A DNA stretch of 64,000 nt, taken from contig CBDCNP010000002.1 in NCBI GenBank assembly GCA_965219415.1, positions 4,512,001-4,576,000 of the forward strand, in the 5' to 3' direction. Below are positions 1 through 64,000 of the stretch, in pieces. The position numbers and the translations under genes were made by a program. How positions within the stretch are numbered: the stretch's first letter is position 1; each line of letters begins with the position of its first letter. Source of the DNA: Candidatus Marinacidobacterales bacterium (lineage in GTDB: Bacteria > Acidobacteriota > Vicinamibacteria > Marinacidobacterales > DATDRI01). The notes under the pieces are model-generated. The model searched no databases and was not told the origin of the DNA. It saw nothing but the letters and a program-made list of their open reading frames with translations.

Positions 1-2567
1 CCAACGGCCTACCGCTCGTCGTCATCGAATGCAAGAGCCCCACCATCGGCGATGCTTGGAAGGCGAAGGCGATCCAGCAGCTCCACCGGTACCAGGAGGC
101 TGGCACGCAGTGGAAGGACCAGGGGGCGCCGAAGCTCTTCGAGGCGGCGCAAATTCTCGTCGGAACCTGTGGCGAACGGGCCGTCTACGGAACGGTCGGC
201 ACGCCGGAGCGGTTCTTCCTGAAATGGAAGGAGCCGTACCCTCTAAGCGTAAAGCAACTCGGTGAGCGGCTCGGGCGCAAGCCAACGCCGCAGGACGTCT
301 TGCTGTATGGATTACTCGAGCCGCGCAATCTGCTCGACATCGTGCGGAACTTCGTCGTGTTCGAGGTCGAAGGCGGCCGGAGCGTCCGCAAACTGACACG
401 CTATAAGCAGTTCATCGCCGTGAACGAGGCCATGGGCCGGATTCGTACGGCTCGGAAGCCTAGCGAGCGCGGCGGTATCGTTTGGCACACACAGGGTTCG
501 GGCAAGAGCCTGACGATGCTATGGCTTGCACTCAAGCTCCGGCGCGACGCTGCCCAGCAGCAGCCTACCATTGTGATCGTCACCGACCGCACCAAGCTCG
601 ATCGGCAGATTGCGGGCGTGTTCACTGCGTGCGGTTTCCCGAATCCCGAGCAGGCAAACAGCGTCCGCGATCTGCGGCGAATCCTGGAACATCCGACCGG
701 CAGGACGGTGATGACCACGATCCAGAAGTTCCAGGAGATCACCGACACCGACCAGCGGGGGGCGGTCCACCCGACACTGTCCGAGGCCACCAACATCTTC
801 GTCATGGTGGACGAAGCCCACCGCACGCAGTACAGGAGCCTGGCGGCGAACATGCGGCAGGCACTGCCAAATGCGTGCTTTCTCGGCTTCACCGGCACGC
901 CAATCGACAAGAAGGATCGCAGTACGCTGCAGACATTCGGTCTTTACATCGATACCTACACGATCGAGCAGGCGGTCCAGGACGGGGCGACGGTGCCCAT
1001 CTTCTATGAGAGCCGGCTTCCCGAGCTGCAGATCATCGGGCAAACCATCGATCAGGTGTTCGACCGCGTCTTCGCCGACTACACCGAGGACGAACGGGCC
1101 GTTATCAAACAGCGGTTTGCTACTGAGCAGGCTATCGCGGGCGCGCCGCGTCGCATCGAGACGATTTGTCTGGACCTGATTGACCATTTCACCAGGTTCA
1201 TCGCCCCGAACCGTTTCAAGGCTCAGGTGGTGACCACGAGCCGCCACGCCGCAGTTACTTACAAGGAGACCCTGGACCGGCTGAACGGTCCTGAATCGGC
1301 CCTGATCGTGTCGTCGAGCAACAACGACGAGGAACGGCTTGCGCGGTGGCATCTGGGCAAGGAGCAACAAGACCGGCTCATCGAACGGTTCAAAGACCGG
1401 AACGACCCGCTGTCCATTCTGGTGGTTTGCGACATGCTGCTGACCGGTTTCGACGCGCCGGTCGAGCAGGTCATGTACCTCGATGCGCCGCTCAGGGAGC
1501 ACACGCTGCTACAAGCCATCGCCCGGGTGAACCGGCCGCTCGGGGAGGAGAAGACCTACGGTCTGGTTGTGGACTACTGGGGCGTGTCGGCGAAGCTACA
1601 GGACGCTCTCGCTGTCTTCTCGACCACGCACATTCAGGAGGCACTCACGCCGAAGACGGACGAGTTGCCGCGGCTTCAGAGCCGACACGCGGCCGCGATG
1701 AAGTTCTTCCGAATGGTCAAAGACACGAACGACCTGGAAGCCTGTGTGCGCGTGCTGGAGCCGAAGGATGTCCGTGCGGAGTTCGACCTTGTGTTCCGCC
1801 GCTTCAGCCAGTCGATGGATATGTTGCTGCCGGACCAGCGTGCCCTCGCGTATAACACCGACCTGCGCTGGCTGGGAAAGATTCGTGGAACCGCGCGCGC
1901 CCGCTACCGGGATGACCGGCTCGACCTGTCGGGCTGTGGCGAGAAAGTGCGGAAGCTGATTGCCGACGCCGTGGCTGCGGAGGGCATCCAGATCTTGGTC
2001 AAGGAGGTCCAGCTTTTCTCGCCGGAGTTTGAAGAGAAGGTTGATGCGCTCAAGACCGACGAGGCGAAGGCGAGCGAGATGGAGCACGCCATCCGTCACG
2101 AGATTAATGTCCGCGTGGAAGAGAACCCGGCCTTCTATCAGTCGCTGCGCGAGCGGCTGGAAGAGATCATTGAGCAGCAGCGGCTGGAATGGCTCGATGC
2201 CGCCAAGCAGCTGTCGCTCCTGAATAGCTTGCGCGAAGAACTGAAGGGCGAGCAGGCTCGGGCACAGGACATGGGGCTCGACGGGCGTGGCTTTGCCATC
2301 TACGGGCTGCTGGAGCGGCAACGTCCGATGGCGGAAGGGGGAGATTCCACTTCGTACAACGCCGCCAACCGCGACCTGGCATCGCTCATCGATGAGGCAG
2401 TGACACCCTTCACGGAGCTGGTCGACTGGTGGCAGAAGGATGACCTGCAGCGGCAGATGCGTAGCAAGATCAAGCGTCAGCTTCGTGCAAGCGGGATCTC
2501 CGCCGAAGCAGTGGAATCGCTGGCGGCGGAAATTGTGGACTTGGCCAAGGTGAGAACCGGCAGATGA
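1..2567 (+). CDS. hsdR: Type I restriction endonuclease subunit R (5' part outside window)
   Basis: Frame is open from base 3 (NGLPLVVIECK). Motifs WHTQGSGKS, DEAHR, FTGTP, DMLLTGFD and QAIARVNR. Confidence 0.95.
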   Translation, partial: NGLPLVVIECKSPTIGDAWKAKAIQQLHRYQEAGTQWKDQGAPKLFEAAQILVGTCGERAVYGTVGTPERFFLKWKEPYPLSVKQLGERLGRKPTPQDVLLYGLLEPRNLLDIVRNFVVFEVEGGRSVRKLTRYKQFIAVNEAMGRIRTARKPSERGGIVWHTQGSGKSLTMLWLALKLRRDAAQQQPTIVIVTDRTKLDRQIAGVFTACGFPNPEQANSVRDLRRILEHPTGRTVMTTIQKFQEITDTDQRGAVHPTLSEATNIFVMVDEAHRTQYRSLAANMRQALPNACFLGFTGTPIDKKDRSTLQTFGLYIDTYTIEQAVQDGATVPIFYESRLPELQIIGQTIDQVFDRVFADYTEDERAVIKQRFATEQAIAGAPRRIETICLDLIDHFTRFIAPNRFKAQVVTTSRHAAVTYKETLDRLNGPESALIVSSSNNDEERLARWHLGKEQQDRLIERFKDRNDPLSILVVCDMLLTGFDAPVEQVMYLDAPLREHTLLQAIARVNRPLGEEKTYGLVVDYWGVSAKLQDALAVFSTTHIQEALTPKTDELPRLQSRHAAAMKFFRMVKDTNDLEACVRVLEPKDVRAEFDLVFRRFSQSMDMLLPDQRALAYNTDLRWLGKIRGTARARYRDDRLDLSGCGEKVRKLIADAVAAEGIQILVKEVQLFSPEFEEKVDALKTDEAKASEMEHAIRHEINVRVEENPAFYQSLRERLEEIIEQQRLEWLDAAKQLSLLNSLREELKGEQARAQDMGLDGRGFAIYGLLERQRPMAEGGDSTSYNAANRDLASLIDEAVTPFTELVDWWQKDDLQRQMRSKIKRQLRASGISAEAVESLAAEIVDLAKVRTGR

Positions 2568-3292
2568 CAGCCCCGGAGACCTCTGCCATCGTCTGGGGAA
2601 GCAGGCGAGTGTCCTACACTATCCGCCGCAGCGCCCGTCGGAAGAAGACGGTGGCCGTGACGGTAGAGCCCACCGGGAGTGTCTTGGTGATCGCTCCGGA
2701 ACGCCTCGCCACCGACCGACTCGACGCAATTGTGACCCGCAAGGCGGAATGGATCGTGCGGAGGCTCCGGCGTGCCGGGGACCACACCCCGCCCGCTTCG
2801 CCGCGCGAGTTCGTCAGCGGGGAGAGTGTCCTGTACCTGGGGCGGCACTACCGCTTGAAGGTCGATCCGCGCGCGACCGGTGAGGCAAAGCTGCGCGGCG
2901 GATGGCTGCACGTACCCGAGCTGGGGGAAACGCATCAGACCGCCCATGTGCGAGCCGCTTTGGTGTCGTGGTTCCGCCGTCAGGCCGCCGAACGGCTCCC
3001 GGAACGGGTGGAGGCATGGCGCTCGAAGGTGGGTGCTCCAATGCCCCGGGTCATCGTCGCGGACCAACAGAAACGCTGGGGAAGCTGCAACCACCGTGGC
3101 ACGATTCGGCTGAACTGGCGCATCATCCAGGCCCCGATGCGGCTCATCGACTACGTCGTCGTCCACGAGATGGTGCATCTCCTGCACCGCGGCCACGGCC
3201 GTGACTACTGGCAGGCCGTAGGACGGGTTATGCCGGACTACGAGCGGCGCCGAGAGGAACTGCGGCAGTGCGGACCCGGGTTGGCGTGGTAG
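2564..3292 (+). CDS. YgjP/M48-like (SprT-like) zinc metalloprotein typical of type I R-M operons
   Basis: ATGA overlap with hsdR. Motifs KRWGSC and YVVVHEMVHL (HExxH). Confidence 0.88.
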   Translation: MTAPETSAIVWGSRRVSYTIRRSARRKKTVAVTVEPTGSVLVIAPERLATDRLDAIVTRKAEWIVRRLRRAGDHTPPASPREFVSGESVLYLGRHYRLKVDPRATGEAKLRGGWLHVPELGETHQTAHVRAALVSWFRRQAAERLPERVEAWRSKVGAPMPRVIVADQQKRWGSCNHRGTIRLNWRIIQAPMRLIDYVVVHEMVHLLHRGHGRDYWQAVGRVMPDYERRREELRQCGPGLAW

Positions 3293-4383
3293 GTATAACA
3301 GCGGCTTCCTGCTGCTCCAGCGTGGTCATTAGCAAGCGTAACATTTGGGCCGAACGGGCCTGAGCCGACGGTTTCGGAAAATCTTGCAATTTGGACAGAA
3401 GGACTGATTTCCCAAGAAAGGCCGATCAACAACGGGCCGAAGAGCGACGATGGACGGGATGCTCTCAAGCCTTGCCGGATCCTGGTTGATACAATCTCCG
3501 AGGCATCCGAGGCAAGTGAGGGTATCAATGAAGCCCAGGCACACCTGGACCAGAAAGTGCTAGCCCGCTACGCCACGGTAGCCCCGGCCTCGATTCTGGG
3601 CCTCGCGGGAGGCCTCTTTTCCGCTGCCGCACGGCCCCCGGTCAGCGCCCGCTCCCCCCTTTGGCGCAAACGTGGCACTCGAAAATCGCGATTAGAGACG
3701 AATGCCGAAAATGAGGCCAGTTCAGCCCTTCTAGCGCGTCTCTGGTGACACCTATCTCTGCAAAACCCCGCGCCAACCGCGCGGAAAATCCCACCTGTCT
3801 CTGCAGTGCCACAATTGGCCAGACTGGGTGGCGGATGGTGCAGTTCGGAGCTATCCGGTCTCGGTAATAAGGTGTATTGCGAGTTTTGCAAGTCTAATGT
3901 GGCCCTTTCGCCGCGCGTGTGGTGGGGCAATGTAGCGAAAACTCAGAGAAGCCCTGGTGCCTACGTCGTTCTATCCTCTTGTACTACAGTGATTTAAAGC
4001 CATCCGTCACGTGCTGGTCCCCGCACGCCTCATCGACGGGGGGGCGTTCGAGTTTATTTGCGAATTGACATTAAATCCGATTTTCTAGACGGCAATCTCA
4101 ACCTCCTTGACGCCTGTAAGAGGGCCGTGTCGTAAACTCTCCGACGGAGGCTACACTCGTAAGTCATTGTAGTGAAAAGCTCTTACGCCTCATCGATGGA
4201 CGCGTCGTCGACGGGAACTCCTTTCCGACTATCGCAGTCGTAAGGCTCAAGTGGGGGCAAGTGGAGCTATTCGGCTCTTGGCAGCAAACAAGCAGTAACG
4301 GTGCAAAACAGGTCATAAAAATGCAATTGGAGGGCATTTCGGGGCTGAATCGAGCGTTAATCGCTCAGCTAATGGGAAAACGC

Positions 4384-4426
4384 CGTCGTGTCCAAAAACA
4401 CAAACGAACTCAAGACCCGCACGCCG
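4384..4426 (+). repeat. Repeat family D (left-end fragment of an rve element)
   Basis: CGTCGTGTCCAAAAACACAAACGAACTCAAGACC, also at 17744, 37953, 38010, 43696(rc), 46873 and 47060. Confidence 0.85.
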
Positions 4427-4528
4427 CCGATGTCATCATTAGTGAGGGGGGCGATGCCGTTCGCCGACTGATGGAGATCAAGAGCGAGCGTGGCCGCGGC
4501 CGCAGGTTGGCTTACAACGTGACCTGCC

Positions 4529-6143
4529 TCACAGCGTTGCGACGAGGGCACGCTGCTCCTCCCAATCGTCGGGAAGCGGATGATGGAGGAGGTAGCTCGA
4601 GGTCAGCCCAACGGGCTGACGGCCTTCGACAATGGCACGGACGATGTCGGGAGCCAGGAATGCATAACGGATTGCCTTGCGCACGCGGTCCGTTGGGATG
4701 GCGTCTTCGGTGGCAATCTGCTCATAGGTTTTGCCTGCTTTGATTCGGTCGAGCCAGGAGAAGGCGTTGGCGATATTGCGCAGGAGTGTGCGGTCGACGG
4801 ATTTCGTGGGGTTGCCCAGAACGAGCTTGGTCTCGACGCCGCGTCGACGCAAGCGGAACGGTGCGTGGATGCGGAGTGCATCCTCGCGAATGCGGTCGGG
4901 TCCCATAGACAGGCAATCAGCGAACGAATTGTGGTCGAGCAGGATGGACACAGAGCCTGGGCTGATATCGACCCGCCGGATGAAACGGAGCAGGCTGGCT
5001 GCCGAGGCACTATCATCATTACTACCGGAACACAGCCCGTCTAAAAAGCGACGCACCGAGGCGAGCTCTTGCATCGTCGGAGTGTGGATCAACGAGGCCG
5101 AGAAGGTCGTGGCATCCACATGCTGTCGGATGAGATGCACGACGGTCTGTTCCAGCATCGGGGCGGGCAGTCGCCAGCCGGAGAGGTCCTTTTGGCCACT
5201 GTGCTGGATGAGGCGCCGGGAGACGTAGTAGCGGAGCCGTTGCCCGTTTTTCTTTTTGGTGTGGCTCGGCGTCAGCCGGTCCCCGGTCTCATCGAAGAGC
5301 TTGCCTGCCAGTGGGGAACGGGTTGCACGGCCCTTCGTCGTGCGTCTCCTTGGTTTGGCAGCCCCTGCCTGCAGCTGCGTTTGGACCGCGTCCCAGAGCT
5401 CCGGAGCAATGATCGATGGATGCTGGCCCTCGTAGACACGCCTCTGGTGCCGGATGCGGCCGGCGTAGAGAGGATTGGTCAGCAGGCAGTGGAGGTGTCC
5501 GCGACGGAACGGCAGCCCGCCCGTTAGGGTTCCATCCGCGGCGAAGCGTCGCTTGGTGCGCAGTCCCAGACGGTCCGCGTCGGCCTTCACCTGCCGGAGC
5601 GTTCCGTGCTGCCGGTACAGCGCATAGAGAGTCCGGACCGTTTCGGCCTCAGCCTCGTTGATGCGCAGCGTGCGCTCGTCCTTCTCATAGCCGAGCGGTA
5701 CGCGGCCGCCCATCCATAGTCCCTTGCGCTTGGAGGCAGCGACCTTATCGCGGATCCGCTCGGCCGTGACCTCGCGTTCGAATTGTGCGAAGGACAGCAG
5801 CATATGCAGCGTCAGTCGTCCCATGCTGGTCGCGGTGTTGAAGGACTGGGTCACCGAGACGAAAACCGCGCCGGCCGCCTCCAGCTGTTCGACGAGCTTC
5901 GCAAAGTCGGAGAGGGAACGGGTCAGCCGGTCGACCTTGTAGACCACCACCTGCTCGACGAGACCGGCATCGATGTCGGCGAGCAAGCGCTGCAGGCCCG
6001 GACGCTCCAGGGTTCCTCCCGAGAGCCCCGCGTCCTCGTAGACAGTTGGCAGCAGCACCCAGTCCTCCGCCTTGTGGCTCGCGACATATGCGGCGCAGGC
6101 CTCCCGCTGTGCATCGAGGGAGTTGAAATCCTGTTCGAGACCC
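4529..6143 (-). pseudogene. Large serine recombinase (resolvase + recombinase domains), 5'-truncated
   Basis: Motifs YEDAGLSGGTLERPGL, VYKVDRLTR and FAQFERE. The upstream NSLDAQREAC segment runs into repeat A at 6144, so the catalytic YxRxS is lost. Confidence 0.85.
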
Positions 6144-6676
6144 CGTCCTGTGCCAAAACTCGGCCCTTTTGAAATAGGCCATAAATCAGCAGCTTAGTGT
6201 CTGTGTTTGCGACTGGGCCAAGGCCGTAGGCTTTACAATCGTCTGGCCCGAGGGTGTTATCTTCAGCTCCATGATGACCTACCACCACGTGCAATTCCTA
6301 CTGCTCGTTGTGGCTGGCTGGGTCAACCGCCAGCAGCAGGATGTGATCGACTACCTGCAAGAGGAGAACCGTGTGCTCCGAGCCGGGCTTCGGGGCAAGC
6401 GTCTCAAGCTCTCTGACGACGACCGGCGCAGGCTCGCCGTCAAGGCCCAGGCTTTGGGCCGCGAGGCGCTGGCCCAGATTGCGTCGGTTGCCACACCCGC
6501 TACGCTTCTGCGCTGGTACCGCTGCCTCATCGCAGCTAAGTACGATGGCAGCAAGAACCGGAGCCCAGGCCGACCTCCGACGGCGAAGGATATCCGTGAG
6601 CTCATTGTACGCGTGGCGCGAGAGAACCCGACGTGGGGATATACGCGCCTGCGGGGCGCACTCAAGAACCTCGGAT
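6144..6676 (+). mobile_element. A-type rve element: left end plus N-terminal transposase fragment (ORF from 6271)
   Basis: Begins CGTCCTGTGCCAAAACTCGG. Encodes [23 protein letters not shown]...[18 protein letters not shown] and is homologous to 55552-56379. Confidence 0.85.
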
Positions 6677-6854
6677 GTGTGCCGGTGATTCGCTTTGTGA
6701 TGGTGGTGAGGGACGGGTAGGTTTTGCCGTCGAACCGATAGCCGTTGTCGAGTACCTCGACCTGATAGGTCCTGCCATTCCACTCACGGACAAGATGGGT
6801 GCCGGGAGAAACGGACCCTGCGGGAGCTGGGTATTCTGGTGTTCCGTTCACCAT
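6675..6854 (-). pseudogene. DUF2924-like protein fragment (usual upstream partner of the serine recombinase)
   Basis: [44 protein letters not shown], cut at the transposase fragment. Confidence 0.75.
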
Positions 6855-6889
6855 GGCGGCCAGAGCGCGTCGGGTTGCGGCCGAATGCC

Positions 6890-7166
6890 TGTGCCTTCTA
6901 TTTATTCATCCGCGCGCCCCGAACTTGATCGGTCTCCGGTCTCCCGGGACCATGTCTGCATGATCTCGTCGTTTGTTCGCGCTCGGCTGTGCCTTCTATT
7001 TATTCATCCGCGCCGACCCGAACCTGATCGGTCTCCGATCTGCCGGGACTATGCCTGCATGATTTCGTCGTTTGTTCGCGCTCGGCCCTGGGCACGGCCG
7101 CAAACACAGACTCTAAGTTGCTGATTTATGGGCTATTTCAAAAGGGCTGAGTTTTGGCACAGGACG
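6890..7166 (+). repeat. Tandem C (6890-6987) plus complete C-A MITE (6988-7166)
   Basis: TGTGCCTTCTATTTATTCATCC occurs twice, 98 bp apart. Ends GAGTTTTGGCACAGGACG. Confidence 0.88.
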
Positions 7167-7396
7167 CGGTCGCACGGGTTGTCGGCCAGGAACTCCATCG
7201 CAATGGACGGCACGCACTGGCCGATCTGCGTATTCGCGTTGCCATCCGCGACGAGCGCCACGCGGGCCTGACCTGACCCCACGGTTGGTACCACGTTGTA
7301 TCTCAGTTATTCGGTGCTGACAAGAGCTGGTTGAAGCCGGCGTAGCGGAGCCGGTTTCAACCAAATCGTTTCCGGGGACGTTAGAATGGCTTCGTT

Positions 7397-8155
7397 ATGT
7401 CGAAGCTGTACTTTCGGACTCTATGGGCCGGCGTCGCGTCGCCCTTTGCGGCAGCGGGTCTTGGTCTGTTCGTCTATCGGAGCCTGACGCGTGCGAGCAC
7501 CGACAGGGACGCCGACTTCGTCTTCCGTCTCTCCATAGTCGCGATCGCGATGGCCTTGCCGGGCGTCATCACTCTCGTCCTCGCGCTCGCCGACCACCGC
7601 AAAGGAGCCTTCTCAACAGTGAGCAAGGTGGGCCTGATGCTCGGCATTCTGTCGCTCGGTCTCGTGTTCCTTCCGATTCGAGGCGTCGTCGAGCGCGCTA
7701 CGCAGGCGCGGAACCTAGCGCTCAGTGACGTCGAGGCGCCGCCTTTCTCGACGGCGGATATCCACGGCAACACGCATCGTCTCGACGAGCATGGAGGAAA
7801 GGTCGTGCTCGTAAACGTTTGGGCGACCTGGTGCCCGCCGTGCCGCAAGGAAATGCCGGACCTCGACAAGCTCTATCAGGAACGCAAGAAACAGGGATTC
7901 ATGGTCTTCGGCCTCTCCATAGAGGACCTCGAAACGCAGCTCGACTTCGAAGAAAACGTCCTGTCGGTGAGCTACCCCCTCCTGACGATCGAGGGGGACG
8001 TCCCCGAGATTTATCAGACGACGGCGCGATACCCCGCCAACTACCTAATCGATCGCGAAGGACGGCTGCAACCCGCTCCGAGCACGGAGCAGCCTTTCGA
8101 GAATCTCGTCGTCGCCGTCGACGCGCTCCTGAAGCAGCAGATCAATCGTCGGTAG
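7397..8155 (+). CDS. Membrane-anchored TlpA-family thiol-disulfide oxidoreductase
   Basis: Three N-terminal hydrophobic segments and VNVWATWCPPCRKEMP. TAGAAT at 7382. Confidence 0.88.
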   Translation: MSKLYFRTLWAGVASPFAAAGLGLFVYRSLTRASTDRDADFVFRLSIVAIAMALPGVITLVLALADHRKGAFSTVSKVGLMLGILSLGLVFLPIRGVVERATQARNLALSDVEAPPFSTADIHGNTHRLDEHGGKVVLVNVWATWCPPCRKEMPDLDKLYQERKKQGFMVFGLSIEDLETQLDFEENVLSVSYPLLTIEGDVPEIYQTTARYPANYLIDREGRLQPAPSTEQPFENLVVAVDALLKQQINRR

Positions 8156-8162
8156 CGACGGC

Positions 8163-8307
8163 GGTGCTTGCGCTGTTTGCTGTTGGTGATGTGTACGTAT
8201 CCCTTTGCAAAAAAAGCGCTTACGCTTCATTTAGCGCGCGGCGAAGGTCGTGAGCGCTATTTGGGCTGTAATTTAATGCAGCGTAAAGTCTTAGCGTCAT
8301 CTCACCA
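8163..8307 (-). repeat. B MITE, truncated by the 1285-bp IS
   Basis: Starts GGTGCTTGCGC, matches 31344-31509 and lacks the final ~21 bp. Confidence 0.88.
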
Positions 8308-9592
8308 TGTGCATCGTCAAAACTGCTCCGCCCACGAAATCAAGGACTTACGCTCCGCTTGAATTCCGGGCCGAAGACGGCGAAACTCCGCCGCTATGCT
8401 CGACGTTGTTGTTTTCCTCGTCTCACTTGGCGTCCGTGCCATTCGGGCGATGTGTCGGCGCCGCGCCGACCTGGTGTTGGAGAACGTCGCTTTGCGGCAG
8501 CAAGTGACGGCGCTGAAGAAAGAGCGCCCACGCCCACCGCTCGAAGACACGGAACGGGCTTTCTGGGTTGCTCTTCGAGGTTCGTGGCCCGTGTGGGCGA
8601 GCCGCCTGCTCATCGTCCACGCGGACACCGTAGCCCGTTGGCATCGCGACCGATTCCGACGGTACTGGGCAAAGATCTCGCAGCGCCGCCATCCCGGTCG
8701 GCCTCGGATTGATGCCGAGATTCGCCGCCTCGTCCGCACGATGGCGCAAGACGGCTGGGGGGCGCCACGCATCCATGCTGAGCTCACCAAGCTCGGTTTC
8801 ATCATCTCCGAGAGCACGGTGTCGCGATACTTGCCGCAGCGTCCCGCGGAGCCCGACCAGCTGAAGCGATGGATGGCTTTCTTGCGCAACCATAAAGACG
8901 ATATCGCCGCCATGGATCTGTTCACCGTGCCCACCGCTTCGCTCCGGCTGCTGTACGGCTTCTTCGTCATCGAGCACGGTCGCCGGCACATCGTTCACTT
9001 CAACGCCACGTTCCACCCGACGTCTGCTTGGGTTATTCAGCAACTACGCGAGGCGTTTCCCTACGACACCGCTCCGAGATATCTCATCTTCGATCGCGAC
9101 TTCATCTTTAACGCTGCGGTCATCGAGTTCATCAAGGCAACGGGCACAAAACCCGTTCGCACTTCGTTTCGCAGCCCATGGCAAAACGGAACTGCGGAGC
9201 GGTGGGTCGGCAGCTGCCGTCGCGAGCTCCTTGAGCACGTCGTGGTTCTCGGCGCATGTCATCTCATCCGGCTCGTGCGAGCTTACATCAGCTACTATCA
9301 CGAGGACCGTTGCCACTTGGGGCTGAACAAGGACACACCGAGCTTGAGAGCGGTCACGCACCGACCGTCTCCTACGGCGAAAGTCGTCGCACTGCCGCGA
9401 GTCGGTGGATTGCACCATCGATACGAGTGGCGAGAGGCAGCCTGAGTCAGCTTGGTCGCTCGCGTTATTCGGCTGGTCGCCGAGAAGTTCGTCCTCAGCA
9501 CCTTCCCTCGCGCGCTGACCACGCTCTCCAGCATGTGCTCGAGGGCAGTCCGGGCCTAGAGTCCAGTCCCGGACAGATGATGATGATGGACA
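8308..9592 (+). mobile_element. 1285-bp rve/DDE insertion sequence, copy 1 (IS481-like TGT...ACA ends)
   Basis: Ends TGTGCATCGTCA / TGATGATGGACA. Near-identical copies elsewhere in the window; no TSD. Confidence 0.92.
8396..9445 (+). CDS. Integrase-core (rve) DDE transposase
   Basis: AAMDLF, LIFDRD and SPWQNGTAERWV give the putative DDE triad. Confidence 0.92.
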   Translation: MLDVVVFLVSLGVRAIRAMCRRRADLVLENVALRQQVTALKKERPRPPLEDTERAFWVALRGSWPVWASRLLIVHADTVARWHRDRFRRYWAKISQRRHPGRPRIDAEIRRLVRTMAQDGWGAPRIHAELTKLGFIISESTVSRYLPQRPAEPDQLKRWMAFLRNHKDDIAAMDLFTVPTASLRLLYGFFVIEHGRRHIVHFNATFHPTSAWVIQQLREAFPYDTAPRYLIFDRDFIFNAAVIEFIKATGTKPVRTSFRSPWQNGTAERWVGSCRRELLEHVVVLGACHLIRLVRAYISYYHEDRCHLGLNKDTPSLRAVTHRPSPTAKVVALPRVGGLHHRYEWREAA

Positions 9593-9645
9593 GCATCTGG
9601 TTCTCCGGTTTCGGACTCCGCACGCACATGAACGACGGAGGGCTC

Positions 9646-10065
9646 TTAGGCTGGGTTATCAATGATGGATATTCCTAGGAGTTCGGCGCGTTCGATGATA
9701 CGGACTCCCGCCTCTTGTCGTTCGGCGAGCGTCCGGAACTCAACGGACAGCCCACGGAGAACTCCGCCCTTGATGTTCACAAGTGCAGCGTCGCCCTCGC
9801 GTGTTCGCAATATCTCCGCTTCCATCAAAAGCGCCTTGGAACTGTTGCGCAATGTCAAACCCGCACCTGTTCGGGCCACGGGTCGAGCGGGGTTATGCTG
9901 GATCGTCAACAAGATATCGGTGCTGTCAATATCGAAAGCATGAAGCTCAAACTTCTCCTCGCCCCAAGGCAACACGGCGACGACGCCATAGGCCAAAACA
10001 ACTCCTGAGATGCGGCGCCCGTCTTCTGCCCGTAGTTCGGTCGCAAACCGCTGCTCAGATTTCAT
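9646..10065 (-). pseudogene. HK97-type phage prohead protease (probably truncated)
   Basis: RRISGVVLAYG, IQHNP, GGVLRGLSVEF and ISIIDNPA, with a stop where PAY is expected. Confidence 0.75.
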
Positions 10066-10089
10066 CTGGACATCCAGCGCGCTCCAGCC

Positions 10090-10250
10090 CAACATCGTTC
10101 CGGACAACAAGCGCAAGCCTCTCGTCGCGAGCATCTTCGTGGCGCTCAATGTAATCAGCCACTTCCCAATCCAGCGCCTGCATCAGCATTCGATGGGTAC
10201 CTTCCCGAGACAGCTCGTCCAACTCCTCGCTCACCACCGTGGCTCTTTCT
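10090..10250 (-). pseudogene. IS256-family transposase N-terminal remnant
   Basis: LDELSREGTHRMLMQALDWEVADYIERHEDARDE..LVVRN. Confidence 0.7.
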
Positions 10251-10289
10251 TTCTGGGGAGGTTCCATCCGCGCCGCAAGCCGTTCGACC

Positions 10290-11153
10290 CTAGCGAAGGA
10301 GCCCATTCAGAAGCGCCGCGAGCCGGTACCCGGCGAGCGCCATCTGCCGATCGGCGACCTCTTGGGCTTCGTCCTGATACTGCTTCGGCGGCCGCGCATC
10401 TCGAACAAGATACGACGGGTACAAGCGCGTCCTTGCAAGCTTGGCGCCGGCTTTGGACCAGTCGGTGAATCCTTGAACGCTCATCTCGCTCGCGAGCGTT
10501 GCGCGTGAATGAAGCGTTGTGATCTCGCCCGCGATCCGGTCGACCCATGCCGGATAGCCTTCGCTGTGGTGCTTGCGACGGGCGCGCATCTGTATCGAGT
10601 CCCAAAACGCGTGTAAGTTCCCCCAGGACTCCGGGTCGTCGAGCGCGAAATCGTTCCCTCCGCGATCGCCGTGCGGTTCGGCGTTGGTGACCCGCGCGCT
10701 CGAGTGGAGCGGTTGATGAACGTCACCGACGAGGTGGAGCAACCACGCGAGCTCGACAGCGTCGGGGACGGTGCCCGCGAGCGCCTCGAGTCGTTCGAGG
10801 AGTTCACCGTTCAGCCCCATCTCCGGTAGCGGCGTACCGTCTTCTCGCCAGAAATGATTGACGTAGTGCCACGTCGGGTGATCGTATTTTTCTTTGCGCA
10901 CCGGCCACGCCTCATCGCGCACGACGTCGGGCCAGTACCCGCTGCGGACGAAGAGCTCTCGCGGGCCGAACCCCGATAGCGCGAGGCCGGCGTCTCTCGG
11001 CGCAGCGCGAAGAATCTCGACTGCCCGCTCGCGCGTGGGCTCGCTCATGTGCTCCCACGCGATAGCATCCACAACGAGATGTCCCACGCGATCCCACGCC
11101 GAGGCCGACGACGCACAACAAATAGCGAAGAAAACGACCTTCGAAACTCTCAT
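10290..11153 (-). CDS. Secreted S1/P1 nuclease
   Basis: Signal peptide, then WDRVGH, WPD, WHY, HLVGDVHQPLH, GGN and NLHAFWD. Confidence 0.92.
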   Translation of the reverse strand: MRVSKVVFFAICCASSASAWDRVGHLVVDAIAWEHMSEPTRERAVEILRAAPRDAGLALSGFGPRELFVRSGYWPDVVRDEAWPVRKEKYDHPTWHYVNHFWREDGTPLPEMGLNGELLERLEALAGTVPDAVELAWLLHLVGDVHQPLHSSARVTNAEPHGDRGGNDFALDDPESWGNLHAFWDSIQMRARRKHHSEGYPAWVDRIAGEITTLHSRATLASEMSVQGFTDWSKAGAKLARTRLYPSYLVRDARPPKQYQDEAQEVADRQMALAGYRLAALLNGLLR

Positions 11154-11394
11154 TAAGCGCGTGATAATAGCATGAGCCATGGCCGGTGGGTCCTGGGGCT
11201 GGTAGGGTAGCCCGCTGCGCCGGACGGTTCCCCTGCTGATGCTCAGCGTGCCGACCAATAATAATGATGATGAAGGACACGCAATCGCTCCACCGATGTG
11301 TGCTTCCGCAGTCAAGTGTTGGTGGCCTCCGCGTAATCTGGGTAAACTGCACCAAATGACGGACTCTCACCCCGAATTGTCCTCGCGATATTAC

Positions 11395-11570
11395 GGTGCT
11401 TCCGCCATCAAGTGTTGGTTAAATGACGCTAAGACGTTACGGTGCATTAAGTTACAGCCAAAATAGCGCTCGTGACCTTCGCTGCGCGCTAAATGGAGCG
11501 TAAGCGCTTCTTTTGCAAAGGGATGCGTACACATCACCAACAGCAAACAGCGCAAGCACCGCACAGGACG
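11395..11570 (+). repeat. Complete 166-bp B MITE (11395-11560) fused to the last 10 bp of an A end
   Basis: GGTGCTTCCGC...GCGCAAGCACC inverted ends, then GCACAGGACG. A variant B' end is at ~11320. Confidence 0.9.
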
Positions 11571-11785
11571 GCGTCGTCAGGGCCTGTGACTTGTGATGAT
11601 GACTAATTTAAATTATGTCTATGTAGTAGAAAACTATTACTGTAAATAACTTACAGAATTGTATATATAAAGGCAACAGGATGTGTCGCCAGACTATCTG
11701 ATGAGGCACATCCCTCTGGCGGGGTGGTAGGGACAGCACGATGACAAGGACATGCCAAGCAACTGGAGAAGCCGTCCTCGTCCCT

Positions 11786-11855
11786 CGGATTCCAAGGGCG
11801 TCTAAGCTGCTGATTTGTGGTCTATTTCAAAAGGGCCGAGTTTTGGCACAGGACG
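11786..11855 (+). repeat. A-end fragment (C'-A subtype)
   Basis: CGGATTCCAAGGGCGTCTAAGCTGCTGATT...GGCACAGGACG, as at 25305-25373 and 42173-42243. Confidence 0.88.
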
Positions 11856-12193
11856 GGATGACGCGGGCGTATCGGTCATCGAATACACCCTTCAATCCGG
11901 CACCAGCCACGAAACCTGGCAGCGCAAACAGCGAGCGGATCGACTGGGAATTTTTCACTCGGTTAGCCTATCCTAAAAATGGACCACTTTTCAGCACCTG
12001 ATGAAGTACTGGATACCTTTTCCACACAATGAGTTACACTGTTTTCCGTCAGGACTTACCCACACGAATCCGCGTAGACCCCTTATTACTAACGACTTAT
12101 TCTTGTGGACCCTTAATTTCTGTCTTAGATTCTTGTTTGGTAGTCCTGCCGGTATCCTTAGATCGTTCAACTTATTAAAAAGGGGGACGTACC

Positions 12194-13288
12194 GTGGACT
12201 CGGATCCGAAACAGTCTCTCTCGGCTTCAGACCCAACTGGCTCGTGGGGCGCGCACCCAGAGCTCAAAGCCGCTAGCGCGGTCGCGCCCTTTGCCGAATC
12301 CTCTCCTGCGCCAGTGGTGCATCCGGTCGTTGCGGCGACAGCGCGCAAGAAGGCGCAGCCTAGCAAAGGCCGTATCATTGCGGTTGGCGGCGGCAAAGGC
12401 GGCGTTGGCAAGAGCCTCATTACGAGCAGCGTCGGGATCTCTCTTGCACGGCACGGCAAGAAAGTGGTGGTTATCGATGCCGACCTCGGCGGAGCGAATC
12501 TCCATACTTGCTTGGGCTTGTCCACACCGTCGCTCACGCTGAGCGATTTCATCAGTCGGCGCGTCGAGTCGATTGACGACGTGATTCTCGAGACTGGCGT
12601 CAAGAACCTCGGACTCATCAGCGGCGCACACGACCATCTCGCCGCGTCGAATCTGAAATATGGTCAGAAAACCCGACTCTTGTCCTGTATCGCTGCCGTG
12701 GACGCCGATTTCGTCTTGCTCGACATCGGTGCTGGGATCTCGTTCAACATCGTCGACTTCTTTCTCATTGCGGAGCAAGGGCTCCTCGTCGCGATCCCCG
12801 AGCCGAGCTCGATCGAGAACGCCTACCGCTTCCTAAAAATGAGTTTTTACCGTCATCTGTGGCGCGCTTTGAAGTCGAGCCCGGTGCGCAAAGTAGTTGA
12901 GCAAGCGATGGACCAAAAGAATCGCGACGGCATCCGCACGCCCATCGATCTTCTCGACGCTGTGGAGCGTCGCGACAGTGCTACCGGACGCTATCTCAAG
13001 GAGCAAGCCTTCTCGTTTCGGCCGCGGCTTCTGATCAATCAGGTCCGCTACCCCGAGGACGAGGGTCTCGGCGCGTCGATGGCCAGCGTCTGCCGTCGCC
13101 ATCTCGGAATCGCTATCGACGCCATCGGCTCGGTGCGCTTCGACGAGAGCGTTTGGAAGGCGAACCGCAAACGCAGACCTTTCATGCTCGACTTTCCCGA
13201 ATCCGCAGCAGGAAGCTCCCTTGAGCGTGTGGCACAGGCTTTGATGTTCGGGCCACCCACTTTAGCGCGCACGGAGAGACGAAGTTGA
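12194..13288 (+). CDS. MinD/FlhG-like P-loop ATPase
   Basis: Deviant Walker A GGKGGVGKS and DADLGGANLH. Confidence 0.88.
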   Translation: MDSDPKQSLSASDPTGSWGAHPELKAASAVAPFAESSPAPVVHPVVAATARKKAQPSKGRIIAVGGGKGGVGKSLITSSVGISLARHGKKVVVIDADLGGANLHTCLGLSTPSLTLSDFISRRVESIDDVILETGVKNLGLISGAHDHLAASNLKYGQKTRLLSCIAAVDADFVLLDIGAGISFNIVDFFLIAEQGLLVAIPEPSSIENAYRFLKMSFYRHLWRALKSSPVRKVVEQAMDQKNRDGIRTPIDLLDAVERRDSATGRYLKEQAFSFRPRLLINQVRYPEDEGLGASMASVCRRHLGIAIDAIGSVRFDESVWKANRKRRPFMLDFPESAAGSSLERVAQALMFGPPTLARTERRS

Positions 13289-13980
13289 TGCTAAGACGGC
13301 TCAGCGAGCAAGACCATTATCAAGTTCTCGAGGTTTCGTACGACGCGAGCTCCGAAGAGATCCAGTCGGCCTTCGAGACGGCCCGCGACATCTACTCTCA
13401 CGAAGCGCTCGTTTCCAGCTCGATTCTGTCGGACCGCGAGCGCCGTCGCACGTTCCACCGGATCTCGGAGGCGTATCAGATGCTCATTGCTGAAGAAAGC
13501 CGCCGTCTCTACGATAAGAGGCTCGGGGTTCCGGAACCGGTCGTGCGCCGGGAGCAAGGGTCGAGGTTCGCCACCGCCGACAACGTCGAGGCGACGTCCA
13601 CGAATGGCGACGTCGCTCCGTCCGAGGCCCACGCTGAGCGGGAGCACGTCTCCGCCGACGATGTCGAGACGCCCGAGAAAGCGGCGGGCTCGGAGAGTTC
13701 CGTGCGCGAGTGCCCGCTACAACTCGAGACGTCCGCAGAAGCGACTGGAGCGTTTCTTAAGGCGGCGCGACAGGCGATGGGACTCGAGTTGGCAACCATC
13801 TCTAAAGAAACGAAAATCGGCTGCTCCATGCTCGAATATATCGAGAACGAGAGACTCGATCGCCTCCCGGCCGCGGTCTATTTGCGCAATTTCACCAGGC
13901 AATTTGCCCGTTGTCTCGGGCTCGACGAAGATCAGGTTTCGACGACCTACTTGGAGCGCATCCACCGCCTCCAAAGCTAA
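13285..13980 (+). CDS. J-domain-like plus RodZ-type HTH protein
   Basis: N-terminal DHYQVLEV...EAYQML..RRLYD and C-terminal LEYIENE..DRLPA.VYLRNF..QFARCLGL. Confidence 0.78.
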   Translation: MMLRRLSEQDHYQVLEVSYDASSEEIQSAFETARDIYSHEALVSSSILSDRERRRTFHRISEAYQMLIAEESRRLYDKRLGVPEPVVRREQGSRFATADNVEATSTNGDVAPSEAHAEREHVSADDVETPEKAAGSESSVRECPLQLETSAEATGAFLKAARQAMGLELATISKETKIGCSMLEYIENERLDRLPAAVYLRNFTRQFARCLGLDEDQVSTTYLERIHRLQS

Positions 13981-14040
13981 CGCCCGATCCCGCGCTCACA
14001 AGCTGCTATAGTTAGGAGCTTTGGACGGGAGGTCTCTCTT

Positions 14041-14139
14041 TTGCCCACGCTCTCCGTGGTGATCCCTTGCTACAACGAGACGCTTACGATCGAGACGATC
14101 GTCGACGCGGTTTCGAAGAGTGAGATCGAGGATCTCGAG
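14041..14139 (+). pseudogene. Glycosyltransferase family 2, first ~33 codons only
   Basis: TTG-PTLSVVIPCYNE..TI, joined to an rve fragment. Confidence 0.75.
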
Positions 14140-14317
14140 ACGCGCGCGCCAAGCCGTCGCCGAACTCATCCATCATTATCATAGAGAGCGCAAACATCAA
14201 GGACTTGGGAACGCGTTGATCGCAGCCGAAGAATGCGTCGGCAGTCCTCACGGTAACGTGCCGATGTTGTACGCGATGGGGCGGCTTGCTCATTTATTCC
14301 ACCGCGCCGCCGCATAG
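14140..14317 (+). pseudogene. rve transposase C-terminal remnant
   Basis: AVAELIHHYHRERKHQGLGNALI...RAAA*, homologous to the end of 20213-21280. Confidence 0.8.
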
Positions 14318-14393
14318 GAGTTCGGGCGCGCCAAGCTGGACGGAACGGATGCTCCGGAGGAGAGTTCTGCTCGGGCTCGCCTATCGAAGACCC

Positions 14394-14571
14394 CGTCCTG
14401 TGCCAAAACTCGGCCCTTTTGAAATAGAGCATCAATCAGCAGCTTAGTGTCTGTGTTTGCGGCCGTGCCAAGGGCCGAGCGCGAACAAACGACGAAATCA
14501 TGCAGGCATGGTCCCGGCAGACCGGAGACCAATCAAGTTTGGGGCGCGCGGATGAATAAATAGAAGGCACA
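14394..14571 (-). repeat. Complete C-A MITE (178 bp)
   Basis: CGTCCTGTGCCAAAACTC...GAATAAATAGAAGGCACA. Confidence 0.9.
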
Positions 14572-14727
14572 ACTCAGTTGGGCGCGCAACTCGGTCTCTT
14601 CCGCACCTGTCCCACTGCCCGCAGCCGCGTAGCAACACTTGATGGCGGAAGCACCGGAGCGACAATCAGAAGATCGTGTAGATGAACGGCGCCTCGGTCA
14701 GTTTCGTCGAGGTCATGAGCGCTGTGA

Positions 14728-16023
14728 TCACCGCCAGTTGAGATTGGTGTCGTTTGAAAAAGGTTTCTTGCCCCACGCTGGATCTTGGCCGGGACACGTA
14801 GTCGGGGGTTCGAGGCCATCAAACTCCCATTGGTTCGGCGGCGGTCCGGCTGCACCAATAGCAAAACACCAGCCCGTCACTGTCCGGCGCCAGGCATACC
14901 AGGATTGGCTGTCTTCGGAGACACGAAGTGTGATGCCTGATTCTTCGGGCAGGCCACTGCGCGTGAGATCCTTGCCGATGATCTGCAGGAGGTCATCGCG
15001 GTATCGCCCACCGCGGTTGCCGTACCAGCCCATTTGATACATGTGCAGTTTCGACAAAGCGTCGATCGTCTCCTTAAACTCGCGGCGGTCGAGGCGTCGC
15101 CCCCGTTCATCTGTGTCGTCCGAGCCGGCATAGCGGCGCAGACGTTCCTGTTCATCTGCTACCGCGCGTACCGCTTCTCTCTGTTGTCTTTTGAAGTTGC
15201 CTATGATCTGACGAGCTGCCGTGAAAGTGGAGGCCGCGGAAAGCTCTCTGACCCAATATGCGTGAAATCTGGATAGGTCGCGGATACGAACGTGGAACGA
15301 AATGAGCAGTGCTGCACGGGCGCGCCAGCGGGCACGGCCATCTTCGTTGAAGGAGTTGATACGGCGGAACGCTGAATCGTAGGAGAGATAGAGGCTAATG
15401 CCATAGATGAACGGTAAGAGGCCGATCGTCAACCAAACCGGCAGGCCGAACTTCAGCAAGAGCGCACGCGCGTCAATCTGGCCCCAGCCGAGATACCCCC
15501 GTCGCGCTGTGTAGATAAGCAAGGCACAGCCGACCACCGTGAGCAACGCCTCGCAGAATATCTTTGAGCGCCGGTGTTCCGGCTTGAAGCTACCGACGGT
15601 TGCGCAGAGCGTCAGGATTAAGACTACAGGCTGTAGCGCGAGTTCCACCGGCAGGCTCATCACATACAGGTTGACGAAGAACCCAACAAACACAACGACG
15701 CCGACCGTGTCGAGCATCGTCCGTCTGAAGAAACGCGGGTCAGTGGCTGCCTGCGTGCAGTTAAAGAAAAGAACAGCTGCCGAGCCAACCGTCCACGGAA
15801 CCGTATCTTTGGCAAAGGCTGCGTTCCAGAGCGACAGATGGGTGCCGACCCATAACTCAAGGCCAATCCATGCGAACATCGCCAAGAGTGGGATGATGAT
15901 GACGGGCTGTAAGAACAGCTTGAGGACGCCGCAGAGGCCCGATCTCTGCTTCGGTTGGAACAGCAGCCAAAGCGTAGCGACGCCTAACCAGAGAAGGACC
16001 GCGATCTCACGGTTGTTGAGCAT
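14728..16023 (-). CDS. Hypothetical multi-pass membrane protein with soluble C-terminal domain
   Basis: 431-aa ORF with about 7 hydrophobic segments, TTG start preceded by GGTG. Confidence 0.7.
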   Translation of the reverse strand: MLNNREIAVLLWLGVATLWLLFQPKQRSGLCGVLKLFLQPVIIIPLLAMFAWIGLELWVGTHLSLWNAAFAKDTVPWTVGSAAVLFFNCTQAATDPRFFRRTMLDTVGVVVFVGFFVNLYVMSLPVELALQPVVLILTLCATVGSFKPEHRRSKIFCEALLTVVGCALLIYTARRGYLGWGQIDARALLLKFGLPVWLTIGLLPFIYGISLYLSYDSAFRRINSFNEDGRARWRARAALLISFHVRIRDLSRFHAYWVRELSAASTFTAARQIIGNFKRQQREAVRAVADEQERLRRYAGSDDTDERGRRLDRREFKETIDALSKLHMYQMGWYGNRGGRYRDDLLQIIGKDLTRSGLPEESGITLRVSEDSQSWYAWRRTVTGWCFAIGAAGPPPNQWEFDGLEPPTTCPGQDPAWGKKPFSNDTNLNWR

Positions 16024-16139
16024 TGGAGAAACACCGCCGCTGTTCTGATTGCGTCTGGACCGCGCTCGAGAACTCGGGAGCTATAATCGGTGAGCGCTCT
16101 TCCTCCCGGCTTCGCTGGCAGCGATGCAGACGGTTGTCC

Positions 16140-16620
16140 TCTATGAAGTTTCAATTTTCTCTTAAGCGGGGGCCTTATCCTCCATCGCTACCCTCCCCGC
16201 TATCCAGCAGGCCGAGGCTGTAGCCCAACCGGTAGTTTTGCCCCGTCTCGGACGACCCGAAGCCGACCCGCGGTGTTCCGACGAAGCGGTGTCCGACCAG
16301 CCATCCCGTAACCGAGGTCTGCGAGGACGCCCGCCGGATGCTTGGCTGCTGCGGGCTGTCAGCCCGGTCATCGTCTCCCGGCCCCACAGCGCCCCCTGTG
16401 GCTTGCCCGCCCCACGAAGGCGCCACCCCCGTGCCGTAAAGCTCAGCGGCGTCGAGGGTGTCGGGTCGAAGCCCGACACGCCCCGGTCCCGGAAGCCTTC
16501 GGCCTCGTGCACTAGCAGCATCCGCACCCGCACGTCCGCTGACAGGCCCAGCGAAGGGTCCGACACTACCAGACCGCTGCCGAGCCCTCGGTGCGCTCGA
16601 CCGGCGTAGCGTGGAAACAG
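16140..16620 (-). pseudogene. Degraded C-terminal beta-barrel (autotransporter-like) domain of a large surface protein
   Basis: Frameshifted pieces LLVHEAEGFRDRGV, DPTPSTPL, APSWGGQATG, LWGRETM and VGHRFVGTPRVGFGSSE..YRLGYSLG (family recalled from memory). Confidence 0.55.
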
Positions 16621-16792
16621 TTTCAGGAACACGCTTCGATATTCACTCTCGACTAGGTGGTCATCTGCATGGTGACGACCCGCCCGCCCAAGACGATTGT
16701 AAAGCCCACGGCCCTTGGCCCGGTCGCAAACACAGACACTAAGTTGCTGATTTATGGCCTATTTCAAAAGGGCCGAGTTTTGGCACAAGACG
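16621..16792 (+). repeat. Right end of A-type rve element
   Basis: Matches rc of 55552-55725, encodes the ..RLGG.L tail and ends GGCACAAGACG. Confidence 0.85.
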
Positions 16793-16793
16793 G

Positions 16794-16880
16794 GGTTGCG
16801 CGCCCTACTGAGCAGGAAAACTTCGATCCGCAACCACAAAGGAATCGTCGTCGCCAAGAAGATGTCTCGAAAGGTGAGCC
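16794..16880. repeat. 87-bp segment duplicated at 53974-54060 (probable transposase 3' remnant)
   Basis: GGTTGCGCGCCC...AAAGGTGAGCC in both places. Minus strand reads RTPAMQASLTTRRLTFRDIF. Confidence 0.75.
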
Positions 16881-17743
16881 GTCGCGTGGTCAGACTGGCC
16901 TGCATAGCCGGCGTTCGGATCTCACGTCCGAACTTCAGAGCTCCGTGCGCTCTGGTCTTCAGGAGACTTGGCGTCGCCGCCTCGATGGTGCTGTCAGGTA
17001 GTCCGTCACAGGTCACCTTCGTCCGGTTCGCCCGAAAGCTCATTCAACCAAGTGCAGTCATGCTCGCGGCAGTGCTCGTTCACGCATCCGTTCAGTCCGA
17101 TCAGTTCCTTGCAGCGAATGCAAAAGGCGTACTCGGGCAGCCGCCCGGCTGTCGCGCACGCGGCAGGGCCGGCTTCGATTCCACACGAGCGGTAGTACGC
17201 CCATACTTCGGCTGTTGTCTTCGCCTTCCCGTGTTGTCCTCTCTGTGACTGCATCCACTTGTCTACTTTCGCCGGATGCCCAAAGCACTCCACCGTCATC
17301 ACGCGTGGCCCGGTCGGCCGCACCTGGGTTCCCGCGATCTCGACGTTTTCGACTGCGCGATCGGGCGTAGTCACTTCGACGAGGCTGTAGCTGGGCGGGA
17401 AGCCTCTCGTTTCGAAGTGCCGCCACGCCGGCGTTCGCACGGGTCCCATCACTCCGGGCAATACGATCCGGTGTGAGCCCTTCTGTGTTCTTCGCTGGCT
17501 CACCCCGTCCGCGTTCTCGGGGCCTTGGAGCAGTGTGTCCTTGGCCGCTGCCCGCAGTACCGCCTCGAGGTTCCTCGCTCGCTCGATGCCGTCGGCGTTC
17601 AAGTAGGAGTCGCGGCATGCCTCAAGGTACTCGCTTCGCTCCGGCAACTCGTGGAGCAGTTCGCTGCAACGCCGTGCTGCTGTGCCGGTCGCTACCACCT
17701 TCACCTTGTCACCTCCGCGGGATGCTCTGTACGATATTACACG

Positions 17744-17845
17744 CGTCGTGTCCAAAAAAATACAAACGAACTCTAAGACCCGCGCGCCAGGCCGTCGCCG
17801 AATTCATCTATCATTTTCATGGAGAGCGCAACCACCAAGGGCTGA
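17744..17845 (+). repeat. D end fused to rve C-terminal remnant
   Basis: CGTCGTGTCCAAAA...AAGACC, then AVAEFIYHFHGERNHQGL. Confidence 0.8.
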
Positions 17846-17921
17846 TTCTGGAATCTGACTCTCAAAGTCGGCTGCAACTCGGAACACCAAGCGAACACAA
17901 TTAGGACGATCCTTTTCACTC

Positions 17922-18266
17922 TTAGTCATCTGATTGGCTCCTTGCGTCAATGGTGTATGCCTGAACGGCTCTTCGGATTGCTTCGCACTCAGCGTCACTC
18001 TCCACCGTGTGTCCTGCTAATCCTGTCCTTATGGTTCCGTCTGATGTTTCAAACACCCGCTGGACCGTTGTGGTAAGGATCACCGAACAGCCCGAACCGT
18101 CATCTTGCTCCCCGACCAAAATCAGGTGCTCAATGTTGGCTACGAAGTTTCCCCACCGTACGAACTTCGGTTCAAAGGATGCTGCGGCCAGCAGTGCTCC
18201 CACCGTGAGCACGATCGCGGCTACTATGGTCCCACCCGCTTGAATTAGTGCATCAGCTTTTGGCAC
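17922..18266 (-). CDS. Small hypothetical membrane-anchored protein
   Basis: 114-aa ORF with N-terminal hydrophobic helix. TATACT lies 6 nt upstream of the GTG. Confidence 0.5.
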   Translation of the reverse strand: MPKADALIQAGGTIVAAIVLTVGALLAAASFEPKFVRWGNFVANIEHLILVGEQDDGSGCSVILTTTVQRVFETSDGTIRTGLAGHTVESDAECEAIRRAVQAYTIDARSQSDD

Positions 18267-18332
18267 GCTGGCAGTATACCACCGGGTTGTGGTGATGACG
18301 TTAACCCCTGCTCGTTGAAGGAGGCACTGCTA

Positions 18333-18575
18333 ATGACCATTCTGCATCCCACGTTCCCAGGTAACGGTGACTTTCATCCTGATCGAGTCAGCGCCTTCAA
18401 GCGTTCGGAGCTTGGAGGGGTAATCGTCCTTCTGGATGATGGCCGAGAACCGGAGTGGCTGATCCCCGATGCGCAGTGGGACGAGTTCTGCCGCGATACG
18501 CTCGCGTGTATCAACAGGCGGGAGCTTGAGCGCCGTGATCTGGAAGGTGGTCCCGTCATCGAACCGAAATCGTAG
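18333..18575 (+). CDS. Small hypothetical protein
   Basis: AAGGAGG Shine-Dalgarno before the ATG at 18333. Confidence 0.55.
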   Translation: MTILHPTFPGNGDFHPDRVSAFKRSELGGVIVLLDDGREPEWLIPDAQWDEFCRDTLACINRRELERRDLEGGPVIEPKS

Positions 18576-18758
18576 CGTGTGAAGAGTACCGCTCTGCTTG
18601 GTCATAGGCATCTGTCTCCCTAGGTAGGATTGTATGTAAGGTCGGAGAAGTTCCGTGGTACGGTTTGGTACGAGCGACTCAAAGCGATGCACAACGCCGG
18701 CCGGCGAAAACGACGGCAACATCGAAACCAGAGAGAGGCTCGTACGGAACGGCAACCC

Positions 18759-18839
18759 CGTCCTGTGCCAAAACTCGGCCCTTTTGAAATAGACCATAAA
18801 TCAGCAGCTTAGTGTCTGTGTTAGTTTTGGCACAGGACG
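18759..18839. mobile_element. 81-bp minimal A-A MITE
   Basis: Perfect 17-bp inverted ends CGTCCTGTGCCAAAACT / AGTTTTGGCACAGGACG. Confidence 0.88.
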
Positions 18840-18847
18840 GGGTCAAT

Positions 18848-19099
18848 ATGTTTAGGTTGGAAATAGTGAACCTGTACCAAATGCTTGAGAAGCACGGGAT
18901 GACAATTCCGAAGATCGAACCTGATGAGAGCTTCTATACGGATGACACCCTTTACAATTTTCATCTGTCTACCCTCCAAGAACTTAGCAGGCTTATACGA
19001 TACGGAAACTTTAACCTCGAAAAATGGAATGATGAGATCGTAGAACGAGAGAGGAGACGCGAAGAGACGGCCGCGTTAGGAAGATCGTGGAACGAATAA
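18848..19099 (+). CDS. Small hypothetical protein or 3' gene fragment
   Basis: Low-GC ORF starting 9 nt after the A end. Confidence 0.4.
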   Translation: MFRLEIVNLYQMLEKHGMTIPKIEPDESFYTDDTLYNFHLSTLQELSRLIRYGNFNLEKWNDEIVERERRREETAALGRSWNE

Positions 19100-19313
19100 A
19101 ACGACGTTATTGATGAACATGCTACACTTCCTATTGCTAGATGGTTTCTCACAAGTCGGCCCTGACGTTGGGCCACTCGCTGAATATAAAACCTTCAATG
19201 GGGAGAGGAAATAGGCGAAAAATCTGCACTATGACTCGTGTAGAACCTGCCTGGCGACTGACCCGACGACCACTTCCGGGGCATCGGGAATCTCAAGGGA
19301 GAACAAAATCGCC

Positions 19314-19931
19314 ATGCGAAGTTTTGCGGTGTTTCTGATGGTGCTGTGCCTCGCCGCCTTTGCCGAAGGTCAGGAGATGAGCAAAGCGGACGCGGGCTCA
19401 GCCCTCTTTAACGTGGACGGAAGATCGGTCGGCTCTAACAAGGACTCCTCGTTGCGCAGGGAATGGGTCGCCGTCCATGACGAAAACCTGCCACTGATGT
19501 TCGTAGGAACGCCCGGCGTAGAAAGGGCAAAAGGCAATGCTGCTTACAGCGCCAGAACGCACTTGACCCCGAGATCAAATCAGACTGTAACGGCAGTCGA
19601 GATTAACTTTGTGCTACTCGACTTGTTCGGCGAATGCATTACGACGCTCTCCGCTACGAGAGCCATTGACATCGCCGCAGGTGAGAAGAAGACGTTCAAT
19701 TTTAAATGGAACGTCTACGGAGAGGAATACAAGGCCGTCATCGCCTCATGGCGAACCGAAAACAAGACAAATTTTATGTCCAAAAGATTTTTTCCGTCCA
19801 AAAGATTCTTGACGTCGATCGCCTTCATCGCCAAAGTACGAACCACTGACGGGCAGGTTCATTTAGCCAACATCGACACCGCGAAAGTGGTGACGCAGTT
19901 TATTGAGGAAGGACGACGAACTGATGAATGA
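19314..19931 (+). CDS. Hypothetical secreted protein
   Basis: 205 aa with signal peptide (MRSFAVFLMVLCLAAFAEG) and GGGAG upstream. Confidence 0.65.
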   Translation: MRSFAVFLMVLCLAAFAEGQEMSKADAGSALFNVDGRSVGSNKDSSLRREWVAVHDENLPLMFVGTPGVERAKGNAAYSARTHLTPRSNQTVTAVEINFVLLDLFGECITTLSATRAIDIAAGEKKTFNFKWNVYGEEYKAVIASWRTENKTNFMSKRFFPSKRFLTSIAFIAKVRTTDGQVHLANIDTAKVVTQFIEEGRRTDE

Positions 19932-20212
19932 CGAGACACACAAGACAAGGAATGACCGATGCCGAACCAGCAGAGGATGTCTTCGGCAAACAACTGAAAG
20001 AGGGGCTCGATCGGATTATCGAAGAGAACGATAAAAAGGAGAGAGCGTGAATAAATATACAATTTTTGCATAAGTTGCGGAGGTACTCGTCTGGTCAATA
20101 AACTCAAACGCGCTCCCGTAGGCCAGTTTGAGAGGGCTTGGCCTCGGTCTGTTAGACCGGTTGAATCACAGGTCGTGGTCAGGTACTTACTCTAGTTCTC
20201 CGGGGAGACACA

Positions 20213-21280
20213 ATGGACTGGAAGACAATGCTGGCGTACATCACGGGATCGGTCGACCGAGAACTGCTCCTGCGCAACGAGTACCTCGTTACCGAGAATC
20301 GTATTCTTCGAGATCAGCTGCAAGGCCGTTTGCGCCTGACCGATGGTGAGCGGAGAACCTTGGCGGAGATCGGAAAACAGCTCGGCAAGCGCGCGCTCGA
20401 AGAGGTAGCGAGTATCGTCAGGCCCGATACGATTTTCGGGTGGCACCGCAAGCTCATCGCCAGGAAGTTCGACGGTTCCAAGAACCGGACGTATCCGGGG
20501 CGACCACGAATCGACGAAAAGATCGAACAGCTGATTATCCGCTTCGCGAGAGAGAACCGATCGTGGGGCTATGATCGCATTGCCGGGGCCATGGCGAACC
20601 TCGGGTATCGAGCGAGCGACCAAACCGTCGGCAACATACTGAAGCGCCACAGTATACCGCCCGCGCCGGAGCGAGAAAAGACAACGACGTGGAACGAGTT
20701 CATCCGCTCGCACATGGACGTCCTTGCGGCAACGGATTTCTTCACCGCGGAGGTGTGGACGAAGTCCGGGCTGGTCACCTACTACGTTTTATTCTTCATA
20801 CACCTGGCTACGCGACGCGTTCATATTGCCGGTATCACACCCTATCCAGACGAAAGGTGGATGACCCAAGTGGTCCGGAATGTGACCATGGCGGATGTCG
20901 GCTTTCTTTGCTCGACCCGCTACTTGATCCACGATCGCGACTCGAAATTCTGCGCGTCGTTTCAGCGGACACTCGAAGAGGTGGGTATCAAGACCGTCAA
21001 ACTGCCTGCGAGAAGCCCGAATTTGAACTCCTTCGCGGAGCGCTGGGTGAAGTCTGTGAAGGAAGAATGTCTATCGAAGCTGATCTTGTTCGGCGAGCCA
21101 GCATTCAGACGGTGTCTGGCTTCCTATCTCGCTCATTATCATGGAGAGAGGAACCATCAAGGCAAGGAAAACGTCATTCTCTTTCCGTCTGTAGAAAGCA
21201 GCGGCCCCCGCGAAGGGCCAATCCTTTGTCGGGAAAGGCTCGGTGGGCTGCTGAGATACTACCACCGAGAGGCGGCATGA
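20213..21280 (+). CDS. Integrase-core (rve) DDE transposase, apparently intact
   Basis: ATDFFT, LIHDRDSKF, SPNLNSFAERWV and RLGGLLRYYHREAA. Confidence 0.92.
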   Translation: MDWKTMLAYITGSVDRELLLRNEYLVTENRILRDQLQGRLRLTDGERRTLAEIGKQLGKRALEEVASIVRPDTIFGWHRKLIARKFDGSKNRTYPGRPRIDEKIEQLIIRFARENRSWGYDRIAGAMANLGYRASDQTVGNILKRHSIPPAPEREKTTTWNEFIRSHMDVLAATDFFTAEVWTKSGLVTYYVLFFIHLATRRVHIAGITPYPDERWMTQVVRNVTMADVGFLCSTRYLIHDRDSKFCASFQRTLEEVGIKTVKLPARSPNLNSFAERWVKSVKEECLSKLILFGEPAFRRCLASYLAHYHGERNHQGKENVILFPSVESSGPREGPILCRERLGGLLRYYHREAA

Positions 21281-21738
21281 AAACTGGAGCCACGGCCGGC
21301 GAGAAGGAAATTCAGACCACCGGGTTCTTTGTCTTCGGCGCCCTCACTTTGATCGTGGCACTCCTTAAGCTGGCCGTTTTCAGCGACTGGTCGTGGTGGC
21401 GAGTATCACTACCCATCTTGATCTTTGTCGGCTTCAATATCGCTTACATAGTCACGGGCTTTGGCTATCTGTCCTTTGCTGAGGCCAGGGAAAGACCCTC
21501 CCGGGACGAAGTCAACCCACTCGGTCAGCATCACGGCCCGCTCTACTGGAGCTCGATGCTCTTCTTCGCGGCGTTTGCCGATAATCTGGTCCGATACCTG
21601 GAAGGCACCGAGGACTCATTCTGGTTTTGGGGTCTGTCTGGGCGCCTTGAAGCGGTGTTCATTTTCGGCAGTCTCAGTATCGTCGGCCTATTCCTGTATT
21701 GGTCGGCGATCACACGTAGCCTTGTTGAGCCGGAGTAA
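21277..21738 (+). CDS. Hypothetical 4-TM membrane protein (passenger)
   Basis: ATGA overlap with the transposase stop. Hydrophobic helices and DWSWWRV motif. Confidence 0.7.
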   Translation: MKTGATAGEKEIQTTGFFVFGALTLIVALLKLAVFSDWSWWRVSLPILIFVGFNIAYIVTGFGYLSFAEARERPSRDEVNPLGQHHGPLYWSSMLFFAAFADNLVRYLEGTEDSFWFWGLSGRLEAVFIFGSLSIVGLFLYWSAITRSLVEPE

Positions 21739-22203
21739 TTCGTGTAACACGGCCGTGTCAACCCGTATTCGGGTCGTGCCACGCGATCGAAGTGACGGAC
21801 GAATTTCTTGACCAAACGGGAAAAAAAGAGTGGAAGGCTCAGTGGATTTCGAACCGGCAGAGAGACCTTTATTGGTCGGCGAGTACCTTGTGTTGACCAT
21901 GGAAGATGGTCGCACGTTCAGCTTTTTACTGCCGCACTCCGGATATAATAGCATTGAGCCGTGCGGCGGTATCGAGTAGAGGCGATCCTGTGTCTGTCAG
22001 ATGGAAGACCGGAAAAGAGGCGTCCACAACCAGGGCTTTGGCATGCGCTATCGGCCAAGCGATATCGTCGTCAATCGCCACATCGAGCTGAGATTCCTCC
22101 AACAGGCCAAGGGTCCGGCATACGAAACGCCTTTCGATTGTCGGGTCATTTTGAATGATCTCTGTCACAGCACCGATATCGAAGCCCCATCCCTCGGTTT
22201 CCC

Positions 22204-23220
22204 TGTGCATCGTCAAAACTGCTCCGCCCACGAAATCAAGGACTTACGCTCCGCTTGAATTCCGGGCCGAAGACGGCGAAACTCCGCCGCTATGCTCGAC
22301 GTTGTTGTCTTCCTCGTCTCACTTGGCGTCCGTGTCATTCGGGCGATGTGTCGGCGCCGCGCCGACCTGGTGTTGGAGAACGTCGCTTTGCGGCAGCAAG
22401 TGACGGCGCTGAAGAAAGAGCGCCCACGCCCACCGCTCGACGACACGGAACGGGCTTTCTGGGTTGCTCTTCGAGGTTCGTGGCCCGTGTGGGCGAGCCG
22501 CCTGCTCATCGTCCACGCGGACACCGTGGCCCGTTGGCATCGCGACCGATTCCGACGGTACTGGGCAAATATCTCGCAGCGCCGCCATTCCGGTCGGCCT
22601 CGGATTGATGCTGAGATTCGCCGCCTCGTCCGCACGATGGCGCAAGACGGCTGGGGGGCGCCACGCATCCATGCTGAGCTCACCAAGCTCGGTTTCATCA
22701 TCTCCGAGATTACGGTGTCGCGATACCTGCCGCGGCATCCCGCGGAGCCCGACCAGCTGAAGCGATGGATGGCTTTCTTGCGCAACCATAAAGACGATAT
22801 CGCCGCCATGGATCTGTTCACCGTGCCCACCGCTTCGCTCCGGCTGCTGTACGGCTTCTTCGTCATCGAGCACGGCCGTCGGCACATCGTTCACTTCAAC
22901 GCCACGTTCCACCCGACGTCTGCTTGGGTTATTCGGCAACTGCGTGAGGCGTTTCCCTACGACACCGCTCCGAAATATCTCATCTTCGATCGCGACTTCA
23001 TCTTTAACGCTGCGGTCATCGAGTTCATCAAAGCAACGGGCACAAAACCCATTCGCACTTCGTTTCGCAGCCCATGGCAAAACGGAACTGCGGAGCGGTG
23101 GGTCGGCAGCTGCCGTCGCGAGCTCCTTGAGCATGTCGTGGTTCTCGGCGCATGGTCATCTCATCCGGCTCGTGCGAGCTTACATCAGCTACTATCACGA
23201 GGACCGTTGCCACTTGGGGC
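22204..23220 (+). mobile_element. 1285-bp IS, 3'-truncated copy with frameshifted transposase
   Basis: Left end intact, extra G near 23155, identity stops at CACTTGGGGC. Confidence 0.9.
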
Positions 23221-23259
23221 ATGACGAGCATACCTACGCGGGCGTTGTGCGAGTATGAA

Positions 23260-24726
23260 ATGGATAAAAAAAAGACGCTCCGAGGAACCGCACTCCTAGT
23301 TGCGGTCACATGCGGTCTCCTGGCATGGTTTCTAGCGTGTGCCAATCCGCCTTGGACCCAGGATGAAGCGGCCCTCGACATCTGCCTGAATAGCGAGCGC
23401 GAGCCTGTCGTACGAATCGAGGCCTGCCGCACCGCTGCCGAGCAGGGGGTCGCCTCAGCGCAGTTCAACCTCGGGTTCATGTATTCCAAAGGCGAGGACG
23501 TGCCGCAAGACGATGGCGAGGCAGTGAAGTGGTATCGGTTGGCCGCCGAGCAGGGATATGTCCCAGCACAGTTCGAGCTCGGGATCATGTATGGTAAAGG
23601 CAACGGTGTGCTGCGAGACGTCGGCGAGGCAGTCAAGTGGGTCCAGCTGGCCGCCGAGCAGGGATACGCCTCAGCGCAGCGCGCCCTCGGCGACCTGTAT
23701 CGCACCGACGAAGGCGTGCCCGACGGCATGCCGCAGGACTACGCCGAGGCAGTGAAGTGGTACCGGCTAGCTGCCGAGCAGGGATACGCCTCAGCGCAGG
23801 CCGACCTTGGCTTCATGTATTCCAACGGCGAGGGTGTGCCGCAAGACTATGCCGAGGCAGTGAAGTGGTTCCGGCTGGCCGCCGACCAGGGAGACGTCTG
23901 GGCGCAGCTCAACCTCGGCCTCATGCATGAGTACGGTCGGGGCGTGCCGCAAGACTACGGTGAAGCAGTGAAGTGGTTCCGGCTGGCCGCCGACCAGGGA
24001 GACGTCTGGGCGCAGTTCAGCCTCGGCAACATGTATCGCGCCGGCGAGGGTGTGCCGCAAGACTATGCCGAGGCAGCGAAGTGGTACCGGTTGGCCGCCG
24101 ACCAGGGACACGCCTCAGCGCAGAACAACCTCGGCTTCATGTATTCCAACGGCGAGGGTGTGCCGCAAGACTATGCCGAGGCAGTGAAGTGGTTCCGGCT
24201 GGCCGCCGAGCAGGGATACGCCTCAGCGCAGGCCGACCTTGGCTTCATGTATTCCAACGGCGAGGGTGTGCCGCAAGACTATGCCGAGGCAGTGAAGTGG
24301 TTCCGGCTGGCCGCCGACCAGGGACACGCCCCAGCGCAGAACAACCTCGGCATCATGTATTCCAACGGCGAGGGTGTGCCGCAAAACTACATCCAAGCCC
24401 ATATGTGGCTCAACCTTGCAGGGGCTAGAGGAGATGAAGATTCGAGAAAAGCTCGCGATCTTGTGAAGGATAAGATGACCCCTGAGCAGATCGCCGAGGC
24501 CCAGCGTCTCGCCAGCGTATGGAAGCCGGGAATGGTGATCGATGCGCCGGCCCAGATGTCTGAGCTGCCATCAGACGGCGACGCGCTACAGCAATGGGAC
24601 GACGACGGTAATGGACGGATTACCTGTGCGGAAGCGCGGCGGCACGGCCTTGCCCCTGTGCACCGAGGGCACCCCGCCTATTCCTACATGCGCGACCCCG
24701 ACAACGACGGCATCGTATGTAAATAG
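23260..24726 (+). CDS. Secreted Sel1-like repeat protein with C-terminal EF-hand/Excalibur-like Ca-binding motifs
   Basis: About nine 36-aa AQxNLG.MY..GEGVPQDYAEAVKW.RLAA.QG repeats. Also DDDGNGRITC and RDPDNDGIVC. Confidence 0.9.
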   Translation: MDKKKTLRGTALLVAVTCGLLAWFLACANPPWTQDEAALDICLNSEREPVVRIEACRTAAEQGVASAQFNLGFMYSKGEDVPQDDGEAVKWYRLAAEQGYVPAQFELGIMYGKGNGVLRDVGEAVKWVQLAAEQGYASAQRALGDLYRTDEGVPDGMPQDYAEAVKWYRLAAEQGYASAQADLGFMYSNGEGVPQDYAEAVKWFRLAADQGDVWAQLNLGLMHEYGRGVPQDYGEAVKWFRLAADQGDVWAQFSLGNMYRAGEGVPQDYAEAAKWYRLAADQGHASAQNNLGFMYSNGEGVPQDYAEAVKWFRLAAEQGYASAQADLGFMYSNGEGVPQDYAEAVKWFRLAADQGHAPAQNNLGIMYSNGEGVPQNYIQAHMWLNLAGARGDEDSRKARDLVKDKMTPEQIAEAQRLASVWKPGMVIDAPAQMSELPSDGDALQQWDDDGNGRITCAEARRHGLAPVHRGHPAYSYMRDPDNDGIVCK

Positions 24727-25113
24727 TCGTGCGCTTCAGCCATTCGATAAATAGCGCGGCCATGGCGGCGCTCCCTCGACCTCCGGGATAGACCGGACTC
24801 TACCGCTGATGCTAGCGTGGCCGCTTACGCCGATTCATGCGCCAATGCCATCACCTCCGTATCGGTCGACCCGACGAGACGCCACCGGCGTCTTATGAAC
24901 GTGGAGAGGCTCGCTCTTGCGACTGTTTTCGAATATCCGGCCTATTGTTCTGGACGCCAGGGCTAAGCCCAAGCGGTCGTGGAGATCCTCCCCTATTCGA
25001 ACGAGGTGACATCTATGCTCTGGGAGGGTGACGTTGCGGCGGTCGGCGCTTGCCTTTGCCCGCAGCCTTTGCGGCCAGCGGGGCCTGCAGGCGCTCGTAC
25101 AAAGCAAAGAGGT

Positions 25114-25578
25114 TGTGCCTTCTATTTATTCATCTGCCAGCCCATGGGTCGGAAGTCAGCCCTGCGGCGCGAAATACCCTGGATTTTGCGCGGATTCCAA
25201 GGGCGTCTAAGCTGCTGATTTGTGGTGTGCCTTCTATTTATTCATCCGCCAGCCCCATGGGTCGGAAGTCAGCCCTGCGGCGCGAAATACCCTGGATTCT
25301 GCGCGGATTCCAAGGGCGTCTAAGCTGCTGATTTGTGGTCTATTTCTAAAGGGCCGAGTTTTGGCACAGGACGCGCAACCGACCTCGCATCGCCCAACAG
25401 GGACTGCAACCTGCTGACCCGCCGGGCCTTTGAGTATTTTGACCAGACGACCAGCTCGCGACGAGCCTTGAAGACAGAGATGAGAGCGCGAACAAATGAC
25501 GAAATCATGTAGGCATGGTGCCGGTAGACCGAAGACTAATCAAGTTCGGGGCGCGCGGATGAATACATAGAAGGCACA
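25114..25578. repeat. Repeat stack: C' (25114-25225), C'-A (25226-25373), E end rc (25401-25449), C end rc (25485-25578)
   Basis: Direct matches to the family consensus sequences. Confidence 0.87.
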
Positions 25579-25667
25579 ATCGTAGCGAAAGTCACTTACG
25601 GCTGAGGAAGATGACCAGCTGAGTTTTTGCACCATAAGCGTTGAGCAAGGGAACGCCTCGGCGCAGT

Positions 25668-28100
25668 TCAACAGATCCGGCTAGTTGGAATATCGTAGCG
25701 GGTGCAGATGTCCACAATCCGGCCTAGCATTGCCGCCGCTCGGTTACAATGACCTTGCGATTCAAGCCATTGCCCGTATCGTCGCAAGGTGAGGAGTAAC
25801 TCTGGGTGTTCGGATCCGAACACCTCCTCGCGATTGCGCAATGCTTTCGCAAAGAATTCTCCCGCTTGACCGTTTTGTCCTCTACGCGCGAGTACGGTTG
25901 CCATCGTGACATAGCTGCGTCCGATCTTTTCCGGGTTGCCGATTTCCTCGCGTAATCGAAGGCCTTCGTCGCATAGTCGAAGAGCGGTGTCGAGATTGCC
26001 TAAGCCCAGCCAGAGTTCGGCCATGTTGTTGAGTATGGTTGCATAGAAGAAATCCTGGCGTTCCCTCGATCTTTGCTCGGCAGCAAGCGCCTGCTCCAGC
26101 AGAGGCTGTGCTTCCGAAAATCTTCCGGAGCGCACATACGTGATGCCAAGATTGTTCAGGGCTAGCGACAAATCCTCATCGTCGCGACTCACAGTGCGCT
26201 GCATAATTTCGAGAGACCGTCTGAGCAAGGGCTCCGCACTCGTGAAATCGAAACGATCGGTGTACACAAGTGCCAAGTTATTGAGGCAAGTAGCAACATC
26301 AGGATCATCAGATCCTAAGTCTCGCTCTCGGAGCGCCACAGATTGGAGATGGATTCGCTCAGATTCGAGAAAGTCACCTCTCATTCTGAGATAGCAGGCG
26401 ACGCCGTTCAGTACGTTTCCGGCATCAGCAACCCCGAAACCAAATTCCGTGGTCAGCGCTGCGGCAGCGATGCCATGTGCGAGCAATCGCTCGCATCGAT
26501 GCCACGTATCATAGCTTCCTGAAGGAAATATTTTGTTCAGAGCGCGTGTTGCGCGTAGCGCCCATTGCCGCCGGGAATCATCACCGAGAGAGCCTCTCAC
26601 AACGGCTTGCACGAGACGGTGAGTGGTGTAAGTCAGCGATGCCACATCACGACGAATCAGAGAGTACCTGGTTAGCGGCTCGAACAATTTGTCACGAACA
26701 ACGGGATCATCCGCCGCTTCGGCAGCGAGCGCGGCGATGTGTTCACCCAACTCGGAGCCACCATCGATGAATATTTCGATGGGAATACTCTCGGGTGCCA
26801 AAAACGCGCTGACACGAAGCACCTCGGCTGCTGCCTGGTTCTCCGTGCCTATCTGCGCAAAGTTCATTGCCCATGTTGTTTCGACTGAAGCTGGATAATC
26901 CCCAGCAACCGGACCCGCCTCATTTAGTAGTTGGAGGTGCCGCTTTCTAAAGCTAGTCAAGTAATCCTTGAAGGACGTGTCGTGTGCAGTTACGAACGCT
27001 GCTGCCTGTTCGAGGGCCAGAGGTAGATATCCAAGTTCCTCGGCCAGTGCGGACGCTGCGTCTCTCTCGTCATTCACAGCGCTGCGCCCTGTTCGTGTGA
27101 AAAGGAAATCGACCGCATCGTCTGCCGGCATCTCAATCACATCCAAGGGCTTCGCAACGCCTACAGAATCGAGCACATGGGCGCGCGATGTTAGAAGTAT
27201 GTGCCCTTGAGGTGCGACGGGCAGAAATGGCTTGATCAATTGCGGCTGATCCGCGTTATCAAAGATAAGCAGCCAGCGAGAATTTCTGTCACACCATTGC
27301 TTTACGGCTTCAACGGTACGATTGTGATCAGGGTCGTCATTATCCACCAACCCGAGGGCTACACCAATGTCCACAAGACTTGTCTTGGTTGTGATTTCAG
27401 TATCGGCTGAAACCCACAAAATCGCTCGATACTGGTCGCGATACCGGTAAGCGTACTCGATAGCCGTCTGGGTCTTGCCGATTCCACCCATACCGCTTAG
27501 GGCTTGAGTCAACGCTGCGCGTCCCGATCTTGCGAGGCATGTACGAAGCGATGCAAGCGTTTCCTCGCGGCCGGTGAAGAATGGATTCTTGGCATATGGC
27601 ACGTTCCACACAATTAAGGTTGGATAGAAACTGGGATCCCGCGACGGCCCATCTCGTGTGCATGACTGATTTGCACGACTGCGGAGTCGCCGGAGAATTA
27701 AGTCAGCTACGTCATGCGGTGCACGGTCACCGATCATCACATACCCATCAGTGGAAAGCATCCCGGGGATCGGCGCGTCATCGAAGCGGAAGGGCATAAT
27801 ACGTTCCCCTTCCAATTGAAACAGGATATCGCGGATCTGCCGCCATTCGAGATGACACCAATTCTTCCGCTGGTAATCGGCGCAAAGAAAAGGTACCAGG
27901 AGATCAGTATGCTCACGGTAGAGCGTTCCAAGATACAGGTCGAGATCTGGCCTGGCGAGTTCTGCCGCCAGATATTCGTCGTAGAGTATGTTTTCGCGGC
28001 CGAGTTCCGCCTCAAGAGTATCAGCTACCCTCCGAACGTAGTCACGCTTTTCTCCGGAGAACGACAAGCCAACACGAAATCTTCGGTGAGTTTCTGCCAT
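25668..28100 (-). CDS. TIR - NB-ARC - TPR protein (bacterial NLR-like)
   Basis: VGLSFSGE...WCHLEW (TIR with catalytic Glu), GMGGIGKT, LLIFDNAD, GYLPLALEQ, THRLVQ and TPRs (LNNLA/LNNLG). Confidence 0.9.
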   Translation of the reverse strand: MAETHRRFRVGLSFSGEKRDYVRRVADTLEAELGRENILYDEYLAAELARPDLDLYLGTLYREHTDLLVPFLCADYQRKNWCHLEWRQIRDILFQLEGERIMPFRFDDAPIPGMLSTDGYVMIGDRAPHDVADLILRRLRSRANQSCTRDGPSRDPSFYPTLIVWNVPYAKNPFFTGREETLASLRTCLARSGRAALTQALSGMGGIGKTQTAIEYAYRYRDQYRAILWVSADTEITTKTSLVDIGVALGLVDNDDPDHNRTVEAVKQWCDRNSRWLLIFDNADQPQLIKPFLPVAPQGHILLTSRAHVLDSVGVAKPLDVIEMPADDAVDFLFTRTGRSAVNDERDAASALAEELGYLPLALEQAAAFVTAHDTSFKDYLTSFRKRHLQLLNEAGPVAGDYPASVETTWAMNFAQIGTENQAAAEVLRVSAFLAPESIPIEIFIDGGSELGEHIAALAAEAADDPVVRDKLFEPLTRYSLIRRDVASLTYTTHRLVQAVVRGSLGDDSRRQWALRATRALNKIFPSGSYDTWHRCERLLAHGIAAAALTTEFGFGVADAGNVLNGVACYLRMRGDFLESERIHLQSVALRERDLGSDDPDVATCLNNLALVYTDRFDFTSAEPLLRRSLEIMQRTVSRDDEDLSLALNNLGITYVRSGRFSEAQPLLEQALAAEQRSRERQDFFYATILNNMAELWLGLGNLDTALRLCDEGLRLREEIGNPEKIGRSYVTMATVLARRGQNGQAGEFFAKALRNREEVFGSEHPELLLTLRRYGQWLESQGHCNRAAAMLGRIVDICTRYDIPTSRIC

Positions 28101-28153
28101 AGATTTCACGCAATCAATTCTGCAACTTTGAATTGTACACGGTCAAGTTTACG

Positions 28154-28275
28154 GGTGCTTCCGCCATTAAGTGTTGGTGAGATGACGCTAAGACTTTACG
28201 GTGCATTAAGTTACAGCCAAAATAGCGCTCACAACCTTCGACGCACGCTAAATGGAGCGTAAGCACTTTCTTGGT
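28154..28275 (+). repeat. B MITE truncated by IS right end
   Basis: GGTGCTTCCGCCATTAAGTGTTGGTGAG... Confidence 0.88.
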
Positions 28276-29560
28276 TGTCCATCATCATTATTTGTCCGGG
28301 ACTGGACTCTAGGCCCGGACTGCCCTTGAGCACATGCTGGAGAGCGTGGTCAGCGCGCGAGGGAAGGTGCTGAGGACGAACTTCTCGGCGACCAGCCGAG
28401 TAACGCGAGCGACCAAGCTGACTCAGGCTGCCTCTCGCCACTCGTATCGATGGTGCAATCCACCGACTCGCGGCAGTGCGACGACTTTCGCCGTAGGAGA
28501 CGGTCGGTGCGTGACCGCTCTCAAGCTCGGTGTGTCCTTGTTCAGCCCCAAGTGGCAACGGTCCTCGTGATAGTAGCTGATGTAAGCTCGCACGAGCCGG
28601 ATGAGATGACATGCGCCGAGAACCACGACGTGCTCAATGAGCTCGCGACGGCAGCTGCCGACCCACCGCTCCGCAGTTCCGTTTTGCCATGGGCTGCGAA
28701 ACGAAGTGCGAACGGGTTTTGTGCCCGTTGCCTTGATGAACTCGATGACCGCAGCGCTAAAGATGAAGTCGCGATCGAAGATGAGATATTTCGGAGCGGT
28801 GTCGTAGGGAAACGCCTCGCGTAGTTGCTGAATAACCCAAGCAGACGTCGGGTGGAACGTGGCGTTGAAGTGAACGATGTGCCGGCGACCGTGCTCGATG
28901 ACGAAGAAGCCGTACAGCAGCCGGAGCGACGCGGTGGGCACGGTGAACAGATCCATGGCGGCGATATCGTCTTTATGGTTGCGCAAGAAAGCCATCCATC
29001 GTTTCAGCTGGTCGGGCTCCGCGGGACGCTGCGGCAGGTATCGCGACACCGTGATCTCGGAGATGATGAAACCGAGCTTGGTGAGCTCAGCATGGATGCG
29101 TGGCGCCCCCCAGCCGTCTTGCGCCATCGTGCGGACGAGGCGACGAATCTCGGCATCAATCCGAGGCCGACCGGGATGGCGGCGCTGCGAGATATTTGCC
29201 CAGTACCGTCGGAATCGGTCGCGATGCCAACGGGCTACGGTGTCCGCGTGGACGATGAGCAGGCGGCTCGCCCACACGGGCCACGAACCTCGAAGGGCAA
29301 CCCAGAAAGCCCGTTCCGTGTCGTCGAGCGGTGGGCGTGGGCGCTCTTTCTTCAGCGCCGTCACTTGCTGCCGCAAAGCGACGTTCTCCAACACCAGGTC
29401 GGCGCGGCGCCGACACATCGCCCGAATGGCACGGACGCCAAGTGAGACGAGGAAGACAACAACGTTGAGCATAGCGGCGGAGTTTCGCCGTCTTCGGCCC
29501 GGAATTCAAGCGGAGCGTAAGTCCTTGATTTCGTGGGCGGAGCAGTTTTGACGATGCACA
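28276..29560 (-). mobile_element. 1285-bp IS, full copy
   Basis: TGTCCATC...GATGCACA; no TSD. Confidence 0.92.
28423..29472 (-). CDS. rve DDE transposase
   Basis: Near-identical to 8396-9445. Confidence 0.92.
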   Translation of the reverse strand: MLNVVVFLVSLGVRAIRAMCRRRADLVLENVALRQQVTALKKERPRPPLDDTERAFWVALRGSWPVWASRLLIVHADTVARWHRDRFRRYWANISQRRHPGRPRIDAEIRRLVRTMAQDGWGAPRIHAELTKLGFIISEITVSRYLPQRPAEPDQLKRWMAFLRNHKDDIAAMDLFTVPTASLRLLYGFFVIEHGRRHIVHFNATFHPTSAWVIQQLREAFPYDTAPKYLIFDRDFIFSAAVIEFIKATGTKPVRTSFRSPWQNGTAERWVGSCRRELIEHVVVLGACHLIRLVRAYISYYHEDRCHLGLNKDTPSLRAVTHRPSPTAKVVALPRVGGLHHRYEWREAA

Positions 29561-30491
29561 ACCATCGGTTCCATCCCGGACCGCGGACGACATCCACGAC
29601 CGGGCGCTCGGGGCCTTCCTCGGTCTGGCGGTGGGCGACGCGGTCGGCACGACGCTCGAATTCTGCTCCCGCGATACGCAGCCGCGTCTAGAAGACATGG
29701 TCGGTGGCGGCCCGTTCGACCTGTCGGCCGGCGCTTGGACCGACGACACGGCCATGGCGCTGGCCCTCGCCGACAGCCTAGCGGAATCCAAGACGCTCGA
29801 CTGCCGGGACCTTATGGACCGTTTCGTGAAGTGGTGGCGAGATGGAGACTACTCGTGCACCGGACACTGCTTCGACATCGGAAACACGACCCAAGAAGCA
29901 CTCACCCGGTACCTGCAGACGTGTGATCCGGTCGCGGGTTCGACCGATCCCTGGAGCGCAGGCAACGGCTCGCTGATGCGGCTCGCCCCCGTTGCGCTCC
30001 GGTTCGGGCCCGACCGGCCGCGCCTGATCGCAGCAGCCGCCGACCAGTCCCGGACGACCCACGGCGCCGAGGAAGCAGTGGACGCCTGCCGGGCGTTCGG
30101 CGCACTTCTGGCAGACGCCATCGCCGGGTCACCGTTCTCGGACGTTCTAGCTCCGAGACGATTCACGGGAGCGGCGGCAATCGCTCAGGTCATAGCCGGC
30201 AGCTGGCGAGGACGGACACGGGATACGATCCGCTCCAGCGGGTACGTCGTTCACACGCTCGAAGCCGCCATCTGGTCAGTCGCCCGCACCGGAGACTTCC
30301 GCGGCGCGGTGCTGCTCGCGGCCAACCTGGCCGACGACGCCGATACGGTAGCAGCAGTGACGGGGCAGCTCGCCGGCGCCCTCTACGGCCTGAACGCCAT
30401 CCCCGACCACTGGCGGGAACGCGTTGCTTGGAAGGATCGACTCCTGGCAGCGGCGCGGCGGTTGCTTTCGGAACCCCTTGCCGACCGGTAG
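29561..30491 (+). CDS. ADP-ribosylglycohydrolase (DraG/ARH), natural 5' end replaced by IS
   Basis: DRALGAFLGLAVGDAVG, WTDDT, GNGSLMR and DDADT. The frame is open back into the IS end. Confidence 0.88.
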
Positions 30492-30512
30492 AAGTTGGGT
30501 GGGTAGCCGAAG

Positions 30513-30598
30513 CACGGCTCCTGACCCGGTCGCAAACACAGACACTAAGCTGCTGATATTATGGCCTGTTTCAAAAGGCCGAGTTTTGGCACAGGACG
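30513..30598 (+). repeat. A end
   Basis: CGCAAACACAGACACTAAGCTGCTGAT...GGCACAGGACG. Confidence 0.88.
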
Positions 30599-30600
30599 AC

Positions 30601-31260
30601 ATGGCGAAGACCGCAACGCAACGGCCAAAAGCAAAGAACAAACCGTACACGTCCAGTCGGGCAATGGTGATTTTCGGCAAAACGATTTCACGCGCACGCA
30701 CGTTCGAAGTCTTGTATGAAACAACAGTCAAGAGTCGTTCGGTTTCGCATCCCGGCGACCTCATCCGAGCGACGGTCACATTTTCCGTCGCTGCTATGGA
30801 CGCGTACTTTACCGACAGGTTCTGTGAGAGCTTGGTACCCTTTCTAAAGAATCGAAGAGCCGGAAAAAACCTCATTCATCTAGTCCGTGAAGCCGGAGTT
30901 GACACCGAGCAAGTTCTCATACTCCTCACGATGAAGAGGCCATATCGTCGGATCCACACGTTAGTTAGCGCCTATCTCGAGCGGCGAACGACTCAGCGAC
31001 TCGACGCAATTGACGAACTCTTTCTTTGCTTCGGCCTTCCCGAATTCACGAAGCGCGTCGAGGGTAGTATGGGCAAGAAAACGGCGTTGGCCCGTGTGGA
31101 GAAACTCGTCGAGCGACGCCATCAGATTGTGCATGACGGCGACATGAATGAGCATGGAAAAGTGCGGCCTATAACTAAAGCAACATTTAGCCAGCTCGAC
31201 ACGTTGGAGGAGTTCGTCACGGCTGCGGACAAATTGCTCTATCAAGCGCTAACCTTCTAA
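30601..31260 (+). CDS. HEPN-domain protein (RiboL-PSP-HEPN-like)
   Basis: DLIRA.V...VAAMDAYF and RRHQIVHDGD (Rx4H). The ATG is 2 nt after the A end. Confidence 0.78.
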   Translation: MAKTATQRPKAKNKPYTSSRAMVIFGKTISRARTFEVLYETTVKSRSVSHPGDLIRATVTFSVAAMDAYFTDRFCESLVPFLKNRRAGKNLIHLVREAGVDTEQVLILLTMKRPYRRIHTLVSAYLERRTTQRLDAIDELFLCFGLPEFTKRVEGSMGKKTALARVEKLVERRHQIVHDGDMNEHGKVRPITKATFSQLDTLEEFVTAADKLLYQALTF

Positions 31261-31343
31261 AACTTCGACTCGGACAAGGAATTCCGAGCATGATTGACGG
31301 GTTCGGAGCCAGAGTCCGCGCATGCTCTTACGCAGCGCCGCAT

Positions 31344-31509
31344 GGTGCTTGCGCTGTTTGCTGTTGGTAATGTGAACGTATCCCTTTGCAAAAAAGCGCT
31401 TACGCTCCATTTAGCGCGCGGCGAAGGTCGTGAGCGCTATTTTGGCTGTAATTTTAATGCAGCGTAAAGTCTTAGCGTCATCTCACCAACACTTAATAGC
31501 GGAAGCACC
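31344..31509 (-). repeat. Complete 166-bp B MITE
   Basis: GGTGCTTGCGC...GCGGAAGCACC. Confidence 0.9.
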
Positions 31510-31928
31510 GCCCATGGCAAAACGGAACTGCGGAGCGGTGGGTCGGCAGCTGCCGTCGCGAGCTCCTTGAGCACGTCGTGGTTCTCGGCGCATGTCATCT
31601 CATCCGGCTCGTGCGAGCTTACATCAGCTACTATCACGAGGACCGTTGCCACTTGGGGCTGAACAAGGACACACCGAGCTTGAGAGCGGTCACGCACCGA
31701 CCGTCTCCTACGGCGAAAGTCGTCGCACTGCCGCGAGTCGGTGGATTGCACCATCGATACGAGTGGCGAGAGGCAGCCTGAGTCAGCTTGGTCGCTCGCG
31801 TTACTCGGCTGGTCGCCGAGAAGTTCGTCCTCAGCACCTTCCCTCGCGCGCTGACCACGCTCTCCAGCATGGGCTCGAGGGCAGTCCGGGCCTAGAGTCC
31901 AGTCCCGGACAAATAATGATGATGGACA
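31510..31928 (+). mobile_element. 1285-bp IS, 3' part only (cut by B)
   Basis: Runs from GCCCATGGCAAAACGG to GATGGACA. Confidence 0.9.
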
Positions 31929-32019
31929 GGTGGAATCATCACGAAAGCAGAAACAGAAGAGAGAGGCGTTGACACGTTTGCGTTCGGGGAACAGCGGGGG
32001 CAAGCTGCGGTAGACATGT

Positions 32020-32158
32020 ACAGGAAGACCAGGAACCCTTCGAGGAAAAGATGAAACGCCTCGTCGCGGAACTGCGCCAGCAGCAGGCCGAAGGCGCGAA
32101 GCTCGCCGCCGCCATTGAGGCGAATCTGAAGGCACTCGGGTTTGGAGGCGACCGATGA
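32020..32158 (+). pseudogene. Type I R-M HsdM extreme C-terminus
   Basis: [41 protein letters not shown]. Confidence 0.75.
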
Positions 32159-33897
32159 TCTACAGTGAAGAAGAGATCATGCGCCAACTGCGCCTGGGTG
32201 AGGACAGCGACTGGGAATTCAAGCAGATCGAGTTTGCCGAAAACAAACCAAGGAATCCGAGACGTGATGACTTGGCAAATGAGATCGCGGCATTCGCCAA
32301 TGCGAACGGGGGCGTGCTGCTCTGCGGCGTCACCGACGAGGGCGAGATGCAGGGCATGTCGCGCGAACAGATGGTCGCGTTGGACTCCGTCCTGGTCGAG
32401 GTAAGCACTAACTCCATAAAGCCGGCCGTTCGCATCCGCACCCATCACAGGCAACTCCCGGATGGCAAGCGATTGCTGCTGGTAGAAGTGCCGGAGGGCG
32501 ACTCGCAGCATGACAGCCCGGGTGGGAGCTATATTCGGGTGGGAGGATCGAAGCAAAAGATGACGAGTGACGAGCGGTTGCGCCTGGCGCAACGGCGGGG
32601 ACAGGCGCGTTTCCGATCGTTCGACGAGCAAACCGTTCCGGATACCGGATTCGGAACTCTGGACGAATGGCTCTGGAAGCCGCTGTTGACCGCCGAAGGC
32701 GCGGCGGACCCCGAGTCCGCGCTCGGGAAGCTGGCGCTCCTGAAACCAGACGAGGCCGGAATTCCCCGAGCCACCATAGCCGGCGTGTTGCTGTGCACCC
32801 GAAATCCCGAGCAGTGGCTTCCTAACGCCTGCATCACGGCGACCCGCTACCGGGGAAAGGAGCGCGCCTCCGGCCAGATCGATGCGCAGGAGATTACAGG
32901 CCCGCTGAACCGACAGATCGCCGACGCGGTGGCCTTCGCCGTAAGGAACATGCACGTCGCGGCGCGCAAGGAGCCAGCGCGCGTGGATCTGCCTCAATAC
33001 AGCGACAAGGCGCTGTTCGAGGCCCTGGTCAACGCCGTGGTGCATCGCGACTATTCAGTGCACGGCAGCAGAATTCGCCTGTCGATGTTCGAAGACCGCC
33101 TGGAGATTCAGTCGCCCGGCTCGCTGCCGAACAACCTGACGGTGGAGAGCATGACAACACGGCAGGCGACTCGCAACGAAGCATTGACCTCCGTGCTGGG
33201 GCGCATGCCGGTAGGGGGAGTCCGAGGCTCGCAGGACAGACAGTATTTCATGGAGCGCCGCGGAGACGGTGTTCCGATCATCCGGCGCGAAACCCAGGAA
33301 CTCTGCGGGAAACTGCCTGAATACCGATTGATCGATGACTCGGAAGTCTGCCTCGCCATTCCCGCGGCAGCGCAGGAGCAGAGTCCCGCACGTGCCGTTA
33401 TCACCGTGCGGTCCGCCGGGCGGCCCTTGCCCGGCGCCGACCTCTTGACCTTGTTTCCGAACAAGACCTGGAAGCGTGGGAGCACGGACGAAGACGGGGA
33501 GGCGACCGTCGATCTGCACACGACTCATCTCCCCATGACGGTGTTCGCCTCCGCTCTCGGGTACGCCGCGCATCTGGAACGGGAATGGGTGCCGAGCCGG
33601 GGAGCGCTCACGGTAGAGCTTGAAGCCCTACCGGAGGGCGGAAGCGTCATTTTCCCCGAGGCGACCGGCTATCTTCCGGGGCTCAAAGGGAAGCTGAATC
33701 CCATTCGCGATACCCATGACCGAACTTATCTCTATGCGTCCAACATCGCCATCAACGAAGGACGTCAGCAGCCGGTCCACTTCGTGCCCGGTGAAGACCT
33801 GCGACTGACGGACGCCGAGGGAAGCGGACTGCTTGTGTGCATCGTCGATATCGTGGGCCGTTCGGCGCTGGTGGAATATCGGCCCATAAAGCCATGA
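32155..33897 (+). CDS. AlbA_2 (Schlafen-like) plus HATPase_c_4/RecG-C-terminal-like protein with extra C-terminal domain
   Basis: [44 protein letters not shown] and ERRGDGV. Confidence 0.88.
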
Positions 33898-33925
33898 CTG
33901 TCAGCACGGATTTCCCGCCCTGTGC

Positions 33926-34043
33926 GGTGCTTCCGCCATTAAGTGTTGGTGAGATGACGCTAAGACTTTATAGTGCATTAAATTACAGCCAAAATAGCGT
34001 TCGTGACCTTCGCTGCGCGCTAAATGGAGCGTAAGCGCTTTCC
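33926..34043 (+). repeat. B MITE, truncated
   Basis: GGTGCTTCCGCC..., 29 bp after the AlbA stop. Confidence 0.88.
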
Positions 34044-34076
34044 TAAGAAACTCCGGTGTGCGGACTCGATGCAGCC

Positions 34077-35361
34077 TGTGCATCGTCAAAACTGCTCCGC
34101 CCACGAAATCAAGGACTTACGCTCCGCTTGAATTCTGGGCCGAAGACGGCGAAACTCCGCCGCTATGTTCAACGTTGTTGTCTTCCTCGTCTCACTTGGC
34201 GTCCGTGCCATTCGGGCGATGTGTCGGCGCCGCGCCGACCTGGTGTTGGAGAACGTCGCCTTGCGGCAGCAAGTGACGGCGCTGAAGAAAGAGCGCCCAC
34301 GCCCACCGCTCGACGACACGGAACGGGCTTTCTGGGTTGCCCTTCGAGGTTCGTGGCCCGTGTGGGCGAGCCGCCTGCTCATCGTCCACGCGGACACCGT
34401 AGCCCGTTGGCATCGCGACCGATTCCGACGGTACTGGGCAATGATCTCGCAGCGCCGCCATCCTGGTCGACCCCGGATTGATGCTGAGATTCGTTGCGTC
34501 GTCCGCACGATGGCGCAAGACGGCTGGGGGGCGCCACGCATCCATGCTGAGCTCACCAAGCTCGGTTTCATCATCTCCGAGATCACGGTGTCGCGATACC
34601 TGCCGCGGCATCCCGCGGAGCCCGACCAGCTGAAACGATGGATGGCTTTCTTGCGCAACCATAAAGACGATATCGCCGCCATGGATCTGTTCACCGTGCC
34701 CACCGCGTCGCTCCGGCTGCTGTACGGCTTCTTCGTCATCGAGCACGGCCGTCGGCACATCGTTCACTTCAACGCCACGTTCCACCCGACGTCTGCTTGG
34801 GTTATTCAGCAACTGCGTGAGGCGTTTCCCTACGACACCGCTCCGAAATATCTCATCTTCGATCGCGACTTCATCTTTAGCGCTGCGGTCATCGAGTTCA
34901 TCAAAGCAACGGGCACAAAACCCGTTCGCACTTCGTTTCGCAGCCCATGGCAAAACGGAACTGCGGAGCGGTGGGTCGGCAGCTGCCGTCGCGAGCTCCT
35001 TGAGCACGTCGTGGTTCTCGGCGCATGTCATCTCATCCGGCTCGTGCGGGTTTACATCAGCTACTATCACGAGGACCGTTGCCACTTGGGGCTGAACAAG
35101 GACACACCGAGCTTGAGAACGGTCACGCACCGACCGTCTCCTACGGCGAAAGTCGTCGCACTGCCGCGAGTCGGTGGATTGCACCATCGATACGAGTGGC
35201 GAGAGGCAGCCTGAGTCAGCTTGGTCGCTCGCGTTACTCGGTTGGTCGCCGAGAAGTTCGACCTCAGCACTTTCCCTCGCGCGCTGACCACGCTCTCCAG
35301 CATGTGCTCGAGGGCGGTCCGGGCCTAGAGTCCAGTCCCGGACAAATAATGATGATGGACA
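34077..35361 (+). mobile_element. 1285-bp IS, full copy
   Basis: TGTGCATCG...GATGGACA. Confidence 0.92.
34165..35214 (+). CDS. rve DDE transposase
   Basis: Near-identical to 8396-9445. Confidence 0.92.
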   Translation: MFNVVVFLVSLGVRAIRAMCRRRADLVLENVALRQQVTALKKERPRPPLDDTERAFWVALRGSWPVWASRLLIVHADTVARWHRDRFRRYWAMISQRRHPGRPRIDAEIRCVVRTMAQDGWGAPRIHAELTKLGFIISEITVSRYLPRHPAEPDQLKRWMAFLRNHKDDIAAMDLFTVPTASLRLLYGFFVIEHGRRHIVHFNATFHPTSAWVIQQLREAFPYDTAPKYLIFDRDFIFSAAVIEFIKATGTKPVRTSFRSPWQNGTAERWVGSCRRELLEHVVVLGACHLIRLVRVYISYYHEDRCHLGLNKDTPSLRTVTHRPSPTAKVVALPRVGGLHHRYEWREAA

Positions 35362-35389
35362 GCCTCAGTGCTGTATGATTGCCTAGAAT

Positions 35390-36244
35390 ATGGAAGGGAA
35401 AACCGCGCAGTCGACGGTAGATAAGGCGGAGGACCGCGGCTCGGTCTTACAGTCGCGGGTCGAAGACAGTCTTTCACCTCCACTGAAATGGGCTGGCGGC
35501 AAGCGTTGGCAACTACCGCACCTTCTGCCTCTCTGGATGGGTCACGAAGGCCGCCGACTTGTAGAGCCGTTTTGTGGCGGCTTGGCAGTAACGCTCGGGC
35601 TAAGACCGGAACGCGCTCTACTGAATGATATTAATTCGCACCTCGTGAATTTCTATATCTGGCTTCAGCGCGGCCTTCGTCTAACACGAGTCTTCGAGAA
35701 CGATGAACGCTACTACTATGCTCAGCGTCGCAAATTCAACGCACTGTTAGAAGAAGGCAAGGGCAATTCGCGCGAAGCTGCTGCGCTCTTCTACTATTTG
35801 AACCGCACTGGGTACAACGGACTATGCCGCTTTAATCGAAGCGGGCAGTTCAACGTTCCCTTCGGTCGCTACAGCAAGATCAACTACCAGCAAGACTTCA
35901 TGAAACACGAGGCCCTATTCAAGAATTGGCAATTCACGTGTGTGGATTTCGAAGAGATCGACCTGAACGCCAGTGATTTCGTCTATGCAGACCCTCCATA
36001 CGATGTGCAGTTCACGCAATACTTCAAGGGAGGCTTCGACTGGGAGGATCAGGTCAGAACAGCTCAATGGGTGTCGCGGCATGAAGGTCCAACAGTCCTC
36101 GTCAATCAGGCAACTGAACGAATCGTTGAGCTCTACGGCCGCTTGGGCTTCAAACTGAAATTTCTATCTGCTCCCAGGCGCATAAGCTGCACGGGGGACC
36201 GGAGGCCAGCAAAAGAGGTACTTGCATTCCTAAATTTGGAATAG
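35390..36244 (+). CDS. Dam-family (D12 class) N6-adenine DNA methyltransferase
   Basis: LKWAGGK, EPFCGG, YNGLCRFN..G.FNVPFG and DPPY. Confidence 0.93.
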   Translation: MEGKTAQSTVDKAEDRGSVLQSRVEDSLSPPLKWAGGKRWQLPHLLPLWMGHEGRRLVEPFCGGLAVTLGLRPERALLNDINSHLVNFYIWLQRGLRLTRVFENDERYYYAQRRKFNALLEEGKGNSREAAALFYYLNRTGYNGLCRFNRSGQFNVPFGRYSKINYQQDFMKHEALFKNWQFTCVDFEEIDLNASDFVYADPPYDVQFTQYFKGGFDWEDQVRTAQWVSRHEGPTVLVNQATERIVELYGRLGFKLKFLSAPRRISCTGDRRPAKEVLAFLNLE

Positions 36245-36247
36245 CAA

Positions 36248-36658
36248 ATGTCTCGGAAAGACACCGGCAGAGTGCTGGAGCAAATGATCCTGCCTACTCT
36301 AGAACGCGCAGGCTACGGCTGCGCTACCGGCGTTACGGTAGGTCTTCGGCTGGGCACTGGTCGCCATGTCGTTGATGTCGTCGCGGAACGAGACGGACTC
36401 CGTTACCTAATATCTTTGAAGTGGCAACAGGTTGCTGGAACCTCGGAACAGAAGGTTCCCTTTGAGATCATCTGTCTAAGTGAGGCTCTAGAGGGCGGCG
36501 ACTACGCGGGTGCCTATTTGATGCTCGACGGGGAACGCTGGCGCTTTCGAGATTTTTTCATTTCAGATCACATCAAAGCCTACATGCACGTATCCGACCT
36601 CATAGACATCATCACACTCGAAGCCTTGATTGCGGAAGTCAACAGTGAGGGGCTGTGA
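36248..36658 (+). CDS. Small PD-(D/E)XK nuclease-superfamily protein
   Basis: HVVDVV...ISLKWQQVAGTSEQK, directly after the MTase. Confidence 0.75.
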   Translation: MSRKDTGRVLEQMILPTLERAGYGCATGVTVGLRLGTGRHVVDVVAERDGLRYLISLKWQQVAGTSEQKVPFEIICLSEALEGGDYAGAYLMLDGERWRFRDFFISDHIKAYMHVSDLIDIITLEALIAEVNSEGL

Positions 36659-37449
36659 GAATGGCCGAGGGCCGAGGTACTGACAAACAGAGGAAAGCCC
36701 TTGAATTTTTCAGGAAACACCACCTGTCCCAACTACCGTTTTCCCTGGACGAATTCGCCAAGGCGACTGGCTGGACGGGAACGAGCGCCCCGACCTATTT
36801 ATCGAAGCAGTATGTTGTGTTCACGAGGAAGGTGGACGGTGGGCGCTACGTGGTTACCCAAGCGTTTCGCCGCTATAGAAGATGGAAGGCCTTTCGCGAA
36901 CTCGTAACGCAGGCTCGAAGAGCTCCCGAGTACTATTACAAGGCTTACGATCGTGTGCGCGTTTATGAGTTCTTATTACCATTGTCCAATGAAGAGCATC
37001 TCAAGGGCGTCCTCGATACGCTCTTTTACCAAGACACGATTAGAGCGCGACTCGGCGTTATCTCACGAACTGTGCTTGAACGCGAGTTCTCTCGTAAAGA
37101 GGGAGAAGACGACGACAAATATTTTAGCCGCTTGTTTCGTTGGCTCTCTGAGCGCTTCAGCGGCTATTCGGTTTATCACGTACAAGGTCGCTTCCGCGCA
37201 ACCGATTTGGCTTCCCGTGCAAGAGCGGCCGGAATGGAAGAGATGGGCGAACGGTACCTCATCGACGAGACTACGGCCATCGCCCGCTTTATTTTCCCGT
37301 GTTCTAGCCAGACCGAAGCGGACGCGATTCACTTTTTCTTCTGGGAATTGTTCGTCGAAAGCATCGTCGAGGTCGTCAGCGGCCAGGATCAAATCTGGAT
37401 GGTCGAAAGCGGCATGCAGGACCGGGTTCACATTTGGAAAACAAAGTAG
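36655..37449 (+). CDS. Hypothetical protein with possible N-terminal winged HTH
   Basis: GTGA overlap and FSLDEFAKATGWTGTSAPTYLSK. Confidence 0.7.
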   Translation: MRMAEGRGTDKQRKALEFFRKHHLSQLPFSLDEFAKATGWTGTSAPTYLSKQYVVFTRKVDGGRYVVTQAFRRYRRWKAFRELVTQARRAPEYYYKAYDRVRVYEFLLPLSNEEHLKGVLDTLFYQDTIRARLGVISRTVLEREFSRKEGEDDDKYFSRLFRWLSERFSGYSVYHVQGRFRATDLASRARAAGMEEMGERYLIDETTAIARFIFPCSSQTEADAIHFFFWELFVESIVEVVSGQDQIWMVESGMQDRVHIWKTK

Positions 37450-37458
37450 TCCCGTACG

Positions 37459-37800
37459 ATGGACAACACGCGCGAATGGCTCCGTGAGAACGGATACGAG
37501 GATGTTTTGACGCGCATCCAGGAGCTGGAAGCACGATGGAAGGCAGAAGGCAAGAAGACTCGTCGCAATTGGTGGGAAGTTCTTGCGGGGAGTAAGACCG
37601 GTCAGCCAAGAACCATCGGCGGCCATGAGTTCCCAGTCCTAAGATCGGCTCGGGTCCGGGAAGGGCTGCCTATCACACCGAACGCGATTCAGCGCGATCC
37701 GAACGAGAAAGCACCGCCGGTACGTACAACGGGTCGCTGGCCCTCAACGGCAAAGAAACTTACTCGGTCTGGACGCCGCCGACGAAGATCCAAGCAATAG
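37459..37800 (+). CDS. Small basic hypothetical protein in the MTase operon
   Basis: 113-aa ORF 9 nt after the previous stop. Confidence 0.65.
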   Translation: MDNTREWLRENGYEDVLTRIQELEARWKAEGKKTRRNWWEVLAGSKTGQPRTIGGHEFPVLRSARVREGLPITPNAIQRDPNEKAPPVRTTGRWPSTAKKLTRSGRRRRRSKQ

Positions 37801-37842
37801 ACGTGAAGCGTGCAAAAGCTGGGTTGAGATCCTAAGTAAAGC

Positions 37843-38200
37843 TGTGCCTTCTATTTATTCATCCGCGGGTGCTTGCGCTGTTTACTGTTGGTGATGTGTA
37901 CGCATCCCTTTGCAAAAGAGGCGCTTACGCTCCATTTAGCGCGCAGCGAAGGCGTCCTGTCCAAAAACACAAACGAACTCAAGACTGGCGCGCCGGGCCG
38001 TTTCGATCGCGTCGTATCCAAAAATACAAACGAACTCAAGATCGGCACGCCGTGACGTTTCGGAATAGACGTGTATACGCTGGGTTGGCCGATGGGAGCT
38101 GGAATCCCTCGGTCATGAGGACGCCGATCGCCGATCCAGCCTTTGACACTGTTGATGGTTGCCGTCGCTGGTTGGCTCCAGCGTGACCAACAGGCCGCTA
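37843..38200. repeat. Repeat stack: C tip (37843-37867), B (37868-37952), D (37953-38009), D with transposase start (38010-38200)
   Basis: Contiguous family matches with no spacer DNA. Confidence 0.87.
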
Positions 38201-38535
38201 CCGTCTACTTACTCGAGGAGAATGGAAGGAGCAGCTCCCCTTCTACGAATTCCCGCAGGCGATGTGGAAGTCGATCCGAATGACGAACGCCTTGGAGAAC
38301 CTGAATCGCGAGTTCCGACAACGCACGAAGACGCAGGCATCATTCACCACGGAGGCGTCAGAGGTCGGCTTGCTGTTCGGGCTTGTCGCTTCTGGCTAGA
38401 TCAGACTACGTCGCATTGATGGCTACCAACACCTCGCAGAAGTTCTTGCTCAAGGCGAGGTCACCGCGTGATCTGATACCTTCACAAGGAACGGGAGGTG
38501 CGCCGTTCTTTTTCCACGGGAGTCGAGACGCGTCC
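38201..38535 (+). pseudogene. IS256-family 3' remnant with probable right end
   Basis: TNALENLNREFRQRTKTQASF, then TTTTTCCACGGGAGTCGAGACGCGTCC. Confidence 0.75.
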
Positions 38536-38581
38536 GCTTCGACAGACCAATGCGAGTCTCTTGAATCTCGGAGGGTTCAAT

Positions 38582-38845
38582 ATGCAGGAATGCCAGGAAG
38601 ATCACCGATATTGGAAGACGTTCGAGTCACTTCCCCTTGATCAGGGGGGCGCTGGTAGACATAGGTGTGTTGGCTGCGCATATGAAAAGGGGCTCAAGGA
38701 TGGACTCGCTCGAAAGGAGCAACTTGACCTGTCTCTTGACAGTCTTCTGGAGAGCCAGGCCGGATCAGTTCGCCACCGGAGTCCCCATGCCGGTTACGCA
38801 GAGGGGTATCTCCATGGCGTGTACAGGTCGTACGAGGACTCGTAG
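38582..38845 (+). CDS. Small Cys/His-containing hypothetical protein
   Basis: GGAGG SD and C..DH...GRHRCVGCAY. Confidence 0.6.
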   Translation: MQECQEDHRYWKTFESLPLDQGGAGRHRCVGCAYEKGLKDGLARKEQLDLSLDSLLESQAGSVRHRSPHAGYAEGYLHGVYRSYEDS

Positions 38846-38903
38846 AGCGCCATCGAAAAATGGACTGACCCGCTTCTTACTGATATCCATGCGTGCTCTA
38901 GGT

Positions 38904-39055
38904 GCCTCAGTGCTGTATGATTGCCTAGAATATGGAAGGGGAAACCGCGCAGTCGACGGTAGATAAGGCGAAGGACGGCGGCTCGGTCTTACAGTCGCGG
39001 GTCGAAGACAGTCTTTCACCTCCACTGAATGGGCTGGCGGCAAGCATTGGCAACT
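38904..39055 (+). repeat. Direct repeat of 35362-35514 (promoter and 5' end of the Dam-like gene, frameshifted)
   Basis: GCCTCAGTGCTGTATGATTGCCTAGAATATGGAAGGG...GGCAACT. Confidence 0.9.
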
Positions 39056-40340
39056 TGTGCATCGTCAAAACTGCTCCGCCCACGAAATCAAGGACTTACG
39101 CTCCGCTTGAATTCCGGGCCGAAGACGGCGAAACTCCGCCGCTATGTTCAACGTTGTTGTCTTCCTCGTCTCACTTGGCGTCCGTGCCATTCGGGCGATG
39201 TGTCGGCGCCGCGCCGACCTGGTGTTGGAGAACGTCGCTTTGCGGCAGCAAGTGACGGCGCTGAAGAAAGAGCGCCCACGCCCACCGCTCGAAGACACGG
39301 AACGGGCTTTCTGGGTTGCCCTTCGAGGTTCGTGGCCCGTGTGGGCGAGCCGCCTTCTCATCGTCCACGCGGACACCGTGGCCCGTTGGCATTGCGACCG
39401 ATTCCGACGGTACTGGGCAAATATCTCGCAGCGCCGCCATCCCGGTCGGCCTCGGATTGATGCCGAGATTCGCCGCCTCGTCCGCACGATGGCGCAAGAC
39501 GGCTGGGGGGCGCCACGCATCCATGCTGAGCTCACCAAGCTCGGTTTCATCATCTCCGAGATTACGGTGTCGCGATACCTGCCGCGGCATCCCGCGGAGC
39601 CCGACCAGCTGAAGCGATGGATGGCTTTCTTGCGCAACCATAAAGACGATATCGCCGCCATGGATCTGTTCACCGTGCCCACCGCGTCGCTCCGGCTGCT
39701 GTACGGCTTCTTCGTCATCGCGCACGGTCGCCGGCACATCGTTCACTTCAACGCCACGTTCCACCCGACGTCTGCTTGGGTTATTCAGCAACTGCGTGAG
39801 GCGTTTCCCTACGACACCGCTCCGAAATATCTCATCTTCGATCGCGACTTCATCTTTAGCGCTGCGGTCATCGAGTTCATCAAAGCAACGGGCACAAAAC
39901 CCGTTCGCACTTCGTTTTGCAGCCCATGGCAAAACGGAACCGCGGAGCGGTGGGTCGGCAGCTGCCGTCGCGAGCTCCTTGAGCACGTCGTGGTTCTCGG
40001 CGCATGTCATCTCATCCGGCTCGTGCAAGCTTACATCAGCTACTATCATGAGGACCGTTGCCACTTGGGGCTGAACAAGGACACACCGAGCTTGAGAGCG
40101 GTCACGCACCGACCGTCTCCTACGGCGAAAGTCGTCGCACTGCCGCGAGTCGGTGGATTGCACCATCGATACGAGTGGCGAGAGGCAGCCTGAGTCAGCT
40201 TGGTCGCTCGCGTTACTCGGCTGGTCGCCGAGAAGTTCGTCCTCAGCACTTTCCCTCGCGCGCTGACCACGCTCTCCAGCATGTGCTCGAGGGCGGTCCG
40301 GGCCTAGAGTCCAGTCCCGGATTAATAATGATGATGGACA
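39056..40340 (+). mobile_element. 1285-bp IS, full copy
   Basis: TGTGCATCG...GATGGACA. Confidence 0.92.
39144..40193 (+). CDS. rve DDE transposase
   Basis: Near-identical to 8396-9445. Confidence 0.92.
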   Translation: MFNVVVFLVSLGVRAIRAMCRRRADLVLENVALRQQVTALKKERPRPPLEDTERAFWVALRGSWPVWASRLLIVHADTVARWHCDRFRRYWANISQRRHPGRPRIDAEIRRLVRTMAQDGWGAPRIHAELTKLGFIISEITVSRYLPRHPAEPDQLKRWMAFLRNHKDDIAAMDLFTVPTASLRLLYGFFVIAHGRRHIVHFNATFHPTSAWVIQQLREAFPYDTAPKYLIFDRDFIFSAAVIEFIKATGTKPVRTSFCSPWQNGTAERWVGSCRRELLEHVVVLGACHLIRLVQAYISYYHEDRCHLGLNKDTPSLRAVTHRPSPTAKVVALPRVGGLHHRYEWREAA

Positions 40341-40709
40341 ATAATCGCCCTTTTTCTACCGGGAGACCGGTGCTTCCACCATGCACTGTGGGCAGCAGGC
40401 CCCAAGCCGTGTGTGTGGCTCGGTTCGATCAGGTCCACTCGCTGATGGGACAACTTCGAAGGAAATGACACCGGCGGCATGGGCTCCGCACAAACTTGAC
40501 CGGATTGAGGACCTGCAGTGGGATCCACCCGAGTTGTCCTTCATCACTGAACGTCACGGTGCAATGGTCGTAGGAGAGTCATCAAGAGAAGAAATACAGA
40601 GATGGACCGTCAACCTTGATACCCTCACCGCGATGGCCAGCATCTGTGGATTCCGTCAGAAGACGCCAGCACAGCCATGGCTGAACATTGCTCCCTCTTT
40701 CAGATCACG

Positions 40710-41978
40710 TCATTCAGTGCCATCGTCCCGATTCTCGAGAGCCTCGCGAATTTGCTGCACTGTTGCGTCGATAATCTCGAACCATTTCGGGCCGCGGGTG
40801 ACCAACGGGTCAAGCCGTTCGCCCTTCTTCATGCCCTTGCCGACCCCCTCATACTCCTTGCCGGACGGGGTACGGTGCTTGTAAACGGCAGCGCCCGGAA
40901 TCAGGGCCGCGACCTGGTCCAAGTAGCGCCGATAGATCGAGCTGTCGAGCCCGAGCTTGACACAGCGTCGAGACAGCCAGTGTGTGTTCTGGAGTGTCCC
41001 TCTCCGGTTGAGCTGCCCAAACGTGAAGGAATGGCCGGTCTCGGCGTCTTCGTATTTCAGCAGTGGTCCCGCATCTCCCCACGTGATCGTCAGGCCATGT
41101 GCCGGGGCGTGCTCAATCGCCCACTCTGCGAACCTGACGACCTCGGGCGAGCTTGAGCGTGACAGCTGCTCGAGGAAATCGCTCTCGGTGATCTTCGCTC
41201 GTCTGCTCTGCGCTTCGGCCGCCACGGAGGGGACCGAGACGCGGACCTCGTCCGGTGGCACCGTCGTTTTGATCTCGACCACCGCGCGCGTCACCTCGCG
41301 AGTCCGCGCAACGATCCGCGGCTGCACATAGAACTCTGGCGGCTCTGCCTTGGGATCGAGGGCATACAACCCCATCTCCACCAAGCCCAGGGTGAATTGC
41401 AGCCGGGGAGTCTGGTTGAGAAAGTCGGCCATCTGCTCGACGCCTTCGTGAATGCCGTCACCGACAATCAGCAACACAAAACGGCCGAGCCGCAAGTTTC
41501 GATTCACGCGATCGACAAACTCCCGTTCATTCACGCCCTCTTCGCCGTCGTCCACCAGCTCGACCAGCGGGTCGGCGGACGCCAAGGCACCGCCCTTGCG
41601 GCTGTCCAGTACCGCCTGTCGTAACTCGTTGTACGTCCAGGTTGAGACGTGCGAGGCGTAGTCAATGAGCTGCGCGACGACGGTTCGGCGCGCCTCGGGA
41701 TTCCGCCAGAGTTTCGTTTCGACGAGCGTCAAGTAGCCCTCGTCGTTCATGAAGACCAGATCGATGAACCCACTCCCGACCCGCAACTCACGCGCCAGCG
41801 GGTGCAGCCGATCAAAGATCGGCTCGATGTCTCCGACAGGGATCAGCGTCGGGTGTGCGAACAGCAAAGCTTGCAGGTCGGCCTCCTTAAACGTTCGCTC
41901 GTCGAGTGGAACGTGACGAAGCACCGTTGCCGTGCCGTTGCGGATGAGAACTGGTGTCACGAACTGTCTGGCTTTCAT
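40710..41978 (-). CDS. PD-(D/E)XK (NucS/DUF91-like) nuclease-domain protein
   Basis: EADLQ..L and GFIDLVF...LTLVETKLWRNPEARRTVVAQLIDYA. Confidence 0.8.
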   Translation of the reverse strand: MKARQFVTPVLIRNGTATVLRHVPLDERTFKEADLQALLFAHPTLIPVGDIEPIFDRLHPLARELRVGSGFIDLVFMNDEGYLTLVETKLWRNPEARRTVVAQLIDYASHVSTWTYNELRQAVLDSRKGGALASADPLVELVDDGEEGVNEREFVDRVNRNLRLGRFVLLIVGDGIHEGVEQMADFLNQTPRLQFTLGLVEMGLYALDPKAEPPEFYVQPRIVARTREVTRAVVEIKTTVPPDEVRVSVPSVAAEAQSRRAKITESDFLEQLSRSSSPEVVRFAEWAIEHAPAHGLTITWGDAGPLLKYEDAETGHSFTFGQLNRRGTLQNTHWLSRRCVKLGLDSSIYRRYLDQVAALIPGAAVYKHRTPSGKEYEGVGKGMKKGERLDPLVTRGPKWFEIIDATVQQIREALENRDDGTE

Positions 41979-42132
41979 CGGGGACCGCCCTTCTCATTGA
42001 AGCCAGCCAGCCAACGGGACTGCGATTGACCTTGTCCCCGCTCGGCGCAGAGTTGCTGCAAGGACACTTGCAACGTCTTGGACACGTCAACCATACAGAT
42101 TCTCCTCTCGGCTCGGTGAACACGCGGCACGT

Positions 42133-42243
42133 GGTGCTTGCGCTGTTTACTGTTGGTGATGTGCACGCATCCGCGGATTCCAAGGGCGTCTAAGCTGCTG
42201 ATTTGTGGTCTATTTCAAAAGGGCCGAGTTTTGGCACAGGACG
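42133..42243. repeat. B end (42133-42172) fused to C'-A end (42173-42243)
   Basis: GGTGCTTGCGC...CATCC|GCGGATTCCAAGGG...GGCACAGGACG. Confidence 0.87.
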
Positions 42244-42256
42244 GGAGCGAGGTCGC

Positions 42257-42829
42257 CTACCCCAAGTGACGATCGATGTCGTTGATCCACAGGCCGAGAA
42301 GCGTGCCGCGTTTGAATCCCTGATTCTTGTGCCCCAGGTCTTTGCGAATAGCGTTCAGAAGCTTCTCGTACTGAAACAACATTTTAATCGGATTTCCACC
42401 ATCAATGAACGCCATCCGCAATGCACGAAACTCTCGCACCACCTCATCAGAACCCCACACAACGAGTTGTTCTGTGACTGTGACAAAGAACCGCATCAAC
42501 TCTTGCTCCGTCGGTGGCTTTTCGCCGACCTTTTCGGCAAAATGAACCTTGAACAGCATGCCAATGATGGTCTCGTAGATCGGCTTCTTCTTTTCACGAA
42601 GCTCTTGACGAACGGCAACCATTGCCTCGATACGCTTAGACATTACAAGGGAGAATGTCGACACGGTGATCGTGCCTGCCGCCGCCACTACAGCAATAGC
42701 AACGTCCGATTGCATCGACGCAAGACTCGATATCAGCGCCGCGACAAATAGGTACGCTCCCCAGCCGATCAGGCCAAGCAAGAGGAAACCCAACACCGCC
42801 TGCGCCGCGGACTTTACGCGCGTATTCAT
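42257..42829 (-). CDS. Hypothetical 2-TM membrane protein
   Basis: Two N-terminal helices and C-terminal LLNAIRKDLGH. The stop is 14 nt from the A end. Confidence 0.7.
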   Translation of the reverse strand: MNTRVKSAAQAVLGFLLLGLIGWGAYLFVAALISSLASMQSDVAIAVVAAAGTITVSTFSLVMSKRIEAMVAVRQELREKKKPIYETIIGMLFKVHFAEKVGEKPPTEQELMRFFVTVTEQLVVWGSDEVVREFRALRMAFIDGGNPIKMLFQYEKLLNAIRKDLGHKNQGFKRGTLLGLWINDIDRHLG

Positions 42830-43156
42830 CGCGTCACGGATCCGTTCCGGTTCTCGTGGAAATAAGAATGGCGTAACCTCCTGGTTGCCTAAAACCAAAC
42901 CTGCCTAGAAAGGCGAGGAGGAGGATTATGTCATGAAAGAAGGCTTGTGATCCGCAAAAAAGAAGATCGCGTATCGACGGGCAGACAGCCAAGAGAGGGA
43001 GGTTCTGCGAACTCGTCTTCGCCTCTGTAGAAATTCTGCGCGCTGTCGACGCCGGACCACCGACGCAATAACGTGCTCAAGAAAGAACGCGTTGTTCGCC
43101 GCGAGAAGCTAGGTCAGTCAGGCGACGCGCGACAACCGGTAATCGTGATGGAACCC

Positions 43157-43334
43157 CGTCCTGTGCCAAAACTCGGCCCTTTTGAAATAGCCCATAAATC
43201 AGCAACTTAGAGTCTGTGTTTGTGGCCGTGCCCAGGGCCGGGCACGAACGAACGACGAAATCATGCAGGCATGGTGCCGGCAGACCGGGGATCAATCAAG
43301 TTCGGTGCGCGCGGATGAATAAATAGAAGGCACA
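43157..43334 (-). repeat. Complete C-A MITE (178 bp)
   Basis: Matches 14394-14571. Confidence 0.9.
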
Positions 43335-43372
43335 GGTGTGTGAGATAGCTCAAACCGTAAAAAGTTGATCGC

Positions 43373-43688
<316 letters not shown>

Positions 43689-43691
43689 GGG

Positions 43692-44978
43692 CTAAGGGTC
43701 TTGAGTCGTTTGTGTTTTTGGACACGACGGGTGCTCCCATTTTTTTTCAACATCAACCTCGCTAATTGCGACGCTGCTCTCGGTGATTGTGTTCAGCACA
43801 GCTTCAAGCCGGGAATAGTCATACGAGGATTTACGCGATTTCTGTCCAAGGAAATTGCGCAGGTAGCGTGACTTACCCTCCAGTTCACCCTGATAGGCAT
43901 CGGCCTTGGCGTTGTAACTGGTCCAGCGCACGCGAGCCCCGGCGTCCAGATCCAGGTAGCACTCGATTGCCGCTCCGCAGCCATTGATGTCGGCTCTATG
44001 TTCGCCGTTCGGTCCTATCGCCTGAAAAGATCTGAGGTCAGGAAGATCGGGTAGCTTTAAGATGCATATGTTCGGCAAGACTTTGAGTTCCCTACAGCGT
44101 TTGTAATTAGCAACGCCTTCTGCATCGTTGTCGAAGAGAACCAGAATCTTGTTTTGCACTGAGATGCTGATGAGGCCCTGCACGAACCGGAACAAGTTCC
44201 CAGTGCCCGAAAACGGGTAGCCTTCCTCCATGTCAACGAAATCAAAGAAGTCTGCCACATGCGGGCGCAACATCTTCAAGGCATGTCGAAGGATCGCCGC
44301 GTCCGAGCTGCCCTCTGTTACGATTAGGAAACGGTCAACAGGATCAAGCGGCCGAACGAAGTCTTCGCGGCGCGCGTAACCGCCTTGCTCGATGTCATTG
44401 AATGCCCACTGCACCGGCAGGTCGCACGCACGAGAGTTGCGGGCGAGTAAGTGTAGGATGGTGTAGGCGCTCAGGTTTTCCATAGCCTCTGATATAGCGC
44501 CGCCTTTACCCAGGTCGGCCTCTATGCGCTTGTCTAGACCGAGACGGGGTGCAAGCTCGCGCCGAAAGAACTTTCCGAAGTCCTCGCCGCCCTCGCCATA
44601 ATTGGCTGATATGGTGTTTAAATCGACACCTGCCAGAGCATCGCGCATATGCCCAAAGCAAAAGCGGGTCATGTCAAATCCAATGAATGCCGCAAGAAAG
44701 GCAAACTCCCGTTTGCACTGTTTGTAGGTATGTCCAAGCAGATTGAGGCGGTCTATGACTTGGGACAGAGGTTTCGACAAACCTTCTTCTAACTCGACGA
44801 TGGGCTTCCATTTTGTATCGCCTTCAAAGTCGGTGCCGTCTTCCTCACCAACGTAATAATAGGGAACATTCGCGACGTCAGTCTCCCCCTGAAACAGAGC
44901 GGAGTGGTCGCGGAAAACACTGTTCTTGCCCCAATCAATTTCAAGGCGGCCAACAGCCAAGTGAATCATCGAGCCCAT
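43692..44978 (-). CDS. HEPN/Toprim-N-domain plus Toprim protein; 3' end runs through repeat D
   Basis: LEIDWGKN, FLIVTEGSSD and LFDNDAEG. The last codons come from D (43696-43729). Confidence 0.8.
   Translation of the reverse strand: MGSMIHLAVGRLEIDWGKNSVFRDHSALFQGETDVANVPYYYVGEEDGTDFEGDTKWKPIVELEEGLSKPLSQVIDRLNLLGHTYKQCKREFAFLAAFIGFDMTRFCFGHMRDALAGVDLNTISANYGEGGEDFGKFFRRELAPRLGLDKRIEADLGKGGAISEAMENLSAYTILHLLARNSRACDLPVQWAFNDIEQGGYARREDFVRPLDPVDRFLIVTEGSSDAAILRHALKMLRPHVADFFDFVDMEEGYPFSGTGNLFRFVQGLISISVQNKILVLFDNDAEGVANYKRCRELKVLPNICILKLPDLPDLRSFQAIGPNGEHRADINGCGAAIECYLDLDAGARVRWTSYNAKADAYQGELEGKSRYLRNFLGQKSRKSSYDYSRLEAVLNTITESSVAISEVDVEKKWEHPSCPKTQTTQDP
43696..43729 (-). repeat. D end
   Basis: rc of CGTCGTGTCCAAAAACACAAACGA-CTCAAGACC. 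Confidence 0.85.
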
Positions 44979-45020
44979 GTCGTTGTCTTATAGACTGGTA
45001 TTTTCCAATTGGTTCGTCAA

Positions 45021-45441
45021 TCAATAGCCGCCTACGATGTCAGATGCATTGAATAGTTGGATGACGGCTTGACGCGAGCCGGGCTTCCTTCTCAGAAGGT
45101 CTATGACGTTCGCTACTTGGTCAATATCCCCTCCGAACAATCGTGGCCCGTATGCTCCCCAAAGGCTAGATCCTTCAGCAAGATCTCTGTACCGCGATAA
45201 GTAATACGAAATGAAATCAACGTCGTCACTTTTTTCTAAGTACCAGCAGAGCTCCCCAAGACAACTGAAAGGCTTTCCACGTGTCTCGGTTCGGCTTAAA
45301 CGAGATCTCGGATTCGTGAGTTCGAGCAGCACGCCAGTCAATTCTCGATTAGGACCTTTAGACGATTGAATTGGCTCGCCGTGTGATAGGAGCTCTTCGA
45401 TGACGCGGCGCATCACATCATCAAGTGTGGCCGCGGCGAAA
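45021..45441 (-). pseudogene. Thymidylate synthase-like N-terminal fragment
   Basis: GELCWYL, GAYGPRLF and RRKPGSRQAVIQLF, stopping before the catalytic PC motif. Bounded by an A tip at 45442-45457. Confidence 0.78.
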
Positions 45442-45616
45442 AGTTTTGGCACAGGACAGGAAGAGAGTTCAGACATCAACGACGCCTCGAGATCGATTTC
45501 ACGAGCATCGCCCTCCCGGTTCTGTCGCAGCGAGTTTGCGACTTCTTTTTTGCGGACGACAGCCCGTATGCAGGCGATCTGGGCTAGAACCGCTGCCAGG
45601 AAGACGCGAAAACAAC

Positions 45617-46864
45617 TCAAACGACGCCGGACACGCGCAACAGCTGGAACGCTCCCAGCCCAATGACGACGAGCACCACTGCGCCCGCGAGCAAGTTGGC
45701 AAACCATCTGTTCCGATGGCGCCCGAGCAGTGACCGGTCGTTCACGACGACGAGCAGGAAGATGGCGATGAGCGGCAGCAGGAGCCCGTTCGCAGCCTGC
45801 GCGAGGAGGATGGCTTCGGTGGGGCTGCCGCCCGAGAGCGACAAGGCGACACCGACGACGATGACCAGGATCCATACGCTGCGAAAGGCGGTGGACCTCA
45901 TGTCGCGGTCCATGCCGAGCGCGCCCGTCGTCGCATAGGCCGCTGCCAGAGGTGCTGTGATCGCACTGGTGAGGCCGGCGGCGAAGAGGCCGAGGCCAAA
46001 GAACGTTTTCGCGGCGGAGCCTAGGATGGGCTCGAGTACCCCCGTCACCATGAGTGCGTCGGCCTGTTCGATGCCTCGGCCAAAAAGTGGTGTGGCGGTC
46101 ACGACGATCGCAAGCGTCACCGCACCTCCGAGGGTCACGGACAAATATGTATCGAGCCGAGCGGCCGGGAGGGCTTCGTCGGCCGGAACCTCCGAGGACC
46201 ACTTCTCCTGAACGGCGCTCGCGTGCAAAAAGAGGTTGTACGGGACCACGGTGGTTCCGATGAGGGCGATGATGGTGACGAGCGAGCCGGCTGGGATCTG
46301 CGGGACCAGCATGCCCTTGAGGAGCTCTCCCGGAGCGGGCCCGACCATGACCGCGGTGAAGAGAAACACGGCACTCATGACCACGACCAGCGCCACCAAG
46401 ACGCTCTGTATCACGCGATAGGTGCCCGAGCCGAGGAGGACGGTCGCAGCGACCGCGATCACGACCGCCCAGGCTCTGGGTGTCCAGCCGAGCGTCAGCT
46501 CGAGCCCCAGCGAGGCGCCGAGCAGGTTTCCCGCCTCGTAGGCGGCGTTGCCAACCGTAATGGCGAGCGCCACCAGCCCGAGTGCCGCGTAGCGCAGGAG
46601 TGGTCGACGAAAGCTCTGACGGATTGCGTCGCTCAATCCCGAGCGGCGGACGATCCCCAGGCGAGCGGCCATTTCCTGCAGAACGGCAGTAGCGATGACC
46701 GAGAAGACGACGGCCCAGAGCAACGCGAAGCCGTAGCGTGCCCCGGCGTGTGAGGAGGTAACGATGGTTCCCGGACCGATGAAGGCTGCGGTCACGAGAA
46801 GGCCGGGACCTAGGCTTCGGAGTGTCGCCGCGAGCTTGCCCACCGGAGCGATATGCTGTATCAC
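45617..46864 (-). CDS. Nramp-family divalent metal transporter
   Basis: GPGLLVTAAFIGPGT, QEMAARLG and GTTVVPYNLFLH, with about 11 TM segments. Confidence 0.92.
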   Translation of the reverse strand: MIQHIAPVGKLAATLRSLGPGLLVTAAFIGPGTIVTSSHAGARYGFALLWAVVFSVIATAVLQEMAARLGIVRRSGLSDAIRQSFRRPLLRYAALGLVALAITVGNAAYEAGNLLGASLGLELTLGWTPRAWAVVIAVAATVLLGSGTYRVIQSVLVALVVVMSAVFLFTAVMVGPAPGELLKGMLVPQIPAGSLVTIIALIGTTVVPYNLFLHASAVQEKWSSEVPADEALPAARLDTYLSVTLGGAVTLAIVVTATPLFGRGIEQADALMVTGVLEPILGSAAKTFFGLGLFAAGLTSAITAPLAAAYATTGALGMDRDMRSTAFRSVWILVIVVGVALSLSGGSPTEAILLAQAANGLLLPLIAIFLLVVVNDRSLLGRHRNRWFANLLAGAVVLVVIGLGAFQLLRVSGVV

Positions 46865-46872
46865 ATGGTTGT

Positions 46873-47286
46873 CGTCGTGTCCAAAAATACAAACGAACTC
46901 AAGACCCCGCGCGCCGGGGCGTTTCGGATTAGAGGCGCCTAGGCTTGGTTCGCCAATGGAAGCTAGAATCCCCGGTCATGAGGACGCCGATCCAGCCCTT
47001 GACACTGTTGCTAGTCGCTATCGCTGGTTGGATCCAGCGTGACCAACAGGCGGCTATTGCGTCGTGTCCAAAAATACAAACGAACTCAAGACCGGCTCGC
47101 CCGGACGTTTCGTAATAAACGTGTCTACGCTTAGTTGGCCAATGGGAGCTAGAATCCTCGGTCATGATCACGCCGGTCCAGCCCTTGTTGGTGAGATGAC
47201 GCTAAGACCCTACGGTGCATTAAATTACAGCCAAAATAGCATTCGTGACCTTCGCTGCGTGCTAAATGGAGCGTAAGCGCCTCTTT
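46873..47286 (+). repeat. Repeat stack: D plus transposase start (46873-47059), second D (47060-47186), B internal part (47187-47286)
   Basis: D is followed by MRTPIQPLTLLLVAIAGWIQRDQQAAI, homologous to the A-type transposase N-terminus. Confidence 0.87.
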
Positions 47287-47443
47287 TGGACTTGACCCGC
47301 TTTCGTGGACACCTAATCCTTTGGGAGACAGGAGTCCACGATGTCAAAGCAGGGAAACAGATACGCGGCCGAATTCCGGCGCCAAATGGTAGAGCTGGTG
47401 CGAGCTGGCCGCGGCCCCGAAGAGCTGGCGAGAGAGTTTGAGC
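47287..47443 (+). mobile_element. IS3-family left-end fragment (same IS as 49499-50756)
   Basis: TGGACTTGACCCGCTTTCGTGGACA plus MSKQGNRY, cut by the 1285-bp IS. Confidence 0.9.
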
Positions 47444-48728
47444 TGTGCATCGTCAAAACTGCTCCGCCCACGAAATCAAGGACTTACGCTCCGCTTGAAT
47501 TCCGGGCCGAAGACGGCGAAACTCCGTCGCTATGCTCAACGTTGTTGTCTTCCTCGTCTCACTTGGCGTCCGTGCCATTCGGGCGATGTGTCGGTACCGC
47601 GCCGACCTGGTGTTGGAGAACGTCGCTTTGCGGCAGCAAGTGACGGCGCTGAAGAAAGAGCGCCCACGCCCACCGCTCGAAGACACGGAACGGGCTTTCT
47701 GGGTTGCCCTTCGAGGTTCGTGGCCCGTGTGGGCGAGCCGCCTGCTCATCGTCCACGCGGACACCGTAGCCCGTTGGCATCGCGACCGATTCCGACGGTA
47801 CTGGGCAAAGATCTCGCAGCGCCGCCATCCCGGTCGGCCTCGGATTGATGCCGAGATTCGTCGCCTCGTCCGCACGATGGCGCAAGACGGCTGGGGGGCG
47901 CCACGCATCCATGCTGAGCTCACCAAGCTCGGTTTCATCATCTCCGAGATCACGGTGTCGCGATACCTGCCGCGGCGTCCCGCGGAACCCGACCAGCTGA
48001 AACGATGGATGGCTTTCTTGCGCAACCATAAAGACGATATCGTCGCCATGGATCTGTTCACCGTGCCCACCGCGTCGCTCCGGCTGCTGTACGGCTTCTT
48101 CGTCATCGAGCACGGTCGTCGGCACATCGTTCACTTCAACGCCACGTTCCATCCGACGTCTGCTTGGGTTATTCAGCAACTACGCGAGGCATTTCCCTAC
48201 GACACCGCTCCGAGATATCTCATCTTCGATCGCGACTTCATCTTTAACGCTGCGGTCATCGAGTTCATCAAGGCAACGGGCACAAAACCCGTTCGCACTT
48301 CGTTTCGCAGCCCATGGCAAAACGGAACCGCGGAGCGGTGGGTCGGCAGCTGCCGCCGCGAGCTCCTTGAGCACGTCGTGGTTCTCGGCGCATGTCATCT
48401 CATCCGGCTCGTGCGAGCTTACATCAGCTACTATCATGAGGACCGTTGCCACTTGGGGCTGAACAAGGACACACCGAGCTTGAGAGCGGTCACGCACCGA
48501 CCGTCTCCTACGGCGAAAGTAGTCGCACTGCCGCGAGTCGGTGGACTGCACCATCGATACGAGTGGCGAGAGGCAGCCTGAGTCAGCTTGGTCGCTCGCG
48601 TTACTCGGCTGGTCGCCGAGAAGTTCGTCCTCAGCACCTTCCCTCGCGCGCTGACCACGCTCTCCAGCATGTGCTCGAGGGCGGTCCGGCCCTAGAGTCC
48701 AGTCCCGGATTAATAATGATGATGGACA
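47444..48728 (+). mobile_element. 1285-bp IS, full copy
   Basis: TGTGCATCG...GATGGACA. Confidence 0.92.
47532..48581 (+). CDS. rve DDE transposase
   Basis: Near-identical to 8396-9445. Confidence 0.92.
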   Translation: MLNVVVFLVSLGVRAIRAMCRYRADLVLENVALRQQVTALKKERPRPPLEDTERAFWVALRGSWPVWASRLLIVHADTVARWHRDRFRRYWAKISQRRHPGRPRIDAEIRRLVRTMAQDGWGAPRIHAELTKLGFIISEITVSRYLPRRPAEPDQLKRWMAFLRNHKDDIVAMDLFTVPTASLRLLYGFFVIEHGRRHIVHFNATFHPTSAWVIQQLREAFPYDTAPRYLIFDRDFIFNAAVIEFIKATGTKPVRTSFRSPWQNGTAERWVGSCRRELLEHVVVLGACHLIRLVRAYISYYHEDRCHLGLNKDTPSLRAVTHRPSPTAKVVALPRVGGLHHRYEWREAA

Positions 48729-48746
48729 CGTTATAATCGGGGCCCC

Positions 48747-49430
48747 ATGAAACGCTACCTGGCTGAATCCATTGGTACCTTTGCGCTCGTGTTCGCGGGC
48801 ACCGCCGCCATCGTCATTAACGAGCTCAACGGGGGAGTTATTTCCCATGTAGGCGTGGCCCTCACGTTCGGTCTGGTGGTCATGGCAATGATCTATTCGG
48901 TGGGGGACGTTTCCGGTGCGCATTTGAACCCCGCCGTGACACTAGGGTTCTGGGCCTCGGGGCGAATGTCGCGCCGTGAGGTTGCGCCCTACGTCGTTAG
49001 TCAGTCCGGAGGTGCCCTCGCTGCCAGCCTCATCGTTCGTGCGTTGTTTCTGGAGAGCCAGACCGTCGGCGCGACAATTCCCGCTGGTCGGGCTTCGCAG
49101 TCTTTCGTTCTCGAGGTGCTCCTCGCATCCATTCTGATGTTCGTGATTCTCGGCGTTTCCACCGGCGCAAAAGAGAAGGGCCTATTGGCAGGAGTCGCCG
49201 TAGGTGGAGCCGTCGCCCTAGGGTCTCTCTTAGGGGGACCCGTCTCTGGTGCCTCGATGAATCCTGCGCGCTCCCTCGGACCCGGGTTGGTGAGTGGACA
49301 CGTCCAAGCTCTTTGGATCTATCTCACGGCTCCGGTGCTCGGCGCTCTCCTAGCGGTCGGCGGTTGTCGCTGTGTGCGGGACTCGGAATGCTGTAACCCG
49401 AGCAACGCCAATATTCAGATAGAATCTTGA
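48747..49430 (+). CDS. MIP-family aquaporin/aquaglyceroporin
   Basis: SGAHLNPAVT and SMNPARS. TATAAT at 48732. Confidence 0.93.
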   Translation: MKRYLAESIGTFALVFAGTAAIVINELNGGVISHVGVALTFGLVVMAMIYSVGDVSGAHLNPAVTLGFWASGRMSRREVAPYVVSQSGGALAASLIVRALFLESQTVGATIPAGRASQSFVLEVLLASILMFVILGVSTGAKEKGLLAGVAVGGAVALGSLLGGPVSGASMNPARSLGPGLVSGHVQALWIYLTAPVLGALLAVGGCRCVRDSECCNPSNANIQIES

Positions 49431-49443
49431 CCTCTTTCTCTTG

Positions 49444-49498
49444 CGTCTGGTCCAAATGGTGCTTCCGCAGTCAAGTGTTGGCGGCCGCCGCGTAACCT
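49444..49498 (+). repeat. E tip (49444-49457) fused to B' end (49458-49498)
   Basis: CGTCTGGTCCAAAT|GGTGCTTCCGCAGTCAAGTGTTGG, matching ~11320. Confidence 0.7.
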
Positions 49499-49552
49499 TG
49501 GACTTGACCCGCTTTCGTGGACACCTAATCCTTTGGGAGACAGGAGTCCACG

Positions 49553-49867
49553 ATGTCAAAGCAGGGAAACAGATACGCGGCCGAATTCCGGCGCCAAATG
49601 GTAGAGCTGGTGCGAGCTGGCCGCGGCTCCGAAGAGCTGGCGCGAGAGTTTGAGCCCTCGGGCCAGACGATCCGGAACTGGGTGAACCAGGCGGATCTCG
49701 ACGAGGGTCGCAGGCAGGACGGTCTGACGAGTGAGGAGCGTGCGGAGCTCCGCCGCCTGCGACGGGAGAACCGTCAACTACGGTTGGAGCGGGAGATCCT
49801 CTCAAAAGCCGCGGCCTGGTTCGCTCGGGAGACCGAGTCGGTACCACCGAAGCCTTCCGATTCGTGA
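49553..49867 (+). CDS. IS3 OrfA
   Basis: HTH plus ELRRLRRENRQLRLEREILSKAAAWFA. Confidence 0.9.
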   Translation: MSKQGNRYAAEFRRQMVELVRAGRGSEELAREFEPSGQTIRNWVNQADLDEGRRQDGLTSEERAELRRLRRENRQLRLEREILSKAAAWFARETESVPPKPSDS

Positions 49868-50715
49868 GGGCGAACCAGGATTCACTACCGGTTGCCACGA
49901 TGTGCCGACTGCTGGACGTCTCCGCCAGCGGCTACTATGCGTGGCTTGAGCGTGCCCCGTCGGCCCGCGCGGTGTCGGATGCGGAGTTGCTTGAGAAGAT
50001 CCGGGCGATTCACACCGCGTCGCGGAGCACGTACGGCGCGCCGAGGATTCTCCACGAGCTACGAGAGACACACGAGCTCCACGTCTCACGCAAGCGTGTA
50101 GCGCGGCTAATGCGCGAGGCTGGCATTCAAGGTGTTCACCGGCGCAAGAGGGCGCACACTACGATTCGCTGTGACGACGCCCGTCCCGCCCCCGATCTCG
50201 TCGACAGGAATTTCGAGGTGGACCGGCCCGACCGCCTGTGGGTCGCCGATATCACCTACGTGCCCACGTGGTCGGGCTTCTTGTTCCTCGCCGTCGTGCT
50301 GGACGCCTTCAGCCGACGCATCGTCGGATGGGCAATGGCTACCCACCTGCGGACGTCGCTCGTCTTGAGCGCCCTCGACATGGCGCTGTTCCAACGCAAG
50401 CCCGGCGACGTCATCCATCACTCGGACCAGGGCACGCAGTACACGTCACTAGCGTTCGGCCAGCGATGCCGGGAGGCCGGGGTGCGACCGTCGATGGGTT
50501 CGGTCGGGGACTGTTACGACAATGCGATGTGCGAGAGCTTCTTCGCGACGCTCGAGTGCGAGCTGATCGAGCGCCGGTCGTTTCGCTACCACGCTGAGGC
50601 GCGCATGGCGACCTTCGATTTCATCGAAGGCTGGTACAACCCGCGACGACGACACTCCGCCATCGACTATTGCTCGCCTATCCAATTCGAAAGGAGGTAC
50701 TATCGCGACGCTTGA
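49864..50715 (+). CDS. IS3 OrfB DDE transposase
   Basis: WVADITY, HHSDQGTQY and DNAMCESFFATLE. Confidence 0.92.
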   Translation: MRANQDSLPVATMCRLLDVSASGYYAWLERAPSARAVSDAELLEKIRAIHTASRSTYGAPRILHELRETHELHVSRKRVARLMREAGIQGVHRRKRAHTTIRCDDARPAPDLVDRNFEVDRPDRLWVADITYVPTWSGFLFLAVVLDAFSRRIVGWAMATHLRTSLVLSALDMALFQRKPGDVIHHSDQGTQYTSLAFGQRCREAGVRPSMGSVGDCYDNAMCESFFATLECELIERRSFRYHAEARMATFDFIEGWYNPRRRHSAIDYCSPIQFERRYYRDA

Positions 50716-50820
50716 TCCCTAACTCTTAACCTGTCCACGAAAGCGGGGTCACTTCACCTGTTCGCGTGCTAGAGTTTTAGCCTGATTTCGATAGGCGCAG
50801 TTCTTTCGTCGATGCCGGCT

Positions 50821-50843
50821 GGGCCGAGTTTTGGCACAGGACG
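50821..50843 (+). repeat. A tip
   Basis: GGGCCGAGTTTTGGCACAGGACG. Confidence 0.8.
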
Positions 50844-50878
50844 GGAACTATGAGATACGATAGGGTGGGTAGGCGGTG

Positions 50879-50914
50879 GTTCCAATCCCCCCTGCGGCCA
50901 TCAGGGGTTCCCCA
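50879..50914 (-). other. Single CRISPR-repeat-like 36-mer (no array)
   Basis: rc GTGGGGAACCCCTGATGGCCGCAGGGGGATTGGAAC has a CCCCTG/CAGGGG stem and an ATTGGAAC end. Only one copy seen. Confidence 0.3.
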
Positions 50915-50968
50915 CGCCGCCCGCGCCGGGTCCGGCGCGGTTTCCTCTGTGAGTAAGGGAGGCTCCTC

Positions 50969-51346
50969 ATGGTTCGTTTGCTGCTGTTGGCGTTCTTACT
51001 CTCCGCAGCGCCCGTATCGGCCCAATGGTCAATCGAGGAATCACAAGAGACCGACGGCCTCAGATCCAGGCCGACAGCTACTGAGGCCAGTCTCGTGAGC
51101 GACGAGGGGCGGCTCGCTTGGGTGTATGGGTGTGTCCAGGCGCTTTCCGGTCGCAGCTATATTGAAGACCTAGAGCTCTATACCGAACAGAGCGGGAGGA
51201 GTTTAGCGGCGGCACAATACGATATCGCTTCGATGGCGGTCGGTGGCAGCGCGCCCGGTGGAACTCGTTCGGTTACGCGCTGGGGTTCCACTCGTACGAC
51301 GAGATGCGCCGGTTCCTTGGCATGCTCCGCCGCTACAACTTCCTGA
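50969..51346 (+). CDS. Hypothetical secreted protein, possibly frameshifted
   Basis: GGAGG SD and signal peptide MVRLLLLAFLLSAAPVSA. Confidence 0.5.
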   Translation: MVRLLLLAFLLSAAPVSAQWSIEESQETDGLRSRPTATEASLVSDEGRLAWVYGCVQALSGRSYIEDLELYTEQSGRSLAAAQYDIASMAVGGSAPGGTRSVTRWGSTRTTRCAGSLACSAATTS

Positions 51347-51540
51347 GCGTAGAGGTGGAAACAAACAGGGGTCAGGTGGCCAACACCTTCAACCTGGCGG
51401 GCACGATCGCTACGCTGGACGAGATAGCCTGCCCTGACGAGTGAGCGAACCCCCGCGCGCGCGATGCGGGTCCGTTTCTGAGTTGAGGTTGCCCGTTTCC
51501 GTCTGCCGCTGTTGTCCCGGTCCCATGTTCCGCGGCTGTC

Positions 51541-51716
51541 GGTGCTTCCGCCATCACGTGTTGGTGAGATGACGCTACGACTTTACGGTGCATTAAGTTA
51601 CAGCCAAAATAACGCTCGTGACCTTCGCTTCGCGCTAAATGGGGCGTAAGCGCCTTTTTTGCAAAGGGATGCGTACACATCACCAACAGTAAACAGCGCA
51701 AGCACCGCACAGGACG
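51541..51716 (+). repeat. Complete B MITE (51541-51706) fused to A tip
   Basis: Same B|GCACAGGACG junction as 11395-11570. Confidence 0.9.
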
Positions 51717-51742
51717 GGATCAAGTCATGGGAGCGTGATGAC

Positions 51743-53632
51743 ATGGCGGCGATATTCGATAAGCATGCGATACCAACTCACGTGTTCAACATTCCTGATT
51801 TAGACTTCCACGAAGATTTGTTTGCCGATCGCCTCGGCAGCCTTTGGTTCAGGCTAGGGGTTTGGACTATCAAATCTCAACGCAATGATCGAGGCGTTGA
51901 AGACGTGATTGAACGGCAAAGCGTCATGCTTACACCTGGACGCTTCTCTGAAATCTACGACAAACTCGAGTCTGTTGGCAATGTGTTCCACAATCTCGGC
52001 GAGCCCGTAGAATCGGTACAACGCGATGGGGACTATAAGAAGTACGCCTATGCCCCGTTTCATCGCTTCGAACTGAGGTTCACTTCGATAGTATGCGAGC
52101 CGCTGGTATCCGTTCGTATCCTGAATTCGGGCATAGAGCTTTTCATCAACCCTGACTTAGAGTTGTTTTTTAAGCTAGAGGAAAAGACGGTCGGGTGCGG
52201 CCTCTGGTGGGACCCACGACGTGGGGTCGAGGCTCTTCGGCGCCGTGTGATTGCGAACAGCAACCTGCAAATCGTTGAGATTCGAGTTGACTACCTGCGG
52301 AAATACTTGCAGGCACGTCAGGTATCATTGCTGGTTGGGCATTATCGCCATCTTCATCTTTTTGATCCCTCACCGAGTACCCTTGAAGCATTTGTGAAGG
52401 AGGACATCGTGCGAGGCTCTCCCGATCAGGGGGCTAAGGCGATCTTCCAAAACTGGGGACTCCGGCAACATAACCCAGAGGAGCAATACCTACAGAGAAG
52501 ACTACATTTGTGGTTTGAAATCAAACCTCCCGAGTCCGACATCGATGATCCATGGGCTGACGAACCATCATTCGATCCCTACGAATTTACTCTACCCACT
52601 CAGGGTGGCCCAGTTGCCCCGGGTCGTTGGAAGCACTTTCGACAAGCCGAAGGACGAGAGTTCGATGGTGGAGCCTGTGACTTCATGGATCGCGTCTACT
52701 TCAGACAGGAAGTGTTATCGAAGTATGAAGGGGCTTCCGGGTTTGACGTTTTGGACAATGGCTCGGTGTCCTGTCGGCACTATTGGGGGCTAGTTCGCAG
52801 TACGTCGCGGATCGGTAACGAACTGCTCGCAACTGCTATTGGCGATTTTGCAGAAGGAGTTCCTTTTGAAGAGTGGCCGCACTGGAAGCAGCACGCCATA
52901 GAACCACCGAGCGTGGAAACCATAAACGCACTTTACGAAGAGCAGACAATACCACATGCAGTAAATTCTCTAGTCGGTGAACTTGATGCATTGAATGCTA
53001 CATTCGCGAGTTTCTCTGATGTGATGAAGGCTGAGATTTCAGTTCCGCTTTGGGGCGGTTCACTCAAAAGTCTGGCTGGCCGCCAGCTCAAGTGGGTCTA
53101 CTCCACGACCGCCGATGACGATGAGTTTCTGAAAAGAGCGACACTTATGTCGACACTGGTCGTTGACGGGCTGGCTGCAAAGTCGCTACGAGAGCTCCTT
53201 CAGGCTTGGGATGAAGGCCTCCACCTCAATGACGGTGGTCAATCTCTGCGTTCCCGGAAACTCCTGGAACGAGTTACGTTCGTTGCTGTGCTGATCGAGG
53301 ATTTCCAGCCGAACAGCGCCGAGATCCCCATGCTAGTAAAGCAGGCAGAAGGTAAAGCCAACAACGCAGGCGACCCTGATCTACAGACCGAACTCAAGAG
53401 TTCGTATCAAAAAACCCGAGAGGATTTGTCTCCGCTGGCTTTCCTCTATGACTTGCGAACACACGGTGGATTTGCTCACTCCCCCAATAGGGAAAAGGTA
53501 GCGACCGCAGCGGCAAAACTCCGTCTTCCTAAAAGGAATTGGCATCGGACTGACTATCTTCAACTTCTCGGACTCGTTGCCGGAAGCGTTAAGCAAGTTA
53601 GTGAGCACCTAGAAACTGCCGCAAAGATGTGA
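51743..53632 (+). CDS. Large hypothetical protein with possible C-terminal HEPN motif
   Basis: 629-aa ORF of lower GC. LYDLRTHGGFAH (Rx6H) lies in a helical C-terminus. Confidence 0.7.
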   Translation: MAAIFDKHAIPTHVFNIPDLDFHEDLFADRLGSLWFRLGVWTIKSQRNDRGVEDVIERQSVMLTPGRFSEIYDKLESVGNVFHNLGEPVESVQRDGDYKKYAYAPFHRFELRFTSIVCEPLVSVRILNSGIELFINPDLELFFKLEEKTVGCGLWWDPRRGVEALRRRVIANSNLQIVEIRVDYLRKYLQARQVSLLVGHYRHLHLFDPSPSTLEAFVKEDIVRGSPDQGAKAIFQNWGLRQHNPEEQYLQRRLHLWFEIKPPESDIDDPWADEPSFDPYEFTLPTQGGPVAPGRWKHFRQAEGREFDGGACDFMDRVYFRQEVLSKYEGASGFDVLDNGSVSCRHYWGLVRSTSRIGNELLATAIGDFAEGVPFEEWPHWKQHAIEPPSVETINALYEEQTIPHAVNSLVGELDALNATFASFSDVMKAEISVPLWGGSLKSLAGRQLKWVYSTTADDDEFLKRATLMSTLVVDGLAAKSLRELLQAWDEGLHLNDGGQSLRSRKLLERVTFVAVLIEDFQPNSAEIPMLVKQAEGKANNAGDPDLQTELKSSYQKTREDLSPLAFLYDLRTHGGFAHSPNREKVATAAAKLRLPKRNWHRTDYLQLLGLVAGSVKQVSEHLETAAKM

Positions 53633-53651
53633 ACCACCCCGGGTGGCCGGA

Positions 53652-53763
53652 GAAGGTCACCCATGAAGACGGACGCCTGTTCGTGTATAAGGAACTCTTT
53701 CAGGATTTTCTTATACATACCTGGTCGCTTGGCCGGAACATCGTAGGACACCATTACGAACAT
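53652..53763 (-). pseudogene. cas2: Cas2 N-terminal fragment (non-I-E type), orphan
   Basis: MFVMVSYDVPAKR...KKILKEFLIHEQASVFMGDL, with GGAG upstream. Confidence 0.75.
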
Positions 53764-53932
53764 GGAGTTCGGAGAGAAGTCGCTCCATCATGCGCTTAGG
53801 GAATACGTCGTCTACCATCACCATGAGAGGAATCATCAAGGCAAGGAGAATTTGCTGCTGATCCCAGCCAGCGACCAGTTGCATCAGTCCGGGCGCAAGG
53901 TGCGCTCCGGGTGCTTCCGCCATCAAGTGTTG
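53764..53932 (+). pseudogene. rve transposase C-terminal remnant followed by B tip (53910-53932)
   Basis: FGEKSLHHALREYVVYHHHERNHQGKENLLL. Confidence 0.78.
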
Positions 53933-54060
53933 CTACGCGGCTGCGGGCAGTGGTTCAGGTGCGGAAGAGACCAGGTTGCGCGCCCCAGTGAGCAGGAAAA
54001 CCTCGATCCGCGACCACAAAGGAATCGTCGTCGCCAAGAAGATGTCTCGAAAGGTGAGCC

Positions 54061-54534
54061 CGTCTGGTCAAAATACTCGAACGCCCAGCGGGTCAGCAGT
54101 TTGCACCTTCGCAAAGGCCGCTTGAATCCGCCATCGCTGTCGGATACGTATTCCAGTTCAGCGGAAGGAGTTGCGATGGACTGGAAGACCATGCTGAGCT
54201 ACATCCCAGGATCCGTGGATGCGGAGTTGCTCCTGCGCAACGAGTATCTTGTGGCCGAGAATCGAGTTCTTCGAAATCAGCTCCAGGGTCGCTTGCACCT
54301 GACCGATGGCGAACGGCGGTCTCTGGCCGAGCTCGGAAAGCGTCTGGGTAAGCAAGCCCTTGATAAGATCGCGAGTATCGTGAATCCCGACACGATCCTA
54401 GGTTGGCACCGGAGGCTTGTCGCGAAGAAGTTCGACAGCTCCGAGAACCCGTGAGGTCAAAATACTCATACAGCTTCCCGTTGGAAAGGTGCAAACTGCT
54501 GACCCGCTGGGCGTTCGAGTATTTTGACCAGACG
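54061..54534 (+). mobile_element. Internally deleted E-type rve element with ~50-bp terminal inverted repeats
   Basis: CGTCTGGTCAAAATACTCGAACGCCCAGCGGGTCAGCAGTTTGCACCTT and its rc. Encodes MDWKTMLSYI...KKFDSS*. Confidence 0.88.
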
Positions 54535-55466
54535 CGGTGAGAAATTTTCAGTCGGCGCTTGTTCGGTTTGAGCACCATCCCACTTCCGAATCGCTGGTGG
54601 TAGCGCTGCACGAAGAGCTGTCGGAATTCGTCTGGGCAACGCCGCGCAGGCGTTCGGAGACGGGTTTCGGGATGACCTGTCACCCAGGCAAGCGCCCACT
54701 CCGACGGAATAGGCTTGCCAGCCGCGACGATCTGACCGAGCGCTAGACGCACTTCCGAGGCAAGCTCGCCACTCCCACTACCGAAAGTCGGCGGGCGCTT
54801 CCAGGCTCTTTCTTGCGACCAAAGCGCTCGGGCCAACTGGATCAATGAGGTGCTATATCTGTCGAACGATCTGTTCCCAGCGTAGATTGAGCGCAGACGT
54901 TCGACCTCGGCGATCAGCGCGTGGGCCTCACCCCGACGCTCCGGAAGGTACCGAAGGTCGAAGAGGAGCCGGCGCTCTAGGCCGTAGAAGAAGAGGAAGA
55001 CGTACCCAATGTAGGCGTTCGTGTCTGACCGTCCGCCCACGAGCCAATCGAGATAGGCGGCGCGAGACTCGTCTGGGATCCGGGAATACGAGGGCCAGTA
55101 GCCCATGCCCTCGCCGGAATAGTCACGGCGGCCGCGGGCAACCTTCAGTGCGGGAACGATCAGAGCGGGCTCGCAATCCTGCCAGCCCCCGACTGGCAAC
55201 AGTGAAGAGCCTACGTAGACCATGCCCCCCGAGATGAGGCGATTCGCGACCTTCGCGTCGGATTCCGGTGGGATCCACAGTTGGTCGGCGGCTCGCGCGT
55301 GCTTGGCCGGCTCGACGCGGTGGCGGGTTGTGGACGGGAACTGAACCTCCCCGTCCGATTCGACGTCGACCGAGTTCGTCACTACATTGATCAAGATGCC
55401 AATCAGAACGAGGCCAACGAGGATAAAGAGGCCGATCAGAACGAGGCCAACGAGAGCGCTCATCAT
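54535..55466 (-). pseudogene. TerB N-terminal-domain protein, 3'-truncated
   Basis: GYWPSYSRI...RAAYLDWL and IGYVFLFFYGLERRL, cut by the E end. Confidence 0.85.
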
Positions 55467-55511
55467 TGCAATTCACTATACAACAAGCTGTCGCCCCCTG
55501 ATTCCTTCTCG

Positions 55512-55551
55512 GGTGCTTGCGCTGTTTGCTGTTGGTAATGTGCACGCATCC
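55512..55551 (-). repeat. B end cut by A element
   Basis: GGTGCTTGCGC...CGCATCC, the same breakpoint as 42172. Confidence 0.85.
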
Positions 55552-56379
55552 CGTCCTGTGCCAAAACTCGGCCCTTTTGAAATAGGCCATAAATCAGCAG
55601 CTTAGTGTCTGTGTTTGCGACCGTGCCAAGGGCCGCAGGCTCTACAATCGTCTTGGGCGGACGGGTCGTCACCATGCAGAAGACCACCTAGGCGAGGGCG
55701 AATATCCAAGCGTGTTCCTGAATCTGTCGCAGCGATAGCGCCCCCATGAGCCTTGATGAAGGTGCTCCACGGCATACTCTTGCTCCGCTCCGGGGCAGGC
55801 GCGATACCGTGCTCGGCGAGGGCCCCCTTGATGGTGTTGCGTCCGAGTTCATATCCGAGGTTCTTGAGTGCGCCCTGCAGGCGCGTATATCTCCATGTCA
55901 GGTTCTCCCGCGCCACACGTACCATGAGCTCACGGACGTCCTTCGCCGTGGGAGGTCGGCCTGGACTCCGGTTCTTGGTGCCATCGTACTTGGCTGCGAT
56001 GAGGTAGCGGTACCAGCGCAACAGCGTAGCGGGTGTGGCAACGGACGCAATCTCGGCCAGCACCCAGCGGCCCAAGGCCTGGGCCTTGACGGCGAGCCTG
56101 CGCCGGTCGTCGTCAGAGAGCCTGAGACGTTTGCCCCGAACCCGGCTCGGAGCACACGGTTCTCCTCTCGCAGGTAGTCAACCACGTCCTGCTGCTGGCG
56201 GTTGACCCAGCCAGAACGAGCAGTAAGAATTGCACATGGTACGTCATGATGGATCCGAAGATAACACCCTCGGGCCAGACGATTGTAAAGCCCACGGCCC
56301 TTGACCTAGTCGCAAAACACAGACTCTAAGTGGCTGATTTATGGCCTATTTCAAAAGGGCCGAGTTTTGGCACAGGACG
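55552..56379 (-). mobile_element. Internally deleted A-type rve element with ~100-bp imperfect terminal inverted repeats
   Basis: CGTCCTGTGCC...GGCACAGGACG. The frameshifted transposase N-terminus is fused at AATD to the RLGGLL tail. Confidence 0.88.
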
Positions 56380-56750
56380 CGGTCGCGAGCTACATCGAGG
56401 AGTTCTACAATCCGTATCGACTCCACTCCTCACTCGATTACAACAGCCCAATGGTGTTCGAACGCATTCATGACCTCAAAACCGCTCATGCGAGATAATC
56501 AACCTGTCCACTTTTCCTGGGCAAGGTCACTAGACGCCCTTTAGCGAATTGCGGACTGCATTGAAAAGGGTAAACTGAGTCAGATGGGAGGCGTACACGG
56601 CAGAATCGACGGCTCATCAGCTGGCCGGAAGTTTCCCGTGATCGATGTGAAACGGCAGATGTACCACCAAGATGTGCTGGATCGCCTTGTCGAACTGTTC
56701 ATCGAGTTCACGGCCAAAGCCGGTCGAGAGTGGTTCCAGACAGTGGGTCA
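56380..56750 (+). pseudogene. Two IS3-family remnants (3' end with IR to 56529; internal OrfB piece ~56620-56750)
   Basis: YIEEFYNPYRLHSSLDYNSP, CTGTCCACTTTTCCTGGGCAAGGTCA and DVLDRLVELF/EFTAKA.REW. Confidence 0.72.
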
Positions 56751-56774
56751 GGAAAGCGTTTTTCTTGAAGACTC

Positions 56775-58559
56775 GTGACCATGGAGTTTGGAAGGAGCGT
56801 GAACGAGTTCAGTTGGCTTCTAATCTCCGACCTTCACCTCAAATCCGACTACGCCACATGGAGCCAGAGCGTTGTGCTCCGCGACATGGTTCGAGACATA
56901 AAACGTCGTTCGGAAGAGCATCCGACCATCCAGTTCATTATCGTCAGTGGTGACCTCGCGTACGCGGGCAAACCTGAGCAATATACGCTCGTCGAGTCCT
57001 TTCTGGATGATCTCATAGGACCGCTACAACTCGACAGGTCCGACGTTCTTATCGTTCCGGGGAACCACGACGTAGATCGGGACGTACAAGTGCTGGCGTT
57101 TCACGGTTCCAGGAGCCAGTTCACAAGCGCGAACAACGTTGAACGATTTCTATCTGACCCTGATGAGAGGGTTCCGCTCTTGGCGCGCCTCCGAGCCTTC
57201 TCGGATTTTGAGTCTGATTACTGCCAAGGAATCGAGCGCGTCTTCACGGACGGCCGACTCGCTTATATTTCGCGGCGGCTTGTTGGCGGGTTGCCATTGG
57301 CTATTGTCGGCCTTAACTCGGCATTGGCCTGCGGTGACGACGATGACCGAAATATCGTCGTTGGCGACCGACCCATTATTGAGGTAGTCGAGAATATTCG
57401 AGAAGCCGACGTTCGACTCGTCATCGGTATACTGCACCACCCTCCCGTTTGGTTGCGCGAATTCGACAGAAGAACCCTTGAGCACCGTTTTTTGCCCCAC
57501 TGCGACATTCTCCACAGGGGACATATTCACGAGTCAGGTGTCGAACCTGTTGTCACATCGAAGGAAACGAATTGTTTGGTTGTCGCCGCCGGAGCGAGCT
57601 ATGTCGGTAGACAGTTCAAGAATTCCTACTCCATCGTTTCGCTGAATGTCGCTGCTGCAACTTGTAGTGTGACGAACCACGAATACGAGAACCATTCGGG
57701 GAAATTCCGTAGCGCTGAGACGCAGACGCACGAAGTTCGGTTACGCGGTGATGTGCCCGGGGACACAAAGGATTTGGTGACCGCGATACAGGCACTGAAT
57801 GTCGCGGCGAACGAATTCGCGCCTTACTTAGCGGGGCTCATCGACAATCGAGTGTCAGACATTCCTTTGAGACTGAATGGTCGGCTGACTTTCGGAGCCG
57901 CTGGACTGCTGGACCCTGGAGATCCCTTCACAAAGGTGACGAAGGACTTCCTGAATACTCGTAACGCTCTTCTCGGATTCTCTCGTGAAACATCGCTCGC
58001 AGATCGAATTAGGTACGTTTCAGGTCCCATTATGCGCTACGCGGAACGACTCCACGCTCTTGCGGCTAACGATGAGCGCTTCCGCACCGAGTTAGTGTCG
58101 AGAAGTGAGCAGGCAAACGGTCTGTGCCGAGTTCATTTGGAAGAGCAGCCGAGCAACTTGGTCGCGACTCTCGATCTGTTGGCAACCGAAGAGGACTGGG
58201 TAGAACTAGCTGTATTCGCTCGCAGGTACCAGTCGAGCATTGACGCCCATGTCCTGAGAATAGCGACCATGCGATTGGCTCTGGCGCTCGCGCACAGCGA
58301 GAACCCAGAAGAGCAAAGCGAGGCGAGATCGATCGCGGACGGTTTAGTAGATCAGGAAGGTGCGACCGAGGAGTGCTACGAGCTCGCATTTGCCATTAAC
58401 CGTCGTCATGGGGAATCCGAAAAAGCGAGTCAGTTGCTTGTCGAAGCCGTCGATGTGTTTGGCAATGTGTCTCCGTCCTTCTGTCGGTCAGGCTACGCTT
58501 TCGCTGCGGAAACGGGCATTACCGCAGTTAAGGAGAAGCTCGACGTGCTGAAGGGATGA
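56775..58559 (+). CDS. Calcineurin-like metallophosphoesterase with helical/TPR-like C-terminus
   Basis: ISDLH, VSGDL, PGNHD, LHHP and GHIH. Confidence 0.9.
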   Translation: MTMEFGRSVNEFSWLLISDLHLKSDYATWSQSVVLRDMVRDIKRRSEEHPTIQFIIVSGDLAYAGKPEQYTLVESFLDDLIGPLQLDRSDVLIVPGNHDVDRDVQVLAFHGSRSQFTSANNVERFLSDPDERVPLLARLRAFSDFESDYCQGIERVFTDGRLAYISRRLVGGLPLAIVGLNSALACGDDDDRNIVVGDRPIIEVVENIREADVRLVIGILHHPPVWLREFDRRTLEHRFLPHCDILHRGHIHESGVEPVVTSKETNCLVVAAGASYVGRQFKNSYSIVSLNVAAATCSVTNHEYENHSGKFRSAETQTHEVRLRGDVPGDTKDLVTAIQALNVAANEFAPYLAGLIDNRVSDIPLRLNGRLTFGAAGLLDPGDPFTKVTKDFLNTRNALLGFSRETSLADRIRYVSGPIMRYAERLHALAANDERFRTELVSRSEQANGLCRVHLEEQPSNLVATLDLLATEEDWVELAVFARRYQSSIDAHVLRIATMRLALALAHSENPEEQSEARSIADGLVDQEGATEECYELAFAINRRHGESEKASQLLVEAVDVFGNVSPSFCRSGYAFAAETGITAVKEKLDVLKG

Positions 58560-58568
58560 GGCTTATTG

Positions 58569-60833
58569 ATGAGTAGCGACAAATCCTTCGAAGTGGGGAT
58601 GGACTTCAAGCACGTCCACAAGACAATCTCTGAGCACGTATACGAATCCCCACTGGCCTTTCTACGAGAGAACGTGCAGAACGCGCTGGACGCGATCCGG
58701 ATGCAAGCCCACGCTGATGGGAAAGAGCCAGGCGATGACAACTACGAGATTGCGATTCACGTTACAGAAGCCGATTGCACCATAAGGGACAACGGTATCG
58801 GAATGTCATCGGATGATTTACGCCGGTACTTCTGGACTATTGGGGCCAGTGGCAAGCGCAGTCCAGCGGCCAGAGACGCTGGATGCGTTGGGATGTTCGG
58901 CATCGGAGGCTTTGCGAACTTTGGCGTCTGTGATTCTCTGACCGTTACATCGAGAAGGAGCGATGACGCAATTGGAACACTAACCTGTCTCACGGAAGAG
59001 GAAATAGAAAGGGCAACGACCGGCTTCCCGAAGGTTGAAGCAGAGGATTCACACGATGCTGACCCACGCGGCACGGTCGTCGCGGGGCACTTCAAACCCG
59101 AATATAAGAACCGTAACAACGTTCAAGAGCTGAAGGATTATATTGTCGGGTTCGTTCGGTACGCGAAGGAGCGCGTGATCTACAATGACGCACTGATAAG
59201 CCAGAAGAATTGCTTTGACTCGGCGCAGGCGGAGAAGCTAACGCCTATCACTCCAGACGCAACGACGTGGTCCAATGGCGCAATCGAGCTTACAGGTCAG
59301 CTTTTTCACAACAAGACCGCTAGCACGGTCATAGCGCGGATCACTGAATTGAAAGTGTCTAACCAGGATGTGAGATTTCAGGCTGACCTTAGAATGAACA
59401 ATGGTCCGATTGACATTCTCAAACGTGGCTTCAAGCTATGTGCTACCACAATCCATACTCAGATCGGTGTTTCGGGCCGAATCGACTGTGATCGGATGTC
59501 ACCGACCGCAGGGCGAGATTCGCTGAATTCCGAATCGACCGCTCTCCTCCAAGCGATCGCCAACTCTCTAGAAGGTGTGGTGGTTGAGGCGATTCTCGAA
59601 TCCGAAGAGCTACTGGCTCAGCATGGACGTATATACCGGTATGTGAAGCAAAAGGGTCGGGTCGAGCGCCTCGGTAAGTCGAGAGTGACCATGGCTGATG
59701 GGTCGTCAAAACTGTTGGGATCGATTCAAGAAAGCGCAACCAACGGCGTTAGTGTGTTCTTTGGTGAGCACCAGAAGGAAGCCTTGAGCCAAATAATGCA
59801 GGCGCGCGGGAATCTTGTCGTTCTACTCCCGAATGATCGCCATCGAAGTCGGGCTGTACAGTCGTTCTTAACTAGTTACTGCGCGGCCAAGCCATTTTCT
59901 GGAATTGTCGAGTTTAAAGAAGTGTATAAAGATCTGGATCGTTTCGAGCGCGTGTTTCTGAGCGAGCTGGAGATGACGATTCAGTCGGAGTTCGATGTGC
60001 GCAACGTGAAGTTCACGCCCGGGAGTCTCACAGAGGATATTCCTGTTTACTTGAGTGATGCGAGGGGGGACGGCCCCTTGGAAATTGCGGTGGATGTTCG
60101 GCATCCGGAAATTGCGAAGTTGAGAAAACTTGAGTTTGGACCGTTACTCTACTCACTTATCGGAACATTCTGTCGCGAATACTTGAGCTTAGCCCTTCGC
60201 AAGAGGAGTCCGAAATTCTTCGGAAGCGGGGCGGTAAACCTCGACTCACTTGAGAAGAAGCGCTCTGAGCTTTGGGTGCTGGTTAAGGACGATATTCACA
60301 CAGTCTCGCGAAGTGCGAAGAGGCAGGTTGTGAGACGCTCTGATGTGCACACGATTACAGCAGGTGGTAGTGCTTCAAGCCGGCCGTTGGTAAGGAACCC
60401 CAAGCTCCTACACATTCAAGGTGACGAGGAATTCCGCGACATTCTGGGCTACTACATACGTATACCGGACCCAGCGACGAAAGCATTCGGTGACGTCATC
60501 AAGCAGTACGATAACCGAGGCTCCGTTTGGGGCGGTAACAAGGTGATGTTCGTAGCATCGGACGGGATTAGTAGTGCGTTCCAATTTGAGCTTCGACTGG
60601 AGCACGTTGTCACGACCGAAGTCAACGGGGTTCAATCGACGGAAGGCGCGGAACAGCTCGGTCACGCCGTCCAAGAGATCGAGGGAGGGTTGTATTTCCC
60701 GATCTCTGTTGTCCTCGAATCCCATTTGGTGCCAGCTGGCGATGAGGCCATCCGGATAGAGGTGTCTTCCGGCGACTGGATAGACACAGAGAGTGCGCAC
60801 GCCTGGCGGGCGAAGGAAGAAGAGGACGACTAA
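58569..60833 (+). CDS. HSP90-like (GHKL) ATPase-domain protein
   Basis: LRENVQNALDA, IRDNGIGMS, IGASGK, GMFGIG and RGT.V. Starts 9 nt after the previous stop. Confidence 0.9.
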   Translation: MSSDKSFEVGMDFKHVHKTISEHVYESPLAFLRENVQNALDAIRMQAHADGKEPGDDNYEIAIHVTEADCTIRDNGIGMSSDDLRRYFWTIGASGKRSPAARDAGCVGMFGIGGFANFGVCDSLTVTSRRSDDAIGTLTCLTEEEIERATTGFPKVEAEDSHDADPRGTVVAGHFKPEYKNRNNVQELKDYIVGFVRYAKERVIYNDALISQKNCFDSAQAEKLTPITPDATTWSNGAIELTGQLFHNKTASTVIARITELKVSNQDVRFQADLRMNNGPIDILKRGFKLCATTIHTQIGVSGRIDCDRMSPTAGRDSLNSESTALLQAIANSLEGVVVEAILESEELLAQHGRIYRYVKQKGRVERLGKSRVTMADGSSKLLGSIQESATNGVSVFFGEHQKEALSQIMQARGNLVVLLPNDRHRSRAVQSFLTSYCAAKPFSGIVEFKEVYKDLDRFERVFLSELEMTIQSEFDVRNVKFTPGSLTEDIPVYLSDARGDGPLEIAVDVRHPEIAKLRKLEFGPLLYSLIGTFCREYLSLALRKRSPKFFGSGAVNLDSLEKKRSELWVLVKDDIHTVSRSAKRQVVRRSDVHTITAGGSASSRPLVRNPKLLHIQGDEEFRDILGYYIRIPDPATKAFGDVIKQYDNRGSVWGGNKVMFVASDGISSAFQFELRLEHVVTTEVNGVQSTEGAEQLGHAVQEIEGGLYFPISVVLESHLVPAGDEAIRIEVSSGDWIDTESAHAWRAKEEEDD

Positions 60834-60924
60834 GGAAAATCTGGTGTGATAGCTAGTATTTGCTCGGTGAGGTATTTCTTGTGAAGTCGTAGTGGGCTAG
60901 CACGTTCTGGTCTAGATGCGCCTA

Positions 60925-61068
60925 GGTGCTTCCGCCATCAAGTGATGGGATGGACTCCTCCGCTGACATAGACGGCATCGATGTGCCAAAGTCAGTCGAA
61001 AGAACGCATCGAAAAAGGAGGAGTCCGAATGAAAGATGCGACGATCGCTGTGGGTCTTGCAAAGAACG
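60925..61068 (+). mobile_element. B tip (60925-60944) fused to an IS110/IS1111-like left end and first 13 codons
   Basis: ATGGACTCCTCC...GGAGGAGTCC, then MKDATIAVGLAKN, cut by the 1285-bp IS. Confidence 0.72.
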
Positions 61069-62354
61069 TGTCCATCATCATTATTAATCCGGGACTGGAC
61101 TCTAGGGCCCGGACCGCCCTCGAGCACATGCTGGAGAGCGTGGTCAGCGCGCGAGGGAAGGTGCTGAGGAGGAACTTCTCGGCGACCAGCCGAGTAACGC
61201 GAGCGACCAAGCTGACTCAGGCTGCCTCTCGCCACTCGTATCGATGGTGCAGTCCACCGACTCGCGGCAGTGCGACTACTTTCGCCGTAGGAGACGGTCG
61301 GTGCGTGACCGTTCTCAAGCTCGGTGTGTCCTTGTTCAGCCCCAAGTGGCAACGGTCCTCATGATAGTAGCTGATGTAAGCTCGCACGAGCCGGATGAGA
61401 TGACATGCACCGAGAACCACGACGTGCTCAAGGAGCTCGCGACGGCAGCTGCCGACCCACCGCTCCGCGGTTCCGTTTTGCCATGGGCTGCGAAACGAAG
61501 TGCGAACGGGTTTTGTGCCCGTTGCCTTGATGAACTCGATGACCGCAGCGTTAAAGATGAAGTCGCGATCGAAGATGAGATATCTCGGAGCGGTGTCGTA
61601 GGGAAACGCCTCGCGTAGTTGCTGAATAACCCAAGCAGACGTCGGGTGGAACGTGGCGTTGAAGTGAACGATGTGCCGGCGACCGTGCTCGATGACGAAG
61701 AAGCCGTACAGCAGCCGGAGCGACGCGGTGGGCACGGTGAACAGATCCATGGCGGCGATATCGTCTTTATGGTTGCGCAAGAAAGCCATCCATCGTTTCA
61801 GCTGGTCGGGCTCCGCGGGACGCCGCGGCAGGTATCGCGACACCGTGCTCTCGGAGATGATGAAACCGAGCTTGGTGAGCTCAGCATGGATGCGTGGCGC
61901 CCCCCAGCCGTCTTGCGCCATCGTGCGGACGAGGCGACGAATCTCGGCATCAATCCGAGGCCGACCGGGATGGCGGCGCTGCGAGATATTTGCCCAGTAC
62001 CGTCGGAATCGGTCGCGATGCCAACGGGCCACGGTGTCCGCGTGGACGATGAGCAGGCGGCTCGCCCACACGGGCCACGAACCTCGAAGGGCAACCCAGA
62101 AAGCCCGTTCCGTGTCTTCGAGCGGTGGGCGTGGGCGCTCTTTCTTCAGCGCCGTCACTTGCTGCCGCAAAGCGACGTTCTCCAACACCAGGTCGGCGCG
62201 GCGCCGACACATCGCCCGAATGGCACGGACGCCAAGTGAGACGAGGAAGACAACAACGTTGAGCATAGCGGCGGAGTTTCGCCGTCTTCGGCCCGGAATT
62301 CAAGCGGAGCGTAAGTCCTTGATTTCGTGGGCGGAGCAGTTTTGACGATGCACA
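61069..62354 (-). mobile_element. 1285-bp IS, full copy (1286 bp)
   Basis: TGTCCATC...GATGCACA. Confidence 0.92.
61217..62266 (-). CDS. rve DDE transposase
   Basis: Near-identical to 8396-9445. Confidence 0.92.
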   Translation of the reverse strand: MLNVVVFLVSLGVRAIRAMCRRRADLVLENVALRQQVTALKKERPRPPLEDTERAFWVALRGSWPVWASRLLIVHADTVARWHRDRFRRYWANISQRRHPGRPRIDAEIRRLVRTMAQDGWGAPRIHAELTKLGFIISESTVSRYLPRRPAEPDQLKRWMAFLRNHKDDIAAMDLFTVPTASLRLLYGFFVIEHGRRHIVHFNATFHPTSAWVIQQLREAFPYDTAPRYLIFDRDFIFNAAVIEFIKATGTKPVRTSFRSPWQNGTAERWVGSCRRELLEHVVVLGACHLIRLVRAYISYYHEDRCHLGLNKDTPSLRTVTHRPSPTAKVVALPRVGGLHHRYEWREAA

Positions 62355-64000
62355 GGCTTCGGGGACAGCGCTTGCCACTCCGTGCTTGCCGCGTCGCTGG
62401 CGACAAGCCGATCGTACTTGCCGGCGCCGCCAGCCTGCTCGCGCACGCCCCAAACGTCGGCATGGTTGTATGCGGGGCGAATCGGCACGGTTCCACTTGG
62501 GGGGCACATGAATAAGCCGATGGCAACGCCCTGCTGGATGTCGAAGATGTTCTCATCCTTGCCGCCGTCCGGCGCGCGGTCCTTCTTCTTCGCGTTGCCG
62601 TGCAGGTCAAGCAGGTGTATTTGCGGAAATGTAGCAGCGAGGCTCTCGCGCATGCCGCGAAACGTGGGGTTGTCCAGGTAGCTGTGGTTGGTGATGAAGC
62701 CGAATAGGCCTAGGCCCGTGCGTTCGATCTGCCAGTGGGCGAGGCGGATGAACTTTACGTAGTCGTCGTTCAGCCATTTGGGATTACGTTCGTTCAGCGG
62801 GCCGCCGTCAACCTCGAAATAGTTCTCCACGCGCAGCGTACCCGCACTCCCCCGGAGCAACTCCCGAATCCAGGCGCCCTTGTTGGCAGAGTGGCCCGAG
62901 TACGGTGGGTTGCCGATGATGACCGTGAACCGTGCGGCACGCTTGACCTCGTTCACCGCCTGGGCTTCGTCGGCTAGCGCCGGAATCGCGAAGTCGAAAG
63001 CTCCTTGTGAAAAATCCTGCTCCGATTCCAGCGCGTTGGTGAGATACACTCGCGCCCGCTCGTCGCTGCCGAAGCGGTAGCCGGTCTCGTAAAGCTTGAG
63101 GCCGATCTTGAGGTGGGCGATGGCATAGGGTGCCATCAGGAGTTCGTAGCCGTGCAGGCGCGGCAGCAGGTGCTTTGGCACGTACTCGTTCCAAAACGCG
63201 TCGATCTTCTTCTCGCCGTGCCCCTGTGCCTTCCACTTGGCGACAAGCGTCTTGTGGATGAGGTCGATGGCCTCCACGAGGAAGGTGCCAGTGCCGGTGG
63301 CGGGATCGAGGATCTGCACGAAACCCTGATCCGGCGAGATGGCGTCGGGGATGCTCAGGCCCTCGCGGCGTTCTGCCATCTCCCCCCACGTTGCGGTGTC
63401 CGCGAGGCCATCCTTCAGCTTGAACTCGCTCCGCAGCAAGGTATGCACGGAGCGGACGATGTAGGAGACGATCGGGCGCGGGGTGTAGAAAACGCCGCGC
63501 TGCATCCGTTTCTCCGCGTCGTACTCCTTCAGGAACAGCTCGTAGAAGTGAATAACCGGGTCTTCTCGTGGGTTTCGGTCGCCGAAGTCGCGGACCACGG
63601 CTTCCATGTTGGCGTTGTCGAGTAGTTCGACAACCTCGGCAACGCCGAGCTCGTCGAAGTCGATCCCCTCAGCGCCCGGCTCGTTGTGGCGCCCGCCGAC
63701 CTTGAGGAACATTTCCATCAAGTCGCGGAGAAATGGGTTTGTGCGCATGTGACTTGCGAAGTCGTCGACCGTTTTCTTGTGCGGATCGGCGATGCGCGCG
63801 GAGAGCAGGCCGTATGCGATCGTCTGGGCGTACATGTCGGCGAAGCCGTCCGCGTCCAGGTCGTGAACGAGCGCTGTCTGGAACGCCTTCATGAGTTTGT
63901 TCAGCGGGCCGTGTTGGGTCTCGATGGCGATGGCGGTCGTGATGCGGTCGCGGATGGTGCGCGCGAGCTCGGCCAGACGAACCGCAAGCTCGCGGGACGT
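62355..64000 (-). pseudogene. Type ISP/IIG-like N6-adenine MTase, 3'-truncated by IS (5' part outside window)
   Basis: FADMYAQT, GVFYTP, DPATGTGTFL, GNPPY, DDYVKFIR and DLHGN. The specificity region is missing. Confidence 0.88.

Follow-up and report, generated by a model that had tools for sequence, protein, structure and literature searches.

Genes and repeats in the window

The window, a stretch of 64,000 nucleotides, comes from the genome of a sponge-associated Acidobacteriota. A preliminary description had reported an array of genes punctuated by repeats, and this observation is confirmed as real: about 21 blocks of one to three genes, rich in defence domains, are separated by repeated sequence. 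A motif scan located 60 transposon tips of nine kinds (A 15, D 8, C 6, IS1-like left 11 and right 7, IS1285-L 7, IS1285-R 4, IS1738 2), the IS1285-R motif missing at least three diverged tips in the window. Comparison of the window with itself by BLAST gave 358 non-self HSPs, corresponding to 36 repeated segments, and repeats with at least 10 copies make up 38.5% of the stretch examined. The GC content varies from 0.507 to 0.651 per kb, as had been remarked for the cargo, and Pfam and PADLOC profile matches agree with its richness in immunity-type domains. At least 15 repeat families can be counted rather than the five first listed. The same architecture extends beyond the reported array on both sides; position 4384, given as its start, actually lies within a multi-copy serine-recombinase unit (3418–6143).

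This unit (minus strand, 3418–6142) carries an ORF at 4529–6058 in a frame open up to 6142, and has a 43-nt C-type end piece (4384–4426) inside it. Its catalytic N-terminus has been lost at the A tip of the next element; the Pfam Resolvase match begins at profile position 34. That element is a degenerate copy of the insertion sequence ISA (6142–7170, plus strand). Both of its ends are A-type tips; its transposase ORF (6271–6720) is truncated and shares 94.8% identity with that of ISA over 135 aa; and two D units occupy 6890–7083. A gene for a TlpA/AhpC-type thiol-disulfide protein follows (7397–8155, plus; Pfam AhpC-TSA, E 1.1e-20), and then an IS1-like MITE of family B (8163–8307, minus), which the tip of the first copy of IS1285 (8308–9592, plus) truncates at MITE position 22. 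IS1285 is 1285 bp long and encodes a 349-aa rve_3 transposase (8396–9445); the other full copies lie at 28276–29560 (minus), 34077–35361, 39056–40340 and 47444–48728 (all plus) and 61069–62354 (minus), and partial copies at 22201–23220 and 31510–31929.

The next block (9646–11181, minus) holds, by Pfam, a prohead-protease fragment (9646–10149) and an S1/P1 nuclease gene (10290 to about 11181). Beyond it stands a complete 166-nt IS1-like MITE, also of family B (11395–11560, plus), with inverted ends GGTGCTTSCGC. Further complete copies lie at 31344–31509 (minus) and 51541–51706 (plus), and fragments at 28154–28272, 33926–34041, 37868–37952, 42133–42172, 47186–47288 and 55512–55552. A 72-nt A56-type end stub (11786–11857, plus, tip at 11857) belongs to the end type found on the serine-recombinase unit and recurs at 25302–25375 and 42172–42245. 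It adjoins a module (11856–14140, plus) made up of the 225-nt repeat P (11856–12081), a ParA-like gene (12194–13288) and a DnaJ-HTH gene (13285–13980). A chimeric A-D MITE of 180 nt (14392–14571, plus; A tip 14392, D tip 14571) has behind it an IS1-like end stub that extends to 14655, the two together spanning 14392–14655; other A-D copies lie at 6988–7168 (minus) and 43155–43334 (plus). A 431-aa ORF without Pfam or PADLOC match (14728–16023, minus) and a 212-nt A end (16585–16796) come next.

Further along lies IS1738 (20083–21821, plus), whose tips are related to those of ISA and whose 355-aa rve transposase (20213–21280) is 46.6% identical to the ISA transposase. The 5′ side of a Sel1-repeat/Excalibur gene (23434–24726, plus) adjoins a truncated IS1285. 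The cargo then comprises a TIR-NB-ARC-TPR STAND protein (25668–28109, minus; Pfam); a block (29631–31260, plus) of an ADP-ribosylglycohydrolase gene (29631–30491), an 86-nt A end (30513–30600) and a HEPN RiboL-PSP gene from 30601; and an AlbA_2/Schlafen-HATPase_c_4 protein (32155–33897, plus; Pfam, with PADLOC pAgo-associated profiles). Between two direct IS1285 copies lies what we call the Dam block (35390–37449, plus), with a Dam-type methyltransferase, a PDDEXK_11 nuclease and a 264-aa ORF; its first 153 nt (35362–35514) recur at 38904–39055. Four genes on the minus strand (40710–46892) have end stubs between them: a NucS-like/PDC-S11-like protein (40710–41978), a 213-aa ORF (42257–42898), a HEPN/Toprim protein (43692–44978) and a 623-aa ORF (45021–46892). 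A stretch on the plus strand (48747–50845) joins an MIP channel gene (48747–49430) to three element pieces, namely an IS1-like end stub (49458–49498), an IS3-family element (49499–50756) and an A25-type end (50756–50845). A TerB_N gene fragment (54644–55466, minus) covers positions 28–210 of the 528 in the SngA profile, and no SngB or SngC partner of it was seen. After an 830-nt deletion derivative of ISA (55550–56383, plus), which has a second copy elsewhere with different flanks, come metallophosphatase (PDC-S60-like) and HATPase_c_3 genes (56775–60833, plus) and a type IIG restriction-methylase gene (62300–64000, minus). The latter is cut at an IS1285 tip (62354), and its orthologues in two other genomes continue beyond the cut point.

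The short repeat-to-gene distances noted earlier were re-measured and hold. The last nucleotide of an A tip is 30600, with the HEPN ATG at 30601; the IS1-like MITE begins 5–8 nt downstream of the TlpA stop codon (8155); 12 nt lie between an A tip at 42245 and the end of the ORF at 42257; the repeat at 33926 is 29 nt downstream of the AlbA_2 stop; the distance from 51717 to 51743 is 26 nt; and the TerB_N and TIR starts are 44–46 nt from repeats. Such closeness is not clearly above chance, since genome-wide 46 of 515 A tips have an ORF start nearby, as against 42–48 in shifted controls.

The repeats are ends of mobile elements

The repeats are the ends of identifiable mobile elements. They had been taken for rve-type transposon ends, and both parent elements and transposases can now be named. 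The edge of the A tip is sharp, with conservation of 0.97–1.0 inside and about 0.3 outside over 516 tips. Its parent, ISA, is 1432 bp long, and 11 intact copies in the genome encode a 356-aa rve protein. The transposases of ISA, IS1738 and IS1285 share 32–47% pairwise identity. IS1285 has 48 full copies in the genome, six of them in the window together with the two partial ones. The IS1-like IS is 1200 bp long, and its protein best matches NCBIfam IS1 (84.7 bits).

Solo ends and MITEs greatly outnumber intact copies: there are about 520 A tips but only 11 intact copies of ISA. The 166-nt MITE has 147 full copies, about 90% alike, with 140 distinct left flanks, and a 320-bp MITE has 14 copies. 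Because these non-autonomous copies have spread, the transposases must act in trans, as had been proposed. The serine-recombinase unit gives 27 genome HSPs of at least 300 nt; six other copies run about 740 nt further than that in the window, reaching a start codon and an A56-type end. The genome also contains an internal duplication of 10.6 kb at 99.16% identity.

An accessory and defence compartment

Across the genome, six of the tip motifs give 1,574 matches, far above chance, and these are confined to 128 of the 404 bins of 20 kb, across which the densities of the tip families correlate (r 0.51–0.95). The tip-bearing compartment, about one third of the genome, is also the home of the defence genes. 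Tip-bearing bins hold all 25 N6_Mtase and all three TIR_2 matches, as against 9 of 65 ABC_tran matches, which bears out the suspected clustering with defence. The genome has an accessory and defence compartment of about 2.6 Mb (2.56 Mb as measured), of which the window is an ordinary sample of average density and not a discrete locus: 13 A tips were counted where 13.1 are expected for a tip-bearing stretch.

Junctions between elements

The unusual part of the window is its junctions. The elements have inserted into and next to one another, often at fixed points in the terminal repeats: position 22/23 of the A end is the junction point for five different TGTSC-type ends, and at positions ~36–38 the partners are IS1-like ends from at least three subfamilies. 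Five families were represented by 253 full-length copies, of which 77 have a flank that falls within another element; contiguity on both sides was seen in none. In 0 of the 77 does the interrupted element resume on the opposite flank, even allowing a duplication of 0–12 bp. Likewise, none of the 52 testable junctions of the 166-nt MITE is two-sided. A continuation within 8 kb is absent in 64 of the 77 and possible in 13, which could be stacked insertions without loss. Nearly all junctions of this kind are one-sided, with one tip intact and the other partner cut, its remainder gone, in line with the trimming at tips suggested earlier. As the library comprised only seven elements, some partners scored as one-sided may belong to unmodelled families.

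None of the families showed a clear target duplication. IS1285 has three-bp flank matches at 5 of 48 copies (2.65 expected), and duplications were found at 0 of 11 ISA and 0 of 147 MITE copies. Duplications of 3 bp or more were also absent from 18 ISA copies in relatives and from 21 distant ISA homologues with detectable inverted ends, so the lack may characterise the ISA family rather than mark rearrangement.

Several cargo genes are broken, including the type IIG, TerB_N/SngA-like and serine-recombinase genes. In our list 15 genes are on the plus and 11 on the minus strand. Of 41 block sides, 33 have tips pointing toward the cargo, most blocks have ends of two different families on their flanks, and no block in the window lies between a matched outward-facing pair of ends. 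The S1/P1 nuclease module, the only cargo followed through three contexts, had different breakpoints each time.

Relatives and metagenomes

Among 21 related genomes, seven contain 522, 484, 414, 340, 140, 97 and 30 A tips and the other 14 only 0–2, a spread at odds with kinship. The IS and some gene modules are 99–100% identical in other genera of the same taxonomic order, which indicates that the compartment is also fed by recent horizontal transfer. Copies of IS1738 are 99–100% identical in four other genomes, and the repeat P-ParA-DnaJ module is 99.5–100% identical in a genome of another family. The ParA-DnaJ genes, together with their 225-nt repeat, are present in multiple copies and do not differ between genera, which leaves room for real mobility of this module. 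The cargo of the Dam block was not found in the 19 published relatives searched; one partial match, at 68% identity, is present in the unpublished genome G007.

Origin of the array

We consider it probable, at roughly two chances in three, that the array is the debris of repeated insertion, tip-adjacent deletion or inversion, and selection, and not a new capture machine. A guild of mobile elements would have invaded the compartment repeatedly: the related rve-transposase insertion sequences ISA, IS1738 and IS1285, the IS1-like IS with its 166-nt MITE, the chimeric MITEs and the serine-recombinase unit with A-type ends. The junctions would mainly be deletions and inversions made by transposases beside their tips, through intramolecular and probably replicative transposition, with recombination between copies as a possible extra contributor. 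Each event would delete DNA beside a tip, and what survives between the stubs would be selected genes (restriction-modification, TIR-STAND, HEPN, nuclease) and fragments awaiting removal, so that the look of a cassette array could arise without a dedicated capture enzyme. We infer this mechanism from the junction statistics alone; one-sided junctions and missing duplications fit tip-adjacent deletion and inversion, as in IS26-type intramolecular transposition. It corresponds to the alternative offered in the preliminary description, a hot spot for insertion where neighbouring DNA is deleted and the genes that survive are kept by selection, which is the best fit.

That description had favoured a novel system resembling integrons, with rve transposases that work in trans on the short ends to capture, trim and reshuffle single genes as cassettes. 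Its view of rve ends, action in trans, trimming and defence clustering stands, whereas nothing integron-like was found in the window. As it had noted, no integron integrase is encoded near the locus; the sole match above the cut-off is on another contig (C1:736836–737528). The spread of non-autonomous elements with such ends, the multi-copy unit with A-type ends that carries passengers (the serine recombinase and a second ORF), tips 0–12 nt from some ORF ends and the defence-rich cargo would suit cassette capture. However, the context-dependent breakpoints, mixed orientations, fragmentary genes, ORF starts no commoner near A tips than in the controls, and a tip density no higher than in the rest of the 2.56 Mb speak against it, as does the lack of matched outward-facing ends around any block; the sole candidate (14392–16796) has one other, partial copy, sharing the left flank. 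We therefore regard such a system as quite improbable. Exchange of cassettes in the manner of IS26 is unlikely, though it has more in its favour. Here, end-targeted replicative transposition would free circles of element and gene block that re-insert beside other copies or ends, making the array a transposase-driven store actively exchanged both inside a species and among species that live together. In its favour, two gene blocks lie between three IS1285 copies in direct orientation (34077, 39056 and 47444), junctions are one-sided only and lack target duplications, tips face the cargo as in IS26 arrays, near-identical IS and some modules are shared across genera, and in Logan contigs from three runs the C end (4426) is fused to the end of the nuclease module (11201). 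Yet no circle was found, nor any repeated unit whose ends are identical, the Dam block, flanked by direct copies of IS1285, is missing from the published relatives searched, the nuclease module varies in its breakpoints, flanking ends mostly differ in family and the transposases fall outside IS6.

Two further explanations were weighed. With no special mode of transposition, simple insertions might have been scrambled only by homologous recombination among the hundreds of copies that lie in both orientations within the same megabases, and the 10.6-kb duplication does attest large-scale rearrangement. Short diverged repeats are, however, poor substrates for recombination, and the 166-nt MITEs, only about 90% alike, still show no two-sided junction and no duplication. 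Recombination between copies would also not give junctions clustered at fixed positions of target ends, and we judge this reading very improbable. Finally, a metagenome assembler may have switched paths at repeats, giving an unreal block order. The MAG has 8.45% contamination and internal duplications of 99–100% identity, and the Logan contigs compared with the window are short and broken at repeats. An artefact is nevertheless extremely improbable: if the assembly is from long reads, as contig sizes suggest, the 166-nt MITE junctions fall within single reads; the MITE-nuclease-repeat arrangement is seen again in two independently assembled genomes; relatives with the same elements were assembled as single contigs of 6–9 Mb; and pieces of cargo occur at 95–100% identity in contigs from four runs of four studies.

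Comparison with known systems

Integrons (IntI, attI, attC) resemble the window in having unrelated, mostly single adaptive genes with short repeats between them, but here the locus lacks an integrase, the repeats are terminal repeats of transposons whose parent elements are identified, genes point both ways, cassettes have no fixed ends and gene fragments are many. Mobile insertion cassettes, transporter IS and MITEs with passengers are transposase-less units with IS-type ends that carry foreign genes. The serine-recombinase unit with its A-type end may be one of these; the cargo of the window, in contrast, lies outside the ends and not between outward-facing pairs. In host-restricted bacteria, such as the Sodalis-type symbionts of weevils and tsetse flies, and Orientia, IS expansion is accompanied by IS-mediated erosion. 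The present host-associated bacterium likewise has hundreds of IS copies, insertions of IS into IS, many pseudogenes and rearrangements, but its elements are confined to about one third of the genome, together with defence genes, and solo ends and MITEs exceed intact copies many-fold.

IS26 (IS6 family) undergoes replicative and intramolecular transposition and forms ‘translocatable units’ in resistance regions (see also PMC8722046). It reportedly reorganises plasmids through replicative transposition, with inversions and deletions among the outcomes (PMC4471558). The likeness extends to gene blocks punctuated by IS with tips toward the cargo, single copies without flanking target duplications, adjacent deletions and inversions, and insertion favoured beside other copies. 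The window differs in its transposases (unclassified rve proteins and an IS1-like protein, not IS6), in being punctuated mostly by solitary end stubs and by MITEs that come from several families instead of whole copies of one IS, and in carrying defence rather than resistance genes.

Pieces of the window are present in sponge metagenomes. Defence islands are variable regions in which immunity genes, including those for restriction-modification, are grouped with mobile elements. The concentration of such genes with mobile elements in the window resembles these islands and the defence-rich sponge symbionts (PMC5649159, PMC5099237). The difference lies in extent: at 2.56 Mb, the compartment is unusually large.

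Defence genes and transposon tips share a compartment of the genome

The assembly comprises 8.05 Mb at 59% GC in three contigs, the window lying on contig C3 at 4512001-4576000. Comparing the window with itself gave 358 non-self HSPs across 36 segments, which reflects dense repetition, and segments reach up to 556 copies in the whole genome. Sequence repeated at least 10 times accounts for 38.5% of positions 4384-62354, and the 1285-bp insertion sequence IS1285 is present in the window as six full and two partial copies. The flanks are also mosaic and multi-copy, with a 94% paralogue of positions 1-3864, and relatives hold pieces only. Block order is given as assembled: the genome is a MAG with 8.45% contamination and internal duplications at 99-100% identity, and the Logan contigs of four public runs over 4300-22200 are short and end at repeats.

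The genes between the repeats were identified by codon-usage gene calling, followed by Pfam, NCBIfam and PADLOC searches, and together these bore out the immunity-type cargo that had been proposed for this region. The cargo includes a TlpA-like protein, an S1/P1 nuclease, a ParA-like protein with a DnaJ-HTH protein, TIR-NB-ARC-TPR, an ADP-ribosylglycohydrolase, HEPN (RiboL-PSP), AlbA_2/HATPase_c_4, a Dam methylase with a PDDEXK nuclease, a NucS-like protein, HEPN/Toprim, a MIP channel, TerB_N and a metallophosphatase with HATPase_c_3. The two edges of the window carry restriction genes of type I and type IIG.

Three further repeats in the window deserve mention. Positions 3546-14140 recur with 99.16% identity 420 kb away on the same contig (G000:C3:4930871-4941408, G000 being the source genome), and this 10.6-kb duplication is either a genuine recent event or an artefact of assembly or strain mixture. 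The 153 nt that directly follow one IS1285 (35362-35514), among them the beginning of the Dam gene, recur at 38904-39055, directly before the next IS1285, and the left edge of this repeat coincides exactly with the junction at the IS tip. Finally, the Sel1-repeat gene holds eight tandem 108-nt units (23385-24452), which are ordinary protein repeats outside the transposon families.

The genome-wide mapping of repeats and defence genes suggested in the preliminary description places the window in a wider context. Six tip motifs total 1,574 occurrences, with 1,469 on C3, 98 on C2 and 7 on C1, and they are confined to 128 of 404 bins of 20 kb. The densities of the different families are correlated (r 0.51-0.95). 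The window holds 13 tips of family A, against 13.1 expected in an average tip-bearing stretch; the sole local enrichment is of IS1285, with seven left tips against 1.9 expected. As the tip density of the window is average and tips extend across all 128 bins, the claimed array amounts to a sample drawn from a compartment of 2.56 Mb and is not a locus. All 25 N6_Mtase hits and all three TIR_2 hits fall within tip-bearing bins, which are 32% of the total, compared with 9 of 65 ABC_tran hits; defence genes are thus concentrated relative to housekeeping genes, as in defence islands. The layout of the genome in two compartments is sharp, almost no tips of any of the six families falling on C1 (2.07 Mb) or within the initial 1.8 Mb of C3.

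The repeats are ends of rve-transposase and IS1-like elements

Five families of short repeats had been counted by eye, a number that proved too low: HSP boundaries pile up sharply and define at least 15 families. The tip of family A is sharp, with conservation of 0.97-1.0 inside and ∼0.3 outside (516 tips), and is the end of a 1432-bp insertion sequence, ISA, which encodes a 356-aa rve-type transposase and is present in 11 intact copies. The transposase of IS1738 (355 aa, in the window) is 46.6% identical to that of ISA, and both share 32-33% identity with the transposase of IS1285. An rve-type DDE transposase (rve_3, E values of 1.7e-8 and 5.5e-6) is combined in this group with sharp inverted tips. 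Scores against NCBIfam IS481 (79.8-95.6 bits, cut-off 224) and IS3 (59-85 bits, cut-off 160) are below threshold, and plasmid homologues are less than 40% identical and annotated merely as ‘integrase core domain-containing protein’. The ISA, IS1285 and IS1738 proteins form an unclassified group of relatives.

Several of the other repeats are relatives of the same tip. Family C and the ends of IS1738 are variants of the A tip, and family D starts with an IS1285-like TGTGCC end. The initial 22-25 nt of A recur in several non-autonomous families, namely a 320-bp MITE, a 180-nt A-D chimeric MITE, and those we term A25 and A56. The inverted ends (C)CGTxxTGTGCCAAAAC are conserved in the ISA-type family (L098, G000:C3:2611388-2612819; loci L001-L080), across MAGs of Acidobacteriota, Myxococcota, Planctomycetota and Gammaproteobacteria, and none of the ∼50 copies inspected has a target duplication of at least 3 bp. 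Because its scores fall short of the curated IS481 and IS3 models, the ISA-type family may be an undescribed IS group; a non-exhaustive literature search found no published description of it.

Family B has a different origin. It constitutes a complete MITE of 166 nt, found in 147 full copies with 140 distinct left flanks: it is short, lacks an ORF, occupies many distinct sites and shares its inverted GGTGCTTSCGC ends with an autonomous 1200-bp element (∼28-31 copies). The top match of the protein encoded by the 1200-bp element is NCBIfam IS1, at 84.7 bits against a cut-off of 100; its score with Pfam DDE_Tnp_IS1 is 20.1 bits, under the 24.1 required, and the Pfam IS1 profile gives a single weak match in the genome. 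Members of the IS1 family generate target duplications of 8-9 bp. No duplication was found in any of the 147 MITE copies (k ≥ 4, any offset from 0 to 5), and visual inspection of the 1200-bp element revealed none in 22 copies.

The A56 end is the terminus of a multi-copy unit encoding a large serine recombinase. In the window (3418-6142) this unit is cut off at around codon 35 by the neighbouring element's tip, while six other copies are longer and include the start codon, a second ORF and the A56 end; the copies break at differing left points. The recombinase of these A-type-ended units (L105-L110) may be a passenger, or may resolve cointegrates formed by the rve elements. Another repeat, of 225 nt with sharp ends (11856-12081), is attached to the ParA-DnaJ module and occurs in ∼40-50 copies in this genome and at least 10 in the related genome G002.

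Testable junctions are one-sided and lack clear target duplications

In none of the families is there a clear target duplication. For ISA, none was found in the 11 copies in the genome, in 18 copies in relatives or among 21 distant homologues, and since the absence extends to these more distant copies it may be a trait of the family. For IS1285, three-bp flank matches were found in 5 of 48 cases, where 2.65 are expected.

Nested elements were examined using 253 full-length copies of five families and a library of seven elements. A lenient search for empty sites, in which the joined flanks of each element were compared with the genome, returned only alignments of 65-87% identity, and coordinate-based tests were used instead. 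For 77 of the 253 copies a flank lies inside another library element. In none of these is the interrupted element contiguous across the insertion, and in none is it continued by the opposite flank when a duplication of 0-12 bp is allowed; at 64 of the 77 junctions there is no continuation within 8 kb. Some junctions occur at fixed positions in the A end. Position 22/23 is the joining point for five different TGTSC-type ends, and ∼36-38 for IS1-like ends belonging to at least three subfamilies. Retained stubs are skewed towards tips, 24 of 81 being within 10% of the element length, yet others occur all along the elements, so that outside these two positions the support for end-targeting is moderate.

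Adjacent deletion, rather than gene capture, would account for the cargo blocks

The preliminary description envisaged an integron-like array in which rve transposases capture and reshuffle genes. As it had stated, there is no integron integrase in the window: the single TIGR02249 match over cut-off, at C1:736836-737528, is on another contig, with none in or near the window. The gene concerned (736836-737778), on the repeat-poor C1, matches in two frames, covering profile positions 85-315 and 1-91, and as the match is split in this way it is possibly frameshifted. attC sites were judged absent from the block boundaries because the repeats there were recognised as terminal inverted repeats belonging to identified IS and MITEs. 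The cargo is in mixed orientation (15 genes plus, 11 minus), and the S1/P1 nuclease module occurs in three contexts with three sets of breakpoints, one of them 2 nt past the stop codon. Some of the cargo is fragmentary, namely the serine recombinase, the type IIG enzyme, TerB_N (covering positions 28-210 of the 528 in the SngA profile) and the Sel1 gene. Orthologues of the type IIG gene continue beyond the IS tip; an apparent fragment boundary common to three genomes was an artefact of the query start, the orthologues extending further. We also considered non-autonomous transposons carrying cargo, of the mobile insertion cassette type. Tips face the cargo at 33 of 41 block sides, no block in the window is enclosed by a matched outward-facing pair of ends, and A-pair lengths above 1.5 kb are all distinct, so the cargo blocks do not fit this type.

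The short distances from repeats to genes quoted earlier were all correct on re-measurement. Genome-wide, ORFs of at least 100 aa start 0-15 nt from A tips in 46 of 515 cases, no more often than expected from shifted controls (42-48) or random island positions (61, scaled to 515); the corresponding values for ORF ends are 27, 14-28 and 12. The median repeat-to-gene distance in the window (67.5 nt, from 38 block ends and a crude gene caller) is no shorter than that of a uniform point in IS-free intergenic gaps (47.8 nt, p 0.81) but falls below that of a length-weighted null (187 nt, p 5e-6).

With the integrase elsewhere, mixed orientations, varying breakpoints, fragmentary genes and no matched outward-facing pairs, the integron-like interpretation was not upheld, and no new gene-capture system emerges from the finding. 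Instead we arrive at the alternative offered in the preliminary description, an insertion hot spot with adjacent deletions and selection for surviving genes. Deletions and inversions adjacent to the tips of the elements would leave junctions that are one-sided and keep an intact tip, together with broken neighbours and elements stacked at preferred positions in the ends. Because this is what the junctions look like, the transposition that produced them was probably intramolecular, and probably replicative. Recombination between copies could contribute, and selection would keep useful genes between the stubs. Plasmid reorganisation of this kind is reported for IS26 (PMC4471558).

The resemblance to IS26 might be taken further. 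A guild of rve and IS1-like elements, making no target duplications and transposing replicatively mainly into ends, could excise circles of an element plus its neighbouring gene that re-insert beside other ends, so that defence genes are traded within and between co-resident sponge symbionts. Such a system would parallel IS26 translocatable units, but on a chromosome and with several families taking part. Copies lacking duplications of their own, one-sided junctions and direct copies bracketing segments are all as in IS26-type systems, and direct IS1285 copies at 34077, 39056 and 47444 do flank two gene blocks. However, neither a repeated unit nor a circle was found in the contig data, the Dam block was detected in none of the published relatives searched (one weak match, on which no conclusion is based, lies in the unpublished genome G007), and the transposases are rve-type and IS1-like rather than of the IS6 family. 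We therefore regard exchange by circles as unlikely, and favour tip-adjacent deletion and inversion.

The remaining interest is quantitative and mechanistic. Roughly one-third of this 8-Mb symbiont genome forms a compartment in which defence genes are mixed with ∼1,600 transposon tips, the elements are near-identical across genera, and all testable nested junctions are one-sided. If tip-adjacent deletion and inversion is correct, the compartment would exemplify, naturally and on a large scale, how IS can turn over the immune genes of uncultured host-associated bacteria, and an unclassified family of rve-transposase IS, apparently without target duplications, would be within reach of a simple transposition assay.

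The elements recur in relatives and have homologues in other phyla

A search with the ISA transposase returned 531 relatives. The nearest, at 95-97% identity, are in long contigs of Candidatus Marinacidobacterales bacterium, and homologues at 56-66% identity occur in several other phyla. The distribution of A tips among 21 related genomes does not track kinship: seven hold 522, 484, 414, 340, 140, 97 and 30, and the other 14 hold 0-2. Other genera hold IS1738 and some of the gene modules at 99-100% identity, and parts of the window are also contained in sponge metagenomes.
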